Source of the DNA: an uncultured Gemmatimonadales bacterium
Lineage (GTDB): Bacteria; Gemmatimonadota; Gemmatimonadetes; Gemmatimonadales; Gemmatimonadaceae
Assembly (NCBI GenBank): GCA_963851265.1
Contig: CAWKNZ010000008.1
Span: forward strand, 32,001 to 96,000
Length of the DNA stretch: 64,000 nt
Direction: 5' to 3'
Positions within the stretch are counted from its first letter, which is position 1, and each line of letters begins with the position of its first letter. Positions 1 to 64,000 of the stretch are shown here, in pieces. Position numbers and translations under genes: made by a program. The notes below the pieces were generated by a model, which saw only the letters and a list, made by a program, of their open reading frames with translations, did not search any database and was not told the origin of the DNA.

Positions 1-3000
1 CGGGATGGCGCGGATCATGTCGTCGCGCAGCGGGAGTGGCCAGCTCTGGCTGCCGTCGTAGGTCGAGAGGATCTGCTGAACGAACCCGCCGCCGACGAAG
101 TCCTTCACGTACATCGTGGCCGGCTCGGTCGCGCTCGCGCGCAGGCGCGTGTTGAGGCCGAGGTTGCCGACGACGAAGTCGACGCGCCCGTGGCCCGTGA
201 AGTCGCCCGCGACGATCCGGTTCCACCACCCGTGGCTCTTCGCCAGTCCGGGCACGACCCACTTCCGCAGCCGCCCGCCCCCCTCGTTGTGGAAGATCGT
301 GATCGGCATCCACTCGCCCACCACCACCAGGTCCGGGCGCCCGTCGCCGTCCACGTCCCGCCACACGGCGTCGGTGACCATGCCGACGTGCGCCAACTCC
401 GGCGCGAGCCGTGCGGTGACGTCGGTGAAGTGGCCGCGGCCGTCGTTCTGCAGCAGCATGCTGCGCGGCGCCACGCCGTACTTGCCCGGCACCACGCGCC
501 CGCCGACGAACAGGTCCTGCGTGCCGTTCCCGTCGTAGTCGGCCGCGACGGCGCGCGAGCCCGCGATACGTTCGTTCGGCAGACTGCCCGCCGGCGCTTT
601 GCGGAAGTGGCCGCGCCCGTCGTTCAGGTACAGGCGATCCTGCAGCTCGGGAGCCGAATCGGCGAACGCGCTCCCCCCGCTGACGACGTACAGGTCGGGG
701 TGGCCGTCTCCGTTGGCGTCGAAGAAGGTCGCGCCGATGTCCTCGCACCCGACGTCGGACGCGAACGCGCGTTCGTCGCCCGGTACGAAGCGGCCGTCGG
801 GCTGTTGCAGCATGAGACGCCCGCCCTGCCCCCTGCCGCCGCCGATGTAGAGGTCGTCCAACCCGTCGCCGTTCACGTCGGCGACGGCGAGCGAGGGTCC
901 TTCGGTCGAGAGGAGCTTGGGGGCGAGCCGTTCGTGGTCGAAGTCGACGTAGTCGTTGGCGCGGTGGACGAAGTCGAACGCGGAGCTGTCGGCCGCCAGG
1001 GTGAGGAGGCCCGCGTCGTGCGGCGCGAGCGGCGGGCGCGCGCCCGCGGGTCGCCCGGCGGCGGGCGCCTGCGCCTGGTGCACCGTCACGCGCCGGTCGG
1101 CGGCGACGCCCGTCAGCACGCTCGTCCGTCCGTCGGGCCACTCGACCCGGAGCGTGTCGACCGTCGCGTGCGCGCCGAGTCCGAACGTGAGCACCGGGTC
1201 GACGCTCGATTCGAAGCCGCGCGTCGGCGATTCCTCCTGCATCAGGATCTGGCTCTGGGCGGCGCTACCGCCAGTCGCGTCGCCGGCGACGCGGAGCGTC
1301 ACGCGCGCACCCACCGCGAAGCGATTCATCCCCGCCCCGTCGAGCGCGACCTGCAGGGAATGGCGCGCCGGGTACACCGTACGCGCGTTGTTGCGGTAGA
1401 TGAACGGCTCGCCGTTCACGTTGTTGACGACGAGGTCGGGCGCGCCGTCGCCGTCGAGGTCCGCGTACGCGGCGCCGCTCGAAAAGCTCGGCGCGTCGAG
1501 CCCCCACGCGTGCGCCTCGTTGGCGAAGTGCAGCCCCCCGAGGTTGTGGAACGCGTAGTTGGGGATCCGGGTCGACGGCATCGCCTTCGTCAGCTTCAGA
1601 TAGTTCGGCTCGCCGCCGACCGGGCCGTCGCCGGGCCGGTCGCCGCCGTCCGCCGCCTCCGCCGGGTCGCGGCGCGAGGCCTCGCGGTCGGCGGCCTGGT
1701 GATCGTTGGCCGAGTAGGCGATGTAGTCCTGCGAGGTGACGTCGCGGGCGACGCCGTTGGTCACGAAGATGTCCTTCTGCCCGTCCAGGTCGAGGTCGAC
1801 GATCAGGGCGCCCCAGCTCCAGTCGGTGCGCGCCACGCCGCCCATCCACGCGACGTCGCTGAACGTGCCGTCGCCGTTGTTGTGCTGGAGCATGTTGCGC
1901 ATGAGCTGGTGGCCGTACCCGTTGCGCACCTTCGACTGGTAGATGTCCCACCCCTCGAATGCGGCCATCGTGCGCAGCCGGTGCTCGTTCTCGGGGAGCA
2001 TGTCGGTGGTGTAGACGTCGGGCCAGCCGTCGTTGTCCAGGTCCGCGACGTCGAGGCCCATCGAGAACTCGCTCATCACCGGCATCGCCCGGTCGCCCAC
2101 CTCGGCGAAGGTGCCGTCGCCGTTGTTCACGTACAGGTAGTCGCGCTCGAAGAAGTCGTTCGAGACGTAGATGTCGGGCCAGCCGTCGCGGTTCACGTCG
2201 CCCACGGCCACGCCGAGCCCGAACGCGTTCTGCGGGCTGAAGATGCCGGCCTTTTCGGTGACCTCGGTGAAGTGTGGGTGGTCGGCGCTGCCGTCGTTGT
2301 GGTACAGCTTCGCCCCGCTGTACCGGTCGGGCATGTGGCGCGAGTAGAGGACGGCGAAGCCGGTGACCGGCTTCGGCGAGTTGTTGATCACGAGCAGGTC
2401 GAGGCGGCCGTCGCGGTCGTAGTCGAAGAACACGGCCTGCGTCGACCAGCCCTCGTCGGCGACGCCGTACTCCTTCGCCATCTCCTTGAAGTGCGGCACG
2501 CCGTCGCGGTCGACCCCCTGGTTGATCCAGAGCTCGTTGGCGCGGCTCCCCGGGTCGCCGGGGCCGGCCTTGCACACGTAGATGTCGAGCTTTCCGTCGC
2601 CGTTCACGTCGGCGAAGGTGACGCCCGTGGTCCACGCGTTGGGCCGCGTCGTGATCCCCGACGCCTCGGTCACGTCGCGGAAGTGGAAGCGCCCCTCGTT
2701 GAGGTAGAGCCGCGGGCCGCCCTGATTGGAGGTGAGCACCATCTCGGGCAGGCTGTCGCCCGTGAGGTCGCCGAGTGCCACGCCGCCGCCGTTGTAGAAA
2801 TTGCGGTAGGTGAACACGTTCATCGCCCGCGTCTCGGTGACCCGATTCGCGAAGGTGACGCCGGTGTACGCCGCGGGCAGCTGTGTGAACAGGCGGCCGT
2901 CGGCGGGGGGCGCGGCCGGGCGGGGATGGGGGGCGCCGCCGCAGGCGATCCCGAACCCCGCGGCGAGGGCGAGCGACGCGGCGGTCGCGAACCGGGCGCG

Positions 3001-3042
3001 GGTGCGCGCGAGGTGACGCCGGAACGTCGGTGCTGAAGGCAT
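1..3042 (-). CDS. FG-GAP/VCBS-repeat, ASPIC/UnbV (CRTAC1-like) lipoprotein; 3' end runs off the window
   Basis: Hand translation from ATG 3042 (missing from the ORF track because no stop lies in the window): MPSAPTFRR...LAAGFGIAC (lipobox), YRNFYNGGGVALGD, repeated DVNGDGKLDIY/DVNRDGWPDIY-type motifs, and RGFESSVDPVLTFGLG typical of ASPIC/UnbV. Confidence 0.85.
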   Translation of the reverse strand, partial: MPSAPTFRRHLARTRARFATAASLALAAGFGIACGGAPHPRPAAPPADGRLFTQLPAAYTGVTFANRVTETRAMNVFTYRNFYNGGGVALGDLTGDSLPEMVLTSNQGGPRLYLNEGRFHFRDVTEASGITTRPNAWTTGVTFADVNGDGKLDIYVCKAGPGDPGSRANELWINQGVDRDGVPHFKEMAKEYGVADEGWSTQAVFFDYDRDGRLDLLVINNSPKPVTGFAVLYSRHMPDRYSGAKLYHNDGSADHPHFTEVTEKAGIFSPQNAFGLGVAVGDVNRDGWPDIYVSNDFFERDYLYVNNGDGTFAEVGDRAMPVMSEFSMGLDVADLDNDGWPDVYTTDMLPENEHRLRTMAAFEGWDIYQSKVRNGYGHQLMRNMLQHNNGDGTFSDVAWMGGVARTDWSWGALIVDLDLDGQKDIFVTNGVARDVTSQDYIAYSANDHQAADREASRRDPAEAADGGDRPGDGPVGGEPNYLKLTKAMPSTRIPNYAFHNLGGLHFANEAHAWGLDAPSFSSGAAYADLDGDGAPDLVVNNVNGEPFIYRNNARTVYPARHSLQVALDGAGMNRFAVGARVTLRVAGDATGGSAAQSQILMQEESPTRGFESSVDPVLTFGLGAHATVDTLRVEWPDGRTSVLTGVAADRRVTVHQAQAPAAGRPAGARPPLAPHDAGLLTLAADSSAFDFVHRANDYVDFDHERLAPKLLSTEGPSLAVADVNGDGLDDLYIGGGRGQGGRLMLQQPDGRFVPGDERAFASDVGCEDIGATFFDANGDGHPDLYVVSGGSAFADSAPELQDRLYLNDGRGHFRKAPAGSLPNERIAGSRAVAADYDGNGTQDLFVGGRVVPGKYGVAPRSMLLQNDGRGHFTDVTARLAPELAHVGMVTDAVWRDVDGDGRPDLVVVGEWMPITIFHNEGGGRLRKWVVPGLAKSHGWWNRIVAGDFTGHGRVDFVVGNLGLNTRLRASATEPATMYVKDFVGGGFVQQILSTYDGSQSWPLPLRDDMIRAIP

Positions 3043-3239
3043 GTCCTGCGGCGGGAAGGGCGGGCGGCGACTCGGGCGGGAGAGCGCCGCGGGCGTCGCC
3101 GGGTGGGATATCGAATAATGGTCGCGGGGCAGGGGGGCGCAAGCAGGCGGCGGGGCGGGGCGCGCCTTCCCGCGCGGCCGTCCGGTGGGCAGTTTGCCCG
3201 CGGTCCGCACGCACGACCACTTCCCACGCGCCCGACCGC

Positions 3240-4919
3240 ATGATCCAGTTCCGCCCGTCGACGGCCCACATCGTCGCTGCCCTGATCCTCGCGGCCGGCG
3301 CGGCGCGCCGGCCCGCGCCGGCGACGGCACAAACGCCCGCGCCGGTCCAGCCGGCGCCCGCCCAGCCGCCCGCCTCGCCGTCCCCTGGCACCCTTCAGGC
3401 GCACCGCGTGGTGCCGGCGCCCACGGAGGTCACGCCCGACTCGGGGGCGCCGTTCGCGCTCACCGCGTCGACGGTGGTCGTCGTACCGTCGCGCGGCGGG
3501 CCGGCAGGCGTGGCGGCCGCGCGCGTGGGGAGCGCGCTCGCCGCGCTGCTCCGGCCGGCGACGGGCTTTCGCATGCCGGTGTCCGCCGAGGGCGGCGCGG
3601 TCCCGCACGGCGCGATCGTGCTCCGCCTGGGCGGCCCCGCGTCGCTCGGGCCGGAGGGCTACGCGATGACCGTCACGGCCGACTCGTTGCAGGTGACGGC
3701 GGTCGAGCCGGCCGGGCTGTTTCACGGCGTGCAGACTCTGCGTCAGCTGCTGCCCGCAGGGATCGAGGCCGAGCAGAGCGTCACGCGCCTGGCGGACGCG
3801 TGGACCGTACCGGCGGGGCGCATCGTCGACCGGCCGCGGTTCGCGTGGCGTGGCGGCATGCTCGACGTCGCGCGCCACTTCTTCACGGTGCGCGAGGTGA
3901 AGCAGTACGTCGACCTGCTCGCGCTCTACAAGCTCAACACGCTGCATCTGCACCTGGCCGACGACCAGGGGTGGCGCATCGCGATCGACGCGTGGCCGAA
4001 GCTGGCGACGGTCGGCGGGAGCACGCAGGTGGGGGGCGGGCCGGGCGGGTACTACACGAAGGCCGACTACGCGGAGATCGTGCGCTACGCGGCCGACCGC
4101 TTCGTCACCGTGGTGCCCGAGGTCGACATGCCGGCGCACACGCAGGCGGCCAGCGCGTCGTACCCGCGGCTCGGCTGCGGCAAGCCCGCGCCCGACGCGT
4201 CGGCCAACGACGTGCCGGCGCCTGGGCTCTACACGGGGATCCGCGTCGGCTTCAGCACGCTCTGCCACGACCGGGCGCTCACCTACAAGTTCGTCGACGA
4301 CGTGGTGCGCGAGCTGGCGGCGATGACGCCGGGCCCGTACCTCCACCTCGGCGGCGACGAGGTCGCGGCGCTCACGGTGCCGCAGTACGCGACGTTCGTC
4401 GAGCGCGTGCAGGACATCGTCGCGCGGCACGGCAAGACGATGGTCGGGTGGGACGAGATCGGGCGCGCGAAGCTGCGCCCCGGGACGATCGCGCAGCTGT
4501 GGCGCGCGGACACGGCGATGCTCGCCGCGCGCCAGGGCGCGAAGCTCGTGATGTCGCCGGCGAGTAAGGCGTATCTCGACATGAAATACACGCCGAACAC
4601 CGAGCTCGGCCTGCGGTGGGCCGGGCTGGTGGAGCTGCGCACGGCGTACGACTGGGACCCGGTCACGTTCTTCGCGGGCGTGACCGAGCGCGACGTGCTC
4701 GGCGTGGAGGCGCCGCTGTGGACCGAGACGGTGCGCAACATCACCGCGGCCGAGTACCTGATCGTGCCGCGGCTTCCGGCCCTCGCCGAGGTGGCGTGGA
4801 CTCAGGCGGGCGCGCGCGACTGGGAGGGCTTCCGCACCCGGATCGCCGCGCACGCGCCGCGCTGGCGCCTGCTCGGGATCAACTACTACCCGTCGCCGCA
4901 GGTGGAGTGGGCGCCGTGA
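3240..4919 (+). CDS. beta-N-acetylhexosaminidase (GH20), secreted
   Basis: DRPRFAWRGGMLDVARHF, HLHLADDQGWR and catalytic HLGGDE motifs; signal-peptide-like N-terminus from ATG 3240. Confidence 0.93.
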   Translation: MIQFRPSTAHIVAALILAAGAARRPAPATAQTPAPVQPAPAQPPASPSPGTLQAHRVVPAPTEVTPDSGAPFALTASTVVVVPSRGGPAGVAAARVGSALAALLRPATGFRMPVSAEGGAVPHGAIVLRLGGPASLGPEGYAMTVTADSLQVTAVEPAGLFHGVQTLRQLLPAGIEAEQSVTRLADAWTVPAGRIVDRPRFAWRGGMLDVARHFFTVREVKQYVDLLALYKLNTLHLHLADDQGWRIAIDAWPKLATVGGSTQVGGGPGGYYTKADYAEIVRYAADRFVTVVPEVDMPAHTQAASASYPRLGCGKPAPDASANDVPAPGLYTGIRVGFSTLCHDRALTYKFVDDVVRELAAMTPGPYLHLGGDEVAALTVPQYATFVERVQDIVARHGKTMVGWDEIGRAKLRPGTIAQLWRADTAMLAARQGAKLVMSPASKAYLDMKYTPNTELGLRWAGLVELRTAYDWDPVTFFAGVTERDVLGVEAPLWTETVRNITAAEYLIVPRLPALAEVAWTQAGARDWEGFRTRIAAHAPRWRLLGINYYPSPQVEWAP

Positions 4920-6867
4920 CCGGGCCGGCACCGGCGCCGGGGCCGGCGGCGTCGGCGACGACGTAGGCTTCCATCGCGAAGTACTCGGCGAGCCCCAGGC
5001 GGTCGAGCGTCGTGGCCGTGTCCTTGTTGCGCTGCTCGACCCGCTGCCAGAACTCGCGCTCGTCCTGCCCGGGGAAGGGCGCCGAGTCCTTTTGCGACTG
5101 GTGCTTGAAGATCGCCTGGATCTTCACGCGCAGCTCCTCCTGGGACATCGGGACGAGGTAGGTGGCCTCGGTGACGGGCCACTCCTGCCACGCGCCGCGG
5201 TAGAGCCAGACTTCGGGCATCGGACGGCCGTCCCGCGCGCGTTCGGCGAGCGCGCGGTCGATGGCCTCCTTGCACATCCGGTGCGTGCCGTGCGGGTCCG
5301 AGAGGTCGCCGGCCACGAAGATGATCTCGGGGTCGAGCTCGTCGAGCAGGGCGCGCACGATGGCCACGTCGGCCGGGCCGATGGGGTTCTTCACCACCTG
5401 GCCGGTCTGGTAGAACGGCAGGTTGAGGAAGCGGGCGTTGTCCGTCGACAGGCCCATCACTTCGAGACCGCTCACCGCCTCGCTCTCGCGGATGAGGCGC
5501 TTGACGTCCTGGACCTCGGGGATGTCGACGTCGCCGGCGTGCTTGCGCGCGAAGAATTCGGCGGCACGCGCGCAGAGCGCCTCGACCGGCGCGCGGTCGA
5601 CGAGGCCCTCGCGCGCGAGGCGCGCGAGCAGGTCGAGGTAGCGGCGTACGTCGTGGTCGAAGACGGCGATGTTGCCGCTCGTCATGTAGGCGACGGTCAT
5701 CGCGTTCTCGTTCTCGACGAACTTGTGCAGGATGCCGCCCATCGAGATGACGTCGTCGTCGGGGTGCGGCGAGAAGCAGACGACGCGGCGCCCCCGCGGC
5801 AGCTTGCTCTTGCCGCGGATTTTTGCGCCGAGTGTGTTGAACACCGCGCCGTTGACCGCCCCGGGCGAGCCGTAGCGCGCGACGAGCGACGAGAGGCGGT
5901 GGTCGGCGTAGTCGCGCTGCGTGAGCTTGAGCACGCCCCGGCCGACGCGCGCCGAGAGCCACACCACGGCGCGCACGGCGAGGTCGGGGGTCCAGCGGAC
6001 CTCGTCGAGCAGCCAGGGCGTCGCGACGCGGGTGAGGTCGGCCGCCGCGGCGGCGTCGACGTAGAACGTGGTGTTGGGGTGGCGCTGGAGGAACGTCGCG
6101 GCGACTTCGAGGTCGAGGTCGCCCTCGACCGCGCGTCGCACGATGCTCGCCTTGTGCTCGCCGGTCGCGAGGATCGCGATCTCGCGCGCCTCGAGGATGG
6201 TGGCGACGCCCATCGTGACCGCCTCGCGCGGCACGAACTCCTCGCCGAAGAAGTCGGCCGCGGCGTCGAGCCGGGTCACGCGGTCGAGGTGCACGAGGCG
6301 CGTGCGGCTTTCGGCGCCCGAGCCGGGTTCGTTGAAGCCAATGTGGCCGGTCTTGCCGATGCCGAGAATCTGGAAGTCGATGCCGCCCGCGCGCTCGATC
6401 TCGAGCTCGTAGCGCATGCACGCCTCGGCGACCGCGTCGGGCGCGACGTTGCCGGGCGGGATGTGGACGTTCGCGGGGTCGACGTCGATGTGCGCGAACA
6501 GGTTCTCCCACATGTACCGGTGGTACGCGTGGATGCTGTCGGGCGCCATCGGGTAGTACTCGTCGAGGTTGAAGGTGACCACGTGCGCGAACGAGAGCCC
6601 CTCCTCGCGGTGCATGCGGATCAGCTCGCGGTAGACGCCGATGGGCGTGGAGCCGGTGGCGAGGCCGAGCACCGCGCGCTGGCCGCTGGCGCGACGTTCG
6701 CGGACGAGCGTGGCGATGCGCCCGGCGACGAGGCGGGCGATGGCGTCGTGCTCCTCGACGACGACGGTGCGGATCTTCTCGCGCGCGGTGAGGGCGCCGG
6801 CGGCGGGTGCGGCGACGGCCGCGTGCGGGGTGAGCGGGACGGCGGCGGGACGTTGGGCGGTGGTCAC
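4879..6867 (-). CDS. nagB: glucosamine-6-phosphate deaminase, long form with C-terminal PIG-L/LmbE-like domain
   Basis: GLATGSTP, TFNLDEY, GIGKTGHIGFNEPG; C-terminal SPHPDDD and DPHGTH. Start (GTG 6867) is approximate. Overlaps the GH20 3' end convergently by 41 nt. Confidence 0.92.
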   Translation of the reverse strand: MTTAQRPAAVPLTPHAAVAAPAAGALTAREKIRTVVVEEHDAIARLVAGRIATLVRERRASGQRAVLGLATGSTPIGVYRELIRMHREEGLSFAHVVTFNLDEYYPMAPDSIHAYHRYMWENLFAHIDVDPANVHIPPGNVAPDAVAEACMRYELEIERAGGIDFQILGIGKTGHIGFNEPGSGAESRTRLVHLDRVTRLDAAADFFGEEFVPREAVTMGVATILEAREIAILATGEHKASIVRRAVEGDLDLEVAATFLQRHPNTTFYVDAAAAADLTRVATPWLLDEVRWTPDLAVRAVVWLSARVGRGVLKLTQRDYADHRLSSLVARYGSPGAVNGAVFNTLGAKIRGKSKLPRGRRVVCFSPHPDDDVISMGGILHKFVENENAMTVAYMTSGNIAVFDHDVRRYLDLLARLAREGLVDRAPVEALCARAAEFFARKHAGDVDIPEVQDVKRLIRESEAVSGLEVMGLSTDNARFLNLPFYQTGQVVKNPIGPADVAIVRALLDELDPEIIFVAGDLSDPHGTHRMCKEAIDRALAERARDGRPMPEVWLYRGAWQEWPVTEATYLVPMSQEELRVKIQAIFKHQSQKDSAPFPGQDEREFWQRVEQRNKDTATTLDRLGLAEYFAMEAYVVADAAGPGAGAGPVTAPTPPAATGSS

Positions 6868-7029
6868 GGCCTGGCTCGGGACGGGGTGACGTCGGGCGGG
6901 CGAACGCGAGTGCGGCCGCGTCGCACGTCGCGCCGGCGGGCGGGTGCCCCGGGCGAGCGCGCCGCCCGGTATGTGCAGGGCGTGCGCGTGTCCTGTCAAG
7001 CCGGGCCGCGTAGCGGAATCGCGCCGGTT

Positions 7030-7046
7030 CTTGACATTCCTGTCCA
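7030..7046. promoter_or_regulatory. candidate TetR operator overlapping a -35 hexamer (CTTGACAT-N3-TGTCCA)
   Basis: TTGACA at 7031-7036 within an imperfect inverted repeat; 17 nt later TACACA, then the tetR ATG 7 nt further on. The same motif recurs inverted at 7730-7746. Confidence 0.6.
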
Positions 7047-7066
7047 CGATCGTTACACATTCGTGT

Positions 7067-7681
7067 ATGGGGCGCCCGAAGCAGTTCGACCGTGACGACG
7101 CGTTGCGCGCGGGGATGCGCGTGTTCTGGCGGCAGGGCTTCGCGGCGACGACCACCGAGGAGCTCGCGACCGCGATGGGGATCGGGCGCCAGAGCTTCTA
7201 CGACACGTTCGGCGACAAGCGGCGTTGCTACCTCGAGGCGCTGCGCGGGTACACGCGCGACGACGTCGGCGCGCAGATCGACGCGATCCGCCGCGCGGCG
7301 TCGCCGCTCGCGGCGCTCCGCGAGCTGCTGCGGTCGGCCGCCGCGGGGACCGCGGAGCGCCGCTCGATGGGATGCATGGCGATCAACTCGCTCGCGGAGT
7401 TCGGCGCGAGCGACGCCGAGGTTGCCGCGACGGTCGCGCCGACGGCGCTGCTCGTCGAGCAGACCATCGTGCAGCTGTTGCGCGAGGCGAAGGCCAAGGG
7501 CGAGGTCGCGCCGTCGCTCGACGAGCAGCGCGCGGCGCGCGCGCTCATCTGCACGCGCATGGGCATGATGCTCGGCGCCCGCGCCGGGCAGTCGGTGGAC
7601 GGCCTGCGCGCGGTCGCGGATTTCGTCGTCGATCAGCTCACGGCGGCCCCCGTCGCGGGCGGCGAGCCGGCGGCGCGGTAG
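7067..7681 (+). CDS. TetR/AcrR family transcriptional regulator
   Basis: MGRPKQFDRDDAL...FWRQGFAATTTEELATAMGIGRQSFYDTFGDK is a TetR HTH signature. Confidence 0.93.
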   Translation: MGRPKQFDRDDALRAGMRVFWRQGFAATTTEELATAMGIGRQSFYDTFGDKRRCYLEALRGYTRDDVGAQIDAIRRAASPLAALRELLRSAAAGTAERRSMGCMAINSLAEFGASDAEVAATVAPTALLVEQTIVQLLREAKAKGEVAPSLDEQRAARALICTRMGMMLGARAGQSVDGLRAVADFVVDQLTAAPVAGGEPAAR

Positions 7682-7729
7682 GGCCGGGCGGGCCGACACG
7701 CGGAACTCGGGTGCACGCGGATCCTGTTA

Positions 7730-7746
7730 TGGACACACATGTCAAG
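7730..7746. promoter_or_regulatory. second copy of candidate TetR operator
   Basis: TGGACACACATGTCAAG; reverse complement CTTGACATGTGTGTCCA matches 7030-7046 in both arms; 15 nt upstream of the next start codon. Confidence 0.55.
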
Positions 7747-7761
7747 CAGAGGGGTGGCGTG

Positions 7762-8304
7762 ATGCCGGTGCGCCGGGCGCGTGTCGCCCTCGTCCTCGGG
7801 GCAGGGCTCGCCGCGATGAGCGTGGCGTGCGTTCCGGCGTCCCGGTACCACGAGCCGCGCCTCGCGTTCGCCGACGCCGCCGCGCCGGGCGCCGACGCTA
7901 CCGCCGCGTCGCTCGCGGGGGATTGGGCGGGGCAGTACGACGCGCCGTTCTACGCGCGGCGCGGCGCACTGCAGCTGTCGTTGCGGCGCGTCGCGCGCGT
8001 GTCGGGCGGCGTCGTGACCAACACGATCGTCGGCACCGCGACCATTGGCGGCGGGTCGGCGCCGGCCCGGGTCGCGATCGACTCGGCGCGCGTCGGGCGA
8101 GGCCGTGTCGCGCTGTTCCTTGCGCCCTTCGCCGACGCGGAGAGCGGCGCCACGCTGCAGGTGCGCATGGACGGCGCCGTCGTGGCCGACACGCTCGGCG
8201 GCCGACTGCGCGCCGACGGCGCCGTGACCGTCGCGCCGGAACACCGCGGCGGCTGGCGGCTCGTGCGCGTCACGCGCGGCGACGGCGGGCGCGGCGGCCC
8301 GTGA
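7762..8304 (+). CDS. hypothetical lipoprotein
   Basis: ATG 7762 after GAGGGG; signal peptide ending AMSVAC; beta-rich LAGDWAGQY...GGWRLVR domain. Confidence 0.6.
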   Translation: MPVRRARVALVLGAGLAAMSVACVPASRYHEPRLAFADAAAPGADATAASLAGDWAGQYDAPFYARRGALQLSLRRVARVSGGVVTNTIVGTATIGGGSAPARVAIDSARVGRGRVALFLAPFADAESGATLQVRMDGAVVADTLGGRLRADGAVTVAPEHRGGWRLVRVTRGDGGRGGP

Positions 8305-8423
8305 ACTCCCCGCCCACGACGGGCGGAACCGCCGTGGGCGTTCATCACCGGTTCATCGAGCGGGGCTAGGCTTCGTCCACCCGCACGACCGATCAGGGAC
8401 CGTTCGCGGTCTGACTCCGGCTC

Positions 8424-8969
8424 ATGTCCACGTTGCCAGACCTCACGGCCGCCGACGCGGCGCCGGTGCCGACGTCGTCGGGGCCGCCGGACGAGCACCG
8501 GTTCGTGCTGCAGGTGGTGCAGCCGGGGCTGCTGGGGCTCATGGACGGCTCGGTGAGCACGCTCGCGCCGATCTTCGCCACGGCCCGCCTGACCAACAGC
8601 GCGCACGACGCGTTCTTCGTCGGCCTCGCGGCCTCGGTGGGCGCGGCCATCAGCATGGGGCTCGCCGAGGCCCTCTCCGACGACGGCAAGGTCTCGGGGC
8701 GCGGCAGCCCGCTCACGCGCGGCGCGGTCACCGGGCTCGGCACCCTGCTCGGCGGCATGGGGCACACGTTCCCCTTCCTCATCGGCACCCTGCACACGGC
8801 CCTCTGGGTGGCCTACGGGGTCGTGGTGGTCGAGCTGCTCGTGATCGCCTACATCCGCTACCACTTCATGGAGAGCCCGCTCGGCCGCACGGTCGCGCAG
8901 GTGATCGTGGGCGGCGGGATCGTCTTCGCCGTCGGCATCTGGCTCGGCCAGCTCGGCGCGACGGCGTGA
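8424..8969 (+). CDS. VIT1/CCC1 family transporter (MbfA membrane-domain-like)
   Basis: [20 protein letters not shown] and [16 protein letters not shown] motifs; about 5 hydrophobic helices. Confidence 0.85.
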
Positions 8970-8982
8970 CCGCGCCGATCGC

Positions 8983-10083
8983 CTAACGCGAGAACGCCGC
9001 ACCGAGCGCGGCGACCGCGGCCAGCAGCGCCACCGCGGCGAGCCCCGCCGCGCCTAACGCGAGCGCGCGCCACCGCGCCTCGGCCGCCTGGACGAGCTGG
9101 GCGACCTGCCCGCCGAGCGACGAGGCGTCGGCCGTGAGCGCGGCCGGGTCGCCGGGCGCTCCCCCTGGCGCGTTCGGTGCGGGCACGTTCGACGCGGGCA
9201 ACTCGGGCACCTCGGGATCGAGCACCGACTGGCGCATCACGCGCTTGGCCGAGATCACCTCCTCCATCGCGCGCTCGAAGTGCACCTGGCGGATGGCCTT
9301 GGCGTCGTCGGGCCCGGGCTCGGCGGCGGCCGCGACGGCGGCCTTCAGGACGGCGTTCTTGATGTCGCCCCCGCTCCCCGCGAAGCGCTCGGCGAGCGCG
9401 CGGAAGTCGACGTCGGGGGCGAGCGGGGTCTTGAGCGGGTGCACCTGGACGCGCCAGATCTGCTCGCGCTCGTCGGGGCCGGGCATCTCGAACAGCACGT
9501 GCGTCCGCACGCGGCGCGCGAACGCGGGGTCGAAGTTGGCGGCCAGGTTGGTCGCGAAGATCACCACGCCGTTGAACGCCTCGAGCTCCTTGAGCAGCAC
9601 GTTGACGGTGGTGTTGGACTCGCGCTGGAAGGCGAGCGCCGCGCCCGCGCCGGTGCGCCGTGCGGCGATCGCGTCCGCCTCATCGAAAAACAGCACCGCG
9701 TTCTGCTCCCCCGCCGCCCGGAACACGGCCGCGACGTTCTTGGGCGTCTCGCCGGCCCACATGCTCTCGACCTCGGCGTAGTTGACGAGGAACAGCTGGC
9801 GGCCTAACGCGTGAGCGATCGCCTCGGCGCACACGGTCTTCCCCGTCCCCGGCGGCCCCGCGAAGTTGAAGGCGAGCCCGAGCCCGGTCGCGTGGCGCTC
9901 GCCGAGGCCCCAGCGGTCGAAGATGAGCGCCTGGCTCCGCACCTGCGCGAGCGCCTGGTCGAGCGTGGCGCGAGTCGCCGGCGGCAGGATCACGTCGGCG
10001 AAGGTCCGGCGCGGCGTGAACGTCTCGACGGCGCGGCGACCGCCGAGGCGGTTCTGGATGAGCGAGAGCAGCGGGGATGGCAT
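8983..10083 (-). CDS. AAA+ family ATPase with C-terminal hydrophobic helix
   Basis: Walker A GPPGTGKT, Walker B FFDEAD, SRH ATNLAANFDPAFARR. Confidence 0.88.
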   Translation of the reverse strand: MPSPLLSLIQNRLGGRRAVETFTPRRTFADVILPPATRATLDQALAQVRSQALIFDRWGLGERHATGLGLAFNFAGPPGTGKTVCAEAIAHALGRQLFLVNYAEVESMWAGETPKNVAAVFRAAGEQNAVLFFDEADAIAARRTGAGAALAFQRESNTTVNVLLKELEAFNGVVIFATNLAANFDPAFARRVRTHVLFEMPGPDEREQIWRVQVHPLKTPLAPDVDFRALAERFAGSGGDIKNAVLKAAVAAAAEPGPDDAKAIRQVHFERAMEEVISAKRVMRQSVLDPEVPELPASNVPAPNAPGGAPGDPAALTADASSLGGQVAQLVQAAEARWRALALGAAGLAAVALLAAVAALGAAFSR

Positions 10084-10134
10084 GCCAGATTGTACCCCCG
10101 GGACGGCGGAGGGTCACGCGCCCATCAACCCCGG

Positions 10135-11738
10135 TCAGCCCGGCGCGGCCGGAAGGGCGGCCGGAAGGGCGGCCGGGAGCGCGTCGGGCAGCGCGGCCCG
10201 CAGCGCCGCGCGCTGCAGCTTGCCCGACGCGGTGCGCGGGAGCGGGTCGCGCACGATGCGCACCTCCGCGGGCACCTTGTAGCGCGCGAGCTGCGCGCGG
10301 CAGTGCTCGCGCAGCGCCTCGCCGAGGGCCGCGTCGATGACATCGCCCGGCGCCGCGTCGCCCGCGGGGGGGCTGTTAGGCGCACGACGCCCACCACCCG
10401 CTGCCCCCACGCGGGGTCGGGCGCGCCCACCACGCCCGCCTCGGCCACCCGCGGGTGGGCGAGCAACGCCGCCTCCACCTCGGCCGGGTAGACGTTCTCG
10501 CCGCCGGTGATGATCAGGTCGTCGCGGCGGTCGAGCACGTACAGGTAGCCCTCGGCGTCGAGCCGCCCCACGTCGCCGGTGTGCAGCCAGCCGTCGACGA
10601 CGGCGCGCGCGGTGGCCTCGGGTCGCCCCGCGTAGCCCGCCATCACCACCGGGCCGCGCACGAGGATCTCCCCCGTCTCGTCGGGGGCGGCGTCGCGCCC
10701 GTCGACGGCCACGCGCAGCGCGTTGGGGTAGAGCGCCCGCCCCGCCGACCCGAGCTTGCGGAGAGCGTCGGCGGGGGCGAGGGTGGCCACCTGCGAGGCG
10801 GTCTCGGTGAGGCCGTAGGTCTGCACGACGGGCACGCCTAACGCCGCGCACCGTTCGAGCAGCGGCGCGGGCGCGGGGCCGCCGCCGAGCAGCACGCAGC
10901 GGAGCGACGCCGGATACGCGCGCCCGCCGCCCGCCGCGCGCGCGTCGAGCATGCGCTGCAACATCACCGCGACGACGGAGACGATCGTGACCCCCTCGGC
11001 GTCGATCGCGCCGTTCACCGCGTCGGCGTCGAACGCGTCGTGGACGACGGCGGCGGAGCCGTAGATCGCCGAGCGCAGCACGATCGACAGCCCGCCGACG
11101 TGAAACAGGGGGAGGCAGGCGAGCCAGCGGTCGTCGGGGCCGGCGCCCAAGTTGAGCGCGGACCCGACGGCACTCCACCAGAAGTTGCCGACCGTGAGCA
11201 TCGCGCCCTTGGGCCGCCCGGTGGTGCCCGACGTGTACAGCGTCGCGAGCACGCGCTCGGGGTCGTGTGCGAGTTGCAGCGGCACCTCGGCCTCGGCGGC
11301 CGCGCCGAGCACCGACGGGCCGCCCGCCTCGGACGCGAGTGTCATGGCGGGGGCCGTCGCGGCGGGGAGCGCGTCGCACGCCGCGCGCGCGAGCGCGGCG
11401 GTGCGCGCGTCGGCGACGAGCGCGCGCGGCGCGGCGTCGCCGAGCTGCCAGGCGAGTTCGGCGGGGGTGAGCCGGACGTTGAGTGGGACCAGCGTGGCTC
11501 CGAGGCGGAGCGCGGCGTGCGCGAGCACGGCCGGCGCCGCGCCGTTAGGCAGGAGCGTCGCCACGCGGTCGCCCGCGCGCGCGCCGAGCGCGGCGAGCTG
11601 CCGGGCCGCGCGCGACGCCTCCGCGTCGAGCTCGGCGAAGTTCCACGTCCGCCCGCGCGCGACGAGCGCGGCGCGCGCGGGCGCCGCGGCCGCGCGGTGC
11701 GCGAGCCAGTCGGGGAGCGCGGCCGGCGCGCCCGTCAC
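10135..11738 (-). pseudogene. menE: o-succinylbenzoate--CoA ligase, frameshifted at the G7 run 10366-10372 (real lesion or sequencing error)
   Basis: YTSGTTGRPKG, YGLTET, WLHTGD and IITGGENVYPAEVE lie in the frame starting at 11738; the C-terminal LARYKVP...LPRTASGKLQR lies in another frame ending at 10135. Confidence 0.85.
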
Positions 11739-11745
11739 GCCGGGG

Positions 11746-12570
11746 TCACGGGAAACGCGGGAACTTCGAGAAGTCGGGTTTCCGCTTCTCGAGGAACGCG
11801 TTCTTCCCCTCCTTCGCTTCCTCCGTCAGGTAGTAGAGCAGCGTCGCGTCGCCCGCGAGCTGCTGCAGCCCGGCCTGCCCGTCGGTGTCGGCGTTGAACG
11901 ACGCCTTGAGAAAGCGCAGCGCGATGGGGCTCTTCTCGACGATCTCGCGCGCCCACTGCATCGCCTCGTCGTGCAGTCGCTCGAGCGGCACGACGGTGTT
12001 CACGAGTCCCATGTCGAGCGCCTGCTGCGCGTCGTACTGGCGGCAGAGGTACCAGATCTCGCGCGCCTTCTTGTGCCCGACGACTCGCGCGAGATAGCTG
12101 GCGCCGTACCCCGCGTCGAAGCTGCCGACCCTCGGGCCGGTCTGGCCGAAGCGCGCGTTCTCGGCCGCGATCGTGAGGTCGCAGACGAGGTGCAGCACGT
12201 GCCCGCCGCCGATCGCGTAGCCCGCGACCACGGCCACCACCGGCTTGGGCAGGTAGCGGATCTGCTTCTGAACGTCGAGGATGTTGAGCCGCGGCACCTG
12301 ATCGCCGCCCACGTAGCCGCCCTCGCCGCGGACGCGCTGGTCGCCGCCCGAGCAGAACGCGAGATCGCCCTCGCCGGTGAGCAGCACCACGCCGGTGGTG
12401 AGGTCGTCGCGCGCGTGGTCGAAGGCGTCGATCAACTCGGCGACGGTCTCGGGACGGAAGGCGTTGCGCACTTCCGGGCGGTTGATCGTGATCTTCGCGA
12501 TCGCCTCACCGGCGGCGCGTTCGTAGCGGATGTCGGTGTAGGCCTTGATGGGCTGCCAGTCGATGCTCAT
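11746..12570 (-). CDS. menB: 1,4-dihydroxy-2-naphthoyl-CoA synthase
   Basis: [52 protein letters not shown]. Confidence 0.97.
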
Positions 12571-12723
12571 GCCGGGCGTGGAAGCGGGAGAACGCCGCCC
12601 GCCGGAGCGTGGCGCGGCGGCGCTCCGCAAAGCTAGGCCGCGAGGGGCGGCGCGGCCCGGCTCGCCGACCCGTATCTTGTGCGCGAGACCGCTGCTCCCG
12701 CCATCCTCCTCCTCAGGTGCCTC

Positions 12724-13344
12724 ATGCGCGCTCGACTCGCGTTGTCCCTCGTCGCCGCCCTTGGCTTCGTCCCGCTCGCCGCGCGCGCCCAGACGCCGGC
12801 CGCGGCACCTGCTCCTGCCGGTGCGCCGGCCGCGACGCCGGCGACGCGCCCGAGCGCCACGCGCCCGACGGCGGCGCTGCCCGCCGCGCGGCCCCCGCAG
12901 GCCGTGCTGCCCCCGGGACCAGCGCGCGCCGCGACCCCGGGCGGGGCCAAGGTCGCGAGCGTCACGTGCAAGGATGGCACGACCGGGAAGGTCGGCCGCG
13001 GCGCGTGCGCACGGCACGGCGGCGTGACCACTGTCGCCGCGCCCGCGCCCGCTGCGGCGCGGTCCGCCGCGGTGGCGTCGGCCAACCCGGGTGGGGTCGC
13101 GCCGGCCCCGACACCCCAGGCCACCGCGGTGGTGCCGAACGGGCCCACGCGCCGGGCCTCGGCCGTGGCGCCGGGCGGTGCACCGACGCCGGCCACCCAG
13201 GCGACGGGTGCGGCGGCTGGCGGCGCTGAGAACGCCAACCCGGCGGGCGCGGTGGCGCAGTGCAAGGATGGCTCGTACTCGCACGCGAAGGGGCATCGCG
13301 GCGCGTGCTCGCGCCACGGCGGCGTGGCGAAGTTCCTGTCCTGA
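12724..13344 (+). CDS. secreted Pro/Ala-rich protein with two DUF3761-like Cys/His motifs
   Basis: Signal peptide (LAARA-Q); [21 protein letters not shown] and [23 protein letters not shown]. Confidence 0.75.
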
Positions 13345-13379
13345 GCTGACGCGTTACAGCTGACGAGTCCCGGACGGGC

Positions 13380-14249
13380 TCACGCCCTGGTGGCGTGGGG
13401 GCCGTCCGGCGACGGACGTGGACCGAGGCTCTCGTCCAGGAACGTCCGGACGAGCGCGGCGAAGGCGTCGGGACGCTCCAGGTGCACGGCGTGCCCCGCG
13501 CCCGCGACGACGGTGATGCGCGCCCCGGGAATCGCGCGCCGCATCGCGCGGCCTAACGCGACGTACTTCGCGTCGAGCGCGCCGGCGACGAGCAGCGTCG
13601 GCGCGCGGATCGCCGCGAGCCGGTCGAGCGCCGGCGGGTCCGCGCCCGCGCCGGCGCCGCGCAGGCTGTTGGCGAGCCCGCGCGCGTCGTTCGCCAACCG
13701 CCCCGCGCGCAGCGCCGCCCGCGCGTCGTCGCCGAGCGCGGCCTGGGACGCCCAGAGCGGAAGCCGCTCCCAGCAGTCGACGAACGCCGCGACGCCGTCG
13801 CGCTCGATGGCGTCGGCGAGCGCGGCGTCGGCCGCGACCCGCGCCGCGCGCTCGGCGGGGTCGGCGATGCCGGGCGACGCGCTCTCGAGCACGAGCGCGG
13901 CGACGCGCTCCGGCCGTGCGAGCGCGAACCGCAGCGCGGCGCGCCCGCCTAACGAATAGCCGAGCACCGCGGCGCGCGCGACGCCGGCGGCGTCGAGCAC
14001 GCGGGCGAGGTCGTCCGCGAGGCGGTCGAGCGCGAAGCGCGCCGGGTCGGCGGGCGCGCCGGAGCGGCCGTGGCCGGGGAGGTCGACCGCGAGCGTGGCG
14101 TACGACCCGCCGAGCGCGGCGCGGAGCGGCGCCCACGTGCCGCCGGCGCCGGTGAAGCCGTGCAGCAGGAGCAGCGGGGGCCCGACGCCCGCACGGGCGA
14201 GGTGCAGCGAGAGCCCGCCGCCCACGTCGACGTCGCAGGCGTCGGACAC
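13380..14249 (-). CDS. menH: 2-succinyl-6-hydroxy-2,4-cyclohexadiene-1-carboxylate synthase
   Basis: LHGFTG, GYSLGGR nucleophile elbow, LESASPG, GHAVHLE; directly after menD. Confidence 0.92.
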   Translation of the reverse strand: MSDACDVDVGGGLSLHLARAGVGPPLLLLHGFTGAGGTWAPLRAALGGSYATLAVDLPGHGRSGAPADPARFALDRLADDLARVLDAAGVARAAVLGYSLGGRAALRFALARPERVAALVLESASPGIADPAERAARVAADAALADAIERDGVAAFVDCWERLPLWASQAALGDDARAALRAGRLANDARGLANSLRGAGAGADPPALDRLAAIRAPTLLVAGALDAKYVALGRAMRRAIPGARITVVAGAGHAVHLERPDAFAALVRTFLDESLGPRPSPDGPHATRA

Positions 14250-14255
14250 GGCGTG

Positions 14256-16136
14256 TCAGCCCGCGGCCGTGGGCGCGACGGATCTCGCCGCGTCTAACGC
14301 GGCCGCCACCGCCGCCCACGCGCCGCGGTGCAGCACCACGTTCCGCGCGCGGTCGGTGCGCATCTCGACGAGGTGCAGCCCGCGCCCGCCGACCCCCGCG
14401 GCCACCGCGGCGCGGAGCGCCGCGGGCGTCTCGACGCGGCGGTAGCACGCGCCGTAGAGGGCCGCCGCGGGCGCGAACTCCAACCCGTGCGGGGTGCCGA
14501 ACAGCTGCTCGAAGTGCGCGGGGTGCGCCGCCTGTGGCAGGAACGAGAAGATCCCCCCGCCGTCGTTGTTCAGCACGACGATCGTGGCGTCGAGCGCGTG
14601 CAGCCGCGCCGCGAGCAGCCCGTTCATGTCGTGGTAGAAGGCGAGGTCGCCGATGACCAGCACGAGCGGCCCCGCGCCCCCGTCGTTCGCCGCGCCGTTC
14701 GACGCGTCATCCGACGCGCCGCCGCGCGCGGCCGCGGCGGCGCCTAACGCCGTCGAGACGACGCCGTCGATTCCGTTCGCGCCGCGGTTGGCCAGCACCC
14801 GGAGCGCGCGCGCGTCGCCCGCGGCGAAGGCGTCGAGGTCACGGACGGGCATGCTGCTGCTCACGAACAGCGTTCCGCCCGCCGGCACGGCGTCGGCGAC
14901 CACGGCCAGCGCGCGCCCCTCGAACGGCTCGTCGAGTCCCGCGGCGTAGGCGGCGAGCGCCGCACCCGTGGTCGCGTCCACGCGGCGCCAGTCCGCGAGC
15001 CAGTCGTCCTCCTGAGGGCCGCCTGCTCCAATGATCGCGAGCAGTCGCTCGGCGAGCACGCGCGGGTCCGCATGCACCACCTCGGCGGCCAGCAGCGAGG
15101 GGTCGGGCCAGCGCGCCGGGTCGACGACGACCAGCCGGGCCGCGGCATGTCGATCGAGGTACTGGAGCAGCGGTTTGGACGTCGGAAGCCCGCCGACTCG
15201 CAGCACGAAGTCGGGGACGAGAGACGTCGCGGTGGCCTCGTCGCGGAGCGCGGCGTCGTAGCGGTCGATGACCGTGGAGTCGCCCGCGGACGCGTCGCGG
15301 TGCACGCCCCACCGCAGCTGGGACAGCGGATCGGCGAGCAGCGGCGCCCGGAGCGCGAGGGCGAGGGCCGTGAGCGGCGCGGCGAACGCGCGGTCGGGCT
15401 GGGGGCCGCAAACGATCAGCGGGCGCCGCGCGGCGCGCAGGTCGGCGGCGAGCCGGGCCACGGTCGCGTCGTCGGGGCCGGGCGGCGCGTCGTCGACGAC
15501 GACCCACGGCGCGCCGTCGGGACGGCCCTGCCACGCCAGCGCGTCGGCGGCCGAGAGCCCGGCCGGCATCCCGACCGGGACCGGAACGAGCGGCTCGCGC
15601 AGGGGGAAGTTCAGGTGGATCGGTCCAGCCGGCGCGGCGCTCGCGAGCGCGACGGCGCGCCCGGCCAGCGTGCGCACGTAGCGCAGGAGGGCGGGCGTCG
15701 CCTCGGGCAGGGCGACCTCCGCCGACCACTTGGCGTGCGCGCCGTACAGGCGGTGCTGGTCGATGGTCTGCGCCGCGCCCACTTCGCGCAGCTCGGGCGG
15801 GCGGTCGGCGGTGAGGACGAGCAGGGGTACTCCCGCGGCGCGCGCCTCGACCACGGCCGGGAAGAAGTTGGCCGCCGCCGTGCCCGACGTGCAGAGCAGC
15901 GCCACCGGCTCGCCGAGTGCGCGCGCCATCCCGAGCGCGAAGAAGGCGGCCGAACGCTCGTCCAGGTGCACCCACGCGCGAAGGCCGGGGTGCGCGACGA
16001 TCGTCAGGGCGAGCGGTGTCGAGCGCGACCCGGGGGCGATGCATGCGTGGCGTACCCCGGCGCGCACCAGCTCGTCGACGAACGCCCCGATGTACGCGTG
16101 CGCGGCCTGCGCCGTCTCGTCGGGTGCGGCCGTCAT
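14256..16136 (-). CDS. menD: SEPHCHC synthase (ThDP-dependent)
   Basis: PGSRSTPL, DERSAAFFALG, CTSGTAAAN, NRGANGIDG, GDLAFYHDMNG, NNDGGGIF. Confidence 0.96.
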   Translation of the reverse strand: MTAAPDETAQAAHAYIGAFVDELVRAGVRHACIAPGSRSTPLALTIVAHPGLRAWVHLDERSAAFFALGMARALGEPVALLCTSGTAAANFFPAVVEARAAGVPLLVLTADRPPELREVGAAQTIDQHRLYGAHAKWSAEVALPEATPALLRYVRTLAGRAVALASAAPAGPIHLNFPLREPLVPVPVGMPAGLSAADALAWQGRPDGAPWVVVDDAPPGPDDATVARLAADLRAARRPLIVCGPQPDRAFAAPLTALALALRAPLLADPLSQLRWGVHRDASAGDSTVIDRYDAALRDEATATSLVPDFVLRVGGLPTSKPLLQYLDRHAAARLVVVDPARWPDPSLLAAEVVHADPRVLAERLLAIIGAGGPQEDDWLADWRRVDATTGAALAAYAAGLDEPFEGRALAVVADAVPAGGTLFVSSSMPVRDLDAFAAGDARALRVLANRGANGIDGVVSTALGAAAAARGGASDDASNGAANDGGAGPLVLVIGDLAFYHDMNGLLAARLHALDATIVVLNNDGGGIFSFLPQAAHPAHFEQLFGTPHGLEFAPAAALYGACYRRVETPAALRAAVAAGVGGRGLHLVEMRTDRARNVVLHRGAWAAVAAALDAARSVAPTAAG

Positions 16137-17683
16137 CCCGTAGCGGCCGCCGTCGTCGCCTCGCCACGCTGGACGCCGCCGTTCGCCTCGCGCTCGCCGT
16201 CGTCGCCCTCGGCGAGCGCGGCCGCGAGCGCCTGGGTCATCGACCGCAGCTTGAGGCGCGATTCGGCGTACTCGGCGTCCGGATCGGACGCCGCGACGAT
16301 CCCGCAGCCCGCGAACATCCAGGCCTCGCGCGCGGCGACGACGGCTGAGCGCAGCGCGACCGCGAACTCGCCGCCGTCGCGCCCCACCCAGCCGACGGGC
16401 GCGGCGTACCAGCCACGGTCGAGCCGCTCGCGCGTGCGCAGGAACGCCAGCGCGGCTGCACGCGGGGAGCCGCCGACGGCGGGCGTGGGGTGGAGGCGCG
16501 CGACCAGGTCGAGGAGCGACCGCCCCGGACGGAGGCGCGCGCGCACCGGCGTATAGAGGTGGTACACGTGGCGGAGCGCGAGCAGCTCCGGCTCCGCCGG
16601 TGCGGTCACGTCGTCACACAGCGCGCCGAGCTCGGCGACGAGCGTATCGCGCACGAGCGCGTGCTCCGATCGGTCCTTCCGGCTCGCCAGCAGCTCCGCC
16701 GCGGACCGGGCGTCGTCGTCCGGTGTGGTGCCCCGCCGCGCCGATCCCGCAAGACTGCTCACGCGCACCTGCCCATCGTCGAGCCGGACGAGCCGCTCCG
16801 GACTGGCGCCCACGAACGCGCGATCACCGCGCCAGTAACCGAACACGTAGCAATCGGGGTGGGATACCTGCAGGTGCCGAAGTACCGCCGTGAGTTGGAC
16901 CTCGTGCGGCATGGCGGCGTGCACGGCGCGCGCGAGCACCACCTTGTCGAGCGTGCCGCCCTCGATCTCCGCGACCGCGTCGCGCACCAGCGCCCGCCAT
17001 TCGGCGCCAGGCCGGACGTCGTCGAGCGAGAGCGTCGCTTCATCGAGCGGAAGCGTTTCGTCCTGGTCTCGAGCGGTGATCGCGCCAGCATCGGCGCATG
17101 TTCCCAGCACTGCATCGCGGAGGTGCGCAAGCGACTCGGCACTGATATCTGGGCGCCCGTCGGCCGAGACCAACACCGTCGTCGTGAGCCAGCCGGTGCC
17201 GTCGGATACGGCGAGCTGCACGCGAGGCAGCGTCATGCGCGCGCTCGGGAAGCCCCGCCAGTGGTCGGCCCGCGGGCCGTCGGGATCGAACGCGAAGCCG
17301 CCCATGAGTACCGGCCCCGCCCCCGTCGCCGATGCGCCGTCGATCACCGCGTCGGACAGGAGCGCGGTCCACGCCTGGTCGACCGCGGTGAAGCGCGCCG
17401 CGCCATGTGGCGCGAACGTGGCTGCAGCACCGACTCCCAGCAGGGCGAAGCCATCGGCGGGCCGCGTCCAGAGTGCGCGACCCGCCGCGAGTTGCCGGGC
17501 CAGCAGCGGGTCGTGGGCTGCTGCGCGCGTGAGGGCCTCCAACACGTCGATCGTGTCCACCGCCGCGATCGGCTCCACCGCGCTCAGGAGCACCGGCCGT
17601 TGCGCGCTGCGGGCCCGGTCGCGCGCGTCGTCGAGACGCGCGAAGAGTGGGGGTTGGTCGAACGACGTCGTCATCACCTGCAC
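16133..17683 (-). CDS. menF: isochorismate synthase
   Basis: KVVLAR, GASPERL, LAGSARRG, LHPTPAVGG, FAVALRS, FAGCGIV; overlaps the menD start. Start approximate. Confidence 0.92.
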   Translation of the reverse strand: MQVMTTSFDQPPLFARLDDARDRARSAQRPVLLSAVEPIAAVDTIDVLEALTRAAAHDPLLARQLAAGRALWTRPADGFALLGVGAAATFAPHGAARFTAVDQAWTALLSDAVIDGASATGAGPVLMGGFAFDPDGPRADHWRGFPSARMTLPRVQLAVSDGTGWLTTTVLVSADGRPDISAESLAHLRDAVLGTCADAGAITARDQDETLPLDEATLSLDDVRPGAEWRALVRDAVAEIEGGTLDKVVLARAVHAAMPHEVQLTAVLRHLQVSHPDCYVFGYWRGDRAFVGASPERLVRLDDGQVRVSSLAGSARRGTTPDDDARSAAELLASRKDRSEHALVRDTLVAELGALCDDVTAPAEPELLALRHVYHLYTPVRARLRPGRSLLDLVARLHPTPAVGGSPRAAALAFLRTRERLDRGWYAAPVGWVGRDGGEFAVALRSAVVAAREAWMFAGCGIVAASDPDAEYAESRLKLRSMTQALAAALAEGDDGEREANGGVQRGEATTAAATG

Positions 17684-17909
17684 AGGGGAACGCGCGCCAC
17701 GCCCGGCGGGTGCCCGGGCGTGCTCGGGGGATCGGCGGAATGTATGAAGCCGGCCCCGGGGATGTCGGCGTACGCCCGGCTCGACACGCGTGCGTGGCGG
17801 TCGGACCCCACTGTTGCGGTCGCGACGATGCCGGACGACAGAGCGGGGCGGACGCCGTGTGGCGCCGCCCCGCTCTGTCGTCCGCAGTGTCGGACGGCCT
17901 ACGACACGA

Positions 17910-18611
17910 TCACGCGCGCGCGTTGCGGCGGCGGGCGACGAGGCCCAGGGCGCCGAGCCCGGTCGCCAGGAGCGCGTACGTGGCCGGCTCCGGCGTGGTG
18001 ACCGTCGCGGGGACGAGGAACTCCGCCGAGACCGACACGGCCGAGACCACGCCGCCCGAGTTGATCGTGTTGAAGACCTGCGCCGGCGTCAGGCCGGCGA
18101 ACTGCGCCGTGAACACGCCGCTGAACGTCTGCGTGCCCGTGAACGTCGGGCCCGTCGCGATGCCGTTCACCGAGAACGTCGCCGTCGAGCCCTGGGTGCC
18201 GGCCGGGTTGAGCGCGATCGGCCCGAAGGTGACCGTGCCCGGGCTGTTCTGCGTGCCCTGGAGCGTGAAGGTGTAGCCGCCGATCGTGAGGAACGGGCTC
18301 ACCGGCAGCCCGACCACGCCCGCGGGCGAGACCGTGAGGTCGGAGATGATGCCCTGGGTGCCCGGCGTGATACCCGGCAAGAAGATGCCGTTGATCGTCG
18401 GGACCGCGATCACGTTCCCCGTGGGCGTGCCGCCGATGTTCTGGTTGGGGCCCGCGAGGAAGTCGAGCAGCAGGTTCGCCGGGTTGGTCGGCGAATTCTG
18501 GAGATTGACCGAGCCGCTGAAGTTGAGCCGACTCTGGGTTTGCGCCGACGCGACCGACGCGACGGACAACGCGGCGATCGCGGTCGCCGTGATACTGAAC
18601 GTACGGAGCAT
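17910..18611 (-). CDS. PEP-CTERM sorting domain protein
   Basis: Signal peptide from ATG 18611 (GAGGG upstream); C-terminus TPEPATYALLATGLGALGLVARRR (PEP + TM helix + basic tail). Confidence 0.9.
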   Translation of the reverse strand: MLRTFSITATAIAALSVASVASAQTQSRLNFSGSVNLQNSPTNPANLLLDFLAGPNQNIGGTPTGNVIAVPTINGIFLPGITPGTQGIISDLTVSPAGVVGLPVSPFLTIGGYTFTLQGTQNSPGTVTFGPIALNPAGTQGSTATFSVNGIATGPTFTGTQTFSGVFTAQFAGLTPAQVFNTINSGGVVSAVSVSAEFLVPATVTTPEPATYALLATGLGALGLVARRRNARA

Positions 18612-18817
18612 GGCACCCTCGCTTCGGGGATGGACGTGCCGACACCTATCGGCGCGCCCAACGTACGGCCGGCTGGTCCGCTGCACCAGGGCGCATCGGT
18701 CGTTCGCCAGGGATCGGGCGATCCGCCGTGCGCCGAACGGGTCATCGACGGTGTCTGTGGCCTGTCGACCGCCGCAGAGCGGCATCGCGTACGCCCGGGC
18801 TCGCCTCACCGCGCGTG

Positions 18818-19525
18818 TTAGGCGCGCAACTCACGCCGGAGCCAGGCGCGCGCCACGGCCCACTCGCGCTTGACGGTCGCCGGCGAGACGCCGAGCGCGG
18901 CCGCCGTCTCTTCGAGGGTGAGGCCGCCGAAGTAGCGCAGCTCGACGAGCCGCGCCTGTGACGGGTCGAACGCCGCGAGCCGGTCCAGCGCCTCGTGCAG
19001 GGCGAGCACGTCGGCCGTGGCGTCGGGCGCGGCCACGTTCGCGCGGTCGTCGAGCGTGACGCAGACCGCCCCGCCGCCGCGCTTGGCGGCCTGCCGCGCG
19101 CGCGCGTGGTCGACGAGAATCTGCCGCATGAGGTGCGCGGCGGCGGCGAGGAACTGCGTGCGACTCTGCCCCGCGCCGCCCGCCTGCGCGGCGAGGCGCA
19201 GGTAGGCCTCATGTACGAGCGCGGTCGCGCCGAGCGTGTGTCCGGCCGCCTCGCGCCGCATCGCGAGCGCGGCCTGGCGGTGCAGTTCGGCGTAGATGGC
19301 GGGCAGGAGCGCGTCGAGCGCCGCCCGGTCCCCCGCATCGGCCGCGACGATGAGCGCCGTCACGTCGGTCGGAGGGGCGCCGGGGCCCCTGGCATCGGCG
19401 GTCGCCGCGCCGGGCGGCGTCGCGCCGAAGGCGGGCGAGTGGCCGATCCGCGAGCCGAGCGCGGGGGCGCAGGTCGGCGCGGCGGGGAAGGAGGGCAGGG
19501 AGGTGGCGTCCATCGCATCGTCCAT
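18818..19525 (-). CDS. ECF sigma-70 factor, TIGR02999-like
   Basis: LLPAIYAELHRQA, HTLGATALVHEAYLRL, MRQILVDHARAR..AKRGG, VELRYFGGLT, TVKREWAVARAWL. Start uncertain. Confidence 0.9.
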   Translation of the reverse strand: MDDAMDATSLPSFPAAPTCAPALGSRIGHSPAFGATPPGAATADARGPGAPPTDVTALIVAADAGDRAALDALLPAIYAELHRQAALAMRREAAGHTLGATALVHEAYLRLAAQAGGAGQSRTQFLAAAAHLMRQILVDHARARQAAKRGGGAVCVTLDDRANVAAPDATADVLALHEALDRLAAFDPSQARLVELRYFGGLTLEETAAALGVSPATVKREWAVARAWLRRELRA

Positions 19526-19874
19526 CGGGCAGCCCGCGGTCGGCCGCGCGAGGCGCACGGGTCGCAGGCGTGCGACACGGCCCCCGGCGGGCGCGGGAGA
19601 AGACCGCGCGATGCCGGCTGACACCGCGCGACGATACGGGCCGCCGGGGGCGGCGTCAACACCCCGCGCGCCGCGCCGAGCCGTTTTGGTCGCGCATTCC
19701 GCATAACACGATGGGAGCAGCAAACCCGGGCCACTCTCGGCGGCGTCGTGGCGCCTCCCGGACGAGCGCGCGCCCCGCTCCCGCCCCACACCCTCACGCA
19801 CCGCGCTGCGGCGCGCGACCGCGTCCCACCACCGTCGAGCGCCACCTCAGGCGCCGCATCAGGAGACCCGCATC

Positions 19875-20129
19875 ATGTCCTCGCCCCTGCACACCCGCCG
19901 GACGCGCGCCCAACTGGCCGCGGCCGTCGTGCTCGCCCTCGCCGCCGCCTGCGGCTCGTACGCCGAGCCCACCGCCCCGCCGGTGCCGGCCGGGTCTCTC
20001 GCGGCGGACAGCACGCAGGACCCGACGATCGTCACGCGCGACGGCCGGAGGGCCGGCTGCACCATCAGCGCCGCCGCGGCCGGTGCACTGGTCGCGCCAT
20101 GCGCCGACGGAACCCCGTCGGCGCCGTAG
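19875..20129 (+). CDS. small hypothetical lipoprotein
   Basis: AGGAG Shine-Dalgarno, then ATG; lipobox LAAAC; 84 aa. Confidence 0.6.
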   Translation: MSSPLHTRRTRAQLAAAVVLALAAACGSYAEPTAPPVPAGSLAADSTQDPTIVTRDGRRAGCTISAAAAGALVAPCADGTPSAP

Positions 20130-20241
20130 CCGCGGCCCGGGCCGCGGGCCAAGCCGCGGCCTAACATGCCCGCCGCGTGCCCGGAACCCGGGCCCGAGTC
20201 CGCGGATCCGGGTCCCGGGCACACACGCTGGAGACTCGACC

Positions 20242-20490
20242 GTGTATCCCATCCCCACTCGCATTCCCGCGTCGGCGCAGGCTGGCCGACCCACCCGCGC
20301 CGCGAGCGTCAGGACGGTGCGGGCCGCGGTGATCACCGCGGCGATCGCGACGACCCTCGCCGTCGCGTGCGTGTCCCCGCTCGAACCGGGCGTGCCCGCG
20401 GGCCCGCACGCGCGCGCGCCGGACGAACCCGTGCCGGTTCTCCCGTTGGTCGCGAACGGGGGCGGCGCGCCGGCCTTCAGCACTCCGTGA
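20242..20490 (+). CDS. small hypothetical lipoprotein
   Basis: GGAG then GTG 20242; hydrophobic stretch ending LAVAC. Confidence 0.45.
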   Translation: MYPIPTRIPASAQAGRPTRAASVRTVRAAVITAAIATTLAVACVSPLEPGVPAGPHARAPDEPVPVLPLVANGGGAPAFSTP

Positions 20491-20527
20491 CCGGGCCGTG
20501 ATCGCGTCGTGACACGACGCGATCACG
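20487..20527. promoter_or_regulatory. 31-bp palindrome overlapping 11-bp-periodic GTGA repeats (Pho-box-like)
   Basis: CGTGATCGCGTCGTG-A-CACGACGCGATCACG at 20497-20527; GTGA at 20487, 20498 and 20509. Confidence 0.5.
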
Positions 20528-20582
20528 TTATTGCCGCCGCGGGCCCTCCCGCCGCGCGGCACGCTCCCCCGACCGCCTCGTC

Positions 20583-21644
20583 ATGCGCCGCCCGCCCGCG
20601 TCCGCGCTCGTCGTCTCGCTCCTCGCGACCACCGGCGTCGTGCTCGCCTGCACCGACACGACGTCGCCCGCCGTCGACCCCGCCGCCCCGCGATTCACCT
20701 TCGCCGTGATCGGCTGCAATCGCGTCGACGCGGCCGACACGCTCGGCAACACGAGCACGGCCAACCTCGAGCAGCTCACGCGCACGTTCCAGGAGGTCGC
20801 CGCGCTCCCCACGCGCCCGCGCTTCCTCTTCTTCACCGGCGACCTCGTGTTCGGCTACACGCCCGACACGCTGCAGCTCGACCGCGAGCTGCGCGCGTGG
20901 CGTGCCGTCTACGAGGCGTCGCCGCTCCCCGCGCTCGGCGTCGAGCTCGTCGCCATGCCGGGCAACCACGAGGTGCAGAACCTCGCCAAGGTCGCCACCG
21001 CCGCGGCGGAGCGCACGTGGCTGCGCGACATGCAGCCGTACATCACGCGCGGCGGCAACGGGCCCACCGCGGGCGGCGCCGACAACCTGGCCACCGACCA
21101 GAGCAAGCTCACGTACTCGTTCGATTACTCGGGCTCGCACTTCGTCACGATCAACACCGACCCGACCGGCGCGGACTGGCACGCGCCCACCGCGTGGCTC
21201 GGCGCCGACCTCGCCGCGGCCAACGGGCTCGGCGCGCAGCACATTTTCGTATTCGGTCACAAACCCGCGTACTCGTACCCGACGGTCGCGACCGACGGCC
21301 TGTCGAAGTTCCCGGCCTCGCGCGACCAGTACTGGAGCGTGCTCACCGCGAACCACGTCGACGCGATGTTTTCGGCCCACAACCACGTGTACTGGCGTGC
21401 GCAGCCGGCCGCCGGTTCGGCCACGTGGCAGATCATCGCGGGCAACGGCGGCAGCAAGCTCGAGACGACCATCGACCCGACGATCCCGTCGACGGGCGGC
21501 TACTACGGTTTCGTCGTGACCACGGTGCGCAACGACGGGCGCGTGTTCGTGCAGAGCTACGGCCGCGACGTGCCGGCGGCCGGCTACACGGCGCCGTCGT
21601 CGCCGAGCACCGTGCGCGACTCGTTCGACGTGGTCGCGCGGTGA
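20583..21644 (+). CDS. calcineurin-like metallophosphoesterase lipoprotein
   Basis: FTGDLV, PGNHE, FGHKP and SAHNH motifs; lipobox VLAC. The first motif is atypical (GCNR where GDxH is usual). Confidence 0.85.
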   Translation: MRRPPASALVVSLLATTGVVLACTDTTSPAVDPAAPRFTFAVIGCNRVDAADTLGNTSTANLEQLTRTFQEVAALPTRPRFLFFTGDLVFGYTPDTLQLDRELRAWRAVYEASPLPALGVELVAMPGNHEVQNLAKVATAAAERTWLRDMQPYITRGGNGPTAGGADNLATDQSKLTYSFDYSGSHFVTINTDPTGADWHAPTAWLGADLAAANGLGAQHIFVFGHKPAYSYPTVATDGLSKFPASRDQYWSVLTANHVDAMFSAHNHVYWRAQPAAGSATWQIIAGNGGSKLETTIDPTIPSTGGYYGFVVTTVRNDGRVFVQSYGRDVPAAGYTAPSSPSTVRDSFDVVAR

Positions 21645-23674
21645 AGCGGCCGCGCGCCGCGCTCGCCCGCGGCGCGCTCGACCGCGGCCTGCTCGGCAGC
21701 GGCGTGCTCGCGGGCGTGCTCGCGGTGATCGCGATCGCGCGTGCGCCGACGGTTCGTGCCCTGACGGTCCGCACCCTGACGGTCCGCACCCTCACGGCTC
21801 GCGCGGGCGGTCAGGGTGCGCCGACGCGGCCGGTGCCCGTGCAGGTCGACGGCCGCGCGCCCGGCGCGAACGGCGGGCCGCTCGGGGCGCGGCTGCGCGA
21901 CGACGTCGTGGCGCTCGACTCCGCCCTCGCGGGCCTGCCGCGGTGCGCGGGGCGGGGGACCGGCGGTGCGGCGTGCGCCGCGCGCGCTTTCGCCGACGCG
22001 CGCGCGGCGTACAAGCGTCAGGAGGCGCTGGTCGAACTACTCGCCCCGGCGGCGGCGACCGCGCTCAACGGCCGCCGGCAGGAGGTGGACGACGACGATG
22101 CCGCGCCGCCCGGTGCGACCGCGTCGGCCTTCGCGGCGGTCGAGCGCGCGTTGGCTGCTCCCGCGCCCGACTGGCGCGCGGCCGCGGAGGGCGTGCGGGG
22201 GGGACGCGAGGCGGTGCACACGCTCCTCGCGCAGCTCGGCGACTTCCGCATCTCGCCCCCGCTCGTCTTCGAGGCGGCGCAGCTGGAGGTGGCGCGCGTC
22301 GCCACCCTCGGCGTGACCGGGTTCGACACGCCCGACACGCGAGCCGGCGTCGGCGAGTCGGCGGTCGCGCTGCGCGGGGCCGCGGCCCTCGTCGCGGCGA
22401 CCGTGCCGGCTCCCGCCGCGGCACGCGCCGTTGCGTCGCTCGAACGTGCCGCGCGCTACGCGGCGACACGGCCCGACTTCGCGCGCTTCGACCGCCTCAC
22501 GTTCATCGCCGACTACACCGAGCCCGCGCTGCGCGAGCTGGAGCGGGCGCGGCGTTCGGCCGGCGTCCCCCGCGTCGAACGCCCGCGCGCGTGGACGGGC
22601 ACGACCCTGTTCGAGCGCGGCGCGTTCGACGTGCGCGCCTACGCGCCCGAGGCCGCCCCTCGCGCGACGCCGGCCCTCGTGGCCCTCGGCGCGCGCCTGT
22701 TCGCCGACCCCGCACTCTCGGGCGACGGGTCGCGCGCGTGTGCGAGCTGTCACGTGCCGGCCCGCGCGTTCGCCGACGGCCGCCGTGCGCCCGCGGTCGT
22801 GCGGGGCGTCGCCGGACACGTCGCCGCCGGGGGCGTCGCGCTGCGCAACACGCCGTCCCTGCTCGCCGTCGCGTACGAGCCCGCGCTCTTCGCCGACGCG
22901 CGCGCGGTCACGCTCGAGGACCAGGCGGCCGCCGTGCTCGCCAGCGCGCCCGAGATGGGGAGCAGCGCGGAGCGCGCGGCGGCGCGCGTCGCGCGCGAGC
23001 CGACCTACGCGGCCGCGTTCCGCGGCGCGTTGGGCGCCGCCCCCACCCCGCTCGGCGTTCGGCAGGCGCTCGCGGCGTACGTGCGCTCGCTCGGGCGTAC
23101 CGAGTCGCGCGTGGACCGCGCGTTCCGCGGCGACCGCGGCGCGCTCACGGCCGAAGAGCGCCGCGGCGCATCGCTCTTCCTCGGGCGCGCGGGGTGCGGC
23201 ACGTGTCACTACGCGCCCCTCTTCAGCGGCGCGACGCCGCCGCTGTTCCGGTCGGTCGACGCGGAAGTGCTCGGCGTCCCCGCCGTGGGCGCCCGGCGCG
23301 TCGACCCCGACCCCGGTCGCGGCGCGGTCGACGGCCGGCCCGAACACCTCCACGCGTTCAAGACGCCCACCCTGCGCAACGTCGCGCGGACCGCGCCGTA
23401 CATGCACAACGGGGCGTTCGCGACGCTCGACGCGGTGGTGCGGTTCTACGACGACGGCGGCGGGCGGGGGCGCGGCCTGCGCGTGCCCAACCAGACGCTG
23501 CCCGCGCGGCGGTTGCAGCTGACGGTAGACGAACGCCGCGCGCTCGTCGCGTTCCTGCGCGCGCTGAACGACGAGCCGGGCTCTGCTGTCGGTCCGTCCC
23601 CCCCGACGGTCGCGCGCCGCGACACGTCCGTTACCCGTTCGTCGGTCGATCGCGACAGAACGCGGAGACGTTAG
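21641..23674 (+). CDS. di-heme cytochrome c peroxidase/MauG family protein with imelysin-like N-terminal domain (paralog 1)
   Basis: CASCH and CGTCH heme motifs; [40 protein letters not shown] overlap with the upstream stop. Confidence 0.88.
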   Translation: MKRPRAALARGALDRGLLGSGVLAGVLAVIAIARAPTVRALTVRTLTVRTLTARAGGQGAPTRPVPVQVDGRAPGANGGPLGARLRDDVVALDSALAGLPRCAGRGTGGAACAARAFADARAAYKRQEALVELLAPAAATALNGRRQEVDDDDAAPPGATASAFAAVERALAAPAPDWRAAAEGVRGGREAVHTLLAQLGDFRISPPLVFEAAQLEVARVATLGVTGFDTPDTRAGVGESAVALRGAAALVAATVPAPAAARAVASLERAARYAATRPDFARFDRLTFIADYTEPALRELERARRSAGVPRVERPRAWTGTTLFERGAFDVRAYAPEAAPRATPALVALGARLFADPALSGDGSRACASCHVPARAFADGRRAPAVVRGVAGHVAAGGVALRNTPSLLAVAYEPALFADARAVTLEDQAAAVLASAPEMGSSAERAAARVAREPTYAAAFRGALGAAPTPLGVRQALAAYVRSLGRTESRVDRAFRGDRGALTAEERRGASLFLGRAGCGTCHYAPLFSGATPPLFRSVDAEVLGVPAVGARRVDPDPGRGAVDGRPEHLHAFKTPTLRNVARTAPYMHNGAFATLDAVVRFYDDGGGRGRGLRVPNQTLPARRLQLTVDERRALVAFLRALNDEPGSAVGPSPPTVARRDTSVTRSSVDRDRTRRR

Positions 23675-23770
23675 ACCGGAGCGGTGGGGCGCGCACGGTC
23701 GCGCCCCGCCGCGCCCCGCCCGCGCCCGCGTCCGAAGGACGGACCCGGCCCGCGCGCCCCGCCCCCGCTC

Positions 23771-25774
23771 ATGCCCCGTGCGACCCGGCATGCGCGCGCG
23801 GCCGGTTCCGTCCTCCTCGGCGCCGCCATCGGCGCCGGCGGTTGGACGGCCGCCCGCCCGCGCGCGATGCCGCCCCACCACTCGCCCGTCGCGTCCGCCC
23901 CGCGCGCCACGCCGCTCTGGCACGTCGACGCCGCGCTGTCGGCCCGGCTGCGCGGCCGCGTCGCGGGCGGGCTCGACACGCTCGACGGCGCGCTCGTCCG
24001 GCTCGCGGGCGCGCAGGCGGCGGACGCACGCCGCGATGCCTACCGCACCGCACGAGCCGCGTACAAGCGACTCGAGGGCGTGCTCGCCTACTTCGCGCCC
24101 CGCGAAGCGCTCGCCCTCGACGGCACGGAGGCCGAGGAGGGGGACGACAACCCCGACGCGGGGCGCGTCGTCACGCACGGGTTTCCGCGCATCGAGCGGC
24201 GCGTGTTCGTCGCGCCCGCCGCCCGCGGCGCGGCCGTGTTAGGCGCGCGCGACTCGGTGCGGGCGGAGGTGGCGCGCGCGCGCGGTGCGCTCGCCCGCGT
24301 GCGGGGCGCGCTCCCCTACCTCGCCGCCGCGGACGCGCAGCTGCTCGACGTGGCGCGCCTGGAGCTGGCGCGCGTGTGCACGCTCGGCATCGCGGGCACC
24401 GACGACGGCCCGGCCGGCGCCGCGATGCTCGACGCCGCAGCCGCCGTCGACGGCGTGCGCGCGCTCGTCGCCGACGCGGCGGACGCGGCCGGGGCGCCCC
24501 CGGCCGACGCGCGCGCGGCCGACGCGCGCCTCCGGGACGCGGCGGCCTACCTCCGCGCGCACCCGCGGTTCGCGACGTTCGACCGCTTCGCGTTCGTGAC
24601 CACGCGCGCGAACCCCGCGTTCGCCGCGCTCGCGGCCGTGGCCGCGCGCGTGCCGGCGCCCGCCGTGGCACTGCGCCAGGCGTGGCCCCGCGGCGTGGCG
24701 AGCGTGTACGACGCCCGCGCCTTCGACGCGATGGCGTTCGCCGCCGCGGACGCGCCCCGGCCGACCGCGGCGTGGGTCGCGCTCGGCCGCGCCCTCTTCG
24801 CCGACCCGGCGCTCTCGGGCGACGGCCGCCGCGCGTGCGCGTCGTGCCACCTGCCGGCGCGCGCGTTCACCGACGGCCGCGCGCGCGCGGCGGCGCTGGC
24901 ACCCGCGCGCGGCGCGGCCGTCGGCGAACGCGCGCTGCGCCACACGCCGCGCCTGGCGTACGCGGCGTGGCAGCCCGCGCAGTTCGCCGACGCGCGCGCG
25001 GCCACGCTCGAAGCGCAGGTCGACAGCGTGCTCGCGAGTCCGTCGGAGATGGGCAGCTCGACCGACGCCGCGGCCGCGCGCCTCGCGCACCGCGTCGCGT
25101 ACCGGCAGGCGTTCGCCGCGGCAACGGGCGCGCCGCCCGCGGCCGCCGTGACGCCGCACGCCGTGCGCGAGGCGCTCGCGGCGTACCTGCGCTCGCTCGG
25201 GCGGTTCGACTCGCGCTTCGACCGCGCCGTGCGCGGCGACGCCGGCGCCGCGCTGACGGGCGACGAGCGCCGCGGGTTCAACCTGTTCATGGGGCGCGCG
25301 CGCTGCGGCACGTGCCACTTCGCGCCGTTCTTCAACGGGACGGCACCGCCCGACTTCGCGACGTCGGCGGTCGAGGTACTCGGCGTGCCCGGGCGCTACC
25401 CCGTTCCGCCTAACGCCGTCCGCCCCCCGCCGGTCGACGCCGATTCCGGGCGCGCCGCGCTCGACCGCCTCGACGGACACCTGCACGCGTTCAAGACCCC
25501 ATCCGTGCGCGGCGCCGCGCACGGCGGCCCGTTCATGCACAACGGCGCCCTCCGCACGCTCGACGACGTGCTCGACTTCTACGACCGCGGCGGCGGCGCC
25601 GGGCTCGGCGCGGCCGTGCCCAACCAGACGCTCCCGCGCGAGCCGCTCCACCTCACCGCGCGCGACCGCCGCGCGCTCGTCGCGTTCCTCCGCGCGCTCG
25701 ACGAACCCGTCGGCGCGTACCCCGCCGCCCCCGGCGAACCGCCCCACCCACCAGCTCCGACCTCTACCCGATGA
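23771..25774 (+). CDS. di-heme cytochrome c peroxidase/MauG family protein with imelysin-like N-terminal domain (paralog 2)
   Basis: CASCH and [13 protein letters not shown]...PFMHNG; N-terminal ARAAYKRLE and HGFPRIE. Confidence 0.88.
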
Positions 25775-27138
25775 CCAGTCGTTTCACGCTTCGCGCCGCC
25801 GCCGGCATCGGCGCCGCGTGCGCCGCGGCCGCCTTCGCCGCCTCGTGCGATAGCAGCACCGCGCCCGTCTCCGCCGCCGCCTCCGACGTTTCGAAGGTCA
25901 ACCACGTCGTCGTCATCTACCTCGAGAACCGCTCGTTCGACAACACCTACGGCGAGTTCGCCGGCGCCGAGGGGCTGAGCGCGGGCGCGGCGCGCGCGAC
26001 CCAGGTGAACCTCGCCGGGCAGGCGTACACCACGCTGCCGCAGGTGACCGGCTCGCCCGTCCCGGCCACGCTGCCCAACGCGTCGTTCGACATCGCCCAG
26101 TTCGTGCCGCCGTCGACGCCCACGCGCGACCTCGTGCACCGCTACTACCAGGAGCAGCAGCAGATCGACGGCGGCAAGATGGACAAGTACGTCGCGGTGA
26201 GCGACGCGCAGGGGCTGTCGATGGGCTACTACCACACCGCGGTGCTGCCGCTTGCCGCCGAGGCCGCCAAGTACACGCTCGCCGACCACTTCTTCCACTC
26301 GGCGTTCGGCGGCTCGTTCCTGAACCACATGTACCTCATCGCCGCGGCCGCGCCCGTGTTCCCCAACGCGCCCGCGAGCATCGTCGCCAAGCTCGACGGC
26401 AGCGGCGCCCTGCTCACGGACGGCGCGGTGACCCCCGACGGATTCGTCGTGAACACGTCGTACACGGTCAACTCGCCGCACCCCGCCAGCGCCGCCGCCG
26501 CGAACCTCGTCCCCGTGCAGACCCTACCGACGATCGGCGACCGGCTGTCGGACAAGAACGTGAGCTGGGCCTGGTACTCGGGCGGCTGGAACAACGCCAT
26601 CGCGGGCACGCCGGACGCGACGTTCCAGTTCCACCACCAGCCGTTCGCGTACTTCGCCAACTACGCCGACGGCACCCCGGGGCGCGCCGCGCACCTCAAG
26701 GACGAGACCGACTTCGTCGCCGCCGCGCAGGCCGGCACGCTCCCGGCGGTGTCGTTCGTCAAGCCGTTAGGCGTCAACAACGAGCACCCGGGCTACGCCG
26801 ACATCCTCACCGGCGAGAACCACGTGGTGCAGCTCATCAACGCGGTGCGCAACGGCCCCAACTGGAAGGACGCCGCGATCATCATCACCTACGACGAGAA
26901 CGGCGGCTTCTGGGACCACGTCGCCCCGCCCACGGTCGACAAGTGGGGCCCGGGCACGCGCGTGCCCGCGCTCGTCATCTCGCCGTTCGCGAAGAAGGGC
27001 TACGTCGACCACACCACGTACGAGACGACGTCGATCCTCGCGTTCCTCGAGAAGCGCTACGGGCTCGCCCCGCTCGCCACGCACGACGCGCAGGCGGCCA
27101 ACATGCTCTCGGCGTTCGACTTCTCGCAGACCCCCTGA
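25771..27138 (+). CDS. acid phosphatase/phospholipase C (phosphoesterase, AcpA-like) lipoprotein
   Basis: [50 protein letters not shown] overlap with the upstream gene. Confidence 0.92.
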
Positions 27139-27267
27139 TCCACGCCGCGCGACGCCGGCGCGTGCCGGGCCGCCGCCAGCGGCCGGGCGCGCGGGCGTAG
27201 CGCGGAGCCAGCGGGGCGGCGTCGGCGGGGCGGTTGCGCGACGGCGGAGCGGGTGAGACGTTCGGGG

Positions 27268-27741
27268 ATGACAACCCCGCCGCCCGTGTCCGCCGAGCCC
27301 CCGTTCGTCTTCCGCGACCCCGGCGAGCTGCGCGACGGCGAGCTGACGCTCGTGCTCGACTACCGCTCGCCGGCCGACCCCGCGCGCGGCTGGATCCCGA
27401 CCTACCACTTCTCGCTCCACGTCGACGGTCGGCGCGTGGGCGGGATCGAGTTGCGCGTCGACCTGGCCGGCGCGCTCGACCACACGACGGGGCACTTCGG
27501 CTACTTCGTCGAGCCGGCGTCGCGCGGGCGCGCGCTCGCGGCGCGCGCGGCGCGCCTCGTGCTGCCGCTCGCCCGGGCGCACGGGCTCGATCCGCTGTGG
27601 ATCCTGTGCGAGCCCGACAACCTCGCGTCGCGCCGCACCTGCGAGCGGCTCGGCGCGGTGCTGGCTCCCGCGGAGGCGGGCGCAGCGGCGGGGGCGCGCT
27701 GCCGGTATCGCCTGGACGCGGCCGCCCCGCCCGAGCGTTAG
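27268..27741 (+). CDS. GNAT family N-acetyltransferase
   Basis: GHFGYFVEPASRGRALA and CEPDNLASRRTCERLGA motifs. Confidence 0.85.
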   Translation: MTTPPPVSAEPPFVFRDPGELRDGELTLVLDYRSPADPARGWIPTYHFSLHVDGRRVGGIELRVDLAGALDHTTGHFGYFVEPASRGRALAARAARLVLPLARAHGLDPLWILCEPDNLASRRTCERLGAVLAPAEAGAAAGARCRYRLDAAAPPER

Positions 27742-27754
27742 GCGCGCGCGGGCG

Positions 27755-28348
27755 TCAGGCGTGCGGCCCGCACGCGTCGGCGAGGCGCGCGGCCAGGTCC
27801 ACCCCGCCGTCGCGCTGTCGCAGCCCGTTGAGGTGGGCGAACTCGTGGCGCGCGGTCTGGAGGATGGCCGGCAGGCCGCGGTCGGGGTTCAGCCGGTCGT
27901 ACCCGCGCGCGATGTGGACCGTGCCGTATTCCGCCGCGACCCCGGCCGGGTGCGCGTCGCCGGTGACCGGCATGACCTGGCCGTCCTCGTCCGTTTCGCG
28001 CCACATGTAGTCGATCATCCGTACGTCGCCCGCGTGCTCGCGCATCGTCGCGCCGAGCGCGTGGCACTGCCGCCCGAGCGCCGTGGTGTCGGCGGCGTAT
28101 CCGGTGAGGAGGCGGTCGGCTTCGGCGACGATCGCGGCGTGCTCCGCCTCGGTCGGCCGGGTGAGCGCGCACCACGCCGGATTGCAGCGCCCGTGACGGG
28201 CCGGAGCAGGTGACGGCGCACGCCCGGTGACACCCGGCCGGAGCGCGGCGAGCCCGGCCGCCGCGCGGGCCGAGGGCACGCCGAGGAGGGAAGCGAGGAG
28301 GGCGCCCGCGTAGAGCGGGCGCCGGAGTGAGGCGCGCGCGAGGATCAC
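27755..28348 (-). CDS. secreted hypothetical protein with HExxH (zincin-like) motif
   Basis: Signal-like N-terminus; TARHEFAHLNG near the C-terminus; several Cys. Start uncertain. Confidence 0.55.
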   Translation of the reverse strand: MILARASLRRPLYAGALLASLLGVPSARAAAGLAALRPGVTGRAPSPAPARHGRCNPAWCALTRPTEAEHAAIVAEADRLLTGYAADTTALGRQCHALGATMREHAGDVRMIDYMWRETDEDGQVMPVTGDAHPAGVAAEYGTVHIARGYDRLNPDRGLPAILQTARHEFAHLNGLRQRDGGVDLAARLADACGPHA

Positions 28349-28822
28349 GGATCGGTCGGGCTTCCGGGGACGGGCGGCGTCGACATCACGATGACATACA
28401 ACGCGGACCGGGAAAGGTTCGTTCTGCCGCGGTGTCGGGCGACACGCGCGCCCGGCGACGGCGAGGGCGGGCACATCTGTCGCCGCCCAGCCGCGGCAGC
28501 GCGCGGGGCGGGTGGGCGAACCGGGCGCGCGCCGCGCGGCCGACGGGCCCGCGGCGTGTAGCAGGCTTGCGCCGCACCGGGATGCCTCACATTTTGGCGC
28601 GCGTTGATACTCAATGGCGGACGGCGGCGCGGCTCGGCGGCGCGCCGCCCCCGCCGCAGCGGGGCCGGCGGGGAACGCCCGCGCCCAATGCCTAACGCGC
28701 GGCGCGTCCGACCACCGGCCGCCCCCGCCGCCCGCGCGGCCGCCGAGGAGCGCGCCCAACGGCGCGCCGAACGGCGCGCCGAACGCACGACCGCGCACCA
28801 CCCCACCCACACGGAGATTCGC

Positions 28823-29698
28823 ATGGCGAAGCACGCGGCAGCAAACCGGACGTCCGCCGGCCAGGGCGCCACCTACACCCGCGAGAGCGACGCGCGGCTG
28901 GCGGCTGCCGGCGGCGCGGCCCGCCTGCAGCCGCGGCGGACGCGGGGGTTCGGCTGGGTTCCGGACCTCCCCGACCACCGGGACTTCCTGTACGCGGCCC
29001 CCACACCGGTCCTACACACCATCCCGGCGAAGGTCGACCTCCGCCCGGGGTGCCCGCCCGTCTACGACCAGGGCGACCTCGGCAGTTGCACGGCCAACGC
29101 GATCGCCGGCGCGATCGAGTTCGACCAGAAAAAGGAATCCCAGACGTACCCGACGCCGTTCGCGCCGTCGCGGCTGTTCATCTACTACAACGAGCGCACC
29201 ATCGAAGGCACCGTCGCGCAGGACAGCGGCGCCCAGATCCGCGACGGCATCAAGAGCGTCGCCACGCTCGGCGCGTGCCCCGAAGACAAGGACTGGCCAT
29301 ACGACATCACGAAGTTCGCCGACGCGCCGCCGGCCGGCGCGTTCGCCGACGCCGCCTCTTACAAGATCAAGACGTACCAGCGCCTCATCCAGGACCTGAA
29401 CACGATGAAGGGCTGCCTGGCGTCGGGCTATCCGTTCGTGTTCGGCTTCACCGCGTACAACAGCCTGCAGACGCCCGCGGTCCAGCAAACGGGGCAGATC
29501 CCGATGCCCACCACGCAGGACCAGGTCATCGGCGGACACGCGATCGTCGCCGTCGGCTACGACGACGCGACCCGCACGTTCACCATCCGCAACTCGTGGG
29601 GCGCGGGCTGGGGCGACGCCGGCTACGGCTACATGCCCTACTCGTACCTGCTCGAGCGCAACCTCGCCTCGGACTTCTGGACGATCCGCAGCGTCTGA
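28823..29698 (+). CDS. C1A (papain-like) cysteine peptidase
   Basis: DQGDLGSCTANA, GGHAIVAVGY, RNSWGAGWGDAGY; GGAG upstream of ATG 28823. Confidence 0.93.
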   Translation: MAKHAAANRTSAGQGATYTRESDARLAAAGGAARLQPRRTRGFGWVPDLPDHRDFLYAAPTPVLHTIPAKVDLRPGCPPVYDQGDLGSCTANAIAGAIEFDQKKESQTYPTPFAPSRLFIYYNERTIEGTVAQDSGAQIRDGIKSVATLGACPEDKDWPYDITKFADAPPAGAFADAASYKIKTYQRLIQDLNTMKGCLASGYPFVFGFTAYNSLQTPAVQQTGQIPMPTTQDQVIGGHAIVAVGYDDATRTFTIRNSWGAGWGDAGYGYMPYSYLLERNLASDFWTIRSV

Positions 29699-29731
29699 CG
29701 CGCGCCTGACTCGCGCCTGACGCGCCGGCCG

Positions 29732-30004
29732 TCAGCGGAGGAACCGCCGCGCGACCTGCTCCAGCCGCTCGTCGCGCGCGGCCTCGGCCTCGGCCAGGAT
29801 CTCCTCCACGTACGGCCGGAGCAGCGGCTCGCCCCAGTAGTACCCGGTCGCGCGCTCGGCCAGTTGCGTCTCGCTCACGCGCGCCGCCTCGAGCAGCGCG
29901 CGCGCGGCCAGGCGCGGGTACTCGGGGTCGTCCCGCTCGGGGAGGCCGTAGTTGCGCCGGGGCATCTCGCCCTCGGCGTCGTCTCTCAGGAATGCCCGCG
30001 ACAT
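29732..30004 (-). CDS. small hypothetical protein
   Basis: 90-aa ORF with genome-typical codon usage, 10 nt downstream of the DyP gene. Confidence 0.65.
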   Translation of the reverse strand: MSRAFLRDDAEGEMPRRNYGLPERDDPEYPRLAARALLEAARVSETQLAERATGYYWGEPLLRPYVEEILAEAEAARDERLEQVARRFLR

Positions 30005-30014
30005 CTGGCGGAAG

Positions 30015-31448
30015 TTAGCACCCCGCCAGATACCGCAGCGCGGTCACGCTCGGCAGAAAACAGTACGCCGCGCCGCGCGTGCGCACGAACCGCGAGAAGC
30101 CCGTCAGCACGACCGGCGCGGCACCCTCGACCGGGATCACGAACCGGCTCGTGGCCGCCGCGTTGTCGCCGAGCACGGGGTCGCGCGTGGCGCCGAGCCC
30201 GGGCGCGAACGCGCCGTCGTTCACCCAGTCGGCCATCACGAATTCGAACTGGTCTTTGAGGCTGACGCCGATGAAGACGCCGAGCAGGCCGCGCTCGACC
30301 CCGTCGTGCGGGCGCGCGGGGTCGTAGGGCGGGCCGTAGGGGAGCCCGCGGCGCATGATCCGGCGCTTGAGCCCGGCGGACCCCGCGACGGCCGAGCTGC
30401 GCGGGTTGGTGCGCCGCATGTGCGAGCCGATCGGGCAGCGGTAGCCCTTGCGGTCGTCGTAGACGTCGGGGCGGGCGGGCGTGGGCGCGTAGTCGAACGC
30501 ATTCATCCGCTCGAGCGGGATCGGCGGGTCGGGCGCGTCGGTGTCAGGCGAGAGGGCGAGCGGCACGCCGTTGCGCCAGCGCCCGCAGACCTTCGCCGCG
30601 ACGAGCTCGGGGTCGACGCCGTGCCGCGCGCCCGCGTCCCGCAGAAACTGCTCGAACGCGTCGCAGTCCTGCTCGAGGATGCGCACCGCGGCGAAGCTGC
30701 CGTTGCACCCGAGCGCGGCCGGCGCGGGCACGGGGTACGTGAGGCCGGCGTACTGACTCGGGTAACCGAGCACGAACTCGCCGACCGGGGCCGGCGGCAG
30801 CAGGTCGGGGATGAGCGGCGGCAGCCCGCCGTCGACCGTGGGCTGCGAGAAGCCGTCGCGGTAGCCGAAGTGGGCGAGGTCGCCCGGGAGCGCGCCCGCG
30901 TCCACCGCGCCGACCTCGACGAGCGCGCCGGCGGCGAAGCCGCCGGGGGCGAACCCGGCGCGGAGCGCGTCGCACACGGCGTCGCGTACGGCCGCGCTCT
31001 GCGCGAACACGAAGAGGAAGACGTGCGCGTCGGCCGGGGCCACCGCGTCCACCCACCCGGCGGGCGCGCTGTCCCCGACGTCTCCGACCCGCTCGGCCCG
31101 CGCCGCGGCGCCCTCGACGAACTCCGTCGGGAACGTCGCGAGCGTGGCCGCCGACACGCCGAGCGCCGTGAGTCCCGCGCTGGTGAGACCGACGTTGACG
31201 CAGGACGGCGGCTTCTCGCTCCAGGGCGCGCCCGTGGCGACGCGCGGCCCCGCGCCGTCCTCGCGCACCAACCCGCCCAGAAACTGCCGTGCCCCAGCCG
31301 CATCGGTCACGCGCAGCACCAGTAGGCGGAGCGCCGGCATCGTGTAGCTCCGCAGCACGAAGCCCTGCACGTCGCCGAGGTCGAGCGCCGCAGTCACCGG
31401 CGCCGGAGGAGGGCTCGCCGCGGCGGGCCCCGTCGCGTCGCCGCCCAC
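30015..31448 (-). CDS. Dyp-type peroxidase (no signal peptide seen)
   Basis: HFGYRDGFSQP (GxxDG), IGSHMRRTNPR (proximal His), IMRRGLPYG (distal Arg), QFEFVMADW. Confidence 0.9.
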   Translation of the reverse strand: MGGDATGPAAASPPPAPVTAALDLGDVQGFVLRSYTMPALRLLVLRVTDAAGARQFLGGLVREDGAGPRVATGAPWSEKPPSCVNVGLTSAGLTALGVSAATLATFPTEFVEGAAARAERVGDVGDSAPAGWVDAVAPADAHVFLFVFAQSAAVRDAVCDALRAGFAPGGFAAGALVEVGAVDAGALPGDLAHFGYRDGFSQPTVDGGLPPLIPDLLPPAPVGEFVLGYPSQYAGLTYPVPAPAALGCNGSFAAVRILEQDCDAFEQFLRDAGARHGVDPELVAAKVCGRWRNGVPLALSPDTDAPDPPIPLERMNAFDYAPTPARPDVYDDRKGYRCPIGSHMRRTNPRSSAVAGSAGLKRRIMRRGLPYGPPYDPARPHDGVERGLLGVFIGVSLKDQFEFVMADWVNDGAFAPGLGATRDPVLGDNAAATSRFVIPVEGAAPVVLTGFSRFVRTRGAAYCFLPSVTALRYLAGC

Positions 31449-31458
31449 GCGCCGCGCC

Positions 31459-31944
31459 TTACGCGGCCAGCGCCGCCTGGATGTCGAGCACCGTCCCGGT
31501 CGGGTACGCGCTGTAGAACGGCTCGAGGCCGCGCAGGTCGTTGGCCTGCACGTAGGCGAGGAACTCCTCGCGGTGCTGCTGCACGGGCAGCGGCGGCGCG
31601 CCGTCGACGTGCGCGAGGAGGGCGTTGAACACGTCGCCGATCTGGTCGACGAAGTCGTTGATGTACGCCTCGAACGACCCGTCGTACGTCGTGATCACCG
31701 CGAGCCGCGTGTCGCGCTCCATGAACACGAAGCGGGCGAAGTGCACCGTGCGCAGCGCGTCGAGGGCGCGGGCGATGGGGTTCATGCCCGGCGGCGCCGA
31801 CTGGATCTGCTGCAGCAGCGCGTGGAGCGCGGCGGCGTCGGCGGGCGACCGGATCGGCATGACGAGCGTCAGCGGACTCTGGACGGCCGCGCGCACGGGG
31901 GGCGGCGCGGGGGACGGCGGGGCGGAGATCGCGGACTCGGACAT
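31459..31944 (-). CDS. DyP-associated hypothetical protein
   Basis: QSPLTLVMPI, VHFARFVF, TTYDGSFEAYINDF; co-oriented 10 nt upstream of DyP. Confidence 0.75.
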   Translation of the reverse strand: MSESAISAPPSPAPPPVRAAVQSPLTLVMPIRSPADAAALHALLQQIQSAPPGMNPIARALDALRTVHFARFVFMERDTRLAVITTYDGSFEAYINDFVDQIGDVFNALLAHVDGAPPLPVQQHREEFLAYVQANDLRGLEPFYSAYPTGTVLDIQAALAA

Positions 31945-32149
31945 GGGTGCTCGGGCGCGGCGGGTGTCACGCGGGCGCGGTCGCGGCCCGCAGGCGCCCC
32001 GCGACTTCGCCACACTATGTCACGAATGCAGGTCGTCAAGCATCGGCGCGCCCGGGGGAGGCCGCCGCGACCGCGCCGCGCGCCGCGGTCGGCGCCGCCC
32101 GGGCAACTGCGGCGCCCGCGGGTCGTCAGACGCCGGCGCCGCCGCCCGC

Positions 32150-33433
32150 TCACTTCACCAGCACGAGCCGCTGCGAGAGAGACAACGAATCGCCCAGCAC
32201 GACGTCGGGGGTGATGTCGACGAACACCGGACCGTCCAGCAGCACGACCATCGTACCCGCCGGGTAGCCCGACGTCACCGCGGGCCCGCCCGGCGTCGCG
32301 GACGGCATCTGCCACGTCTGCATGTGACCCGCGCCGTCGGTGACCAGTGCCGGCGCGCAGACGTCGCTGACGCTCTGGAAGTAGCACATGACGCGCATCT
32401 GGGTCACCATCCGGACGCGCTGCGAGAACACCCCGCTCGGGTTCGGGATCGAGTCCGAGAGCGCCATGCGGGTCACCACCCCCACCGAGCCGTCGGCGTT
32501 GCGGCAGGTCGCGTCGGGCGCGTTGCCGGTGCGGTTGCAGAGCTGCACGAACCCGGGCCTCGCGTACGCGAGGAGGTTGGTCGTGTCGCTCATCTGCCAG
32601 ACGAACGGGTGCAGGTAGTCCCCCACGCTGGTCGAGGCTCCCGCGCAGGTCGTGCTCCCCACGGCGGCTCCGATGTACGACGCGTACGCGGAGTAGCCGG
32701 CGTTCCCGAAGTTGACGGTGTGCCACGAACCGGTGTTGGGCTGGCCGGCCGAGTCCCAGTGCGCCTCACGCTGCCACGGCGGCACGAGCACGAACGTGCG
32801 GTACGACGTCGGAATCCCGCGCGCCGGCGAGAGCGAGGCGATGAGCGCCTGCGTCACGCCCGGCGCATACTGGTTGTGCGAACTGTACGGCCGACTGGTC
32901 AGCCCGTTCGCGTCCTCGTAAATCCGCGTGTAAGGCGGGGCGAGGGGCCGCACGCAGGCCGCGCCGTTCACGTTCGCGATCCACGCCACCGAGGACCGCG
33001 TGACCTGGGGCGGCACCAGTCCGAGGCCGCCCGCGATCACGTACCGCGCGGTCGCCCGCGCCGTCGTTTTCACGGCGTTCACGGTGCCCGAGTACGTCGT
33101 CGCCGTGGTGGTGTTCGCCGACGGGTCGTAGAAGCTCGGGACGACGTCGGCGCTCACGACGCTGCCCGCCTGACCCGCGGCGCGGTTGGGCGTTGCGAGT
33201 TGCTGCGCCCGCGCCGGCCCGGACGTCGCCGCGCCCGACGGATTGAGCTGCGAGACCGACGCCGCGGCGAGCGCGGCCGCGTCCGCCGCGGCCTGCGTCT
33301 CCGACGCCGTGACGTACACGCGCCCCATGTCGACGGCGAGCGCGAGCCCGCCGAGCAGCGCGGTCAGCATGATGCAGATGAAGGGCAGCACGGCGCCGCG
33401 TCGGGCGCCGGGTGGCCGGATGAGCGTGGGCAC
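32150..33433 (-). CDS. TadG-like (Tad domain) pilus assembly protein
   Basis: RRGAVLPFICIML...LAVDMGRVY..ASETQAAADAAALAAA is the Tad N-terminal signature. Start could instead be 33487. Confidence 0.8.
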   Translation of the reverse strand: MPTLIRPPGARRGAVLPFICIMLTALLGGLALAVDMGRVYVTASETQAAADAAALAAASVSQLNPSGAATSGPARAQQLATPNRAAGQAGSVVSADVVPSFYDPSANTTTATTYSGTVNAVKTTARATARYVIAGGLGLVPPQVTRSSVAWIANVNGAACVRPLAPPYTRIYEDANGLTSRPYSSHNQYAPGVTQALIASLSPARGIPTSYRTFVLVPPWQREAHWDSAGQPNTGSWHTVNFGNAGYSAYASYIGAAVGSTTCAGASTSVGDYLHPFVWQMSDTTNLLAYARPGFVQLCNRTGNAPDATCRNADGSVGVVTRMALSDSIPNPSGVFSQRVRMVTQMRVMCYFQSVSDVCAPALVTDGAGHMQTWQMPSATPGGPAVTSGYPAGTMVVLLDGPVFVDITPDVVLGDSLSLSQRLVLVK

Positions 33434-33616
33434 GGGAACGATTCGTGGGTCAGCAACCGTCGATGGACGCGGGGCGGCGTCGGGCATGGCCGGCGGCAAC
33501 CCCCGATGACGAGGAGGCCGACGGTCCGGGCACAAGTTCGGTGGCAAACGGATCGCATATCGGAGACGGCCGCGGCCCGTGTAGCTTGTCGTCTCCGCAC
33601 CCCGGTCCTCCGCTCG

Positions 33617-34945
33617 ATGCGCACCGCACACCGCCGTCTACCGCCCCACGCCCTCCTCGCCGCCGCGTTAGGCGTCGCCGCGCCCGCGGCCCGCGCGCAG
33701 CCGCCCGCCCCGCCGACGGCCGTTCGTTTCGGGCGGCTGGTCGACGGCACGGGGGCCGTGATCCGCGACGCCGTCGTGGTCGTCGAGGGCGATCAGGTGC
33801 GGCGCGTCGGCACGGGCGATGCCGCGGTGCCCGCCGGGGCCCGCGTCGTCGACCTGCGCCGCTTCACCGGCATCCCGGGCCTGATCGACGCGCACACGCA
33901 CATGACGTTCTACTGGGACCGCAGCCCCGGCACGCGGCCCTGGGCGCAACTCGGCACGCTCGGCGCTGCGGTCACCGTGTTCCTCGCCCAAGAGAACGCG
34001 CGCAAGACGCTCGCGACCGGCGTGACGACGGTGCGCGACCTCGGCTCGTGGGAGTACACGGATCTGGCGATGCGCGACCTCATCGCGCGCGGCGCGATGG
34101 TCGGGCCTCGCATGTTCGTCGCGGGCTACGGCCTGCAGATCACGAGCACGCCCTACCGGCCCGGCGGCGCGCCGCCCGCGCCCGGCCAGGCCGACGGCGT
34201 CGCGGAGGTCGAGCGCGTGGCGCGCCAGCAACTCGCCGCCGGCGCCGACTGGGTGAAGATGTACGCGTCGACCGGGAGCGACCAGGACGTCACCGGGTTC
34301 CAGACGTTCGGCTACGACGAGATCAAGGCCGCGGCCGACGTCGCGCACCGCGCGGGCAAGCGCATCGCGGTGCACTCCTACGGCCCCGACGGCGCGCGCG
34401 ACGCGGTGCGCGCCGGCGTGGAGTCGGTCGAGCACGCCACCGACATGGACGACGAGACCCTGCGCGAGATGGCGCGGCGCGGCACGGTCTACGTGCCCAC
34501 CGTCGAGCACAACCGCTACTACATCGCGCACCGCGCCGAGTACGGCTACGACCAGGCCGCGGCCGACCGGCTGGAGGGATACGTGCAGCGCAACTTCGCC
34601 ACGCTCCGGCGCGCCGTGCAGGCGCGCGTACCGATCGCGATGGGCTCCGACGCCGTGTTCACCGGCTTCGGCGAGAACACGCGCGAGCTCGCGTGGTTCG
34701 TGAAGGCGGGCATGACGCCGGCGCAGGCGCTCGCGGCCGCGACCACCACCGGCGCCGCGCTGCTCGGCATGCGCGGTCGATTGGGCGTGGTCGCCCCGGG
34801 CGCGTACGCGGACCTCGTCGCCGTCGACGGCGACCCGCTCGCGAACGTCGATGCCGTGATCCGCGGCGTGCGCTGGGTGATGAAGGGCGGGGAGGTGGTG
34901 GTCGATTCGACGCGTGCCGATGCGCCGCGCGGAACGGGGCGCTGA
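33617..34945 (+). CDS. metal-dependent amidohydrolase (Xaa-Pro dipeptidase-like), secreted
   Basis: PGLIDAHTH, GVTTVRDLG, GADWVK, AVHSYG, SVEHA, MGSDA, GAYADLVAVDGDP. Confidence 0.9.
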   Translation: MRTAHRRLPPHALLAAALGVAAPAARAQPPAPPTAVRFGRLVDGTGAVIRDAVVVVEGDQVRRVGTGDAAVPAGARVVDLRRFTGIPGLIDAHTHMTFYWDRSPGTRPWAQLGTLGAAVTVFLAQENARKTLATGVTTVRDLGSWEYTDLAMRDLIARGAMVGPRMFVAGYGLQITSTPYRPGGAPPAPGQADGVAEVERVARQQLAAGADWVKMYASTGSDQDVTGFQTFGYDEIKAAADVAHRAGKRIAVHSYGPDGARDAVRAGVESVEHATDMDDETLREMARRGTVYVPTVEHNRYYIAHRAEYGYDQAAADRLEGYVQRNFATLRRAVQARVPIAMGSDAVFTGFGENTRELAWFVKAGMTPAQALAAATTTGAALLGMRGRLGVVAPGAYADLVAVDGDPLANVDAVIRGVRWVMKGGEVVVDSTRADAPRGTGR

Positions 34946-34947
34946 CG

Positions 34948-36276
34948 GTGCGCCGCCGCGATTTCACCCGCCACCTCGCCTGGGCCGGCGGCGCGCTCGC
35001 GGCCGGGCGCGGACGCTTGCCTGACGTCGCGCCCGTCGCCGCCCCGGGCGCGCCCGCGCTCCGCGTCGACGCCGCGCGACTCGGCGGCTGGCTCACCGCA
35101 CTCGGCGCGTTCGGGCGCAACCCGCAGGGCGGGGTAACGCGCACGGCCTACAGTGACGCCGACCGCGACGGGCGCCAGTACGTGCGCGGGCTGATGACCG
35201 CCGCGGGCCTCGACGTCCGCGTCGACGCGGCGGGCAACATCATCGGCCGGCGCGCGGGGCGCGAGCAGGCGCGCCCGCCCATCCTCTTCGGCTCGCACGT
35301 CGACTCGGTGCCCGCGGGCGGCAACTACGACGGCCCGCTCGGCTCGCTCGGGGCGATCGAGGTCGCGCAGACGTTGCGCGACCACGGGGTCGTGACGCGG
35401 CACCCGCTCGAGGTCGTCGTCTGGCAGAACGAGGAGGGCGGTCTCGTGGGGAGCCGCATCGCGAGCGGCGAGTTCCCCGCGCGCGAGCTCGACCGCGTGG
35501 CCGTCAGCGGCAAGACGCTGCGCGACGGCATCACCTTTCTCGGCGGCACCCCCGACGCGCTCGACGGCGCGCGCCGCCGTCCCGGCGACGTCGCGGCGTA
35601 CCTGGAGCTGCACATCGAGCAGGGCGACACGCTGGAGCGCGAGCACGTGGACATCGGCGTGGTCGAGGGGATCGTCGGGATCTGGCAGTGGACCGTCACC
35701 GTGGACGGCTTCGCCAACCACGCGGGCACGACGCCGATGGACCGCCGGCACGACGCGCTGCTGAGCGCGGCGCGCTTCATCGAGATGGTCAACCGGGTGG
35801 TGCGGAGCGAGCCGGGGCGGCAGGTCGGCACGGTGGGGCAGATTCGCGCCGAGCCGGGCGCGCCCAACGTGATCCCCGGGCGCGCGGTGATGAGCCTGGA
35901 GCTACGCGACCTCGACGCGCCCAAGGTGGCCCGGCTGTACGCGCGCATCGCGGCCGAGGCGGAGGCGATCGGGCGCGCGGACGGCACCACGATCGGGTTC
36001 GCGCCGATCACCGAGCACGCACCCGCGCCGACCGACCCGCGCGTGCGCGCGGTCATCGCCGGCGCGGCGCGCGGACTCGGCCTGACGAGCCGCGTGCTCC
36101 CGAGCGGGGCGGGACACGACGCGCAGGAGATGGCGCGGCTGGCCCCGACGGGGATGATCTTCGTGCCGAGCGTGGGCGGGATCAGCCACTCGCCGCGCGA
36201 GTTCACGCGCCCGCAAGATTGCGCGAACGGCGCGAACGTGCTGCTGCAGTCGGTGCTCGCGGTCGACGCGTGGTGA
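34948..36276 (+). CDS. M20 family Zn-dependent hydrolase (N-carbamoyl-amino acid/allantoate amidohydrolase-like), Tat-like leader
   Basis: GSHVDSV, YDGPLG, NEEG, ELHIEQG, NHAGTTPM, SGAGHDAQ, GISHSP; N-terminal RRRDF. Confidence 0.9.
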   Translation: MRRRDFTRHLAWAGGALAAGRGRLPDVAPVAAPGAPALRVDAARLGGWLTALGAFGRNPQGGVTRTAYSDADRDGRQYVRGLMTAAGLDVRVDAAGNIIGRRAGREQARPPILFGSHVDSVPAGGNYDGPLGSLGAIEVAQTLRDHGVVTRHPLEVVVWQNEEGGLVGSRIASGEFPARELDRVAVSGKTLRDGITFLGGTPDALDGARRRPGDVAAYLELHIEQGDTLEREHVDIGVVEGIVGIWQWTVTVDGFANHAGTTPMDRRHDALLSAARFIEMVNRVVRSEPGRQVGTVGQIRAEPGAPNVIPGRAVMSLELRDLDAPKVARLYARIAAEAEAIGRADGTTIGFAPITEHAPAPTDPRVRAVIAGAARGLGLTSRVLPSGAGHDAQEMARLAPTGMIFVPSVGGISHSPREFTRPQDCANGANVLLQSVLAVDAW

Positions 36277-36695
36277 GCGTCGTGCGCGAGACGCGGGCGA
36301 TGCTCGCGGCGATGTGCCCGGCGCTCCGCGCCGGGGAGTACGTGTTCTGCTCGGTGCCGGCCGACGGCGCCGACGCCTGTCGCGGCCTCGAACCGCTGGG
36401 CTGGTTTCGCGAGGCCGAGGGCGTGTCGCTCATCCTCGAGCGCGCGGCCGCGGAGCGGGCGGGCGTCGGCGCCGGCGTGCCGCTGCGGTGCATCACGCTC
36501 GCCGTCCACTCCGCGCTGGACGGCGTGGGCCTAACGGCGGCCGTGGCCACCGCGCTCGCCGGGCGCGGGATCGCCGCGAACGTGGTGGCCGCGTTCCATC
36601 ACGACCACGTGTTCGTGCCGGCGCACGCGGCCGACGACGCCCTGGCGGTGCTGCGCGGAGTGCAGGCCGCCGCGGAGGCCGCCCCCGGCCCCTAG
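36273..36695 (+). CDS. ACT domain-containing protein
   Basis: FREAEGVSLI, ITLAVHSALDGVGLTAAV, NVVAAFHHDHVFVP. Confidence 0.85.
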   Translation: MSVVRETRAMLAAMCPALRAGEYVFCSVPADGADACRGLEPLGWFREAEGVSLILERAAAERAGVGAGVPLRCITLAVHSALDGVGLTAAVATALAGRGIAANVVAAFHHDHVFVPAHAADDALAVLRGVQAAAEAAPGP

Positions 36696-36746
36696 AATAC
36701 GCACGGCCCCGCGTCCGGCGTGGGGCTCCCTCACCCTCCGCGTGCC

Positions 36747-38855
36747 GTGAACCTCCGCCTGTCCCCTACGCTCCGGCGCGCCGCGCGCGCGCTGGCCGCC
36801 GTTCTCGCCGCCGGCGCGACCGCGCCTGCCCGGGCGCCCGCGCAACCCGCGCCCGCGCGGTCCGCCCCCGCGTCGGTCGTGCCGATCCCGCTCAAGGTCG
36901 TCGATGTCAGCTTCATCGACCGCAACGCGCGGGCGTGCACGGACTTCTTCCAGTACGCCAACGGCGCGTGGCTCGCCCGGGACACGATCCCGGCGGCGTA
37001 CTCGTTCTCGGGCGTGGCGCGCGACATGACCGACCGGAACGAGCTCGTCGTGCGCGCCGTGCTCGACGACGTCGCGGTGCAGCGCGCGACGCTCCCCGCG
37101 GGGAGCACGCAGCGCAAGCTTGCCACGTACTACGGCACGTGCATGGACTCGAGCGCGGCGGAGGCGGCCGGGCTCGCGCCCGTGCGGCCGATGCTGCAAA
37201 CGATCGACGCGCTGACGTCGCGCGCCGCGCTCGCGCGCACGGTGGCCGACCTGCAGGGTCAGGGCGTCGACGTCGCGTTCCGCTACGGCCCCGAAGGGGG
37301 GCGGCACGATCCCGCGCACTACGTCGCGACGCTCGTGCAGGGCGGGCTCGGGCTGCCGGACCGCGACTACTACTTCGAGCCCGGGCCGGCCGGCGACTCG
37401 ACGCGCCGCGCCTTCGTGGACCACGCGGCGCGGCTGTTCGTGCTCGCGGGCGCGCGGGACGCGGACGCGCGGGCGGCGGCCGCCCGCGTGCTCGCCTTCG
37501 AGACGTCGCTGGCCGCGGCGTCGCTCACGCGCGTGGCGCAGCGCGATCCGTCCGCGACCGACCACTTGATGCGGCTCGCCGAGCTGCGCGCGGTGGCGCC
37601 GCACGTCGACTGGCCCGGCTACCTGCAGGCGCGCGGCACCACCGTGCCCGTCGCCCAGGTGAACGTCGAAATGCCGGCGTTCGTCGCGCGCGTGGACAGC
37701 CTGCTGGCGGCCGCGCCGCTCGACGACTGGCGCGCGTACCTGCGCTACCACGTGCTCGCGGAGGCGGCGCCCTGGCTCAGCACGCCGTTCGTGCAGGAGC
37801 GCTTCGCGTTCACGTCGCGCTTCACCGGCGCCACCGCCATGCTGCCGCGCTGGAAGCGGTGCCTCCGTGCGGCCGACGAGCAGTTGGGCGAGGCGCTCGG
37901 CGCGGCCTACGTCGCGCGCACGTTCTCGCCGGAGGCCCGGGCGCGCGCGAAGGCGGTGATCGACGACATCCGCGCCGCCTTCGGCGAACGCCTGCGGCAC
38001 CTGGCGTGGATGTCGGACGCGACGCGCGCGCAGGCGCTCGCGAAGCTCGCGCGCATGCGCGAGAAGGTGGGCTACCCGGAGCGGTGGCGCGACTACACGG
38101 CGCTCGACGTGCGCGACGACGCGTTCGTGCTCAACGTGCTGCGCGCGAGCGCGTTCGACTGGCGGCGCGTGGCCAACCGCCCCGGCGCCGCGGTCGACAC
38201 GGCCGAGTGGGGGATGACGGTGCCGACCGTGAACGCCTACTACAACCCGTCGCTCAACGAGATGGTGTTTCCCGCGGGCGCGCTCGCGCCGCAGACGTTC
38301 GACCCCGCGGCCGACGACGGCGCCAACTACGGCGCGCTCGGCGGCAGTTGGGCGGGGCACGAGCTGACGCACGGCTTCGACGACGAGGGCCGGCACTTCG
38401 ACGCGACCGGCGCGCAGCGCGATTGGTGGACGCCCGCCGACTCGGTCCACTTCACCGAGCAGGCCGACCGCGTGGCGCGGCAGTTCTCGTCGTACGTGCA
38501 GGTCGACACGTTCCACGTGAACGGGCGCCTCACGCTGGGCGAGAACATCGCCGACTACGGCGGGGTGCTCACCGCGTACGACGCGCTGCAGCGGGCCCTC
38601 GCGCGGGACGGCCGGCCGGGCCCGATCGACGGTTACACGCCCGAACAGCGCTTCTTCCTCGCGTATGCGCAGTCGTGGCGCGGGCACACGCGCGCCGCCG
38701 CGCTCCGGACGCGCGTGACCACCGACCCGCACGCGCCCGACCGGTGGCGCACCAACGGTCCGCTCTCCAACAGTGCGGCGTTCGCGCGGGCGTTCGGCTG
38801 CGAGCCGGGCGACCCGATGGTGCGGCCGGCCGCCGACGTTCCGCACATCTGGTGA
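36747..38855 (+). CDS. M13 (neprilysin-like) metallopeptidase
   Basis: ACTDFFQYANG, VNAYY, GHELTHGFDD, GENIAD, DPHAP. Confidence 0.95.
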   Translation: MNLRLSPTLRRAARALAAVLAAGATAPARAPAQPAPARSAPASVVPIPLKVVDVSFIDRNARACTDFFQYANGAWLARDTIPAAYSFSGVARDMTDRNELVVRAVLDDVAVQRATLPAGSTQRKLATYYGTCMDSSAAEAAGLAPVRPMLQTIDALTSRAALARTVADLQGQGVDVAFRYGPEGGRHDPAHYVATLVQGGLGLPDRDYYFEPGPAGDSTRRAFVDHAARLFVLAGARDADARAAAARVLAFETSLAAASLTRVAQRDPSATDHLMRLAELRAVAPHVDWPGYLQARGTTVPVAQVNVEMPAFVARVDSLLAAAPLDDWRAYLRYHVLAEAAPWLSTPFVQERFAFTSRFTGATAMLPRWKRCLRAADEQLGEALGAAYVARTFSPEARARAKAVIDDIRAAFGERLRHLAWMSDATRAQALAKLARMREKVGYPERWRDYTALDVRDDAFVLNVLRASAFDWRRVANRPGAAVDTAEWGMTVPTVNAYYNPSLNEMVFPAGALAPQTFDPAADDGANYGALGGSWAGHELTHGFDDEGRHFDATGAQRDWWTPADSVHFTEQADRVARQFSSYVQVDTFHVNGRLTLGENIADYGGVLTAYDALQRALARDGRPGPIDGYTPEQRFFLAYAQSWRGHTRAAALRTRVTTDPHAPDRWRTNGPLSNSAAFARAFGCEPGDPMVRPAADVPHIW

Positions 38856-39042
38856 CAGTTCGAGGTGGCACCTGACCACGCACGAGCTCGTGACGGCGGC
38901 GGCACATGTCATAGGCGGTAATACTGCACCAGAAAGCGTTGCTCGGATCGCTTCGGACGCACATCGTGGCGCACCGGACGATACCGGCCGACCTTCACCC
39001 AGCCGGGGTGGGCGGCGGTGTCGGCGGGGAACTCCGAGGACG

Positions 39043-39495
39043 ATGGCGATGCCCGATCGTGCCGCGGCAGTACCGGTCTTCGATCATCTGGAACGCTGGC
39101 CGACCTCGGCGCCCAGCGGTGAATCGGTCGACAGCCGACGGGTGAGCGATCACCCGGTCACCCGTCGGCCGGTGTCCGACCGACCCGCGCCGCCTCGCGT
39201 GATCCGTGAGCACGGCGCCGCCTCGCGCGTCGCGCCCGACGCCGGAATCGCGACGGGGGCGCACGCGTGGGCGACGGGAGTCGACGTCGCGGAGGCGCAG
39301 TGCCTCGCCACACGGCTCGCGCCGGAGGTCCACCGGCTCGAGCAGGCGGTGCGCGCGGCGTGCCCTGCGCTCGGGGCCGAGGCCGTACGCGACCACGCAC
39401 TCAGGCTCGCGCTCGGCGAGATCGGCGTCGAGCTGTCGCGCGACACGTTCACGGTCCTGCGGTTCAACGTCGACCGCGCGCGGCCCGTGGTCTGA
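39043..39495 (+). CDS. hypothetical protein
   Basis: GAGGA just upstream of ATG 39043; helical C-terminal half; no recognisable motif. Confidence 0.35.
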   Translation: MAMPDRAAAVPVFDHLERWPTSAPSGESVDSRRVSDHPVTRRPVSDRPAPPRVIREHGAASRVAPDAGIATGAHAWATGVDVAEAQCLATRLAPEVHRLEQAVRAACPALGAEAVRDHALRLALGEIGVELSRDTFTVLRFNVDRARPVV

Positions 39496-39640
39496 CGCGG
39501 GCCTCGGGCCGCGGCGGCGTGGCCCGTCGGGAACGTGGTCTGCAACGAGCGCCGGCGGCGGCCGCGTTGGGCGGACCGCGCGCTCCCGAGCCGTTCCCCG
39601 CGGCGTGGTCGGGCGAACTCTGCGGGGTGGCGACACGAGC

Positions 39641-40381
39641 ATGGAGCTGCGCGGCAACGTGGTGCTGGTCACGGGCGGCGGGTCGGGGATCGGACTCGCG
39701 CTCGCGCGGCGATTCCTCGACGCGGGGAGTGAGGTGATCGTCTGCGGTCGCCGGGACGCGCAGCTCCGGGCCGCGGCGGCGGCACATCCAGGGCTTGAGA
39801 CTCGCGTGTGCGACGTCGCGCGCGCCGACGAGCGCGCGGCGCTCGCGGCGTGGCTGGTCGAGGCGCACCCCGGATTCAACGTGCTCGTGAACAACGCGGG
39901 CATCCAGCGCCGCGTGCGGCTGCTCGAACCCGAGGACTGGGACGCGACGCGGTCCGAGATCGCGATCAACCTCGAGGCGCCCATCGACCTCACGCTGCGG
40001 CTGCTCCCGCATCTCCGGACGCGCGACAACGCGGCCGTCGTGAACGTGACGTCGGGCCTCGCGTTCTCGCCGCTCGCGACGGTGCCGGTCTACTGCGCGA
40101 CGAAGGCGGCGCTGCGCTCGTTTACGCTCTCGCTCCGCCACCAGCTCGCCGATACCGCGGTGCGGGTGGTCGAGGTGATTCCGCCCGCCGTCGATACGGA
40201 CCTCGGCGGGCCGGGGCTGCACACGTTCGGCGCGCCGCTCGACCCGTTCGCCGACGCGGTGATGGCCCGGATGGGAGCGGGGGAGCTGGAAGTCGCCTAC
40301 GGCACGGCCGACGATCGCGCCCGGGCCGCACGGGCCGCGTTCGGGGAGACGTTCGTGCGCACGAACGGCGGCACGCCCTAG
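39641..40381 (+). CDS. SDR family oxidoreductase (DltE-like)
   Basis: TGGGSGIG, NNAG, YCATK. Confidence 0.92.
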   Translation: MELRGNVVLVTGGGSGIGLALARRFLDAGSEVIVCGRRDAQLRAAAAAHPGLETRVCDVARADERAALAAWLVEAHPGFNVLVNNAGIQRRVRLLEPEDWDATRSEIAINLEAPIDLTLRLLPHLRTRDNAAVVNVTSGLAFSPLATVPVYCATKAALRSFTLSLRHQLADTAVRVVEVIPPAVDTDLGGPGLHTFGAPLDPFADAVMARMGAGELEVAYGTADDRARAARAAFGETFVRTNGGTP

Positions 40382-40421
40382 CGTTGGGCGCGGCCGTCCG
40401 CCGCGGCGGACGGTGTGTGCG

Positions 40422-41378
40422 TCAGGCGCCGCGGAAGCGCACCGCCTGCAGCCAGGCCGTGCTGCGCGGGATGGTCGCGAACGGCGCGGCGGTCTCGTCC
40501 TCGATGTAGTACCGCTCGACGCCGGCCGCGCGCGCGGCGGCGAGCACGCCGCGGTAGTCGATCTGCCCCGTGCCGACCGGTACTTCGGCCGAGTCGGGGT
40601 TGGCGCCGCCGGTCTGCACGTTGCGCACGACGCCCTGGCGCATGTCCTTGAGGTGCATGAGCGCCCACCGGCCCGGGTAGCGGCGCAGGAGCGCGACCGG
40701 GTCCTGTCCGGGCAGCGCGGTCCAGAACACGTCCATCTCGAATTTCACGGCCGCGGGGTCGGTCTCGCGCATCAGCACGTCGAACGGCACGGCTGCGTCT
40801 GCACCGGGCTGGAATTCGTAGCCGTGCGTGTGATAAAAGAACTGCACGCCGGCGGCGCGCATCGCGCGCCCCCAGCGGTTGAAGTCGTCCGCGGTCTGGC
40901 GCGCCATCGCCACCGTGAACGGCCCCGCGGGGTGCGGGATCCACGCCACGCCGACGTTGCGCACGCCGAGCGTGGCCGCCTCGGCCAGCACGGCGGGGAG
41001 GCTGTCGCGCAGGCGATCGTAGCCGACGTGCATCGAGGTCGCGCGCAGCCCCGCGCTGTCGAGCATGCGGCGGAAGTCGCCAGCGGTCAGGCCGTAGGTG
41101 CCGGCCAGCTCCACCTCGCGAAATCCGAGCGCGCGCACGCGCGCGAGGGTGCCGGGAACGTCGGTCCGGATGGGGCCGCGCACGCTGTAGAGCTGCACGC
41201 CGAGGGGCCCGCGGAAGTCGCCCGTGAAGCGGAAGTCCGTGCCCGCCGCCGGCGCGGCGTTCGATGCCGCGGGTGCGGGCGACGCGTCGGGCGCGCGCCC
41301 CGCGCCGCCCTGCGTGCCGGTGGAGCAGGCGGCGCCGAGTGCGGCCGCGAGGGGGAGGAGGTATCGGCGTGAGAACAC
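40422..41378 (-). CDS. sugar phosphate isomerase/epimerase (xylose isomerase-like TIM barrel) lipoprotein
   Basis: GVQLYSVR, YHTHGYEF, FEMDVFW, HLKD, VGTGQID; lipobox LGAAC. Confidence 0.88.
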   Translation of the reverse strand: MFSRRYLLPLAAALGAACSTGTQGGAGRAPDASPAPAASNAAPAAGTDFRFTGDFRGPLGVQLYSVRGPIRTDVPGTLARVRALGFREVELAGTYGLTAGDFRRMLDSAGLRATSMHVGYDRLRDSLPAVLAEAATLGVRNVGVAWIPHPAGPFTVAMARQTADDFNRWGRAMRAAGVQFFYHTHGYEFQPGADAAVPFDVLMRETDPAAVKFEMDVFWTALPGQDPVALLRRYPGRWALMHLKDMRQGVVRNVQTGGANPDSAEVPVGTGQIDYRGVLAAARAAGVERYYIEDETAAPFATIPRSTAWLQAVRFRGA

Positions 41379-41489
41379 GGGCGGGGCGCGGGTGGGGGTG
41401 GGACGGCCCGGAATCGTCGCCCCCGTCCCCGCCCGCGTCAAGCCGCCGTCGAAGGCCGCCGCGTCAGACCGCCGCGTCAGACCGCCGCG

Positions 41490-42299
41490 TCAGGCGGCGG
41501 CGAGGGTCGGTCCCGGCGGCGCGTCCTGGATCGTGAGCCAGTCCGTGCGCACGCGGTCCCACTCCTGAATCATCAGCCCGTGCCGCTCGAAGAGGCGGCG
41601 GACCGCGACGGCGTCGTAGCCCGCGACCTCCTCGAGCACGGGGACGAGCACCGAGAGCGCGTCGTCGCTGATCACGGTGCGGCGCGCGATCTCGGTGACG
41701 TGGCGCGCCTCCGAGACGGCGATGGTGAGCCCGTCGCCGCGGTTCACGTGGAGCATGACGTGGAGATCGGAGCTGCCGTCGCCCACGTAGACGACGCGGT
41801 CGCGCGGTACGCCCAACTCGGCGCGCAGCGCGTCGACTGCGGCGACCTTGCCGTAGCCGGCGGCGACGCGCTCGACCGCGGCGACCTCGCCGGACTGCGG
41901 GTCGAACTGGAGTCGCGTGCCGACGATGTGGTCGGGTGCGACGATGCCGTCGAGCGCGGCGTGCACGATCTCTTCGGGCGCGGCCGACACGACGTAGAAG
42001 TCGAACCGGTGGCCCTCGACGCCGTGCTCCAGCAGCGCGGGGAGGCGCGCGATGTTGCGCTTGAGCCGGATGTGCCGGCCGACCTCGACGAGGTCGGCGC
42101 GGCGCACGCGGCGGTACTCGGGGTCGTGTCGCAGCAGGTAGGTGAGTTCGGCGCCTTCCTGCACAAGGTTGAGCTTCGACAGGCCGGCGACGCGCGCGTC
42201 GAACTCGGGGATGCCGAGCCGCTCGCTGAGCAGGCGCCCGGAGTCGTTGAAGCTGAGGGTCTGGTCGAAATCGCTGACGAGCAGGTAGTGGCGGCTCAT
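41490..42299 (-). CDS. HAD family hydrolase (HAD-IB-like)
   Basis: Motif I SDFDQTL, motif II VVSA, motif [16 protein letters not shown] Shine-Dalgarno. Confidence 0.88.
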
Positions 42300-42370
42300 G
42301 GCGACTCCTTGCGTTGGCGCCGCGCTGGTGGGCGCAACGGGCGGGTGCGGTGCGTTCCGGGGCGTGACAT
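42296..42370 (-). CDS. candidate 24-aa leader peptide [24 protein letters not shown]
   Basis: GAGGAGG (42376-42382, minus strand) 5 nt before the ATG; its TGA overlaps the HAD ATG (ATGA). Confidence 0.4.
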
Positions 42371-42809
42371 CGGGACCTCCTCGTCCGGGCGTGGACCGCG
42401 CGGGGCCACGTCGCCGGAGCGGCGGCGGGCCGCGGGCGGCGGAGCCCAGGCACGTGTCTGGATCGAGAGTTAGACGGCGCGGGACGGGACGTCCAATACA
42501 TCCTGCGTGTGCCGCGATACCCGGCGGGTCTCGCGTGGAATCGCTGGAGGCGGTTGCAGGATCGGGCTTGCCGTCGGCGCGCCTGGCGAGGTTCTGCGAA
42601 GCCTACAACCAACAGAAGGAGCCCAGAACTGTAAGTCTGCGTTCCTCTCTGTCGTCGAAGGTCAAGCTGTCCGCTCACCGGAGCCGACCGTTGCGGCGCA
42701 CAGGTCGGTCCCGCTCTGCACGAGATATGACATCGAATGCTCCGGACGCCCGCGCGGCGCCCGGAGCATTCGCGCAACGGACCGTGCGCTATCGCACGCC
42801 CCTTATCGA

Positions 42810-44474
42810 TCAGAACTCGCGGAGGGTCGCGCTATCCTCGGTGTCGTCGAACGGGATCAACTCGGCGGCGAGCGCGGTGACCCGGCGATCGTGCGGGACG
42901 GCCCCGGCGGCGCGTGTGCTCGTGGGACGCGTCTCCGTCGCACGCGTCGCATTGGTGGCGTGCCCCGTGGCGGCTGTCGGCGCACCGCGGCCGTTGCTGC
43001 GCGGCCGCGGGGATGCCGTCGGACGGGCGGGCGCGTCACCGCGGCGCGGGGTCGGCGCGGACCGGCGCGGCGCTCCCGCGTCCTCCAGCGTGAACGTCGC
43101 AACCGTCGTCTGGAGGTGACGCGCTTCCTCGTTGAGGTCCGCCGATCCCGCCGCGCTCTCCTCGGCGTTGGCCGCGCTCTCCTGCGTCACGCGGTTCATC
43201 GCGGCGAGGGCACCATTGATCTGGTGCACCCCGTCGGCCTGTTGCTCCGCCGCCGCCGCGATCTCGGCGACGAGTTCCGTCGTGCGCCCCACCTGACGGG
43301 TGATCTCGTCGAACTGCCGCGCGGCCTCGGCGCCGACCTGCACACCGGCGTCGACCTGCTGGATGGTGTCGCCGATGACGGTCGCGGTCTCGCGCGCCGC
43401 CTGGCTCGAGCGCAGCGCCAGCGCCCGCACCTCCTCGGCGACGACCGCGAAACCGCGCCCGGCGTCCCCGGCGCGCGCGGCTTCGACCGCCGCGTTCAGC
43501 GCCAGCAGGTTGGTTTGGAAGGCGATCTCCTCGATGGTGCGGATGATCGCCGCGGTCTGGCCGGCGCTCCCCTTGATGCCGGCGAGCGCCGTGCTCAGCG
43601 TGCGCATCTGCCCGACGCCCTGCTCGGTCGAGCCGCGCGTCTGGGCCGACAGCGCGCGCGCCTCGTTGGCGTTGGTGGCAGACTGCGCCGCCATGCTCGC
43701 CAGCTCGGTCACGCTCGCCGACACCTCCTCGAGGTTCGCCGCCTGCTCGTTCGCGCCCTGGGCGAGCGAGCGGCTCGCCGCCGTGATCTCCGCACTCGCG
43801 TCGCGGACCCGCTCCGCCGCGCCGTTCACCTGTGTAAGGGTCGCGCGGAGCGCCGCCACCGACGCGTTGAAGCTGTCGCGCAAGGCGCGCGTTTTCGGCG
43901 CGAACTCGGCGCGGATCTCGTGCGTCAAGTCGCCGGCCGCGAGCGCGCTCAGGCCTTCGGCGAGGGCGCGGAACGCCGCCTCGTCCTCCTCGGCCGCCCG
44001 GATCTCGCGCGACTTCTGCTCGTGGATGTCGGTGAGCGAGCCGCACGCACGGATCGTGAGGCCGTCGGCGGAATGGCGGCAGCCACCGGTCGCCCGGAAC
44101 CAGCGGTACGAGCCGTCGGCCACCTTGAGACGGTACGTCACGTCGTAGCGCGCCTTTCCACTCTTATCGGTCAGGTGCCCGGCGAACGCGGCAAACGTCG
44201 GCCCCGCGTCGTCGGGGTGCAAGCGGTCGGACCACGACTGGCACACGTTCGGAAAGTCGCGCTCGCTGTCGTACCCGATCAGGCGCCGGAACTCGGGCGA
44301 CCACGTCCACAGACTCTTGGGATGCAGCGCATCGGCATCGTGCAGGACCGCCTGCCAGAGCCCGACGCCGCAGGCTTCGTCCAGCACCTCGGCGCGCTCG
44401 CGCACGTCGGCGAACTCGGCCCTGAGCTTCTCGATCTGCGACGCCTCGTGGCGGCCGAACAACGATTGGAGCAT
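42810..44474 (-). CDS. soluble PAS-domain methyl-accepting chemotaxis protein
   Basis: PAS/PAC ([26 protein letters not shown]); MCP hairpin [37 protein letters not shown]; no TM helix seen. Confidence 0.93.
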
Positions 44475-45087
44475 ACGTGTCTACGGGAGAGGTCTACGGG
44501 AGAGGAAACGGCCGGGGCGCCGGCCATGGGGCGGAGGACAAGCGAAGACGGTCGGCAACGGACCTTCGGTGACCGACGCTCGGGACCCGGCGGTCGGCAC
44601 CGCGATGCGCGAGCGTCAGAGCGAATAGGACGCGGGTGACGTGCGCTGGCCGGGGCGCGCCGTCGACGCACGGTCGGCATGGCGCGGGAAGCCCGGCGGA
44701 GGCCGGCGCTCGTCGACAGACGCAGGCGAGGGTGGCGACCGAAGAGGCGGTGCCAGGTGGGGACCGGTCGGGACCGACAGCAAGGGGGTGCGGAAAGGGC
44801 TCCAGTGGGGGTACGCCGCGCGGGCGCGAACGGCGACCCCGGCGATCTCACCCTGCGCTGCGCACGGCACCCCGCCGCGTCCACCTCCACCCGCCGGGCG
44901 GCCGGGGCGAACCCGGGACGCACAGGTGCGAGGCGCCGGGCACCGCGGCCCGGACCTCACGTCGGTTTGACGGATCAACCCGCCGCGCGTCACACCGCGT
45001 TCGATCGCTCCCGTCCACGGCACGCCCTCGACGACGGCATGGTGATGGCCGACGACGGGCGCCGCGCGATGGACGCCGGCCGAAGCT

Positions 45088-48000
45088 CTAGCGGGTCACC
45101 TGCCCCACGCACCCCATCCCACCCAGCCAGCCACGTTGCAGCACCGGTGCGCCACCCGGGAAGGTGAACTCGACCGCGACCGGTCCTCCCTTGCTGCCGG
45201 TCCACTCGGCGCGCCAGGTGCTGCCCGCGCCTTCCCACTTCGCGGCCCGAGCGAGGAGGTGGAAAAGCGCCCAGTCGCCGGCGGCCTGCGCTATCGTCCG
45301 CGTGCCCTTGAAGATCAGCAGGGTGGTGTGCCCAAGGTCGAGTCGCGCCTCGCGGCCCGTGGTCGACGGCCAGACGAATTGCGCCGGCGGCGCGTCCTTG
45401 CCGAAGTGCGCGACCTGGCTCCCCTGCGTGAGCGTCAGCTCCCGGTCGCCCGCCCCGCGCGCCGTGAGCAGGACGTGGGGGGCCGGCGCACCCCCGTAGA
45501 GCGCGTCGGACGCCTGCGTCGCGCGGTTGAGGAAGGCGAGAAACGGCGCCGAGAGCGCCACGGGAGCGCCGGGCTTCTGCACGTAATGATCGCCCTGGCG
45601 CTCGACGAGTCCCTCCAGCCGCTCCTGCTCGAGCGCCCAGAGTGCGCCGGTGCCGGGGGCGAACAGTGCGTTCACCTCGGCGAGCGACGCATCGACCGGC
45701 GCGTCGGGGGTGAACGGGAACTTCGCCAACACCGGCGTCATCGCCGCGCACAGCGCCCGCCCGCGCTCGTTGAGGGTAGCGACGTCCACGCGAGCCACGG
45801 GCGGGCCGGCGTGGGCGCCCGCGCCGCCTCCGCCCCCGCCCCCGCCGCCGGCCGCCACGCGCGGCGCGGGCGGCGGCCGCGTCGCTGCAATGGGGCGCAG
45901 CACGCCCTCGGCCGCCTCGATCGGTGCGACGAGCAGGGCGGCGACGGCGGGGCCCACCGGCAACGCCGCCGTGTCTGCCGCGAACTTCTGCGCGAGCTGC
46001 CGGGCGGCCACCTTGGCCTGCGTCGCCTGCGCGAGCGCCTGCTCGCCGGCATGCATTGTCTGGAGCGCACCCGCGGTGTCGGTTGCCGGGGGCAGGTTGC
46101 CGACCTGCTCCAGCGCGCTCGCGAGGGCGAGCATTCCGGTGGCGTACGCCTGGTTCGCGTCGGACACGAGCCGGTCCGGCGTCGAGGGCGGCGTCACCGC
46201 GTGCACCGGTTGGAAGGCGGCCTTCACCCCGGAGTCGACCGCGGTGTTGCGGGCCGCGAGCGAGAGCGCGCCGAGGAGTGGCGACTGCGCACCGCCGAAC
46301 GCGACGAGGCGCTGCGCAGCGTCTCGCGCGCTCCCCCCGCGCGCCACCGCCAGCCCGCGCACGTAGGCGCGCCAGTGCGCCACGTAGTCGGCGCGGTAGC
46401 GCGCGCGGAGGTCGGACAGCACCCGGTCGCGGTCCCCGGCCTGCGTGGCCGAGGCATCGCCGACGACCCAACGCTCTCCCGCGAAGAAGCGGTCGGCGTG
46501 GCGGAAGGCGTCCTGCATGTAGGTCCATCCGCGGGCGGTGTACGCGCCGGGGACTTCGCCCGCCGCGCTCACGACCCCCGCGCCCTGCGGCGCGAAGTCC
46601 GTGAGGCGCGCCGGCGGCGTCGCCTTCGACGCCTCGGCGAGCATGTACTGGTACATGCGCTCCGGGCCGGCGAAGCGGGCGAGGAACTCGCGCGTACGGC
46701 CGACGAGCGCGGCGTCGGTCGCCGTCGGCCACGGGTTCGCCGTGGGGAGCGCGCGGGCGTAGAACTCGAACTGCTTGCGGGCGAGCGCGGCCGCGTCGGC
46801 GTCGACCGGCTGACCGCGCTCCCAGTGCGTGAGGAGCACCGGGACCAGGAACTCCGGCGTGCTCCGTTCCGGCGCCGAGGTCGTCACGAGGTACGCCCGC
46901 AGGTCGGCGTAGACGCGTCCGTAGTCGTCGTCGGGGCGCGGGATGTCGGGAAGGGCGCGCAGCGAGTCGACGAGGGCGCCCCAGGCGGTCGCGTGCAGCT
47001 GCCGGCGGTAGCCGTCCCACCACACCCGGCTCGCGGCGTCGGCGAGAGCGCCGCCCTGCCACAGCCCCCAGCGCAGCCGCCCGGGGACGCCGGCGTCCTC
47101 GTAGCCCTGAACCGTGTCGAGCACCGCCCGCAGCGCGTCGAGCCGGCGGAGCGCGTCGACCGACGGGAAAGCGAGCGTTCCGGCCGGACTCCCCGGGGGC
47201 GCCATGACGGTCGGAAGTGCTGCGACGCCGCGCGCGGCCGCGCCGGTGCTCGCGGCGAGTTCGCGGTTCCCCGCCCACGAGCGAAGGACGCCCGCTGCGA
47301 CGAACACAGCGGCGACGACGCCCGCGCCGAGCAGGCCGCGGCGGAGCCGGGCGACGCGAATGCCGCCACGCGCGGCCACCGCACTCCCCCGGTCTGCGAG
47401 GACCACGTCGGGGAAGAGTCGGTCCAGGAAGGTCCACTCGGGGACGCGGCGTGGGGCCGGGGGCGCGTAGCTCCCGACCGCGGGTGCCGCCGTGGACGCG
47501 GCGCCGCGACCGAACACCCCGGTCGCGCCAGCGGCGAACGCGGCCGCCGCGGGGGCCGAGGCCGCCGCCGCGGGGAGGGCGTCGGCCATGACGACGGGGC
47601 GCGCACCGACGAAGTAGAAGCCGCGGAGCCGCGGGCTCACGCCGAGCTGGAGGGGACGGCACACCTCGAGGAGGAACCGGCGAACGGCTGGTGCGAGCTT
47701 GCCGAGCTCGCGCGGGAACTCGTACGCTCCAAGGCGCCGACGCGGGACGCTCTCGCGCCCGAGCAGCTCCAGGCGCCGCCGAGCGAGGGCGGCGACGATT
47801 CCGTCGTAGGCGGCGGCGAGCCGCGGCCCGAGCCGCTCCGCGTACCCGCCGACGTACCCGCGGCCGCCGGGGCCCGCGGGGCCCACGTCGAACGGGAGCG
47901 CGGCGCCGAGCGGGGCGCGCACTTCGTCGCGCGTGAACGGCGCGGCCCACGCCTCGAAGTGCGCGATTCGGTCGGCGCGGGTGAACGCCACGTACACGGG

Positions 48001-48705
48001 CAGGGCGACGCCCCACAGGGCCGCCGCTTCCGCCAGGCGCTCGCGTGCGAGGTGCGCGAGTTCGTCGAGCGGCGCGTCCGCGCCGGCACCGCCGGGCGCG
48101 TACAGGAGGTCGCAACTGACGCAGAGCACGACCGCGCGCGGCGCGGCCTCGCCGCGGCCGACTGCAGCCGCGAGTCGTGGCGGGCGGAGCGCGCGCACGA
48201 ACGTGCGCCACCGCTCGGCGTCGGCGAACACGGCGCCCCCCGGTTCGACCAGCACCGCATCGTCGGCCAGCCACACGTTGACCGCGCCGGTCGGGGGCGG
48301 CGCCTCCCCCGGCCCGAGCGCGGGCGCGTCCCCGGCGAGCAGTACCGGGTCGAGATCGGCGCGCGTGACGAGCGACGTCTTGCAGCTGCCGCCCGCGCCG
48401 ACCACGAGCACCACGGGCCGGGCGTCGAACGCGCCGTGTGGAAGCCGGGCGCGCGCCGCGGCCACGAGGCGGACCGCTTCGTCGTCACCGTCCTCCGAAA
48501 TGTCAGGCTCGGGTGGAGCGGCCGGCCGCAGGTACCACAGGATTGCCCCTGCGGCCGCCAGGCCGAGGACGGCGAGGCAGACGCGGAGGACGAGGCGCTC
48601 CGTGTCGCGGAGGGTGAGCACGGCCCCGAAGCCCCAGGCCGCGAGCAGGAACAGGGCGAACGCGACGCCGGCGGCGACGAAGCGCGTCTGCGGGGAGCGG
48701 GGCAT
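45088..48705 (-). CDS. tssM: type VI secretion membrane complex protein TssM/IcmF
   Basis: Two N-terminal TM helices, Walker-A-like GAGGSCKT, LPVYVAFTRADRI, LRGFYFVG, third TM, VPGAYTARGW, KFPF...LFAPGTG, GDWALFHL. Confidence 0.88.
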   Translation of the reverse strand: MPRSPQTRFVAAGVAFALFLLAAWGFGAVLTLRDTERLVLRVCLAVLGLAAAGAILWYLRPAAPPEPDISEDGDDEAVRLVAAARARLPHGAFDARPVVLVVGAGGSCKTSLVTRADLDPVLLAGDAPALGPGEAPPPTGAVNVWLADDAVLVEPGGAVFADAERWRTFVRALRPPRLAAAVGRGEAAPRAVVLCVSCDLLYAPGGAGADAPLDELAHLARERLAEAAALWGVALPVYVAFTRADRIAHFEAWAAPFTRDEVRAPLGAALPFDVGPAGPGGRGYVGGYAERLGPRLAAAYDGIVAALARRRLELLGRESVPRRRLGAYEFPRELGKLAPAVRRFLLEVCRPLQLGVSPRLRGFYFVGARPVVMADALPAAAASAPAAAAFAAGATGVFGRGAASTAAPAVGSYAPPAPRRVPEWTFLDRLFPDVVLADRGSAVAARGGIRVARLRRGLLGAGVVAAVFVAAGVLRSWAGNRELAASTGAAARGVAALPTVMAPPGSPAGTLAFPSVDALRRLDALRAVLDTVQGYEDAGVPGRLRWGLWQGGALADAASRVWWDGYRRQLHATAWGALVDSLRALPDIPRPDDDYGRVYADLRAYLVTTSAPERSTPEFLVPVLLTHWERGQPVDADAAALARKQFEFYARALPTANPWPTATDAALVGRTREFLARFAGPERMYQYMLAEASKATPPARLTDFAPQGAGVVSAAGEVPGAYTARGWTYMQDAFRHADRFFAGERWVVGDASATQAGDRDRVLSDLRARYRADYVAHWRAYVRGLAVARGGSARDAAQRLVAFGGAQSPLLGALSLAARNTAVDSGVKAAFQPVHAVTPPSTPDRLVSDANQAYATGMLALASALEQVGNLPPATDTAGALQTMHAGEQALAQATQAKVAARQLAQKFAADTAALPVGPAVAALLVAPIEAAEGVLRPIAATRPPPAPRVAAGGGGGGGGGAGAHAGPPVARVDVATLNERGRALCAAMTPVLAKFPFTPDAPVDASLAEVNALFAPGTGALWALEQERLEGLVERQGDHYVQKPGAPVALSAPFLAFLNRATQASDALYGGAPAPHVLLTARGAGDRELTLTQGSQVAHFGKDAPPAQFVWPSTTGREARLDLGHTTLLIFKGTRTIAQAAGDWALFHLLARAAKWEGAGSTWRAEWTGSKGGPVAVEFTFPGGAPVLQRGWLGGMGCVGQVTR

Positions 48706-48741
48706 GGCGGGGAAGTGGGCCGAAGGCGGCGGGCGCGCCCG

Positions 48742-49425
48742 TCAGCGTGCCTGGAGCGCGGCGGCGGACGCGACCGCGCGGACGTCGGCGGCGGCCCGGC
48801 CGAGCGAGAGCGCGGCGCCGCCCCACGCCGCCGCCGCGACGACGACCGCGGCGGCGAGCGCGACGGTGAGTCGCGGCACCCACGGATCGCGGGCGGCCAC
48901 GGCGTCGTCGGGCGGCCGCCACCCAGGAGTGAGGTCGCCGGCCGGACCGCGGAGCCGTGCGACGCGCTCACCCACGCGGGCCGCGACCGCGTGCACGGCC
49001 TCGGGGCCGTGCACGCCGTACCGCCCCCGGAATCCCAGCAGGAGGCAGAGTTGGTGCACTTCGAGGACGTCGGCCAGCGCCGCCGAGTCGGGGCGCGAGA
49101 GGAGCTGGTCGACGTGCTGGTAAAACCACTCGCCCGCCATGTGGTTGCCGAAGAGCTCCTCCTGCAGCGGGCACCGCGCCCAGTCCGCGAGCGCCGGCTG
49201 CCGCGCGTTGAGCACCGATTCGTCGAGGAGTGCGACGACCGCGAACCCGGCGAGGCGGACGTCGGCGGGGTCGTAGCCCGCGCTCCGCGCGTCCTGGTCC
49301 GCGCGGGCGAAGAGCTGCAGCATCTGCTCGCGGAACGCGGCCGCGTCCTCCACGGGCTGGCGGTTGGCGCGCAGCCGGGCGACGGCGGTGAGCGGTTCCT
49401 GGAAGGCGAGGGCGAGGGCGGACAT
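48742..49425 (-). CDS. tssL: type VI secretion protein TssL/DotU (no OmpA domain)
   Basis: VALLDESVL, W...PLQEELFG..MAGEWFY, LCLLLGFRGRY, C-terminal TM. Confidence 0.92.
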   Translation of the reverse strand: MSALALAFQEPLTAVARLRANRQPVEDAAAFREQMLQLFARADQDARSAGYDPADVRLAGFAVVALLDESVLNARQPALADWARCPLQEELFGNHMAGEWFYQHVDQLLSRPDSAALADVLEVHQLCLLLGFRGRYGVHGPEAVHAVAARVGERVARLRGPAGDLTPGWRPPDDAVAARDPWVPRLTVALAAAVVVAAAAWGGAALSLGRAAADVRAVASAAALQAR

Positions 49426-49479
49426 GGGCGGCGCGCGGGGGTTGCCGGTGCATACAGCAGCGCGGGCGCGCAGCTGTCA

Positions 49480-50904
49480 TCACGATGGGAGCAACACCGC
49501 GAGTTCGAGTGCTGCCCCCGGCAGCGCGTCGGCCGGGACGTAGACGCCGATCTCGCGCGTGTCCTGGAGCCCCTTCGCGCACGGCCCCGCCAGCGCGAGC
49601 TCGAAGTACGCGAGCCCGGGTCGCGGCGCGAGCCCGGCCGGCGCGGCGGGCACGTGGTCGACCGCCATCCCGGGGTACGCGCGCCGCACGAGTTCGAGCA
49701 CGTACTTGCTCGCGCACGCCTTGATCAGCTGCGGCACCCGCGCGCTCAGTTCGGCGGCCGGCAGCGCGGCGCTCACGCCCAAGAACCAGCGTGCGCCCGC
49801 GGCGAAGCAGCGCGGGTCGGGCACCACCGCCGCATGCAGGATGTCGGACACGGCGCGGAGCGGGATGATCACGGCCGACGCGGCGACCACCACGTCGAGG
49901 TGCGCGCGAAGGTGACGCTCGAGCGCCCCGAAGCAGCCGGTGAGGTCGTCGTGCGCGTACGCCGGCAGCTCCCCCGCGGACGCGGTGAGCGAAAACGTGC
50001 AGAGCGCGCCGGCGAGCCGCACGAGCTCGAGCCAGAGGCGCTCGGGGTGGACGTGCCGGACGGCGGCGAGGTGCCGAAGGGGGGCCTCCGCCGACCGCAC
50101 CGCGTGAAGCAGCCACCGCGTCGCGAGTTCATTCCCCGCGTACGCCGACGGCTCGCCGCCGGTCGCGGGTGAGGACGCCGTGGGCAGCGTCGCGGCGAGC
50201 GCGGCGCCCTTGGCCTCCAGCATCCCAATCACCGTGCGGAGTAGCCCGACGAGCCGCGCGCTCGCGCTGTACGTGAGGCACGGCGGCACGTACTCGACGT
50301 CGACGACGAAGCGGCCCGCGCCGTCGCGTGCGACCCGGCCGACCGGGACCGACACCGCGCCCTCCGGCACCTCGCCGTCGAGCGCGAGGCGCAGCCGCTT
50401 GACGGCGAAGCGGACCGGCGCCGCGTCGCGCCCGGACGCCTCGTCCGCCACGTCGCGCGTCACCGCCTGGTACCGCGGGTCGGAAGCCCCGCCGTCGGGC
50501 GAGGTTCCGTTCGGCCCACTTCCGTGGAGCGCGCCCGACGCAGCCTCCACGTCGGCCACGTTCGCCGCGCCGGAGCGCCACGCGGGCAGGACCAGGTGCA
50601 CGACGTGCGCGTCCCGCACGGGGGAGAACCGCTCGGCCAGGGCCACGGGTGCGGGCGCGGGGTCGGCCTCGGGGACGTCGAACGGCGTGCCGTCGGGCAG
50701 GAGCCCGCGCGCGTGCGCGAGGGCGAGCGTTCCGTTCGCGAGCGCGCCCGGGTCCAGCGCCGCCGCGGTCACCCCCCACGCGAACGGGAAGACCGCCTCG
50801 AGCGTGCGCGCGACCGTCGCCTCGTGCTGGCGCCGCTGCGCCTGGAAGTGATGCGGGGCCAGGTACATGCCTTCGTACCAGGCCACGCGCGCGGGCGCGG
50901 TCAC
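49480..50904 (-). CDS. tssK: type VI secretion baseplate protein TssK (copy 1)
   Basis: VAWYEGMYLAPHHFQAQ, GLLPDGTPFD, YVPPCL, HPERLWLELVRLAGALCTF, YAHDDL. Confidence 0.92.
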   Translation of the reverse strand: MTAPARVAWYEGMYLAPHHFQAQRRQHEATVARTLEAVFPFAWGVTAAALDPGALANGTLALAHARGLLPDGTPFDVPEADPAPAPVALAERFSPVRDAHVVHLVLPAWRSGAANVADVEAASGALHGSGPNGTSPDGGASDPRYQAVTRDVADEASGRDAAPVRFAVKRLRLALDGEVPEGAVSVPVGRVARDGAGRFVVDVEYVPPCLTYSASARLVGLLRTVIGMLEAKGAALAATLPTASSPATGGEPSAYAGNELATRWLLHAVRSAEAPLRHLAAVRHVHPERLWLELVRLAGALCTFSLTASAGELPAYAHDDLTGCFGALERHLRAHLDVVVAASAVIIPLRAVSDILHAAVVPDPRCFAAGARWFLGVSAALPAAELSARVPQLIKACASKYVLELVRRAYPGMAVDHVPAAPAGLAPRPGLAYFELALAGPCAKGLQDTREIGVYVPADALPGAALELAVLLPS

Positions 50905-51014
50905 GGCCTCGGCCCCCCTGACGCGGCGCGTGACCGCGCCCGCGCGGACAACCGGTATTTCCGAGTGCAGCGCACGGCCTCCGCGGCCTCCCCGCCCTTT
51001 CTCGCCCCGCCCCG

Positions 51015-52445
51015 ATGTCCGACCACGCCTCGTCGTCCGACCACGACCTTGCCCGCCGCTACCGCCTGCTCGACATCGCCGCCGAGGGCGGCGGCGTGCG
51101 CAGCCGCCATGCGGAGGAGTTCACGACGGGGCGGACGGTGATGGTGCACGAGGTCGACGGGGTGAGGCCGGCGGTGGTCGAGCGGTTGGGAGAGCAGATC
51201 GGGCGACTGCTCCCGGCGGACAGGAGGCTGGTGCTCGAGACCGCGGCATTCCCCGCGGGCTTCGCCATAGTTACCGAATTTCTCCCCGACCTCGCGTCAT
51301 TCCCTGCGTGGCTCGACGCGCGGGTGCGGGGCGCGGACCGCGCGCGCTCGGCGGAGCCCGACGGTTCCCCCGTCGCGATGGAGTTCTACGTCGGCGCGCC
51401 GGCACCGGGCGGCGCGGCCGCGGCCCCCGCAGCCGCGGGGGCCGGCGAGTTCACCCGCCTCTTCGTGCTCGGCGGCAAGGTCTCGTTCGAGCCGGCCGCG
51501 GCCGGAGCGGCGGGGCCTGAGCGGGCGCGTCCCGCGTCCGACCCAGCACGGTCCGATTCGATCGACGCGGCCGTGGTGCCGGCACAGCCCCCTGCCCCGG
51601 CGCCGCCCGTCGCGTCGGTGCCGGCGCCGGTGGTACCAGTCACACCACCACTCGCCGCGGGCGAGTTCACCCGGCTGTTCAACGCGTCCACGCCGGCGCC
51701 GGCGGGCGTCGGGGCCGCGTCGCCGCTCGTGCCGGCGGGCCCGCCGTCACCCGCACCGCGGCCGCCCCGCGCCGACGTCGCCGATGGGCTGCCGGGTGCG
51801 CGACACGCCCCCGCGGCGGGACCGGACGCCCCGTTCGCGCCGCCGCCGTTGCAGCCGACGCCCGCGTCGCCGATGGTGCCGGCCCAGGCGCCGCGCCCGA
51901 CGACCCCGCATGCCGCGGCAGCACCGCCGTACGCGGGCGGCGGGGCGACCGGAGCGCTCGCGGCGCGTGCCGTTCCGCCGGAGGCGCTGGCCGACCCGCT
52001 CGCCGCGTTCGCCGCGTTCGTGGCCCCGCCGGCAGGGATCGCTCCGCCCGCCGCGGCGTGGCGCCCCGCGGAGGCGGTGGCGTCCGCGGAGGGACTCCCT
52101 CCGGCCGCGGTGGGGGGCGTCGCGCGCGGACCCGCGCCGTTCGCGCCCGCCGTCGCGCCGCCGTCGGCGAGCGCGGGCCCGAGCGATTACACCCGCCTGA
52201 TCCGGAACGCCGTCGCGCCACCCCCGCCCGCGCGCGCGCGGCCCGCGTCGCCCGACGCCGCCGTGTCGCCCGTGCGGTTCCCGCTCCGCCTGGTGGTCGC
52301 GGTCAACGTCGCCCTGCTGCTCGCGGCGGCGATCGTCCTCTACTTCGCGACCCGCCCGCCGCAGCCGGCGGGGAGCGGCGCCCCGGGTGCAGCGCCTAAC
52401 GGGGTGCCGAACGCCCCGCCGACCGTGGCCGCGCCCCGCCGGTAG
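51015..52445 (+). CDS. Pro/Ala-rich membrane-anchored protein with kinase-N-lobe-like N-terminus and GEFTRLF repeats
   Basis: RYRLLD...GGGVRS....TGRTVMVH...AIVTEFLP; GEFTRLF twice plus SDYTRLI; C-terminal TM helix. Confidence 0.65.
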   Translation: MSDHASSSDHDLARRYRLLDIAAEGGGVRSRHAEEFTTGRTVMVHEVDGVRPAVVERLGEQIGRLLPADRRLVLETAAFPAGFAIVTEFLPDLASFPAWLDARVRGADRARSAEPDGSPVAMEFYVGAPAPGGAAAAPAAAGAGEFTRLFVLGGKVSFEPAAAGAAGPERARPASDPARSDSIDAAVVPAQPPAPAPPVASVPAPVVPVTPPLAAGEFTRLFNASTPAPAGVGAASPLVPAGPPSPAPRPPRADVADGLPGARHAPAAGPDAPFAPPPLQPTPASPMVPAQAPRPTTPHAAAAPPYAGGGATGALAARAVPPEALADPLAAFAAFVAPPAGIAPPAAAWRPAEAVASAEGLPPAAVGGVARGPAPFAPAVAPPSASAGPSDYTRLIRNAVAPPPPARARPASPDAAVSPVRFPLRLVVAVNVALLLAAAIVLYFATRPPQPAGSGAPGAAPNGVPNAPPTVAAPRR

Positions 52446-52470
52446 CGCCGGCCGGCGAGCGGCGCGCCGA

Positions 52471-53877
52471 TCACCGCAGCGCGATCACGAGCTCCAGGCG
52501 CGCGTCCACCAGCTCGGCGGGCACGTACACCGCGAGCGTGCGCGCGCGTGCGACCGCGTCCCACGCCGGCCCGGCGCGCCGCAGCGCGAAGTACAGATAG
52601 TCGAGCTTGACCGGCACCGCCGGCGGCGGCTGCGGGACGTGCGCCAGCTCCATCCCGGGCAGCGCCTGGCGGATGAGCGTGTCGACCACGTCGGCCGAGC
52701 CCACCTTGCAGCCGGTCAGCACGCGCGGGACGAGCTCGGCCTGACGCAGCGGCGAGCGGACGGCGAGGTACCACTGCGGCGCCGCGAGCCACGCCTCCTG
52801 CTCGATCGCGACCGCCTGCACGGCGGGACGCACCGGGCGCAGCGGGAGCGAGACCGCGGTTTCGGGCACTGCCGCGTCGAGCAGTTCGAGCAGTCGCGCC
52901 TCGAGCTGGCCGAAGCACTCCCCGAGTCGGACGTGCTCGTAGGCCGGCAGCGCGGGGGGTTCGGGCGCGAAGGTCGAGAGCGCGCCCGCGAGCGCGACCA
53001 TCGCCTCCCAGAGCTCGGCCGGGTGCCCGCCGCGCACGTCGGCGAGGTGGCGCAGGCCGGGCAGGTGCGTGTTGAGCGTGTAGAGCAGCCAGAAGCTCGC
53101 CACGTCGGTGACGGAGAAGTCGGCGAGCCCCTGGTTGCGCTGCCGCCGCGCCCCGGCGAGCGACGCGCCCTTGGCCGCGACGCGCGCGGCGAGGCGCTGC
53201 GCGAGGGCGCCGAGGGCGTCGCTCGCCGTGAGCGTGAGGACCGGCGGGACGAACGCACGGTCGAGCGCGTACTCGCCGGCCTCGGAGCGGACGAGGCGCG
53301 CGACCGGGAGCGTGGTGTAGCCCTCGGCCGGCTCGCCCTCGAGCAGGAGGCGCAGGTTGGCGCGCGCGACCTGGATGGGGCGCTCGCCGAGCCCGGTGTT
53401 CTCGTCGCGGACGAGTTGCTCGTCGGCGCGCCAGCGGGCGGCGCTGGACGTGCCGTTGGCGCCGCCGGTGGCGTGCGGGCCGGCACCGGCGCCGTCACCG
53501 GAGGGAGCGACCGGCGCGCCCGCCACGTTGCGCGTCGCCGGGCGGTACTCCGGGACCGCGAGGTGGACGAGCAGGGCGCGCTGGTCCTGGCCCCACGCGG
53601 ACGCGAGCGGTCGAGGGGGTGGTAGCGGGTCGGCGCCGGGCGCGTCGAAGAGCAGCCCGTCGGGGAGCCGGCCGGCGACCGCGGTGACGACGAGCGTGCC
53701 GCCCGCGAGCGCGGCGCGGTCGACGGCGACTCGCGAGAAACCCCACGGGCAGAAGGTGAGGGCCGCGAGCTGGAAGCGCAGCACCTCGTCCAGGTAGCGG
53801 TCCTGGGCCTGGAGGTGCTGCGGGGTGAGGAGCGTGCCTTTGGTCCAGAGGACCGGGGCGAGCGCGGGCGTGGGCAT
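52471..53877 (-). CDS. tssK: type VI secretion baseplate protein TssK (copy 2)
   Basis: VLWTKGTLLTPQHLQAQDRY, GRLPDGLLFD, FVPPVL, FWLLYTLN, HPAELWEAMVALAGALSTF, YEHVRL. Confidence 0.92.
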   Translation of the reverse strand: MPTPALAPVLWTKGTLLTPQHLQAQDRYLDEVLRFQLAALTFCPWGFSRVAVDRAALAGGTLVVTAVAGRLPDGLLFDAPGADPLPPPRPLASAWGQDQRALLVHLAVPEYRPATRNVAGAPVAPSGDGAGAGPHATGGANGTSSAARWRADEQLVRDENTGLGERPIQVARANLRLLLEGEPAEGYTTLPVARLVRSEAGEYALDRAFVPPVLTLTASDALGALAQRLAARVAAKGASLAGARRQRNQGLADFSVTDVASFWLLYTLNTHLPGLRHLADVRGGHPAELWEAMVALAGALSTFAPEPPALPAYEHVRLGECFGQLEARLLELLDAAVPETAVSLPLRPVRPAVQAVAIEQEAWLAAPQWYLAVRSPLRQAELVPRVLTGCKVGSADVVDTLIRQALPGMELAHVPQPPPAVPVKLDYLYFALRRAGPAWDAVARARTLAVYVPAELVDARLELVIALR

Positions 53878-54030
53878 ATGACCAGATATTACCGGAGGCC
53901 CGTGGCGAGCAGATCGAGTCGACCGTAATTCATCTCGGGCACGCCCCCGTGATCCATCCGCCACCGTGGATCGGTATCCACGGGTGAGCGCCACCGCCCG
54001 GCCTGCCGGGCCAACCGAGCGGAGCCGAAC

Positions 54031-54468
54031 GTGCGCAACAGAGCCAATCCGGTGCTCGTCGTGTTGGGACTTCTGGCGCTCGCCTGGGCGCTCACGATGT
54101 TGAAGCCGATGCCGCAAGGCGCCGTGCTCGTGGCCGTCGCTGCCGCGCTCGCCGTCGAACGCTGGGCGCCCCGACGGGCCCGGCCGGCCACCTTCGTGTC
54201 CGTCGCGTCGCTCGCGGCGCTCCTGGGGTACGTGATCGCCGGGTCGGAGCTGCTCGCGCACGCTCAACGCTGGCTGTTCCCGGCGCCCCGCCGCGTGATG
54301 CCGCTCTTCGCCCTCGTCGTCGGGGCGAGCATCGGCGCCGGGTTGTTCGTGTGGACGTTCATCTCGGTCATCCGGCCGCTGGCCCGGCTCGACGTCACGC
54401 GGCGCACCGGCCTGGTGGCGATCGGCGCCACCGGCGTCCTGGCCTGCGGGTTGGACGCGCTAGCCTGA
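54031..54468 (+). CDS. small multi-pass membrane protein
   Basis: 145 aa with 4-5 hydrophobic segments; first gene of the lower-GC island. Confidence 0.6.
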   Translation: MRNRANPVLVVLGLLALAWALTMLKPMPQGAVLVAVAAALAVERWAPRRARPATFVSVASLAALLGYVIAGSELLAHAQRWLFPAPRRVMPLFALVVGASIGAGLFVWTFISVIRPLARLDVTRRTGLVAIGATGVLACGLDALA

Positions 54469-54495
54469 CGCGCTCACAACTCACCAGGACCAACA

Positions 54496-55296
54496 ATGGC
54501 GTTCCCTCAGCCGCAGACTCCCGTCGCTCCGAGGGTCCCCGTCGCCCCGAGGACTGCGCAAGACTGGCTCGACGAGCTGGCGAACGGCCGGGAGCAAGCG
54601 TACCCCAATATCAGCCGTTCCGAGGTGGTGAGCGGGCTGCGCGACCGACTTGCGACACCGACGCTCATCGACCAGAAAAACACCAGCCTTTGTGGACCAG
54701 CCGCCCTGATGTACTGTCTCGCGTCGTCGAAGTCGGCGCTTTACGCACAGTACGTCGCGGAACTCTACGCGACCGGCCACAGCACGATCGGCCGGTTGAC
54801 GGTCGCGCCGGGCGCCGGTTGCAAGGCGTACAGGGCCACCGCGGCGAGCGGGATTCACCCCGTCGACTGGGTGACCCTCGCGAGCCTGCGCGACTCGGAG
54901 AACGATGCGTTCGACTACGACGCCCCGAGCTGCGAGGTCGGCGGCATCACGATGCCGGACGACCTCGTCGACTGGTTCAAGGACGTCGGCTTCAGCAAGG
55001 ACGCCAACGTCACCAATCTCGTCTTCACAAAGGACGAGGCCACGCTCACGGCCGCGGGCGTCCGGCGCAGCCATAGCCACCACGTCTGCCTGTTCATCAG
55101 CGCGAACATGCTGCAGAGCCCGCACGAGTCGTCGTGGACGCCCGACCACTGGGTGGTCCTCGCGTCGCCGGTGACGGTCGGAAGTGGGCGCGCGAAGTTC
55201 AGCGTCTTCACCTGGGGCGGCGTGCAGTCGGTCGACCAGCCGGTCGGCGATTTGTGCGAGAACTTCTACGGTTACGTCTCGAGTTCCGCAGCGTAG
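54496..55296 (+). CDS. papain-like cysteine peptidase domain protein, candidate T6SS effector
   Basis: DQKNTSLCGPAA (oxyanion Gln and catalytic Cys), DHWVVL (His), FTWG; no signal peptide; AGGA Shine-Dalgarno. Confidence 0.65.
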   Translation: MAFPQPQTPVAPRVPVAPRTAQDWLDELANGREQAYPNISRSEVVSGLRDRLATPTLIDQKNTSLCGPAALMYCLASSKSALYAQYVAELYATGHSTIGRLTVAPGAGCKAYRATAASGIHPVDWVTLASLRDSENDAFDYDAPSCEVGGITMPDDLVDWFKDVGFSKDANVTNLVFTKDEATLTAAGVRRSHSHHVCLFISANMLQSPHESSWTPDHWVVLASPVTVGSGRAKFSVFTWGGVQSVDQPVGDLCENFYGYVSSSAA

Positions 55297-55442
55297 CGGG
55301 ATCCACCGCCGCGCGCGTCAGCGTCGCGTGATGGGTCGGGGCGCGACCCGCTGTATACCGCCGTAGCGGGTGCGCGACTCTCGGGGCCGGACCCCACCCC
55401 GCCACAGCCACGCAGCAGGCAGGTAGAGCGGGGACCAACGGG

Positions 55443-56477
55443 ATGGGCGTGCGGACATTACGCGCCGGAAGCAGCGGCGGAGACGTGCGCGCCGTGCAGG
55501 CCGCGCTCAACCGGAACACCACGCTCGACACCGACGGCGTGTTCGGCCACGCCACCCGGGAAGCCGTGATCGCGTTCCAGACCGACCACGACCTGCAGGT
55601 GGACGGCGAGGTAGGGCCGGAAACGCGGCGGGCGCTCTTCCCGCTCGTCGGCCTGACGATCGAGGTCTTCGGGACGCGGATGGGACGCCGCGCGACCGGG
55701 GGGGCGGGGCCGACATTCGAGTTGCCCCCACTCATGCGCCCGTTGACGCTCCCCTCCCTCGTTCCGCCGCTCACGCTGCCCGCCGTGCCCGCGCCGTTCG
55801 CGCCGGGTCCGCCCGCCGGGCTCGGGCCGGTATCGCCGTTACCGCCGCTCTTGCCGCCGCTGCTGCCACCGCTGTCGCTGACCCCGCCTGCGGGGCGGCT
55901 CGTCAGTATTCCAGGACTCGCCGAGCCGATCATGCTTCCGCCGATCGCCACCACGCGGCCCTCGTCGAGCGGGCCGGACTGGCAGCAGGTCGCGCAGACG
56001 CAGCGGCAGTTCAAGAGCCTGTTCAAGGGGCCATTCATGGACAGCTTCGCCGTCGGCGTGCAGAGCGTCTTCCTGCACAAGGACACCGACAACCACGTCG
56101 AACTCACGACGGGGTGCCTGCTCCAGTCCCCGATCGGGTTCACCGACCACCAGGGTAACGATTTCACCCTCGCGTGCTTCGCGCAGGCCACGTGGGTCGA
56201 CCCGATCTTCCACTACGGGATGTTTCACCTCGCGAACCCGTACGCGCAGCTGCAGGCGCAAGGGAATGCGACAGGGCCAGCCCACCCCACGACACAGGTC
56301 GCCGGGTTCCCGGTCAACATCAACGTGGACCTGAACGACGACGGGCTACAACTCAACGCCAGCGCCGGCGCGGTCTGGTCGCTGGCGTTCGAGCACGACG
56401 GCGTGCACAGCACCTGGGGGACGGCGCTCGGGGTGGGGCTGGTCGGCAAGTTCCGCCTGCTCGACGGAGGGCGTTAG
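55443..56477 (+). CDS. peptidoglycan-binding domain protein with Pro/Leu linker and beta-rich C-terminal domain
   Basis: LRAGSSGGDVRAVQAALN...DGVFGHATREAVIAFQ...DGEVGPETRRAL (PG_binding_1-like). Confidence 0.8.
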   Translation: MGVRTLRAGSSGGDVRAVQAALNRNTTLDTDGVFGHATREAVIAFQTDHDLQVDGEVGPETRRALFPLVGLTIEVFGTRMGRRATGGAGPTFELPPLMRPLTLPSLVPPLTLPAVPAPFAPGPPAGLGPVSPLPPLLPPLLPPLSLTPPAGRLVSIPGLAEPIMLPPIATTRPSSSGPDWQQVAQTQRQFKSLFKGPFMDSFAVGVQSVFLHKDTDNHVELTTGCLLQSPIGFTDHQGNDFTLACFAQATWVDPIFHYGMFHLANPYAQLQAQGNATGPAHPTTQVAGFPVNINVDLNDDGLQLNASAGAVWSLAFEHDGVHSTWGTALGVGLVGKFRLLDGGR

Positions 56478-56614
56478 ACGGCCGACCGCCCACGGCGCCG
56501 GGCGCACGTGATCGGCGGGCACGCAGTCGGCGCATGACGCGCGCGCGGCCGGGATACGGTATAAACGCGTGCCCGTCCGACACCCGCGACCAGCCCTTAC
56601 CACGGACAAGTCTC

Positions 56615-57559
56615 ATGAGCCACTTCACCAAGCTCGGCGGGGCCGACGCGACCGGGTACGACGCCGGGCGCAGTTTACAAATACTGCCGGCCGGGCGGCG
56701 GACGACCTTCTATCTCGTCGCGGGCGCCAACCTCGAGGTCACAGTCGACGACGACTCGATCGCCGCCCTCAGCGTCGGGAATGACGACGACAAGTCAGCG
56801 CACGGGAGTGGCGCGTTGACCGGGTGGGAGCGATCGCAGGTTCTCCGCAAGGTGGTCCTCACCGCGAAGGCACCCGGCGGCGACACCACGCTGCGTGCGC
56901 TCCTCGGCGCCTCCGATTTCGCCAGGCCGGTCACGATCCGCGTGACAGCCGACCAGAATTGGAGGCAGTGCGGGAACGTGGCGGCCGAAGTCACGCCCGG
57001 GTTGCGGGGGGAATTGCGGCAGATGCCGCTGCGCGACGCCGTCCTTCGGATTGCGGAAGACCAGATGCACAGCACCATCGCGAGCGGATCCGGCTTCGGT
57101 ATCTACCACGCGAACAGCGAGTACAACTGGTGCGGGGCGTTCGTGCACTGGTGTTGGAGTCAGGCCGCCGCGATCAAGGGAGAGGCGAACCCGTTCGGCC
57201 CGAGTAGCGACGTGCTCCTCTCGCCGCAGAAGGCCATTCATTGGGCCATGCGGCCCGAGACGCCCGGCGTGTTGCTCCGTTACCAGGGCCCCGACCCGAT
57301 CACCGGGAAAGGCAGGCAGGAATATCGCGAGATCGGAGACGACGGATGCAGCCTGGAGCGGGGCGACGTCGTCCTGCTCCGCGACGGCAGCGCTACGGGA
57401 TGGAAGCACGTGTGCATGGTCAACCGCGTGGACGGAACGGCGGTCCAAACGATGGACGGCAACCAGGGCACCGGCCAGTGCATCAAGCTCGTGGACCGTA
57501 GCCTGGCCGACCTGCTGCCGGATAAGTCGCCGAAGCTGGCCTTCGTGCACGTGCCGTGA
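56615..57559 (+). CDS. CHAP/NlpC-P60-like peptidoglycan amidase, candidate T6SS effector
   Basis: NWCGAFVHWCW, RGDVVLL, KHVCMV, TMDGNQ; no signal peptide. Confidence 0.75.
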   Translation: MSHFTKLGGADATGYDAGRSLQILPAGRRTTFYLVAGANLEVTVDDDSIAALSVGNDDDKSAHGSGALTGWERSQVLRKVVLTAKAPGGDTTLRALLGASDFARPVTIRVTADQNWRQCGNVAAEVTPGLRGELRQMPLRDAVLRIAEDQMHSTIASGSGFGIYHANSEYNWCGAFVHWCWSQAAAIKGEANPFGPSSDVLLSPQKAIHWAMRPETPGVLLRYQGPDPITGKGRQEYREIGDDGCSLERGDVVLLRDGSATGWKHVCMVNRVDGTAVQTMDGNQGTGQCIKLVDRSLADLLPDKSPKLAFVHVP

Positions 57560-57574
57560 CGCGACCCGACGCCC

Positions 57575-57973
57575 ATGCGATCCGAACGCCTCTACCACGG
57601 GACTAACGGCGACAACGTCCTAGGCATCATTGCGGCGGGCCGGATGCGGCCGGACGCGGACGGCTGCATGTTTTTCGCCCGCCACGAGTGGAGCCACGTG
57701 CTGCAGCACGGTGGGGATCGCAAGCGGAAGGCCGCGTTCGCGCTCGCGCTCGACGTCGACATTCCGGCGTCTGCGCTCGTCGAATCGCGGGCGACGCCGG
57801 GCATCCCGGACACGTTCGTCGTCCGGACGCGCGCGCCGTTGGAGGTCAGGGCAGTGTGCCTGTTCGTCCGGAACCCCGGCGCGACCAGGGCGGAACAGAT
57901 CAGCGGCGCCGACGCCATCACCCGGTACCTGACCGCGCGGCATGGGCCCGTCACGCGGGACGCGGACGAGTAG
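57575..57973 (+). CDS. small ADP-ribosyltransferase-fold-like protein
   Basis: LYHGT...VLGIIAAGRMRP...CMFFA resembles the start of H-Y-E clade ART folds. Confidence 0.5.
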   Translation: MRSERLYHGTNGDNVLGIIAAGRMRPDADGCMFFARHEWSHVLQHGGDRKRKAAFALALDVDIPASALVESRATPGIPDTFVVRTRAPLEVRAVCLFVRNPGATRAEQISGADAITRYLTARHGPVTRDADE

Positions 57974-58068
57974 CGTGCGGTGTGTCGGCGGTCGTGTAAC
58001 CGCGGCCGTTCGGCGACGCCGGCAAGCCGTCGGTCATCGCCGCCCCATGACTTCGGAGGAGCCCGCCC

Positions 58069-58206
58069 ATGATCGCCGAAGTCCGCGCCGACGCCAGGGA
58101 CGTGCTGAAAGTCGTCCGTCCGCTCGACCAGGAGATCGCCTGCAACGGGGCGACCGCGGAGCTCTTCACCAAGCTCACCCGCATCAGGGGGGCGATCGCG
58201 GGGTGA
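58069..58206 (+). CDS. 45-aa small ORF (below the ORF-track cutoff)
   Basis: GGAGGAG, then ATG: MIAEVRADARDVLKVVRPLDQEIACNGATAELFTKLTRIRGAIAG, stop at 58204-58206. Confidence 0.45.
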   Translation: MIAEVRADARDVLKVVRPLDQEIACNGATAELFTKLTRIRGAIAG

Positions 58207-58311
58207 CTCGACATTAGGCGGTGACGCGCGGGTCCGCCGCGGCGTCGCCGGGGCCGGGTGAGCAGCTCAGACATTACCGCGCACTCGCGAGTGCGCTCTG
58301 GAGGGCGCGCG

Positions 58312-59388
58312 ATGGCAAATTTCACGGCCGTACCGCAAAGCGTATTGCAGCACATTCCGGGCAGTTTCACGAGCGACTGGCAGGCGATTCTCCAACGCCC
58401 GGGCACGTACTCCCTGTTCGACGAGCGCCAATGGCGCCTGGTAGTGCCTAACAACGAGGGCGACGCGGAAAAGGGTCCGCAGGCGCGCCTGATCGGCATG
58501 TGGGGTGGCCAGGACGGGGGCCAGCGGCTGGACGTTCGGCCGACGCATCCGATTCCCGGCCTGACGATCCAGCTGGTCTCCGAAACGCCGATCGCGCCCC
58601 ACCTCTGGCTCTGGTGCGTCACCGCGAACTTGCCGCAGTGCCTCGTGCGGCCGGTCCAGGCCGCGATCCTCGGGGTCACCACGGTGGCCGACGCGAACCG
58701 GCCGGCTGGCACCCCATTCGCGGGCGAGCTGCCCTTGGTGATCACACCGGAGGGCCCTTCAGGAGCCGGGGGGTACGGCAGCAATCTTCCCAACTGGGCG
58801 GGCGGGACGCGCGACGAGACGCGCGATGCCATCCTTCGCGAGTGCGAGCGGCAGGGGGTCCGACTCGATACCCAGGTCTCCTACCTGCTCGCCACCTGCG
58901 AGCACGAGTGCGGCTTTCGGCCGATCCGTGAAGGCCAGTTCGGCGGGCGCGCCGCGCAAGGAAGTGAGAACTTCCGCCGCACACTGCGCTACTACCCGTA
59001 CTTCGGTCGCGGCTACGTCCAGCTCACCCACTCGGGGAATTACAAGGCCTACGAGGACCGGCTCCGATTGGAGTTGGTCGGCGATCCCGACCTGGCGCTC
59101 CAGCCCGCGGTGGCCCTGTTCGTTCTGGTATTCGGTGTCACGAACGGGAGCTTCGGTACGGCCATGACCCATTTCGTCAACGCACAACGGACCGATTTCG
59201 TCAACGCGCGCCGGTCGGTCAATGCCCTGGACCGGGCCGAACACATCGCGACGATCGCCGAGCGCTGGCTGGTGTGGATCCGGAGCAACCACCCGGATCG
59301 ATTCGCGCGCGGGTTTCAGGCGGCGCGTGCGGGCGTACCGGGCGCGCTCGCGCCGGGCGGGCACGCGCCGCAGCAGATCCGGCAATGA
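58312..59388 (+). CDS. GH19/lysozyme-like peptidoglycan glycosidase, candidate T6SS effector
   Basis: YLLATCEHE, YFGRGYVQLTHSGNY, DFVNARRSVN; GGAGGG Shine-Dalgarno; no signal peptide. Confidence 0.8.
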   Translation: MANFTAVPQSVLQHIPGSFTSDWQAILQRPGTYSLFDERQWRLVVPNNEGDAEKGPQARLIGMWGGQDGGQRLDVRPTHPIPGLTIQLVSETPIAPHLWLWCVTANLPQCLVRPVQAAILGVTTVADANRPAGTPFAGELPLVITPEGPSGAGGYGSNLPNWAGGTRDETRDAILRECERQGVRLDTQVSYLLATCEHECGFRPIREGQFGGRAAQGSENFRRTLRYYPYFGRGYVQLTHSGNYKAYEDRLRLELVGDPDLALQPAVALFVLVFGVTNGSFGTAMTHFVNAQRTDFVNARRSVNALDRAEHIATIAERWLVWIRSNHPDRFARGFQAARAGVPGALAPGGHAPQQIRQ

Positions 59389-60275
59389 GGCGCCGGCACG
59401 CGCGCGCACTGGGGCTCGCGCTGATATTGGTCGCCACGGCGGCCAAGGCGCGGACTGGCGCGCCGGGCGAGATCTGGTCCGGGACGAGCGCCGGGTTCGA
59501 CCTACGCTGGGCCGAGAACGACATCACCGTTCGACGCAGCGGTCGCCGTGTGTTCTCGGCTCGCGACTGGGCGGGCGCCGAACTCGCCCACTTCGTCGCG
59601 GCGAATGCCACCGACGAGAAGGGGCGACCGCCCGACTGCACCTACCGGCAGGCCGTTCGCATCGTCTCGCTGGTCGGGGCGATGATGAGCCTCGAAGACA
59701 GCGTCACGATCACCTGCCGAAGGGAGGCGCATCCTGCGGGTCTGACGCGCCTGATCACCGTCGACCTGTCCGCCGCGGGACCGCTCGCTGACGCGGGGCG
59801 CGACGCGATCGGGCGCGTCGACCCGCGCCGGCCGGGGCGTGCGATGCTCCTTACCGGCATATTCCCCGCGGCGGACGTTATGTCCGCCCTGGCCGGTACT
59901 ACGCCACTCCGCGACGTGCTGCGCCGTAAGGGGATTCGGCCGCGGACGCTTCCGGAGTTCGTGGGTACCGTCACCGACGCGAGCGGTGAGGGGGACGCGT
60001 GTTTCGTAGTACCGCCCGACCTGCTCGCCTCGTTCGCGTTCGACAGAATCGAGGGTGACCGCGTAGTGGTCCGCCTCGGTTTGCCCGGTGACGGGCCGTG
60101 CCGGAGCAACCTGACGACGGCGGATCTGACCTTTGCTCTACCTGCGTCGTTGGCGCCAGCGGTGCGCAGAGCAGGCACCGGGGAGGCCGGGTTTCTCGCG
60201 GACCGGGGGCGTCGCATCGCGGCCGGACGGGTCACCACGATCGACCTGCGTTCGGGTCGGGGCGGCGGGCCCTAG
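59385..60275 (+). CDS. signal-peptide protein, candidate periplasmic immunity protein
   Basis: ATGA overlap with the GH19-like gene; MRRRHARALGLALILVATAAKA signal peptide; four Cys. Confidence 0.65.
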   Translation: MRRRHARALGLALILVATAAKARTGAPGEIWSGTSAGFDLRWAENDITVRRSGRRVFSARDWAGAELAHFVAANATDEKGRPPDCTYRQAVRIVSLVGAMMSLEDSVTITCRREAHPAGLTRLITVDLSAAGPLADAGRDAIGRVDPRRPGRAMLLTGIFPAADVMSALAGTTPLRDVLRRKGIRPRTLPEFVGTVTDASGEGDACFVVPPDLLASFAFDRIEGDRVVVRLGLPGDGPCRSNLTTADLTFALPASLAPAVRRAGTGEAGFLADRGRRIAAGRVTTIDLRSGRGGGP

Positions 60276-60286
60276 CCCGTCGCCCT
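60260..60286. terminator. GC hairpin at the end of the effector island, between convergent genes
   Basis: GGGCGGCGGGC-CCTA-GCCCGTCGCCC stem with one G-U pair; no clear U-tract. Confidence 0.35.
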
Positions 60287-60338
60287 CGGTCGAACACTCA
60301 CCTTCGTTTCGTCCGGGGCCACGTGTCTGAAGCCGGCT

Positions 60339-61439
60339 TCACACCGCCAAGGCGCCCGCGATCACGAGTCCCGTGCACTGCACGAGGCAGTACCCCGGCG
60401 GCGCACACACCCCGCGCTCCACCGCCGGACCGAACGCCGTGCCTAAAGATCCAGCCACCGGCCACGTCGCCGCCGGTACGTTCGACACGTCCACCGCCCC
60501 CTGCCGCGACCGCTCCACCTCCGCCGCGCCCACGTACCCCACCCGCCGCCCGGGCTCCAGGAAGCGCGCCCACGTCTCGGGATACCAGTAGCGATCCGCC
60601 CGCCCCATCCGCCCCGTCAGCTCCGCCCACCGCGCGCGCGTCTCGGCGCTCATCCCGCGCACCGCCACGTCGTCGGGCAGGAGCGTCGGCCCGACAAACC
60701 AGCGCTCGCGCGGCGCGACGAGCGGCCACGCGCCGCCTGCCCGAGCGCCGCCGAACGCTGCGGCTGCCGTCGCGTCGATCGCCACCGCCGACGGCACGCC
60801 CCCGTCCGCACCCGCGAGCACCGTTAGGCAGTACGGCACCTCCGCCGCGAACCGCGGACGCCCGTACGACCCGCCCTCGCGCGCCCCGCCCGTCCCGCCT
60901 CCCCCGGCCGCCGAGACCCGCAGCGGACCCTCGTACAGCGCGACCGCGACGCGCCCCGCCCGCCCGACGGGGAACGTCCCCGCCGCGTCGTGCGCGGCGA
61001 GCCACCCGTGCGCGAGCGTCGCCTCGTACGCCGCGCGCCCGTCCGCCGGCCACGCCGCCGTCGCGCCCCGCGGCGCGGCCGGCCACGGCGCCGCCGGCAG
61101 TCCCACGAACGCCGCGCGCACGAGCCCGCGCACGAGCGCCACGTCCTCGCGCGCGAGCGTGGCCGCGGGCGCGTGGGTCGCCACGGTCAGCCGGCCCGTG
61201 AGCGCGCTCACGAGCCGCACGAGCGCGGCCGGCGCCGGGAGCTCGGGCGAGAGCGCGTGCCGGGCGTACGACTCCGCGACGAACGCCGGCAGCCGGTACG
61301 TGCGCCGCGCGAAGCGCGTCGCCTGCGCGAGGGCCCTCCGGTGGTCCCCGGCGTCGCCGGCGAGCCACTCGGTGTGCGCGACGCGCCGCCACGCGGGCGC
61401 GAGCGGGCCGGGGGCGGGCGAAACAGCGGGGTCGGCCAT
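60339..61439 (-). CDS. hypothetical protein divergent from tssB
   Basis: Long ORF with GC-rich codon usage; no recognised motif. Start uncertain. Confidence 0.55.
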   Translation of the reverse strand: MADPAVSPAPGPLAPAWRRVAHTEWLAGDAGDHRRALAQATRFARRTYRLPAFVAESYARHALSPELPAPAALVRLVSALTGRLTVATHAPAATLAREDVALVRGLVRAAFVGLPAAPWPAAPRGATAAWPADGRAAYEATLAHGWLAAHDAAGTFPVGRAGRVAVALYEGPLRVSAAGGGGTGGAREGGSYGRPRFAAEVPYCLTVLAGADGGVPSAVAIDATAAAAFGGARAGGAWPLVAPRERWFVGPTLLPDDVAVRGMSAETRARWAELTGRMGRADRYWYPETWARFLEPGRRVGYVGAAEVERSRQGAVDVSNVPAATWPVAGSLGTAFGPAVERGVCAPPGYCLVQCTGLVIAGALAV

Positions 61440-61579
61440 GATACGCCGGAGTGGTGCCAGAACCGCGCCCCGCCGCGCCGCGGTGATCGGATCGGGCGCG
61501 GCTTTCGGTACCCACCCGTGCACTCCCACGCACGCCACCGCAGGCCGCGCCGCGGCCGCCCACCCGCCGGAGTCGTCGC

Positions 61580-62131
61580 ATGCCCCCCAGTACGCAGCAA
61601 CAGCTCGGACGCGTCCGCCCGCCCCGCGTCCAGATCACCTACGAAGTCGAGACCGGCGGCGCGATCGAGATGAAGGAGCTTCCCTTCCTCATGGGAGTGC
61701 TCGGCGACTTCACCGGGCACGCCACCGAGCCGCTCCCGCGGCTCAAGGAGCGCAAGTTCGTCGAGGTCACGCCCGACAACTTCGACGACGTGCTGGCGAG
61801 CATGAAGCCGCACCTCGCCCTCACGGTCGAGAACAAGTTGAGCGAGAACTCGGACGCGCCGAGGCTGGCCGTCGACCTCACGTTCCGCTCGATGGACGAC
61901 TTCGCGCCGGACGCGGTGGCGCGGCAGGTCAAGCCGCTCCGCGAACTGCTCGAGCTGCGCACGCAGCTCGCCGACCTGCGCGGCACGCTCCAGACCAACG
62001 AGAAGCTCGACGAGGTGCTCCAGAGCACGCTCGGCGACCAGGACAAGATGGCGCGGCTCCGCGGCGAGCTCGGCCTGGGCGACGCGCCGGCCGGCGGCGC
62101 GCCTAACGGTGGGGGGCCGGCCGATGGCTGA
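61580..62131 (+). CDS. tssB: type VI secretion contractile sheath small subunit
   Basis: RVRPPRVQITYEVETGGA, ELPFLMGVLGDF, FRSMDDFAPD. Confidence 0.96.
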   Translation: MPPSTQQQLGRVRPPRVQITYEVETGGAIEMKELPFLMGVLGDFTGHATEPLPRLKERKFVEVTPDNFDDVLASMKPHLALTVENKLSENSDAPRLAVDLTFRSMDDFAPDAVARQVKPLRELLELRTQLADLRGTLQTNEKLDEVLQSTLGDQDKMARLRGELGLGDAPAGGAPNGGGPADG

Positions 62132-63608
62132 GACGCAGACCTCCCCCGCGGCCGGCGCCGCCTACACCGCCGAGCCGACCGGCTCGCTCCTCGACCAGAT
62201 CGTCGACCAGGGGCGCGTCGGGCGCGACGCCGAGGCCAAGGCGCGCGGCCGCGACCTCGTGAAGCAGTTCGTCGCGCAGGTGCTCGAGGGGTCGATGACC
62301 GTCGCCCGCGACACCGAGGCGATGATCAACGCCAGGATCGCGCAGATCGACCACCTGCTCTCGCTGCAGCTGACCGAGATCCTGCACCACCCCGAGTACC
62401 AGCGGCTCGAGGCGAGCTGGCGCGGGCTCCGGTACCTCATGGCGCAGAGCGAGACGGGCAGCTCGCTCAAGGTCAAGGTGCTCAACGTCTCGAAGAAGGA
62501 CCTGCTCCGGGACCTGCAGCGCGCGCCCGAGTTCGACCAGAGCGCGCTGTTCAAGAAGGTCTACGAGGAGGAGTACGGCGTCTTCGGCGGCACGCCCTTC
62601 GGCGCGCTCGTCGGGGACTACTACTTCGACAAGAGCGGGCAGGACCTGGAGCTTCTCGAGAAGGTCTCGAACGTGGCGGCGGCGGCGCACGCGCCGTTCT
62701 TCAGCGGCGTCGACGCATCGATGTTCAACCTCGAGAGCTTCACCGAGCTCGACCAGCCGCGCGACCTCGCGAAGATCTTCGACAACACCGAGTACGCGAA
62801 GTGGAAGACCTTCCGCGGCACCGAGGACGCGCGCTACGTCGCGCTCGGCGCGCCCCGGATCCTCCTGCGCGAGCCTTACGGCTCCCAGACCGTGCCCGTC
62901 GAGGCGTTCAACTACGAGGAGCGCGTCGACGGCACCGACCACTCGGCCTACCTGTGGGGCAACTCGGCGTGGGCACTGGCCGCCAACGTCAACAAGGCGT
63001 TCGCGCTGTACGGCTGGTGCGCGGCGATCCGCGGCGTCGAGAGCGGCGGGATGGTCGAGGGGCTGCCCGTGCACACCTTCCGCACCGAGGCGGGCGAGCT
63101 GGCGATGAAGTGCCCCACCGAGGTGCAGATCACCGACCGGCGCGAGAAGGAGCTGGCCGACCTCGGGTTCGCCGCGCTCGTGCACCAGAAGGGGACGGCC
63201 AACGCGGCGTACTTCTCGGTGCAGAGTGCACAAAAGCCCAAGGCGTACGACACCCCGAGCGCGACGGCGAGCGCGCGCATGTCAGCGCAGCTCCCATACA
63301 TCATGGCGACGTCGCGCTTCGCGCACTACCTGAAGGCGATGATGCGCGACAAGATCGGCGGCTTCATGACGCGCGGCGAGGCCGACGCGTTCCTCAACCG
63401 CTGGATCCAGAGCTACGTCGCGCCGCTCAACGCGTCGGCGTCGACCAAGGCGAGCAAGCCGCTCGCGGAGGCGCGGGTCGACGTGGTCGAGGTGCCCGGC
63501 AAGCCGGGGGCCTACCGCGCCGTCGCCTTCCTGCGCCCGCACTTCCAGCTCGAAGAGCTGAGCGTCGCGATGCGGCTCGTCGCCGACCTCCCGGCGCCAG
63601 CCACCTAA
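62124..63608 (+). CDS. tssC: type VI secretion contractile sheath large subunit
   Basis: LEASWRGL, LFKKVYEEEYGVFGG, AAAAHAPF, WCAAIRG, KCPTE, SRFAHYLK, LRPHFQLE. Confidence 0.97.
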   Translation: MAETQTSPAAGAAYTAEPTGSLLDQIVDQGRVGRDAEAKARGRDLVKQFVAQVLEGSMTVARDTEAMINARIAQIDHLLSLQLTEILHHPEYQRLEASWRGLRYLMAQSETGSSLKVKVLNVSKKDLLRDLQRAPEFDQSALFKKVYEEEYGVFGGTPFGALVGDYYFDKSGQDLELLEKVSNVAAAAHAPFFSGVDASMFNLESFTELDQPRDLAKIFDNTEYAKWKTFRGTEDARYVALGAPRILLREPYGSQTVPVEAFNYEERVDGTDHSAYLWGNSAWALAANVNKAFALYGWCAAIRGVESGGMVEGLPVHTFRTEAGELAMKCPTEVQITDRREKELADLGFAALVHQKGTANAAYFSVQSAQKPKAYDTPSATASARMSAQLPYIMATSRFAHYLKAMMRDKIGGFMTRGEADAFLNRWIQSYVAPLNASASTKASKPLAEARVDVVEVPGKPGAYRAVAFLRPHFQLEELSVAMRLVADLPAPAT

Positions 63609-63668
63609 CGGCCACCCTGGCCGCCTCACTCCAGCAGCACCCCACCAACACCACCGGAGCACACTACC

Positions 63669-64000
63669 ATGGCGTTCGACGCATATCTGTTCCTGGACAA
63701 GATCGACGGCGAGTCGCTCTCGACGCTCGACACGAAGCCCGCCGGCCTGAGCAAGAAACCCACGGACATCTACAGCTTCAGCTTCGGGGCGTCGAACCCG
63801 ACGACCGTCGGCTCGGCGAGCGGCGGCTCGGGCGCGGGCAAGGTGTCGGTCAGCTCCTTCCACATCATGAAGAAGACCGACAACGCCAGCCCGATGCTCT
63901 TCCAGGCCTGCTGCACCGGCGACCACTACGAGAAGGCGGCGGTCGCACTCCGTAAGGCGGGCGGCAAGGACAACAAGCAGCAGATCTTCCTGCTCTACGA
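63669..64000 (+). CDS. hcp: type VI secretion tube protein Hcp (TssD), partial
   Basis: MAFDAYLFLDKIDGES...IYSFSFGASN...GAGKVSVSSFHIMKKTDNASPMLFQACCTGDHY...LRKAGG; GGAG upstream; runs off the right edge. Confidence 0.95.
   Translation, partial: MAFDAYLFLDKIDGESLSTLDTKPAGLSKKPTDIYSFSFGASNPTTVGSASGGSGAGKVSVSSFHIMKKTDNASPMLFQACCTGDHYEKAAVALRKAGGKDNKQQIFLLY

What the first reader, a model, noticed from the sequence alone, without database searches (positions are those of the whole stretch)
8981..62107. Dispersed non-palindromic octamer GCCTAACR written into coding sequence through rare codons
Seen: at least 22 exact GCCTAAC/GTTAGGC copies (14 on +, 8 on -), each followed by a purine (17 G, 5 A), plus near-variants GTCTAAC/GTTAGAC at 14292, 23670, 42469 and 56473. 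A rough mononucleotide estimate at ~75% GC gives about 5 copies, and fewer given how scarce TA is here. Most CTAA/TTAG 4-mers I could find lie in this context. Inside genes the motif forces otherwise rare codons: GCG-TTA-GGC in the AAA ATPase, menH, menD and the amidohydrolase; CCG-TTA-GGC in the acid phosphatase; CCT-AAC in menE and tssB. It also supplies stop codons at 8983, 18818 and 27739. Established: this pattern matches known genome-wide signals such as Neisseria/Pasteurellaceae uptake sequences and cyanobacterial HIP1, and the heptamer equals the integron attC core/inverse core (GTTRRRY/RYYYAAC). Inference: a lineage-specific DNA signal (uptake sequence, methylation/repair target, nucleoid-protein site or recombination site) that I cannot match to a described system. 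Both orientations occur, which argues against a strictly polarised Chi/KOPS role.
Basis: partly seen in the sequence, partly recalled or inferred. Interest (0 to 1): 0.85.

Follow-up and report, generated by a model that had tools for sequence, protein, structure and literature searches.

The report
Genome-wide DNA word GCCTAACG, Gemmatimonadaceae
This soil bacterium and about a third of its family have written one exact eight-letter DNA word thousands of times into ordinary genes against their own codon habits, much as Neisseria and Haemophilus write their DNA-uptake tags, and the word is spelled like the recombination core of integron gene cassettes.

Summary
The window holds 22 exact GCCTAAC/GTTAGGC copies (14 +, 8 -; next base 17 G, 5 A), against 2.3 expected from dinucleotide shuffles. 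Inside genes there are 17, against 0.98 from synonymous-codon shuffles.

Genome-wide there are 1762 copies in 4.6 Mb. That is 71% of all CTAA 4-mers, and GCCTAACG is by far the top 8-mer outlier.

The word behaves as a DNA-level signal:
- it fills about 8-11% of the synonymous opportunities in either orientation;
- it shows no replichore polarity and no conserved flanks;
- copies avoid each other within about 500 bp;
- it turns over between species;
- in the richest relative it changes RpoB residues.

Its abundance across the family is bimodal: 46 of 151 genomes are rich.

It equals the R box of this genome's own attC sites, but richness is unrelated to an intact integron integrase (26/46 rich vs 52/98 poor).

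No C5 methylase or Vsr was found, and the one DNA methylase found is present throughout the order.

Best reading (0.45): an uptake-signal-like self tag kept up by molecular drive. Its reader is unknown.

This scan already reported the same word from seven other windows of this genome.

The parts
8981..8987 (+). word GCCTAACG. Its CTA is the TAG stop (minus strand) of the AAA ATPase gene 8983-10083.
9052..9058 (+). word inside the AAA ATPase gene (minus strand), read as nCG-TTA-GGC
9802..9808 (+). word inside the AAA ATPase gene, read as nCG-TTA-GGC. The G001 orthologue has it too.
10375..10381 (-). word in the AMP-binding (MenE-like) gene 10125-11738 (minus strand), read as GC-CTA-AC
10836..10842 (+). 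word in the MenE-like gene, read as nCG-TTA-GGC. Conserved in G001 and G004.
11544..11550 (-). word in the MenE-like gene, read as G-CCT-AAC. G001 has GTTGGGC and G004 has GTCGGGC at this place.
13551..13557 (+). word in the alpha/beta hydrolase (MenH-like) gene 13380-14249 (minus strand), read as TTA-GGC. Shared with G003 and G004, not G001.
13947..13953 (+). word in the MenH-like gene, read as TTA-GGC. Shared with G003; G001 and G004 have GCCGAAC.
14742..14748 (+). word in the TPP enzyme (MenD-like) gene 14256-16136 (minus strand), read as TTA-GGC. Shared with G001, G003 and G004.
18817..18823 (-). word that supplies the TAA stop of the ECF sigma factor gene 18818-19558 (minus strand)
20159..20165 (+). 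intergenic word
24238..24244 (-). word in the CCP_MauG paralogue 23771-25774 (+), read as TTA-GGC. G003 has GTTGGGC.
25408..25414 (+). word in the same gene, read as G-CCT-AAC. Shared with G003.
26766..26772 (-). word in the phosphoesterase gene 25771-27138 (+), read as TTA-GGC. Shared with G004; G003 has TTG-GGC and G008 has CTC-GGC.
27737..27743 (-). word that supplies the TAG stop (27739-27741) of the GNAT gene 27286-27741 (+)
28690..28696 (+). intergenic word
33667..33673 (-). word in the amidohydrolase gene 33617-34945 (+), read as TTA-GGC
36529..36535 (+). word in the ACT-domain gene 36270-36695 (+), read as GC-CTA-AC. A 15.9-kb stretch without words (T6SS tssM/tssL/tssK) follows it.
52394..52400 (+). 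word in a 476-aa gene of no Pfam family, 51015-52445 (+), read as G-CCT-AAC
58446..58452 (+). word in a 347-aa gene of no Pfam family, 58345-59388 (+), read as G-CCT-AAC
60823..60829 (-). word in a 366-aa gene of no Pfam family, 60339-61439 (minus strand), read as GC-CTA-AC
62101..62107 (+). word in TssB/VipA 61580-62131 (+), read as G-CCT-AAC

Best explanation
YGCCTAAC(G/A) is a real, lineage-specific genome word. It is written copy by copy through point substitutions wherever the DNA tolerates it, and it is kept far above chance by a sequence-specific process acting on DNA, not on protein or mRNA.

The most likely process is the one known for USS and DUS. A component of the DNA-uptake machinery prefers DNA that carries the word. 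Fragments from relatives that carry it are taken up and recombined more often. The word therefore spreads by molecular drive until the cost of rare codons balances it.

Shown here:
- the enrichment;
- its DNA-level nature;
- orientation symmetry;
- a saturating, self-avoiding spacing;
- turnover between species;
- amino-acid changes in the richest genome;
- a bimodal phylogenetic spread;
- presence of ComEC, DprA, ComEA-like and PilQ-like genes.

Inferred, not shown:
- that these bacteria are competent;
- that uptake is biased towards the word;
- which protein reads it.
For: Enrichment
- 1762 copies against 64-96 expected. GCCTAACG occurs 1396 times against 58 expected, z = 174, the top 8-mer.
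- CDS hold 1281 words against 68 +/- 10 under synonymous shuffling.

DNA-level nature
- Fill per opportunity is alike in both orientations: Leu-Gly 996/12624 (7.9%), Pro-Asn 205/1855 (11%), GC|Leu-Thr 70/855 (8.2%).
- Where two rare codons are needed, Val-Arg-C, it is only 24/3347 (0.7%).
- 117 of 419 TAA stops and 83 of 716 TAG stops lie in the word.
- Flanks show only codon periodicity.

No polarity
-. Forward and reverse totals in the 46 rich genomes are 49,923 and 50,188.

Self-avoidance against an opportunity-based null
- Gaps of 200 bp or less: 46 against 149 +/- 11. Gaps of 500 bp or less: 193 against 331 +/- 15.
- Direct and inverted pairs are both depleted.
- In G012 the gap CV is 0.81.
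- USS show even spacing, no orientation bias and mostly intragenic sites (PMC1939737, passages read).

Turnover
- 11 of about 24 pairwise orthologous comparisons with congeners (76-86% nucleotide identity) keep the word. The rest show CTC/TTG-GGC synonyms.

Strength of the drive
- G012 rpoB carries 10 words, 4 of them with residue changes (D/E to N, A to G).

Link to residence time
- Fill rises with codon nativeness from 3.7% to 12.0%, then falls to 9.2% in the most biased decile.

Composition independence
- The same word is found at 62% GC (G012) and at 73% GC.

Uptake genes
- G000 has ComEC, DprA, ComEA-like genes and two secretins.
- 45 of 46 rich genomes have ComEC. The exception has 910 contigs.
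- 8 of the 9 genomes without a ComEC match are word-poor.
Against: - No reader was found. ComEC, PilQ-like and ComEA-like genes are just as common in word-poor relatives, so they do not discriminate.
- A pilin-like cluster fitted five hand-picked genomes but failed family-wide: 76 of 151 genomes have it, including many poor ones, and the rich G049, G057 and G050 and 3 of 4 genomes of genus g9 lack it.
- The single-mismatch halo typical of USS/DUS is missing. O/E is 0.98 for the 21 one-off heptamers, with only GTCTAAC, GACTAAC and GCCCAAC at 2.2-2.4. The published values are about 3.0 for USS and 5.8 for DUS (PMC1939737 Table 1).
- Natural competence is not documented for this phylum in the library searched.
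- The exact match to the attC R box is left unexplained by plain uptake drive.
Confidence: 0.45

Rival explanations
1. The word is an intracellular binding or control site under direct selection. Examples would be a stop or attenuation signal for a DNA-end-processing nuclease (Chi-like self-protection), or a loading site for a nucleoid or segregation protein. Such a site is needed about once per 0.5-3 kb in either orientation.
For: - Spacing is self-avoiding and saturating, and long stretches without words are few: the maximum gap is 45 kb and 23 gaps exceed 12 kb.
- The word is very sharp, with no mismatch halo.
- There is a weak excess of GTTAGGC on the presumed leading strand: Leu-Gly fill is 8.2% against 6.2%.
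Against: - Intergenic copies show no replichore polarity.
- The 18-28-fold enrichment is written with rare codons and even residue changes, unlike known Chi words, which use common codons (recalled).
- The trait is on or off within one family and even within one genus: g50 has 3896 and 4141 copies against 66. That is odd for a housekeeping site.
- The word-poor G006 has no replacement word.
Confidence: 0.2
2. The word is read by the integron system or a relative of it. Because it equals the attC R box, either IntI or another tyrosine recombinase acts on genomic copies, or the copies serve as cassette landing or decoy sites.
For: - G000's own attC sites have R''/R' boxes CGCCTAACG ... CGTTAGGCG. 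They include the preferred eighth base, G in 6 of 7 and A in 1 of 7.
- In word-poor relatives the few copies cluster in same-strand arrays of about 550 bp spacing, some beside intI. In G021, 40 of 65 copies lie on three such contigs.
- A random heptamer matches GTTRRRY or its complement with a chance of about 1 in 500 (arithmetic).
- Integrases insert cassettes at genomic sites (preprint 10.1101/2022.09.11.507474, passages read).
Against: - An intact IntI is found in 26/46 rich, 3/7 intermediate and 52/98 poor genomes, so there is no association.
- G000's intI is split by a serine-recombinase insert.
- The richest genus, g9, has only fragments or nothing.
- Genomic copies are single. Only 11 convergent pairs lie within 200 nt among 1750 gaps, and flanks have no hairpin consensus.
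- Known genomic insertion sites need only GWT.
- 74% of copies lie inside genes, where insertion would be harmful.
Confidence: 0.12
3. The word results from methylation-linked or repair-linked mutation bias, as proposed for HIP1 or for very-short-patch repair. A methyltransferase marks the word and a repair activity converts near-cognate sites into it.
For: - HIP1 is a hyper-abundant, quasi-periodic octamer recognised by two methylases (PMC13756078, abstract read).
- G000 encodes one Type IIG/DrmMI-like N6-adenine methylase with an SNF2 partner. Enzymes of that class read asymmetric 6-7-bp sites (recalled).
Against: - G000 (94% complete) has no match to PF00145, PF03852 (Vsr) or PF01555.
- The one methylase is present in 30 of 31 genomes of the order, with identity that tracks phylogeny, so it is not co-distributed with the word.
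- Building the word from CTC/CTG-GGC needs G/C to A/T changes, the opposite of T:G to C:G patch repair (inference).
- The C-to-T variant GTCTAAC is not depleted, at 2.4 times expectation.
Confidence: 0.08
4. The enrichment is a by-product of composition, codon or peptide bias, of a dispersed repeat family, or of assembly artefacts.
For: Leu-Gly is a common dipeptide, which explains why 78% of genic copies are antisense to the gene.
Against: - Dinucleotide, Markov and synonymous-codon nulls all fail by 18-28-fold.
- Flanks are not conserved.
- The same word appears in dozens of independent assemblies at 62-73% GC.
Confidence: 0.01

Closest known systems
DNA uptake sequences: USS of Pasteurellaceae and DUS of Neisseriaceae
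   Same: - Short, non-palindromic and exact.
- About one copy per 0.7-3 kb, in equal numbers on both strands.
- Mostly inside genes, in the frames the proteome tolerates.
- Also found at gene ends.
- Spaced more evenly than chance.
- Shared by related species with turnover.
- Able to change residues.
(PMC1939737 passages)
   Different: - It lies in another phylum, where competence is not documented in the library searched.
- It has 7-8 specified bases against 9-12.
- Enrichment is about 18-28-fold, against about 180-390-fold.
- There is no single-mismatch halo: O/E 0.98 against about 3.0 and 5.8.
- No inverted-pair terminators were seen beyond attC sites.
- No receptor is known.
- No uptake experiment exists.
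HIP1 (GCGATCGC) of cyanobacteria
   Same: - A hyper-abundant octamer written into coding DNA.
- Quasi-periodic spacing.
- Uneven spread across a phylum.
- Now argued to aid transformation (PMC13756078 abstract; listing of bioRxiv 10.1101/2024.09.10.611283).
   Different: - HIP1 is a palindrome read by known methylases.
- This word is asymmetric.
- No co-distributed methylase, C5 methylase or Vsr was found.
Integron attC/attI core site (R box, GTTRRRY / RYYYAAC)
   Same: The letters are identical, including the eighth base. This genome's own attC hairpins use it.
   Different: - The genomic copies are single double-stranded words inside genes, without L boxes or hairpins.
- Their abundance is unrelated to IntI.
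Chi and KOPS/SRS polar octamers
   Same: An over-represented octamer spread over the whole chromosome.
   Different: - Those are strongly skewed with replication and built from common codons (recalled).
- Here intergenic copies show no skew and genic copies at most 1.3-fold, and rare codons are used.

Membership tests
DNA uptake sequences (USS/DUS) | Exact short word, hyper-abundant, both orientations in equal numbers, about one per kb | tested here: met
   - 1762 copies in 4.6 Mb (1 per 2.6 kb).
- 1 per 0.68 kb in the G012 sample.
- Forward and reverse totals of 49,923 and 50,188 over the 46 rich genomes.
DNA uptake sequences (USS/DUS) | DNA carrying the word is taken up or transforms better than DNA without it | not testable with these tools
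   This needs uptake or transformation assays in a cultured word-rich strain.
DNA uptake sequences (USS/DUS) | A dedicated receptor (ComP minor pilin in Neisseria) that co-occurs with the word | tested here: inconclusive
   - The pilin-like cluster at G000:C3:171436-175138 fitted 5 of 5 chosen genomes but not the family: 76 of 151 genomes have it, in both rich and poor.
- No other candidate was tested.
DNA uptake sequences (USS/DUS) | Competence machinery present (ComEC, DprA, ComEA, secretin/pilus) | tested here: met
   - for G000.
- ComEC is present in 45 of 46 rich genomes.
- The same genes occur in most word-poor relatives, so this does not discriminate.
DNA uptake sequences (USS/DUS) | Graded over-representation of singly mismatched forms | tested here: not met
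   O/E is 27.7 at 0 mismatches and 0.98 at 1 mismatch. For USS the values are about 184 and 3.0, and for DUS about 393 and 5.8 (PMC1939737 Table 1).
DNA uptake sequences (USS/DUS) | No clustering; spacing more even than chance | tested here: met
   Gaps of 200 bp or less number 46 against 149 +/- 11. Gaps of 500 bp or less number 193 against 331 +/- 15.
HIP1-type methylase-linked words | Palindromic word recognised by cognate DNA methyltransferases | tested here: not met
   - The word is not a palindrome.
- PF00145 and PF01555 were not found.
- The sole Eco57I/MmeI-type methylase occurs in 30 of 31 genomes of the order regardless of the word.
- Methylation itself was not testable.
Integron attC sites | R''-L''...L'-R' imperfect inverted repeat that folds into a hairpin, at cassette ends | tested here: not met
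   - It is met only for a handful of sites: the array at C10:186-206 kb and C6:1592-1708.
- Genome-wide copies have no flank consensus, and only 11 convergent pairs lie within 200 nt.
Integron attC sites | Dependence on, or co-occurrence with, an integron integrase | tested here: not met
   - An intact IntI is found in 26/46 rich and 52/98 poor genomes.
- G000's intI is interrupted.
Chi / KOPS polar sequences | Strong strand skew that switches at origin and terminus | tested here: not met
   - Word strand follows gene strand only.
- Intergenic copies are 16 + / 18 -, 37 + / 30 - and 10 + / 16 - in three presumed replichore arms.
- Replichores were guessed from gene orientation, because GC skew is flat.
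REP/MITE dispersed repeats | Conserved sequence beyond the core | tested here: not met
   Information content outside positions -1 to +8 is at most 0.16 bit and shows only 3-base periodicity.

The most novel reading that the evidence does not exclude
In that case these soil bacteria would preferentially import DNA that carries gene cassettes, and their own chromosomes would have filled with the cassette core as a side effect of that bias. This would be an evolved coupling of natural transformation with integron gene capture, in a phylum with no known competence.

Transformation is already known to feed cassettes to integrons in Vibrio (PMC12614218 abstract).
Probability: 0.15. Interest if true: 0.9.

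Novelty: new variant of a known kind. Interest (0 to 1): 0.8.

Why it matters
Sequence-specific self tags for DNA uptake are firmly known from only two families of host-associated Proteobacteria, and HIP1 of cyanobacteria is a recent candidate.

A third, independent case in abundant, mostly uncultured soil bacteria would show that such tags are a general outcome of biased DNA exchange. Its clean on/off spread is useful in itself. There are 46 rich and 98 poor genomes among the 151 sampled. There are also within-genus contrasts, such as G058 and G140 against G106.

The identity with the integron recombination core links two gene-flow systems that have been studied separately.

In practice the word is a marker of native as against recently acquired DNA in these genomes and metagenome bins. 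It may also be a handle for making Gemmatimonadaceae genetically tractable.

Tried and rejected
1. Maximal-order Markov scan. It does not see the word, because all its sub-words are dominated by it. I replaced it with 2nd/3rd-order and masked models.

2. Extended motif or repeat element. Rejected, because flanks show only codon periodicity.

3. Intrinsic preference for the non-coding strand (78% of genic copies). Rejected, because fill per opportunity is alike in both orientations.

4. Chi/KOPS polarity. Rejected.

5. IntI as driver or as victim. In 31 relatives there was a hint that rich genomes have broken intI. It vanished in 151 genomes: 57% against 53% intact.

6. Dialects. The word-poor G006 (285 kb sampled) has no hyper-abundant word. 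G029 (400 kb sampled) has only tandem heptamer arrays. G012 uses the same word. Only these three relatives were sampled.

7. Methylase or Vsr. One methylase was found among 33 candidates scanned; 35 had been picked by a catalytic-motif filter, and the two shortest (133 and 149 aa) were not fetched. It is order-wide. No PF00145, PF03852 or PF01555 was found.

8. PilQ-like and ComEA-like genes. Present in 30 of 31 and 28 of 31 relatives, so they do not discriminate.

9. Pilin-like cluster as receptor. Rejected family-wide.

10. Rfam scan of the intI region. Nothing found, so the insert is not a recognisable group II intron.

11. Trees. The first rpoB tree used wrong ORFs for 7 rows and its careful search did not finish. 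I replaced it with a FastTree of 27 RpoB rows chosen by BLAST. That tree is single-gene, three of its rows are partial, and I did not read its supports.

12. Literature. A search for the letters returned 4,851 papers, and the 25 listed were unrelated (mostly primer-type hits and sequence listings). Searches joining Gemmatimonad* with uptake, competence or integron terms found no description of this word. This covers only the held library.

Full report
WHAT WAS CHECKED

The window is G000:C8:32001-96000 of a 4.60-Mb, 12-contig, 73% GC assembly. MenD relatives carry the labels Gemmatimonadaceae/Gemmatimonadota. The best, at 80% identity, is a MAG labelled Gemmatirosa sp.. Earlier notes of this scan had named the same family.

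Those notes show that the same word was already reported from seven other windows of this genome. All were read as USS/DUS-like with an unknown reader. I re-tested the claims myself.

One search finds exactly the 22 copies listed, 14 on + and 8 on -. Dinucleotide shuffles give 2.31 +/- 1.58, and none of 100 reaches 22. The next base is G 17 times and A 5 times. 22 of the window's 31 CTAA/TTAG 4-mers are in the word, and 8 of the other 9 are one-letter variants.

With my own ORF and codon-score gene model (3603 CDS, 88% coding) and Pfam, the host genes are as stated: AAA ATPase, MenE-, MenH- and MenD-like enzymes, phosphoesterase, amidohydrolase and TssB. Three words provide stop codons.

A synonymous shuffle that keeps each protein and each gene's codon counts gives 0.98 +/- 0.93 words in the window's 48 CDS against 17 observed. 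Genome-wide it gives 68 +/- 10 against 1281. 987 of 1288 TTA codons sit in G-TTA-GGC.

GENOME-WIDE ANATOMY

There are 1762 heptamers, one per 2.6 kb, and they hold 71% of all 2470 CTAA. GCCTAACG (1396 copies against 58 expected, z = 174) is the top 8-mer by a wide margin, also in a 400-kb subsample.

The eighth base is part of the word. Enrichment is about 28-fold with G, 26-fold with A, 6-fold with T and 2.4-fold with C. Beyond that the flanks carry at most 0.16-0.21 bit, and only the 3-base periodicity of coding DNA.

Copies by class:
- 989 read nCG-TTA-GGC, antisense to the word;
- 200 read G-CCT-AAC;
- 70 read GC-CTA-AC;
- 24 read GTT-AGG-C;
- 14 are gene-model errors;
- 465 lie in spacers or at gene edges, which make up 12% of the genome.

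Of the last class, 117 are GCC-TAA-C stops (of 419 TAA stops) and 83 are GT-TAG-GC stops (of 716 TAG stops).

The antisense excess is only proteome capacity. The share of opportunities filled is 7.9% for Leu-Gly (996/12624), 11% for Pro-Asn (205/1855) and 8.2% for GC|Leu-Thr (70/855). It is 0.7% where two rare codons are needed (24/3347). So the signal is on DNA, blind to strand, and balanced against codon cost.

POLARITY, SPACING AND SHARPNESS

GC skew is flat, so I inferred replichore arms on the 1.83-Mb contig from gene orientation. The word's strand simply follows gene strand. Intergenic copies show no polarity. Leu-Gly fill is 8.2% in presumed leading-strand genes and 6.2% in lagging-strand genes, far from Chi or KOPS.

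I drew the same numbers of sites at random from all synonymous opportunities and spacer positions as a null. Against it, short gaps are strongly depleted:
- 200 bp or less: 46 against 149 +/- 11;
- 500 bp or less: 193 against 331 +/- 15;
- above 1.5 kb the distributions agree.

Direct pairs (18 against 77 at 300 bp or less) and inverted pairs (12 against 35) are both depleted. One copy therefore makes a second one nearby unrewarding.

The word is a spike. O/E is 27.7 for the exact heptamer and 0.98 for the 21 one-mismatch forms together. Only GTCTAAC, GACTAAC and GCCCAAC reach 2.2-2.4.

For USS and DUS, the published representation values (O-E)/E are 183 and 392 at no mismatch, and 2.0 and 4.8 at one mismatch (PMC1939737 Table 1, read). 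The missing halo is therefore a real difference, although the overall enrichment here is also about ten times lower.

Fill per opportunity rises with how native a gene's codon usage is. It goes from 3.7% in the lowest decile to 12.0% in the ninth, and drops to 9.2% in the most biased decile. This fits slow accumulation in resident DNA and a higher cost in highly expressed genes.

RELATIVES

In 31 genomes of the order, all four congeners are rich. So are G012 (6360 octamers in 5.1 Mb), G008, G017, G018 and G030, which belongs to another family. The rest hold 6-65 (G016 holds 194, intermediate).

In 151 genomes of the family (64 genera, at least 85% complete) density is bimodal. 46 have at least 75 octamers per Mb (up to 1340), 7 have 25-75, and 98 have fewer.

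One genus is split: g50 has 3896 and 4141 copies against 66.

A single-gene RpoB tree (27 rows, three of them partial, FastTree) places poor lineages (G009, G005, G015) as nearest neighbours of rich ones. The trait has therefore been gained or lost several times. I did not test this tree's branches.

Congeners are 76-86% identical in DNA to the window. Of about 24 pairwise comparisons at 12 window words, 11 keep the word. The others show CTC-GGC, TTG-GGC and similar synonyms, and relatives have words where G000 has none.

In rpoB, G012 has 10 words against 0-2 in the others. Four of them coincide with residue changes (Asp/Glu/Ser to Asn, Ala to Gly). One position is shared with the own genus.

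A 276-kb sample of G012 has the same word at only 62% GC, one per 683 bp, with a gap CV of 0.81.

The word-poor G006 has no hyper-abundant word of its own. G029 has only tandem heptamer arrays.

G011 and G045 are unpublished genomes. They enter these tallies as two word-poor rows, and nothing rests on them.

THE INTEGRON LINK

Convergent pairs 90-121 nt apart at C10:186-206 kb and C6:1592-1708 are canonical attC hairpins. They have R'' CGCCTAACG, L boxes, and R' CGTTAGGCG. I aligned seven; their fold z-scores run from -1.2 to -5.8. The word, eighth base included, is therefore the R box of the resident cassettes.

In word-poor relatives most copies sit in same-strand arrays with about 550-bp spacing, some on the contig that bears intI. 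In G021, 40 of 65 copies lie on three such contigs.

The integrase is nevertheless not the driver:
- G000's intI is split by a 2.1-kb insert encoding a large serine recombinase;
- the richest genus has only fragments or nothing;
- across 151 genomes an intact, full-length IntI occurs in 26/46 rich, 3/7 intermediate and 52/98 poor genomes.

Published work shows two relevant things. Integrases can insert cassettes at genomic sites that need only GWT (preprint 10.1101/2022.09.11.507474, passages). Natural transformation feeds cassettes to a chromosomal integron (PMC12614218, abstract). Integrons are known in Gemmatimonadota (PMC8618304, passage).

SEARCH FOR A READER

G000 has ComEC, DprA, ComEA-like proteins and two secretins, but so do most poor relatives. 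PilQ-like genes occur in 30 of 31 and ComEA-like genes in 28 of 31.

ComEC is found in 142 of 151 genomes. The nine without a match are eight poor genomes (genera g45 4/4, g64 3/3, and G033) and one rich genome in 910 contigs. The uptake reading therefore survives a test that could have sunk it, but gains little.

A motif filter over the predicted proteome picked 35 candidates. The 33 that I scanned gave one DNA methylase, a 1141-aa Type IIG/DrmMI-like protein next to an SNF2 helicase. It is present in 30 of 31 genomes of the order, with identity that follows phylogeny.

PF00145, Vsr and PF01555 give no match in G000.

A pilin-like gene cluster (C3:171436-175138) was present in three rich genomes and not found in two poor ones that I had picked beforehand. 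Family-wide, however, it occurs in 76 of 151 genomes, many of them poor, and is missing from several of the richest.

READING

The data show a DNA-level, orientation-blind, saturating, lineage-specific process. It is strong enough to override codon usage and, at its strongest, protein sequence.

Among known mechanisms only biased DNA uptake followed by recombination is documented to do all of this. I therefore give it 0.45.

A directly selected intracellular site gets 0.2, an integron-related reader 0.12, methylation or repair bias 0.08, and artefact 0.01. The remainder is for something not listed.

The exact identity with the attC R box is unlikely to be chance and is unexplained by any of these alone. 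The boldest reading still open is an import receptor tuned to the cassette core.

No paper describing this word turned up in the held library.

Noticed in passing
G000:C6:3005-6044 (locus L004), outside the window: The integron integrase gene is split. Model positions 2-265 lie at 5244-6044 and positions 260-313 at 3005-3166, both on the minus strand. A roughly 2.1-kb insert between them encodes a large serine recombinase (Resolvase + Recombinase + zinc ribbon) on the plus strand. No Rfam family matches there.
   Followed up: partly
G000:C10:186000-205999 (locus L005), outside the window: A cassette array with canonical attC hairpins, 22 words in 20 kb and small ORFs. No integrase match was seen there in the own-genome scan.
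   Followed up: partly
G029:C4:1-400000 (loci L033-L052): This genome belongs to another family of the order. Its top 8-mers come from short tandem heptamer arrays, (GGTAAGA)n and (GGGGCTA)n, which often stand as inverted pairs about 100-150 nt apart. There are 58-75 copies of the 8-mers per 400 kb. I have no explanation for them.
   Followed up: no
G000:C7:579717-585511 (locus L113): A Type IIG/DrmMI-like methylase (1141 aa) and an SNF2 helicase (759 aa) sit side by side. The methylase is conserved in 30 of 31 genomes of the order like a core gene. More than a dozen orthologues show one in-frame TGA.
   Followed up: partly
G000, whole genome: Heptamers built around AGCGCT or AGCNNCT (AGGCGCT, AAGCGCT, AGCGGCT and others) are the strongest outliers under a maximal-order Markov model. 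An example is 2075 copies against 1040 expected.
   Followed up: no
Family survey, handles G053, G102, G137, G165 (genus g45), G072, G118, G149 (g64) and G033: No ComEC (PF03772) match was found in two whole genera and one further genome, although they are 90-98% complete. All of them are word-poor.
   Followed up: no
window 36529-52394: The window's longest stretch without words (15.9 kb) covers the T6SS membrane-complex genes (tssM, tssL, tssK), although its GC content and codon score are ordinary.
   Followed up: no
window 49480-53877 and 21641-25774: Two TssK/VasE paralogues flank a 476-aa gene of no known family. Two adjacent CCP_MauG-type di-haem peroxidase paralogues lie at 21641-25774.
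   Followed up: no
G000:C3:171436-175138 (locus L135): A pilin-like cluster holds two proteins with prepilin-type N-termini (154 and 409 aa) and a 660-aa protein of no Pfam family. It is patchy across the family (76 of 151 genomes) and has several paralogues in some genomes.
   Followed up: partly
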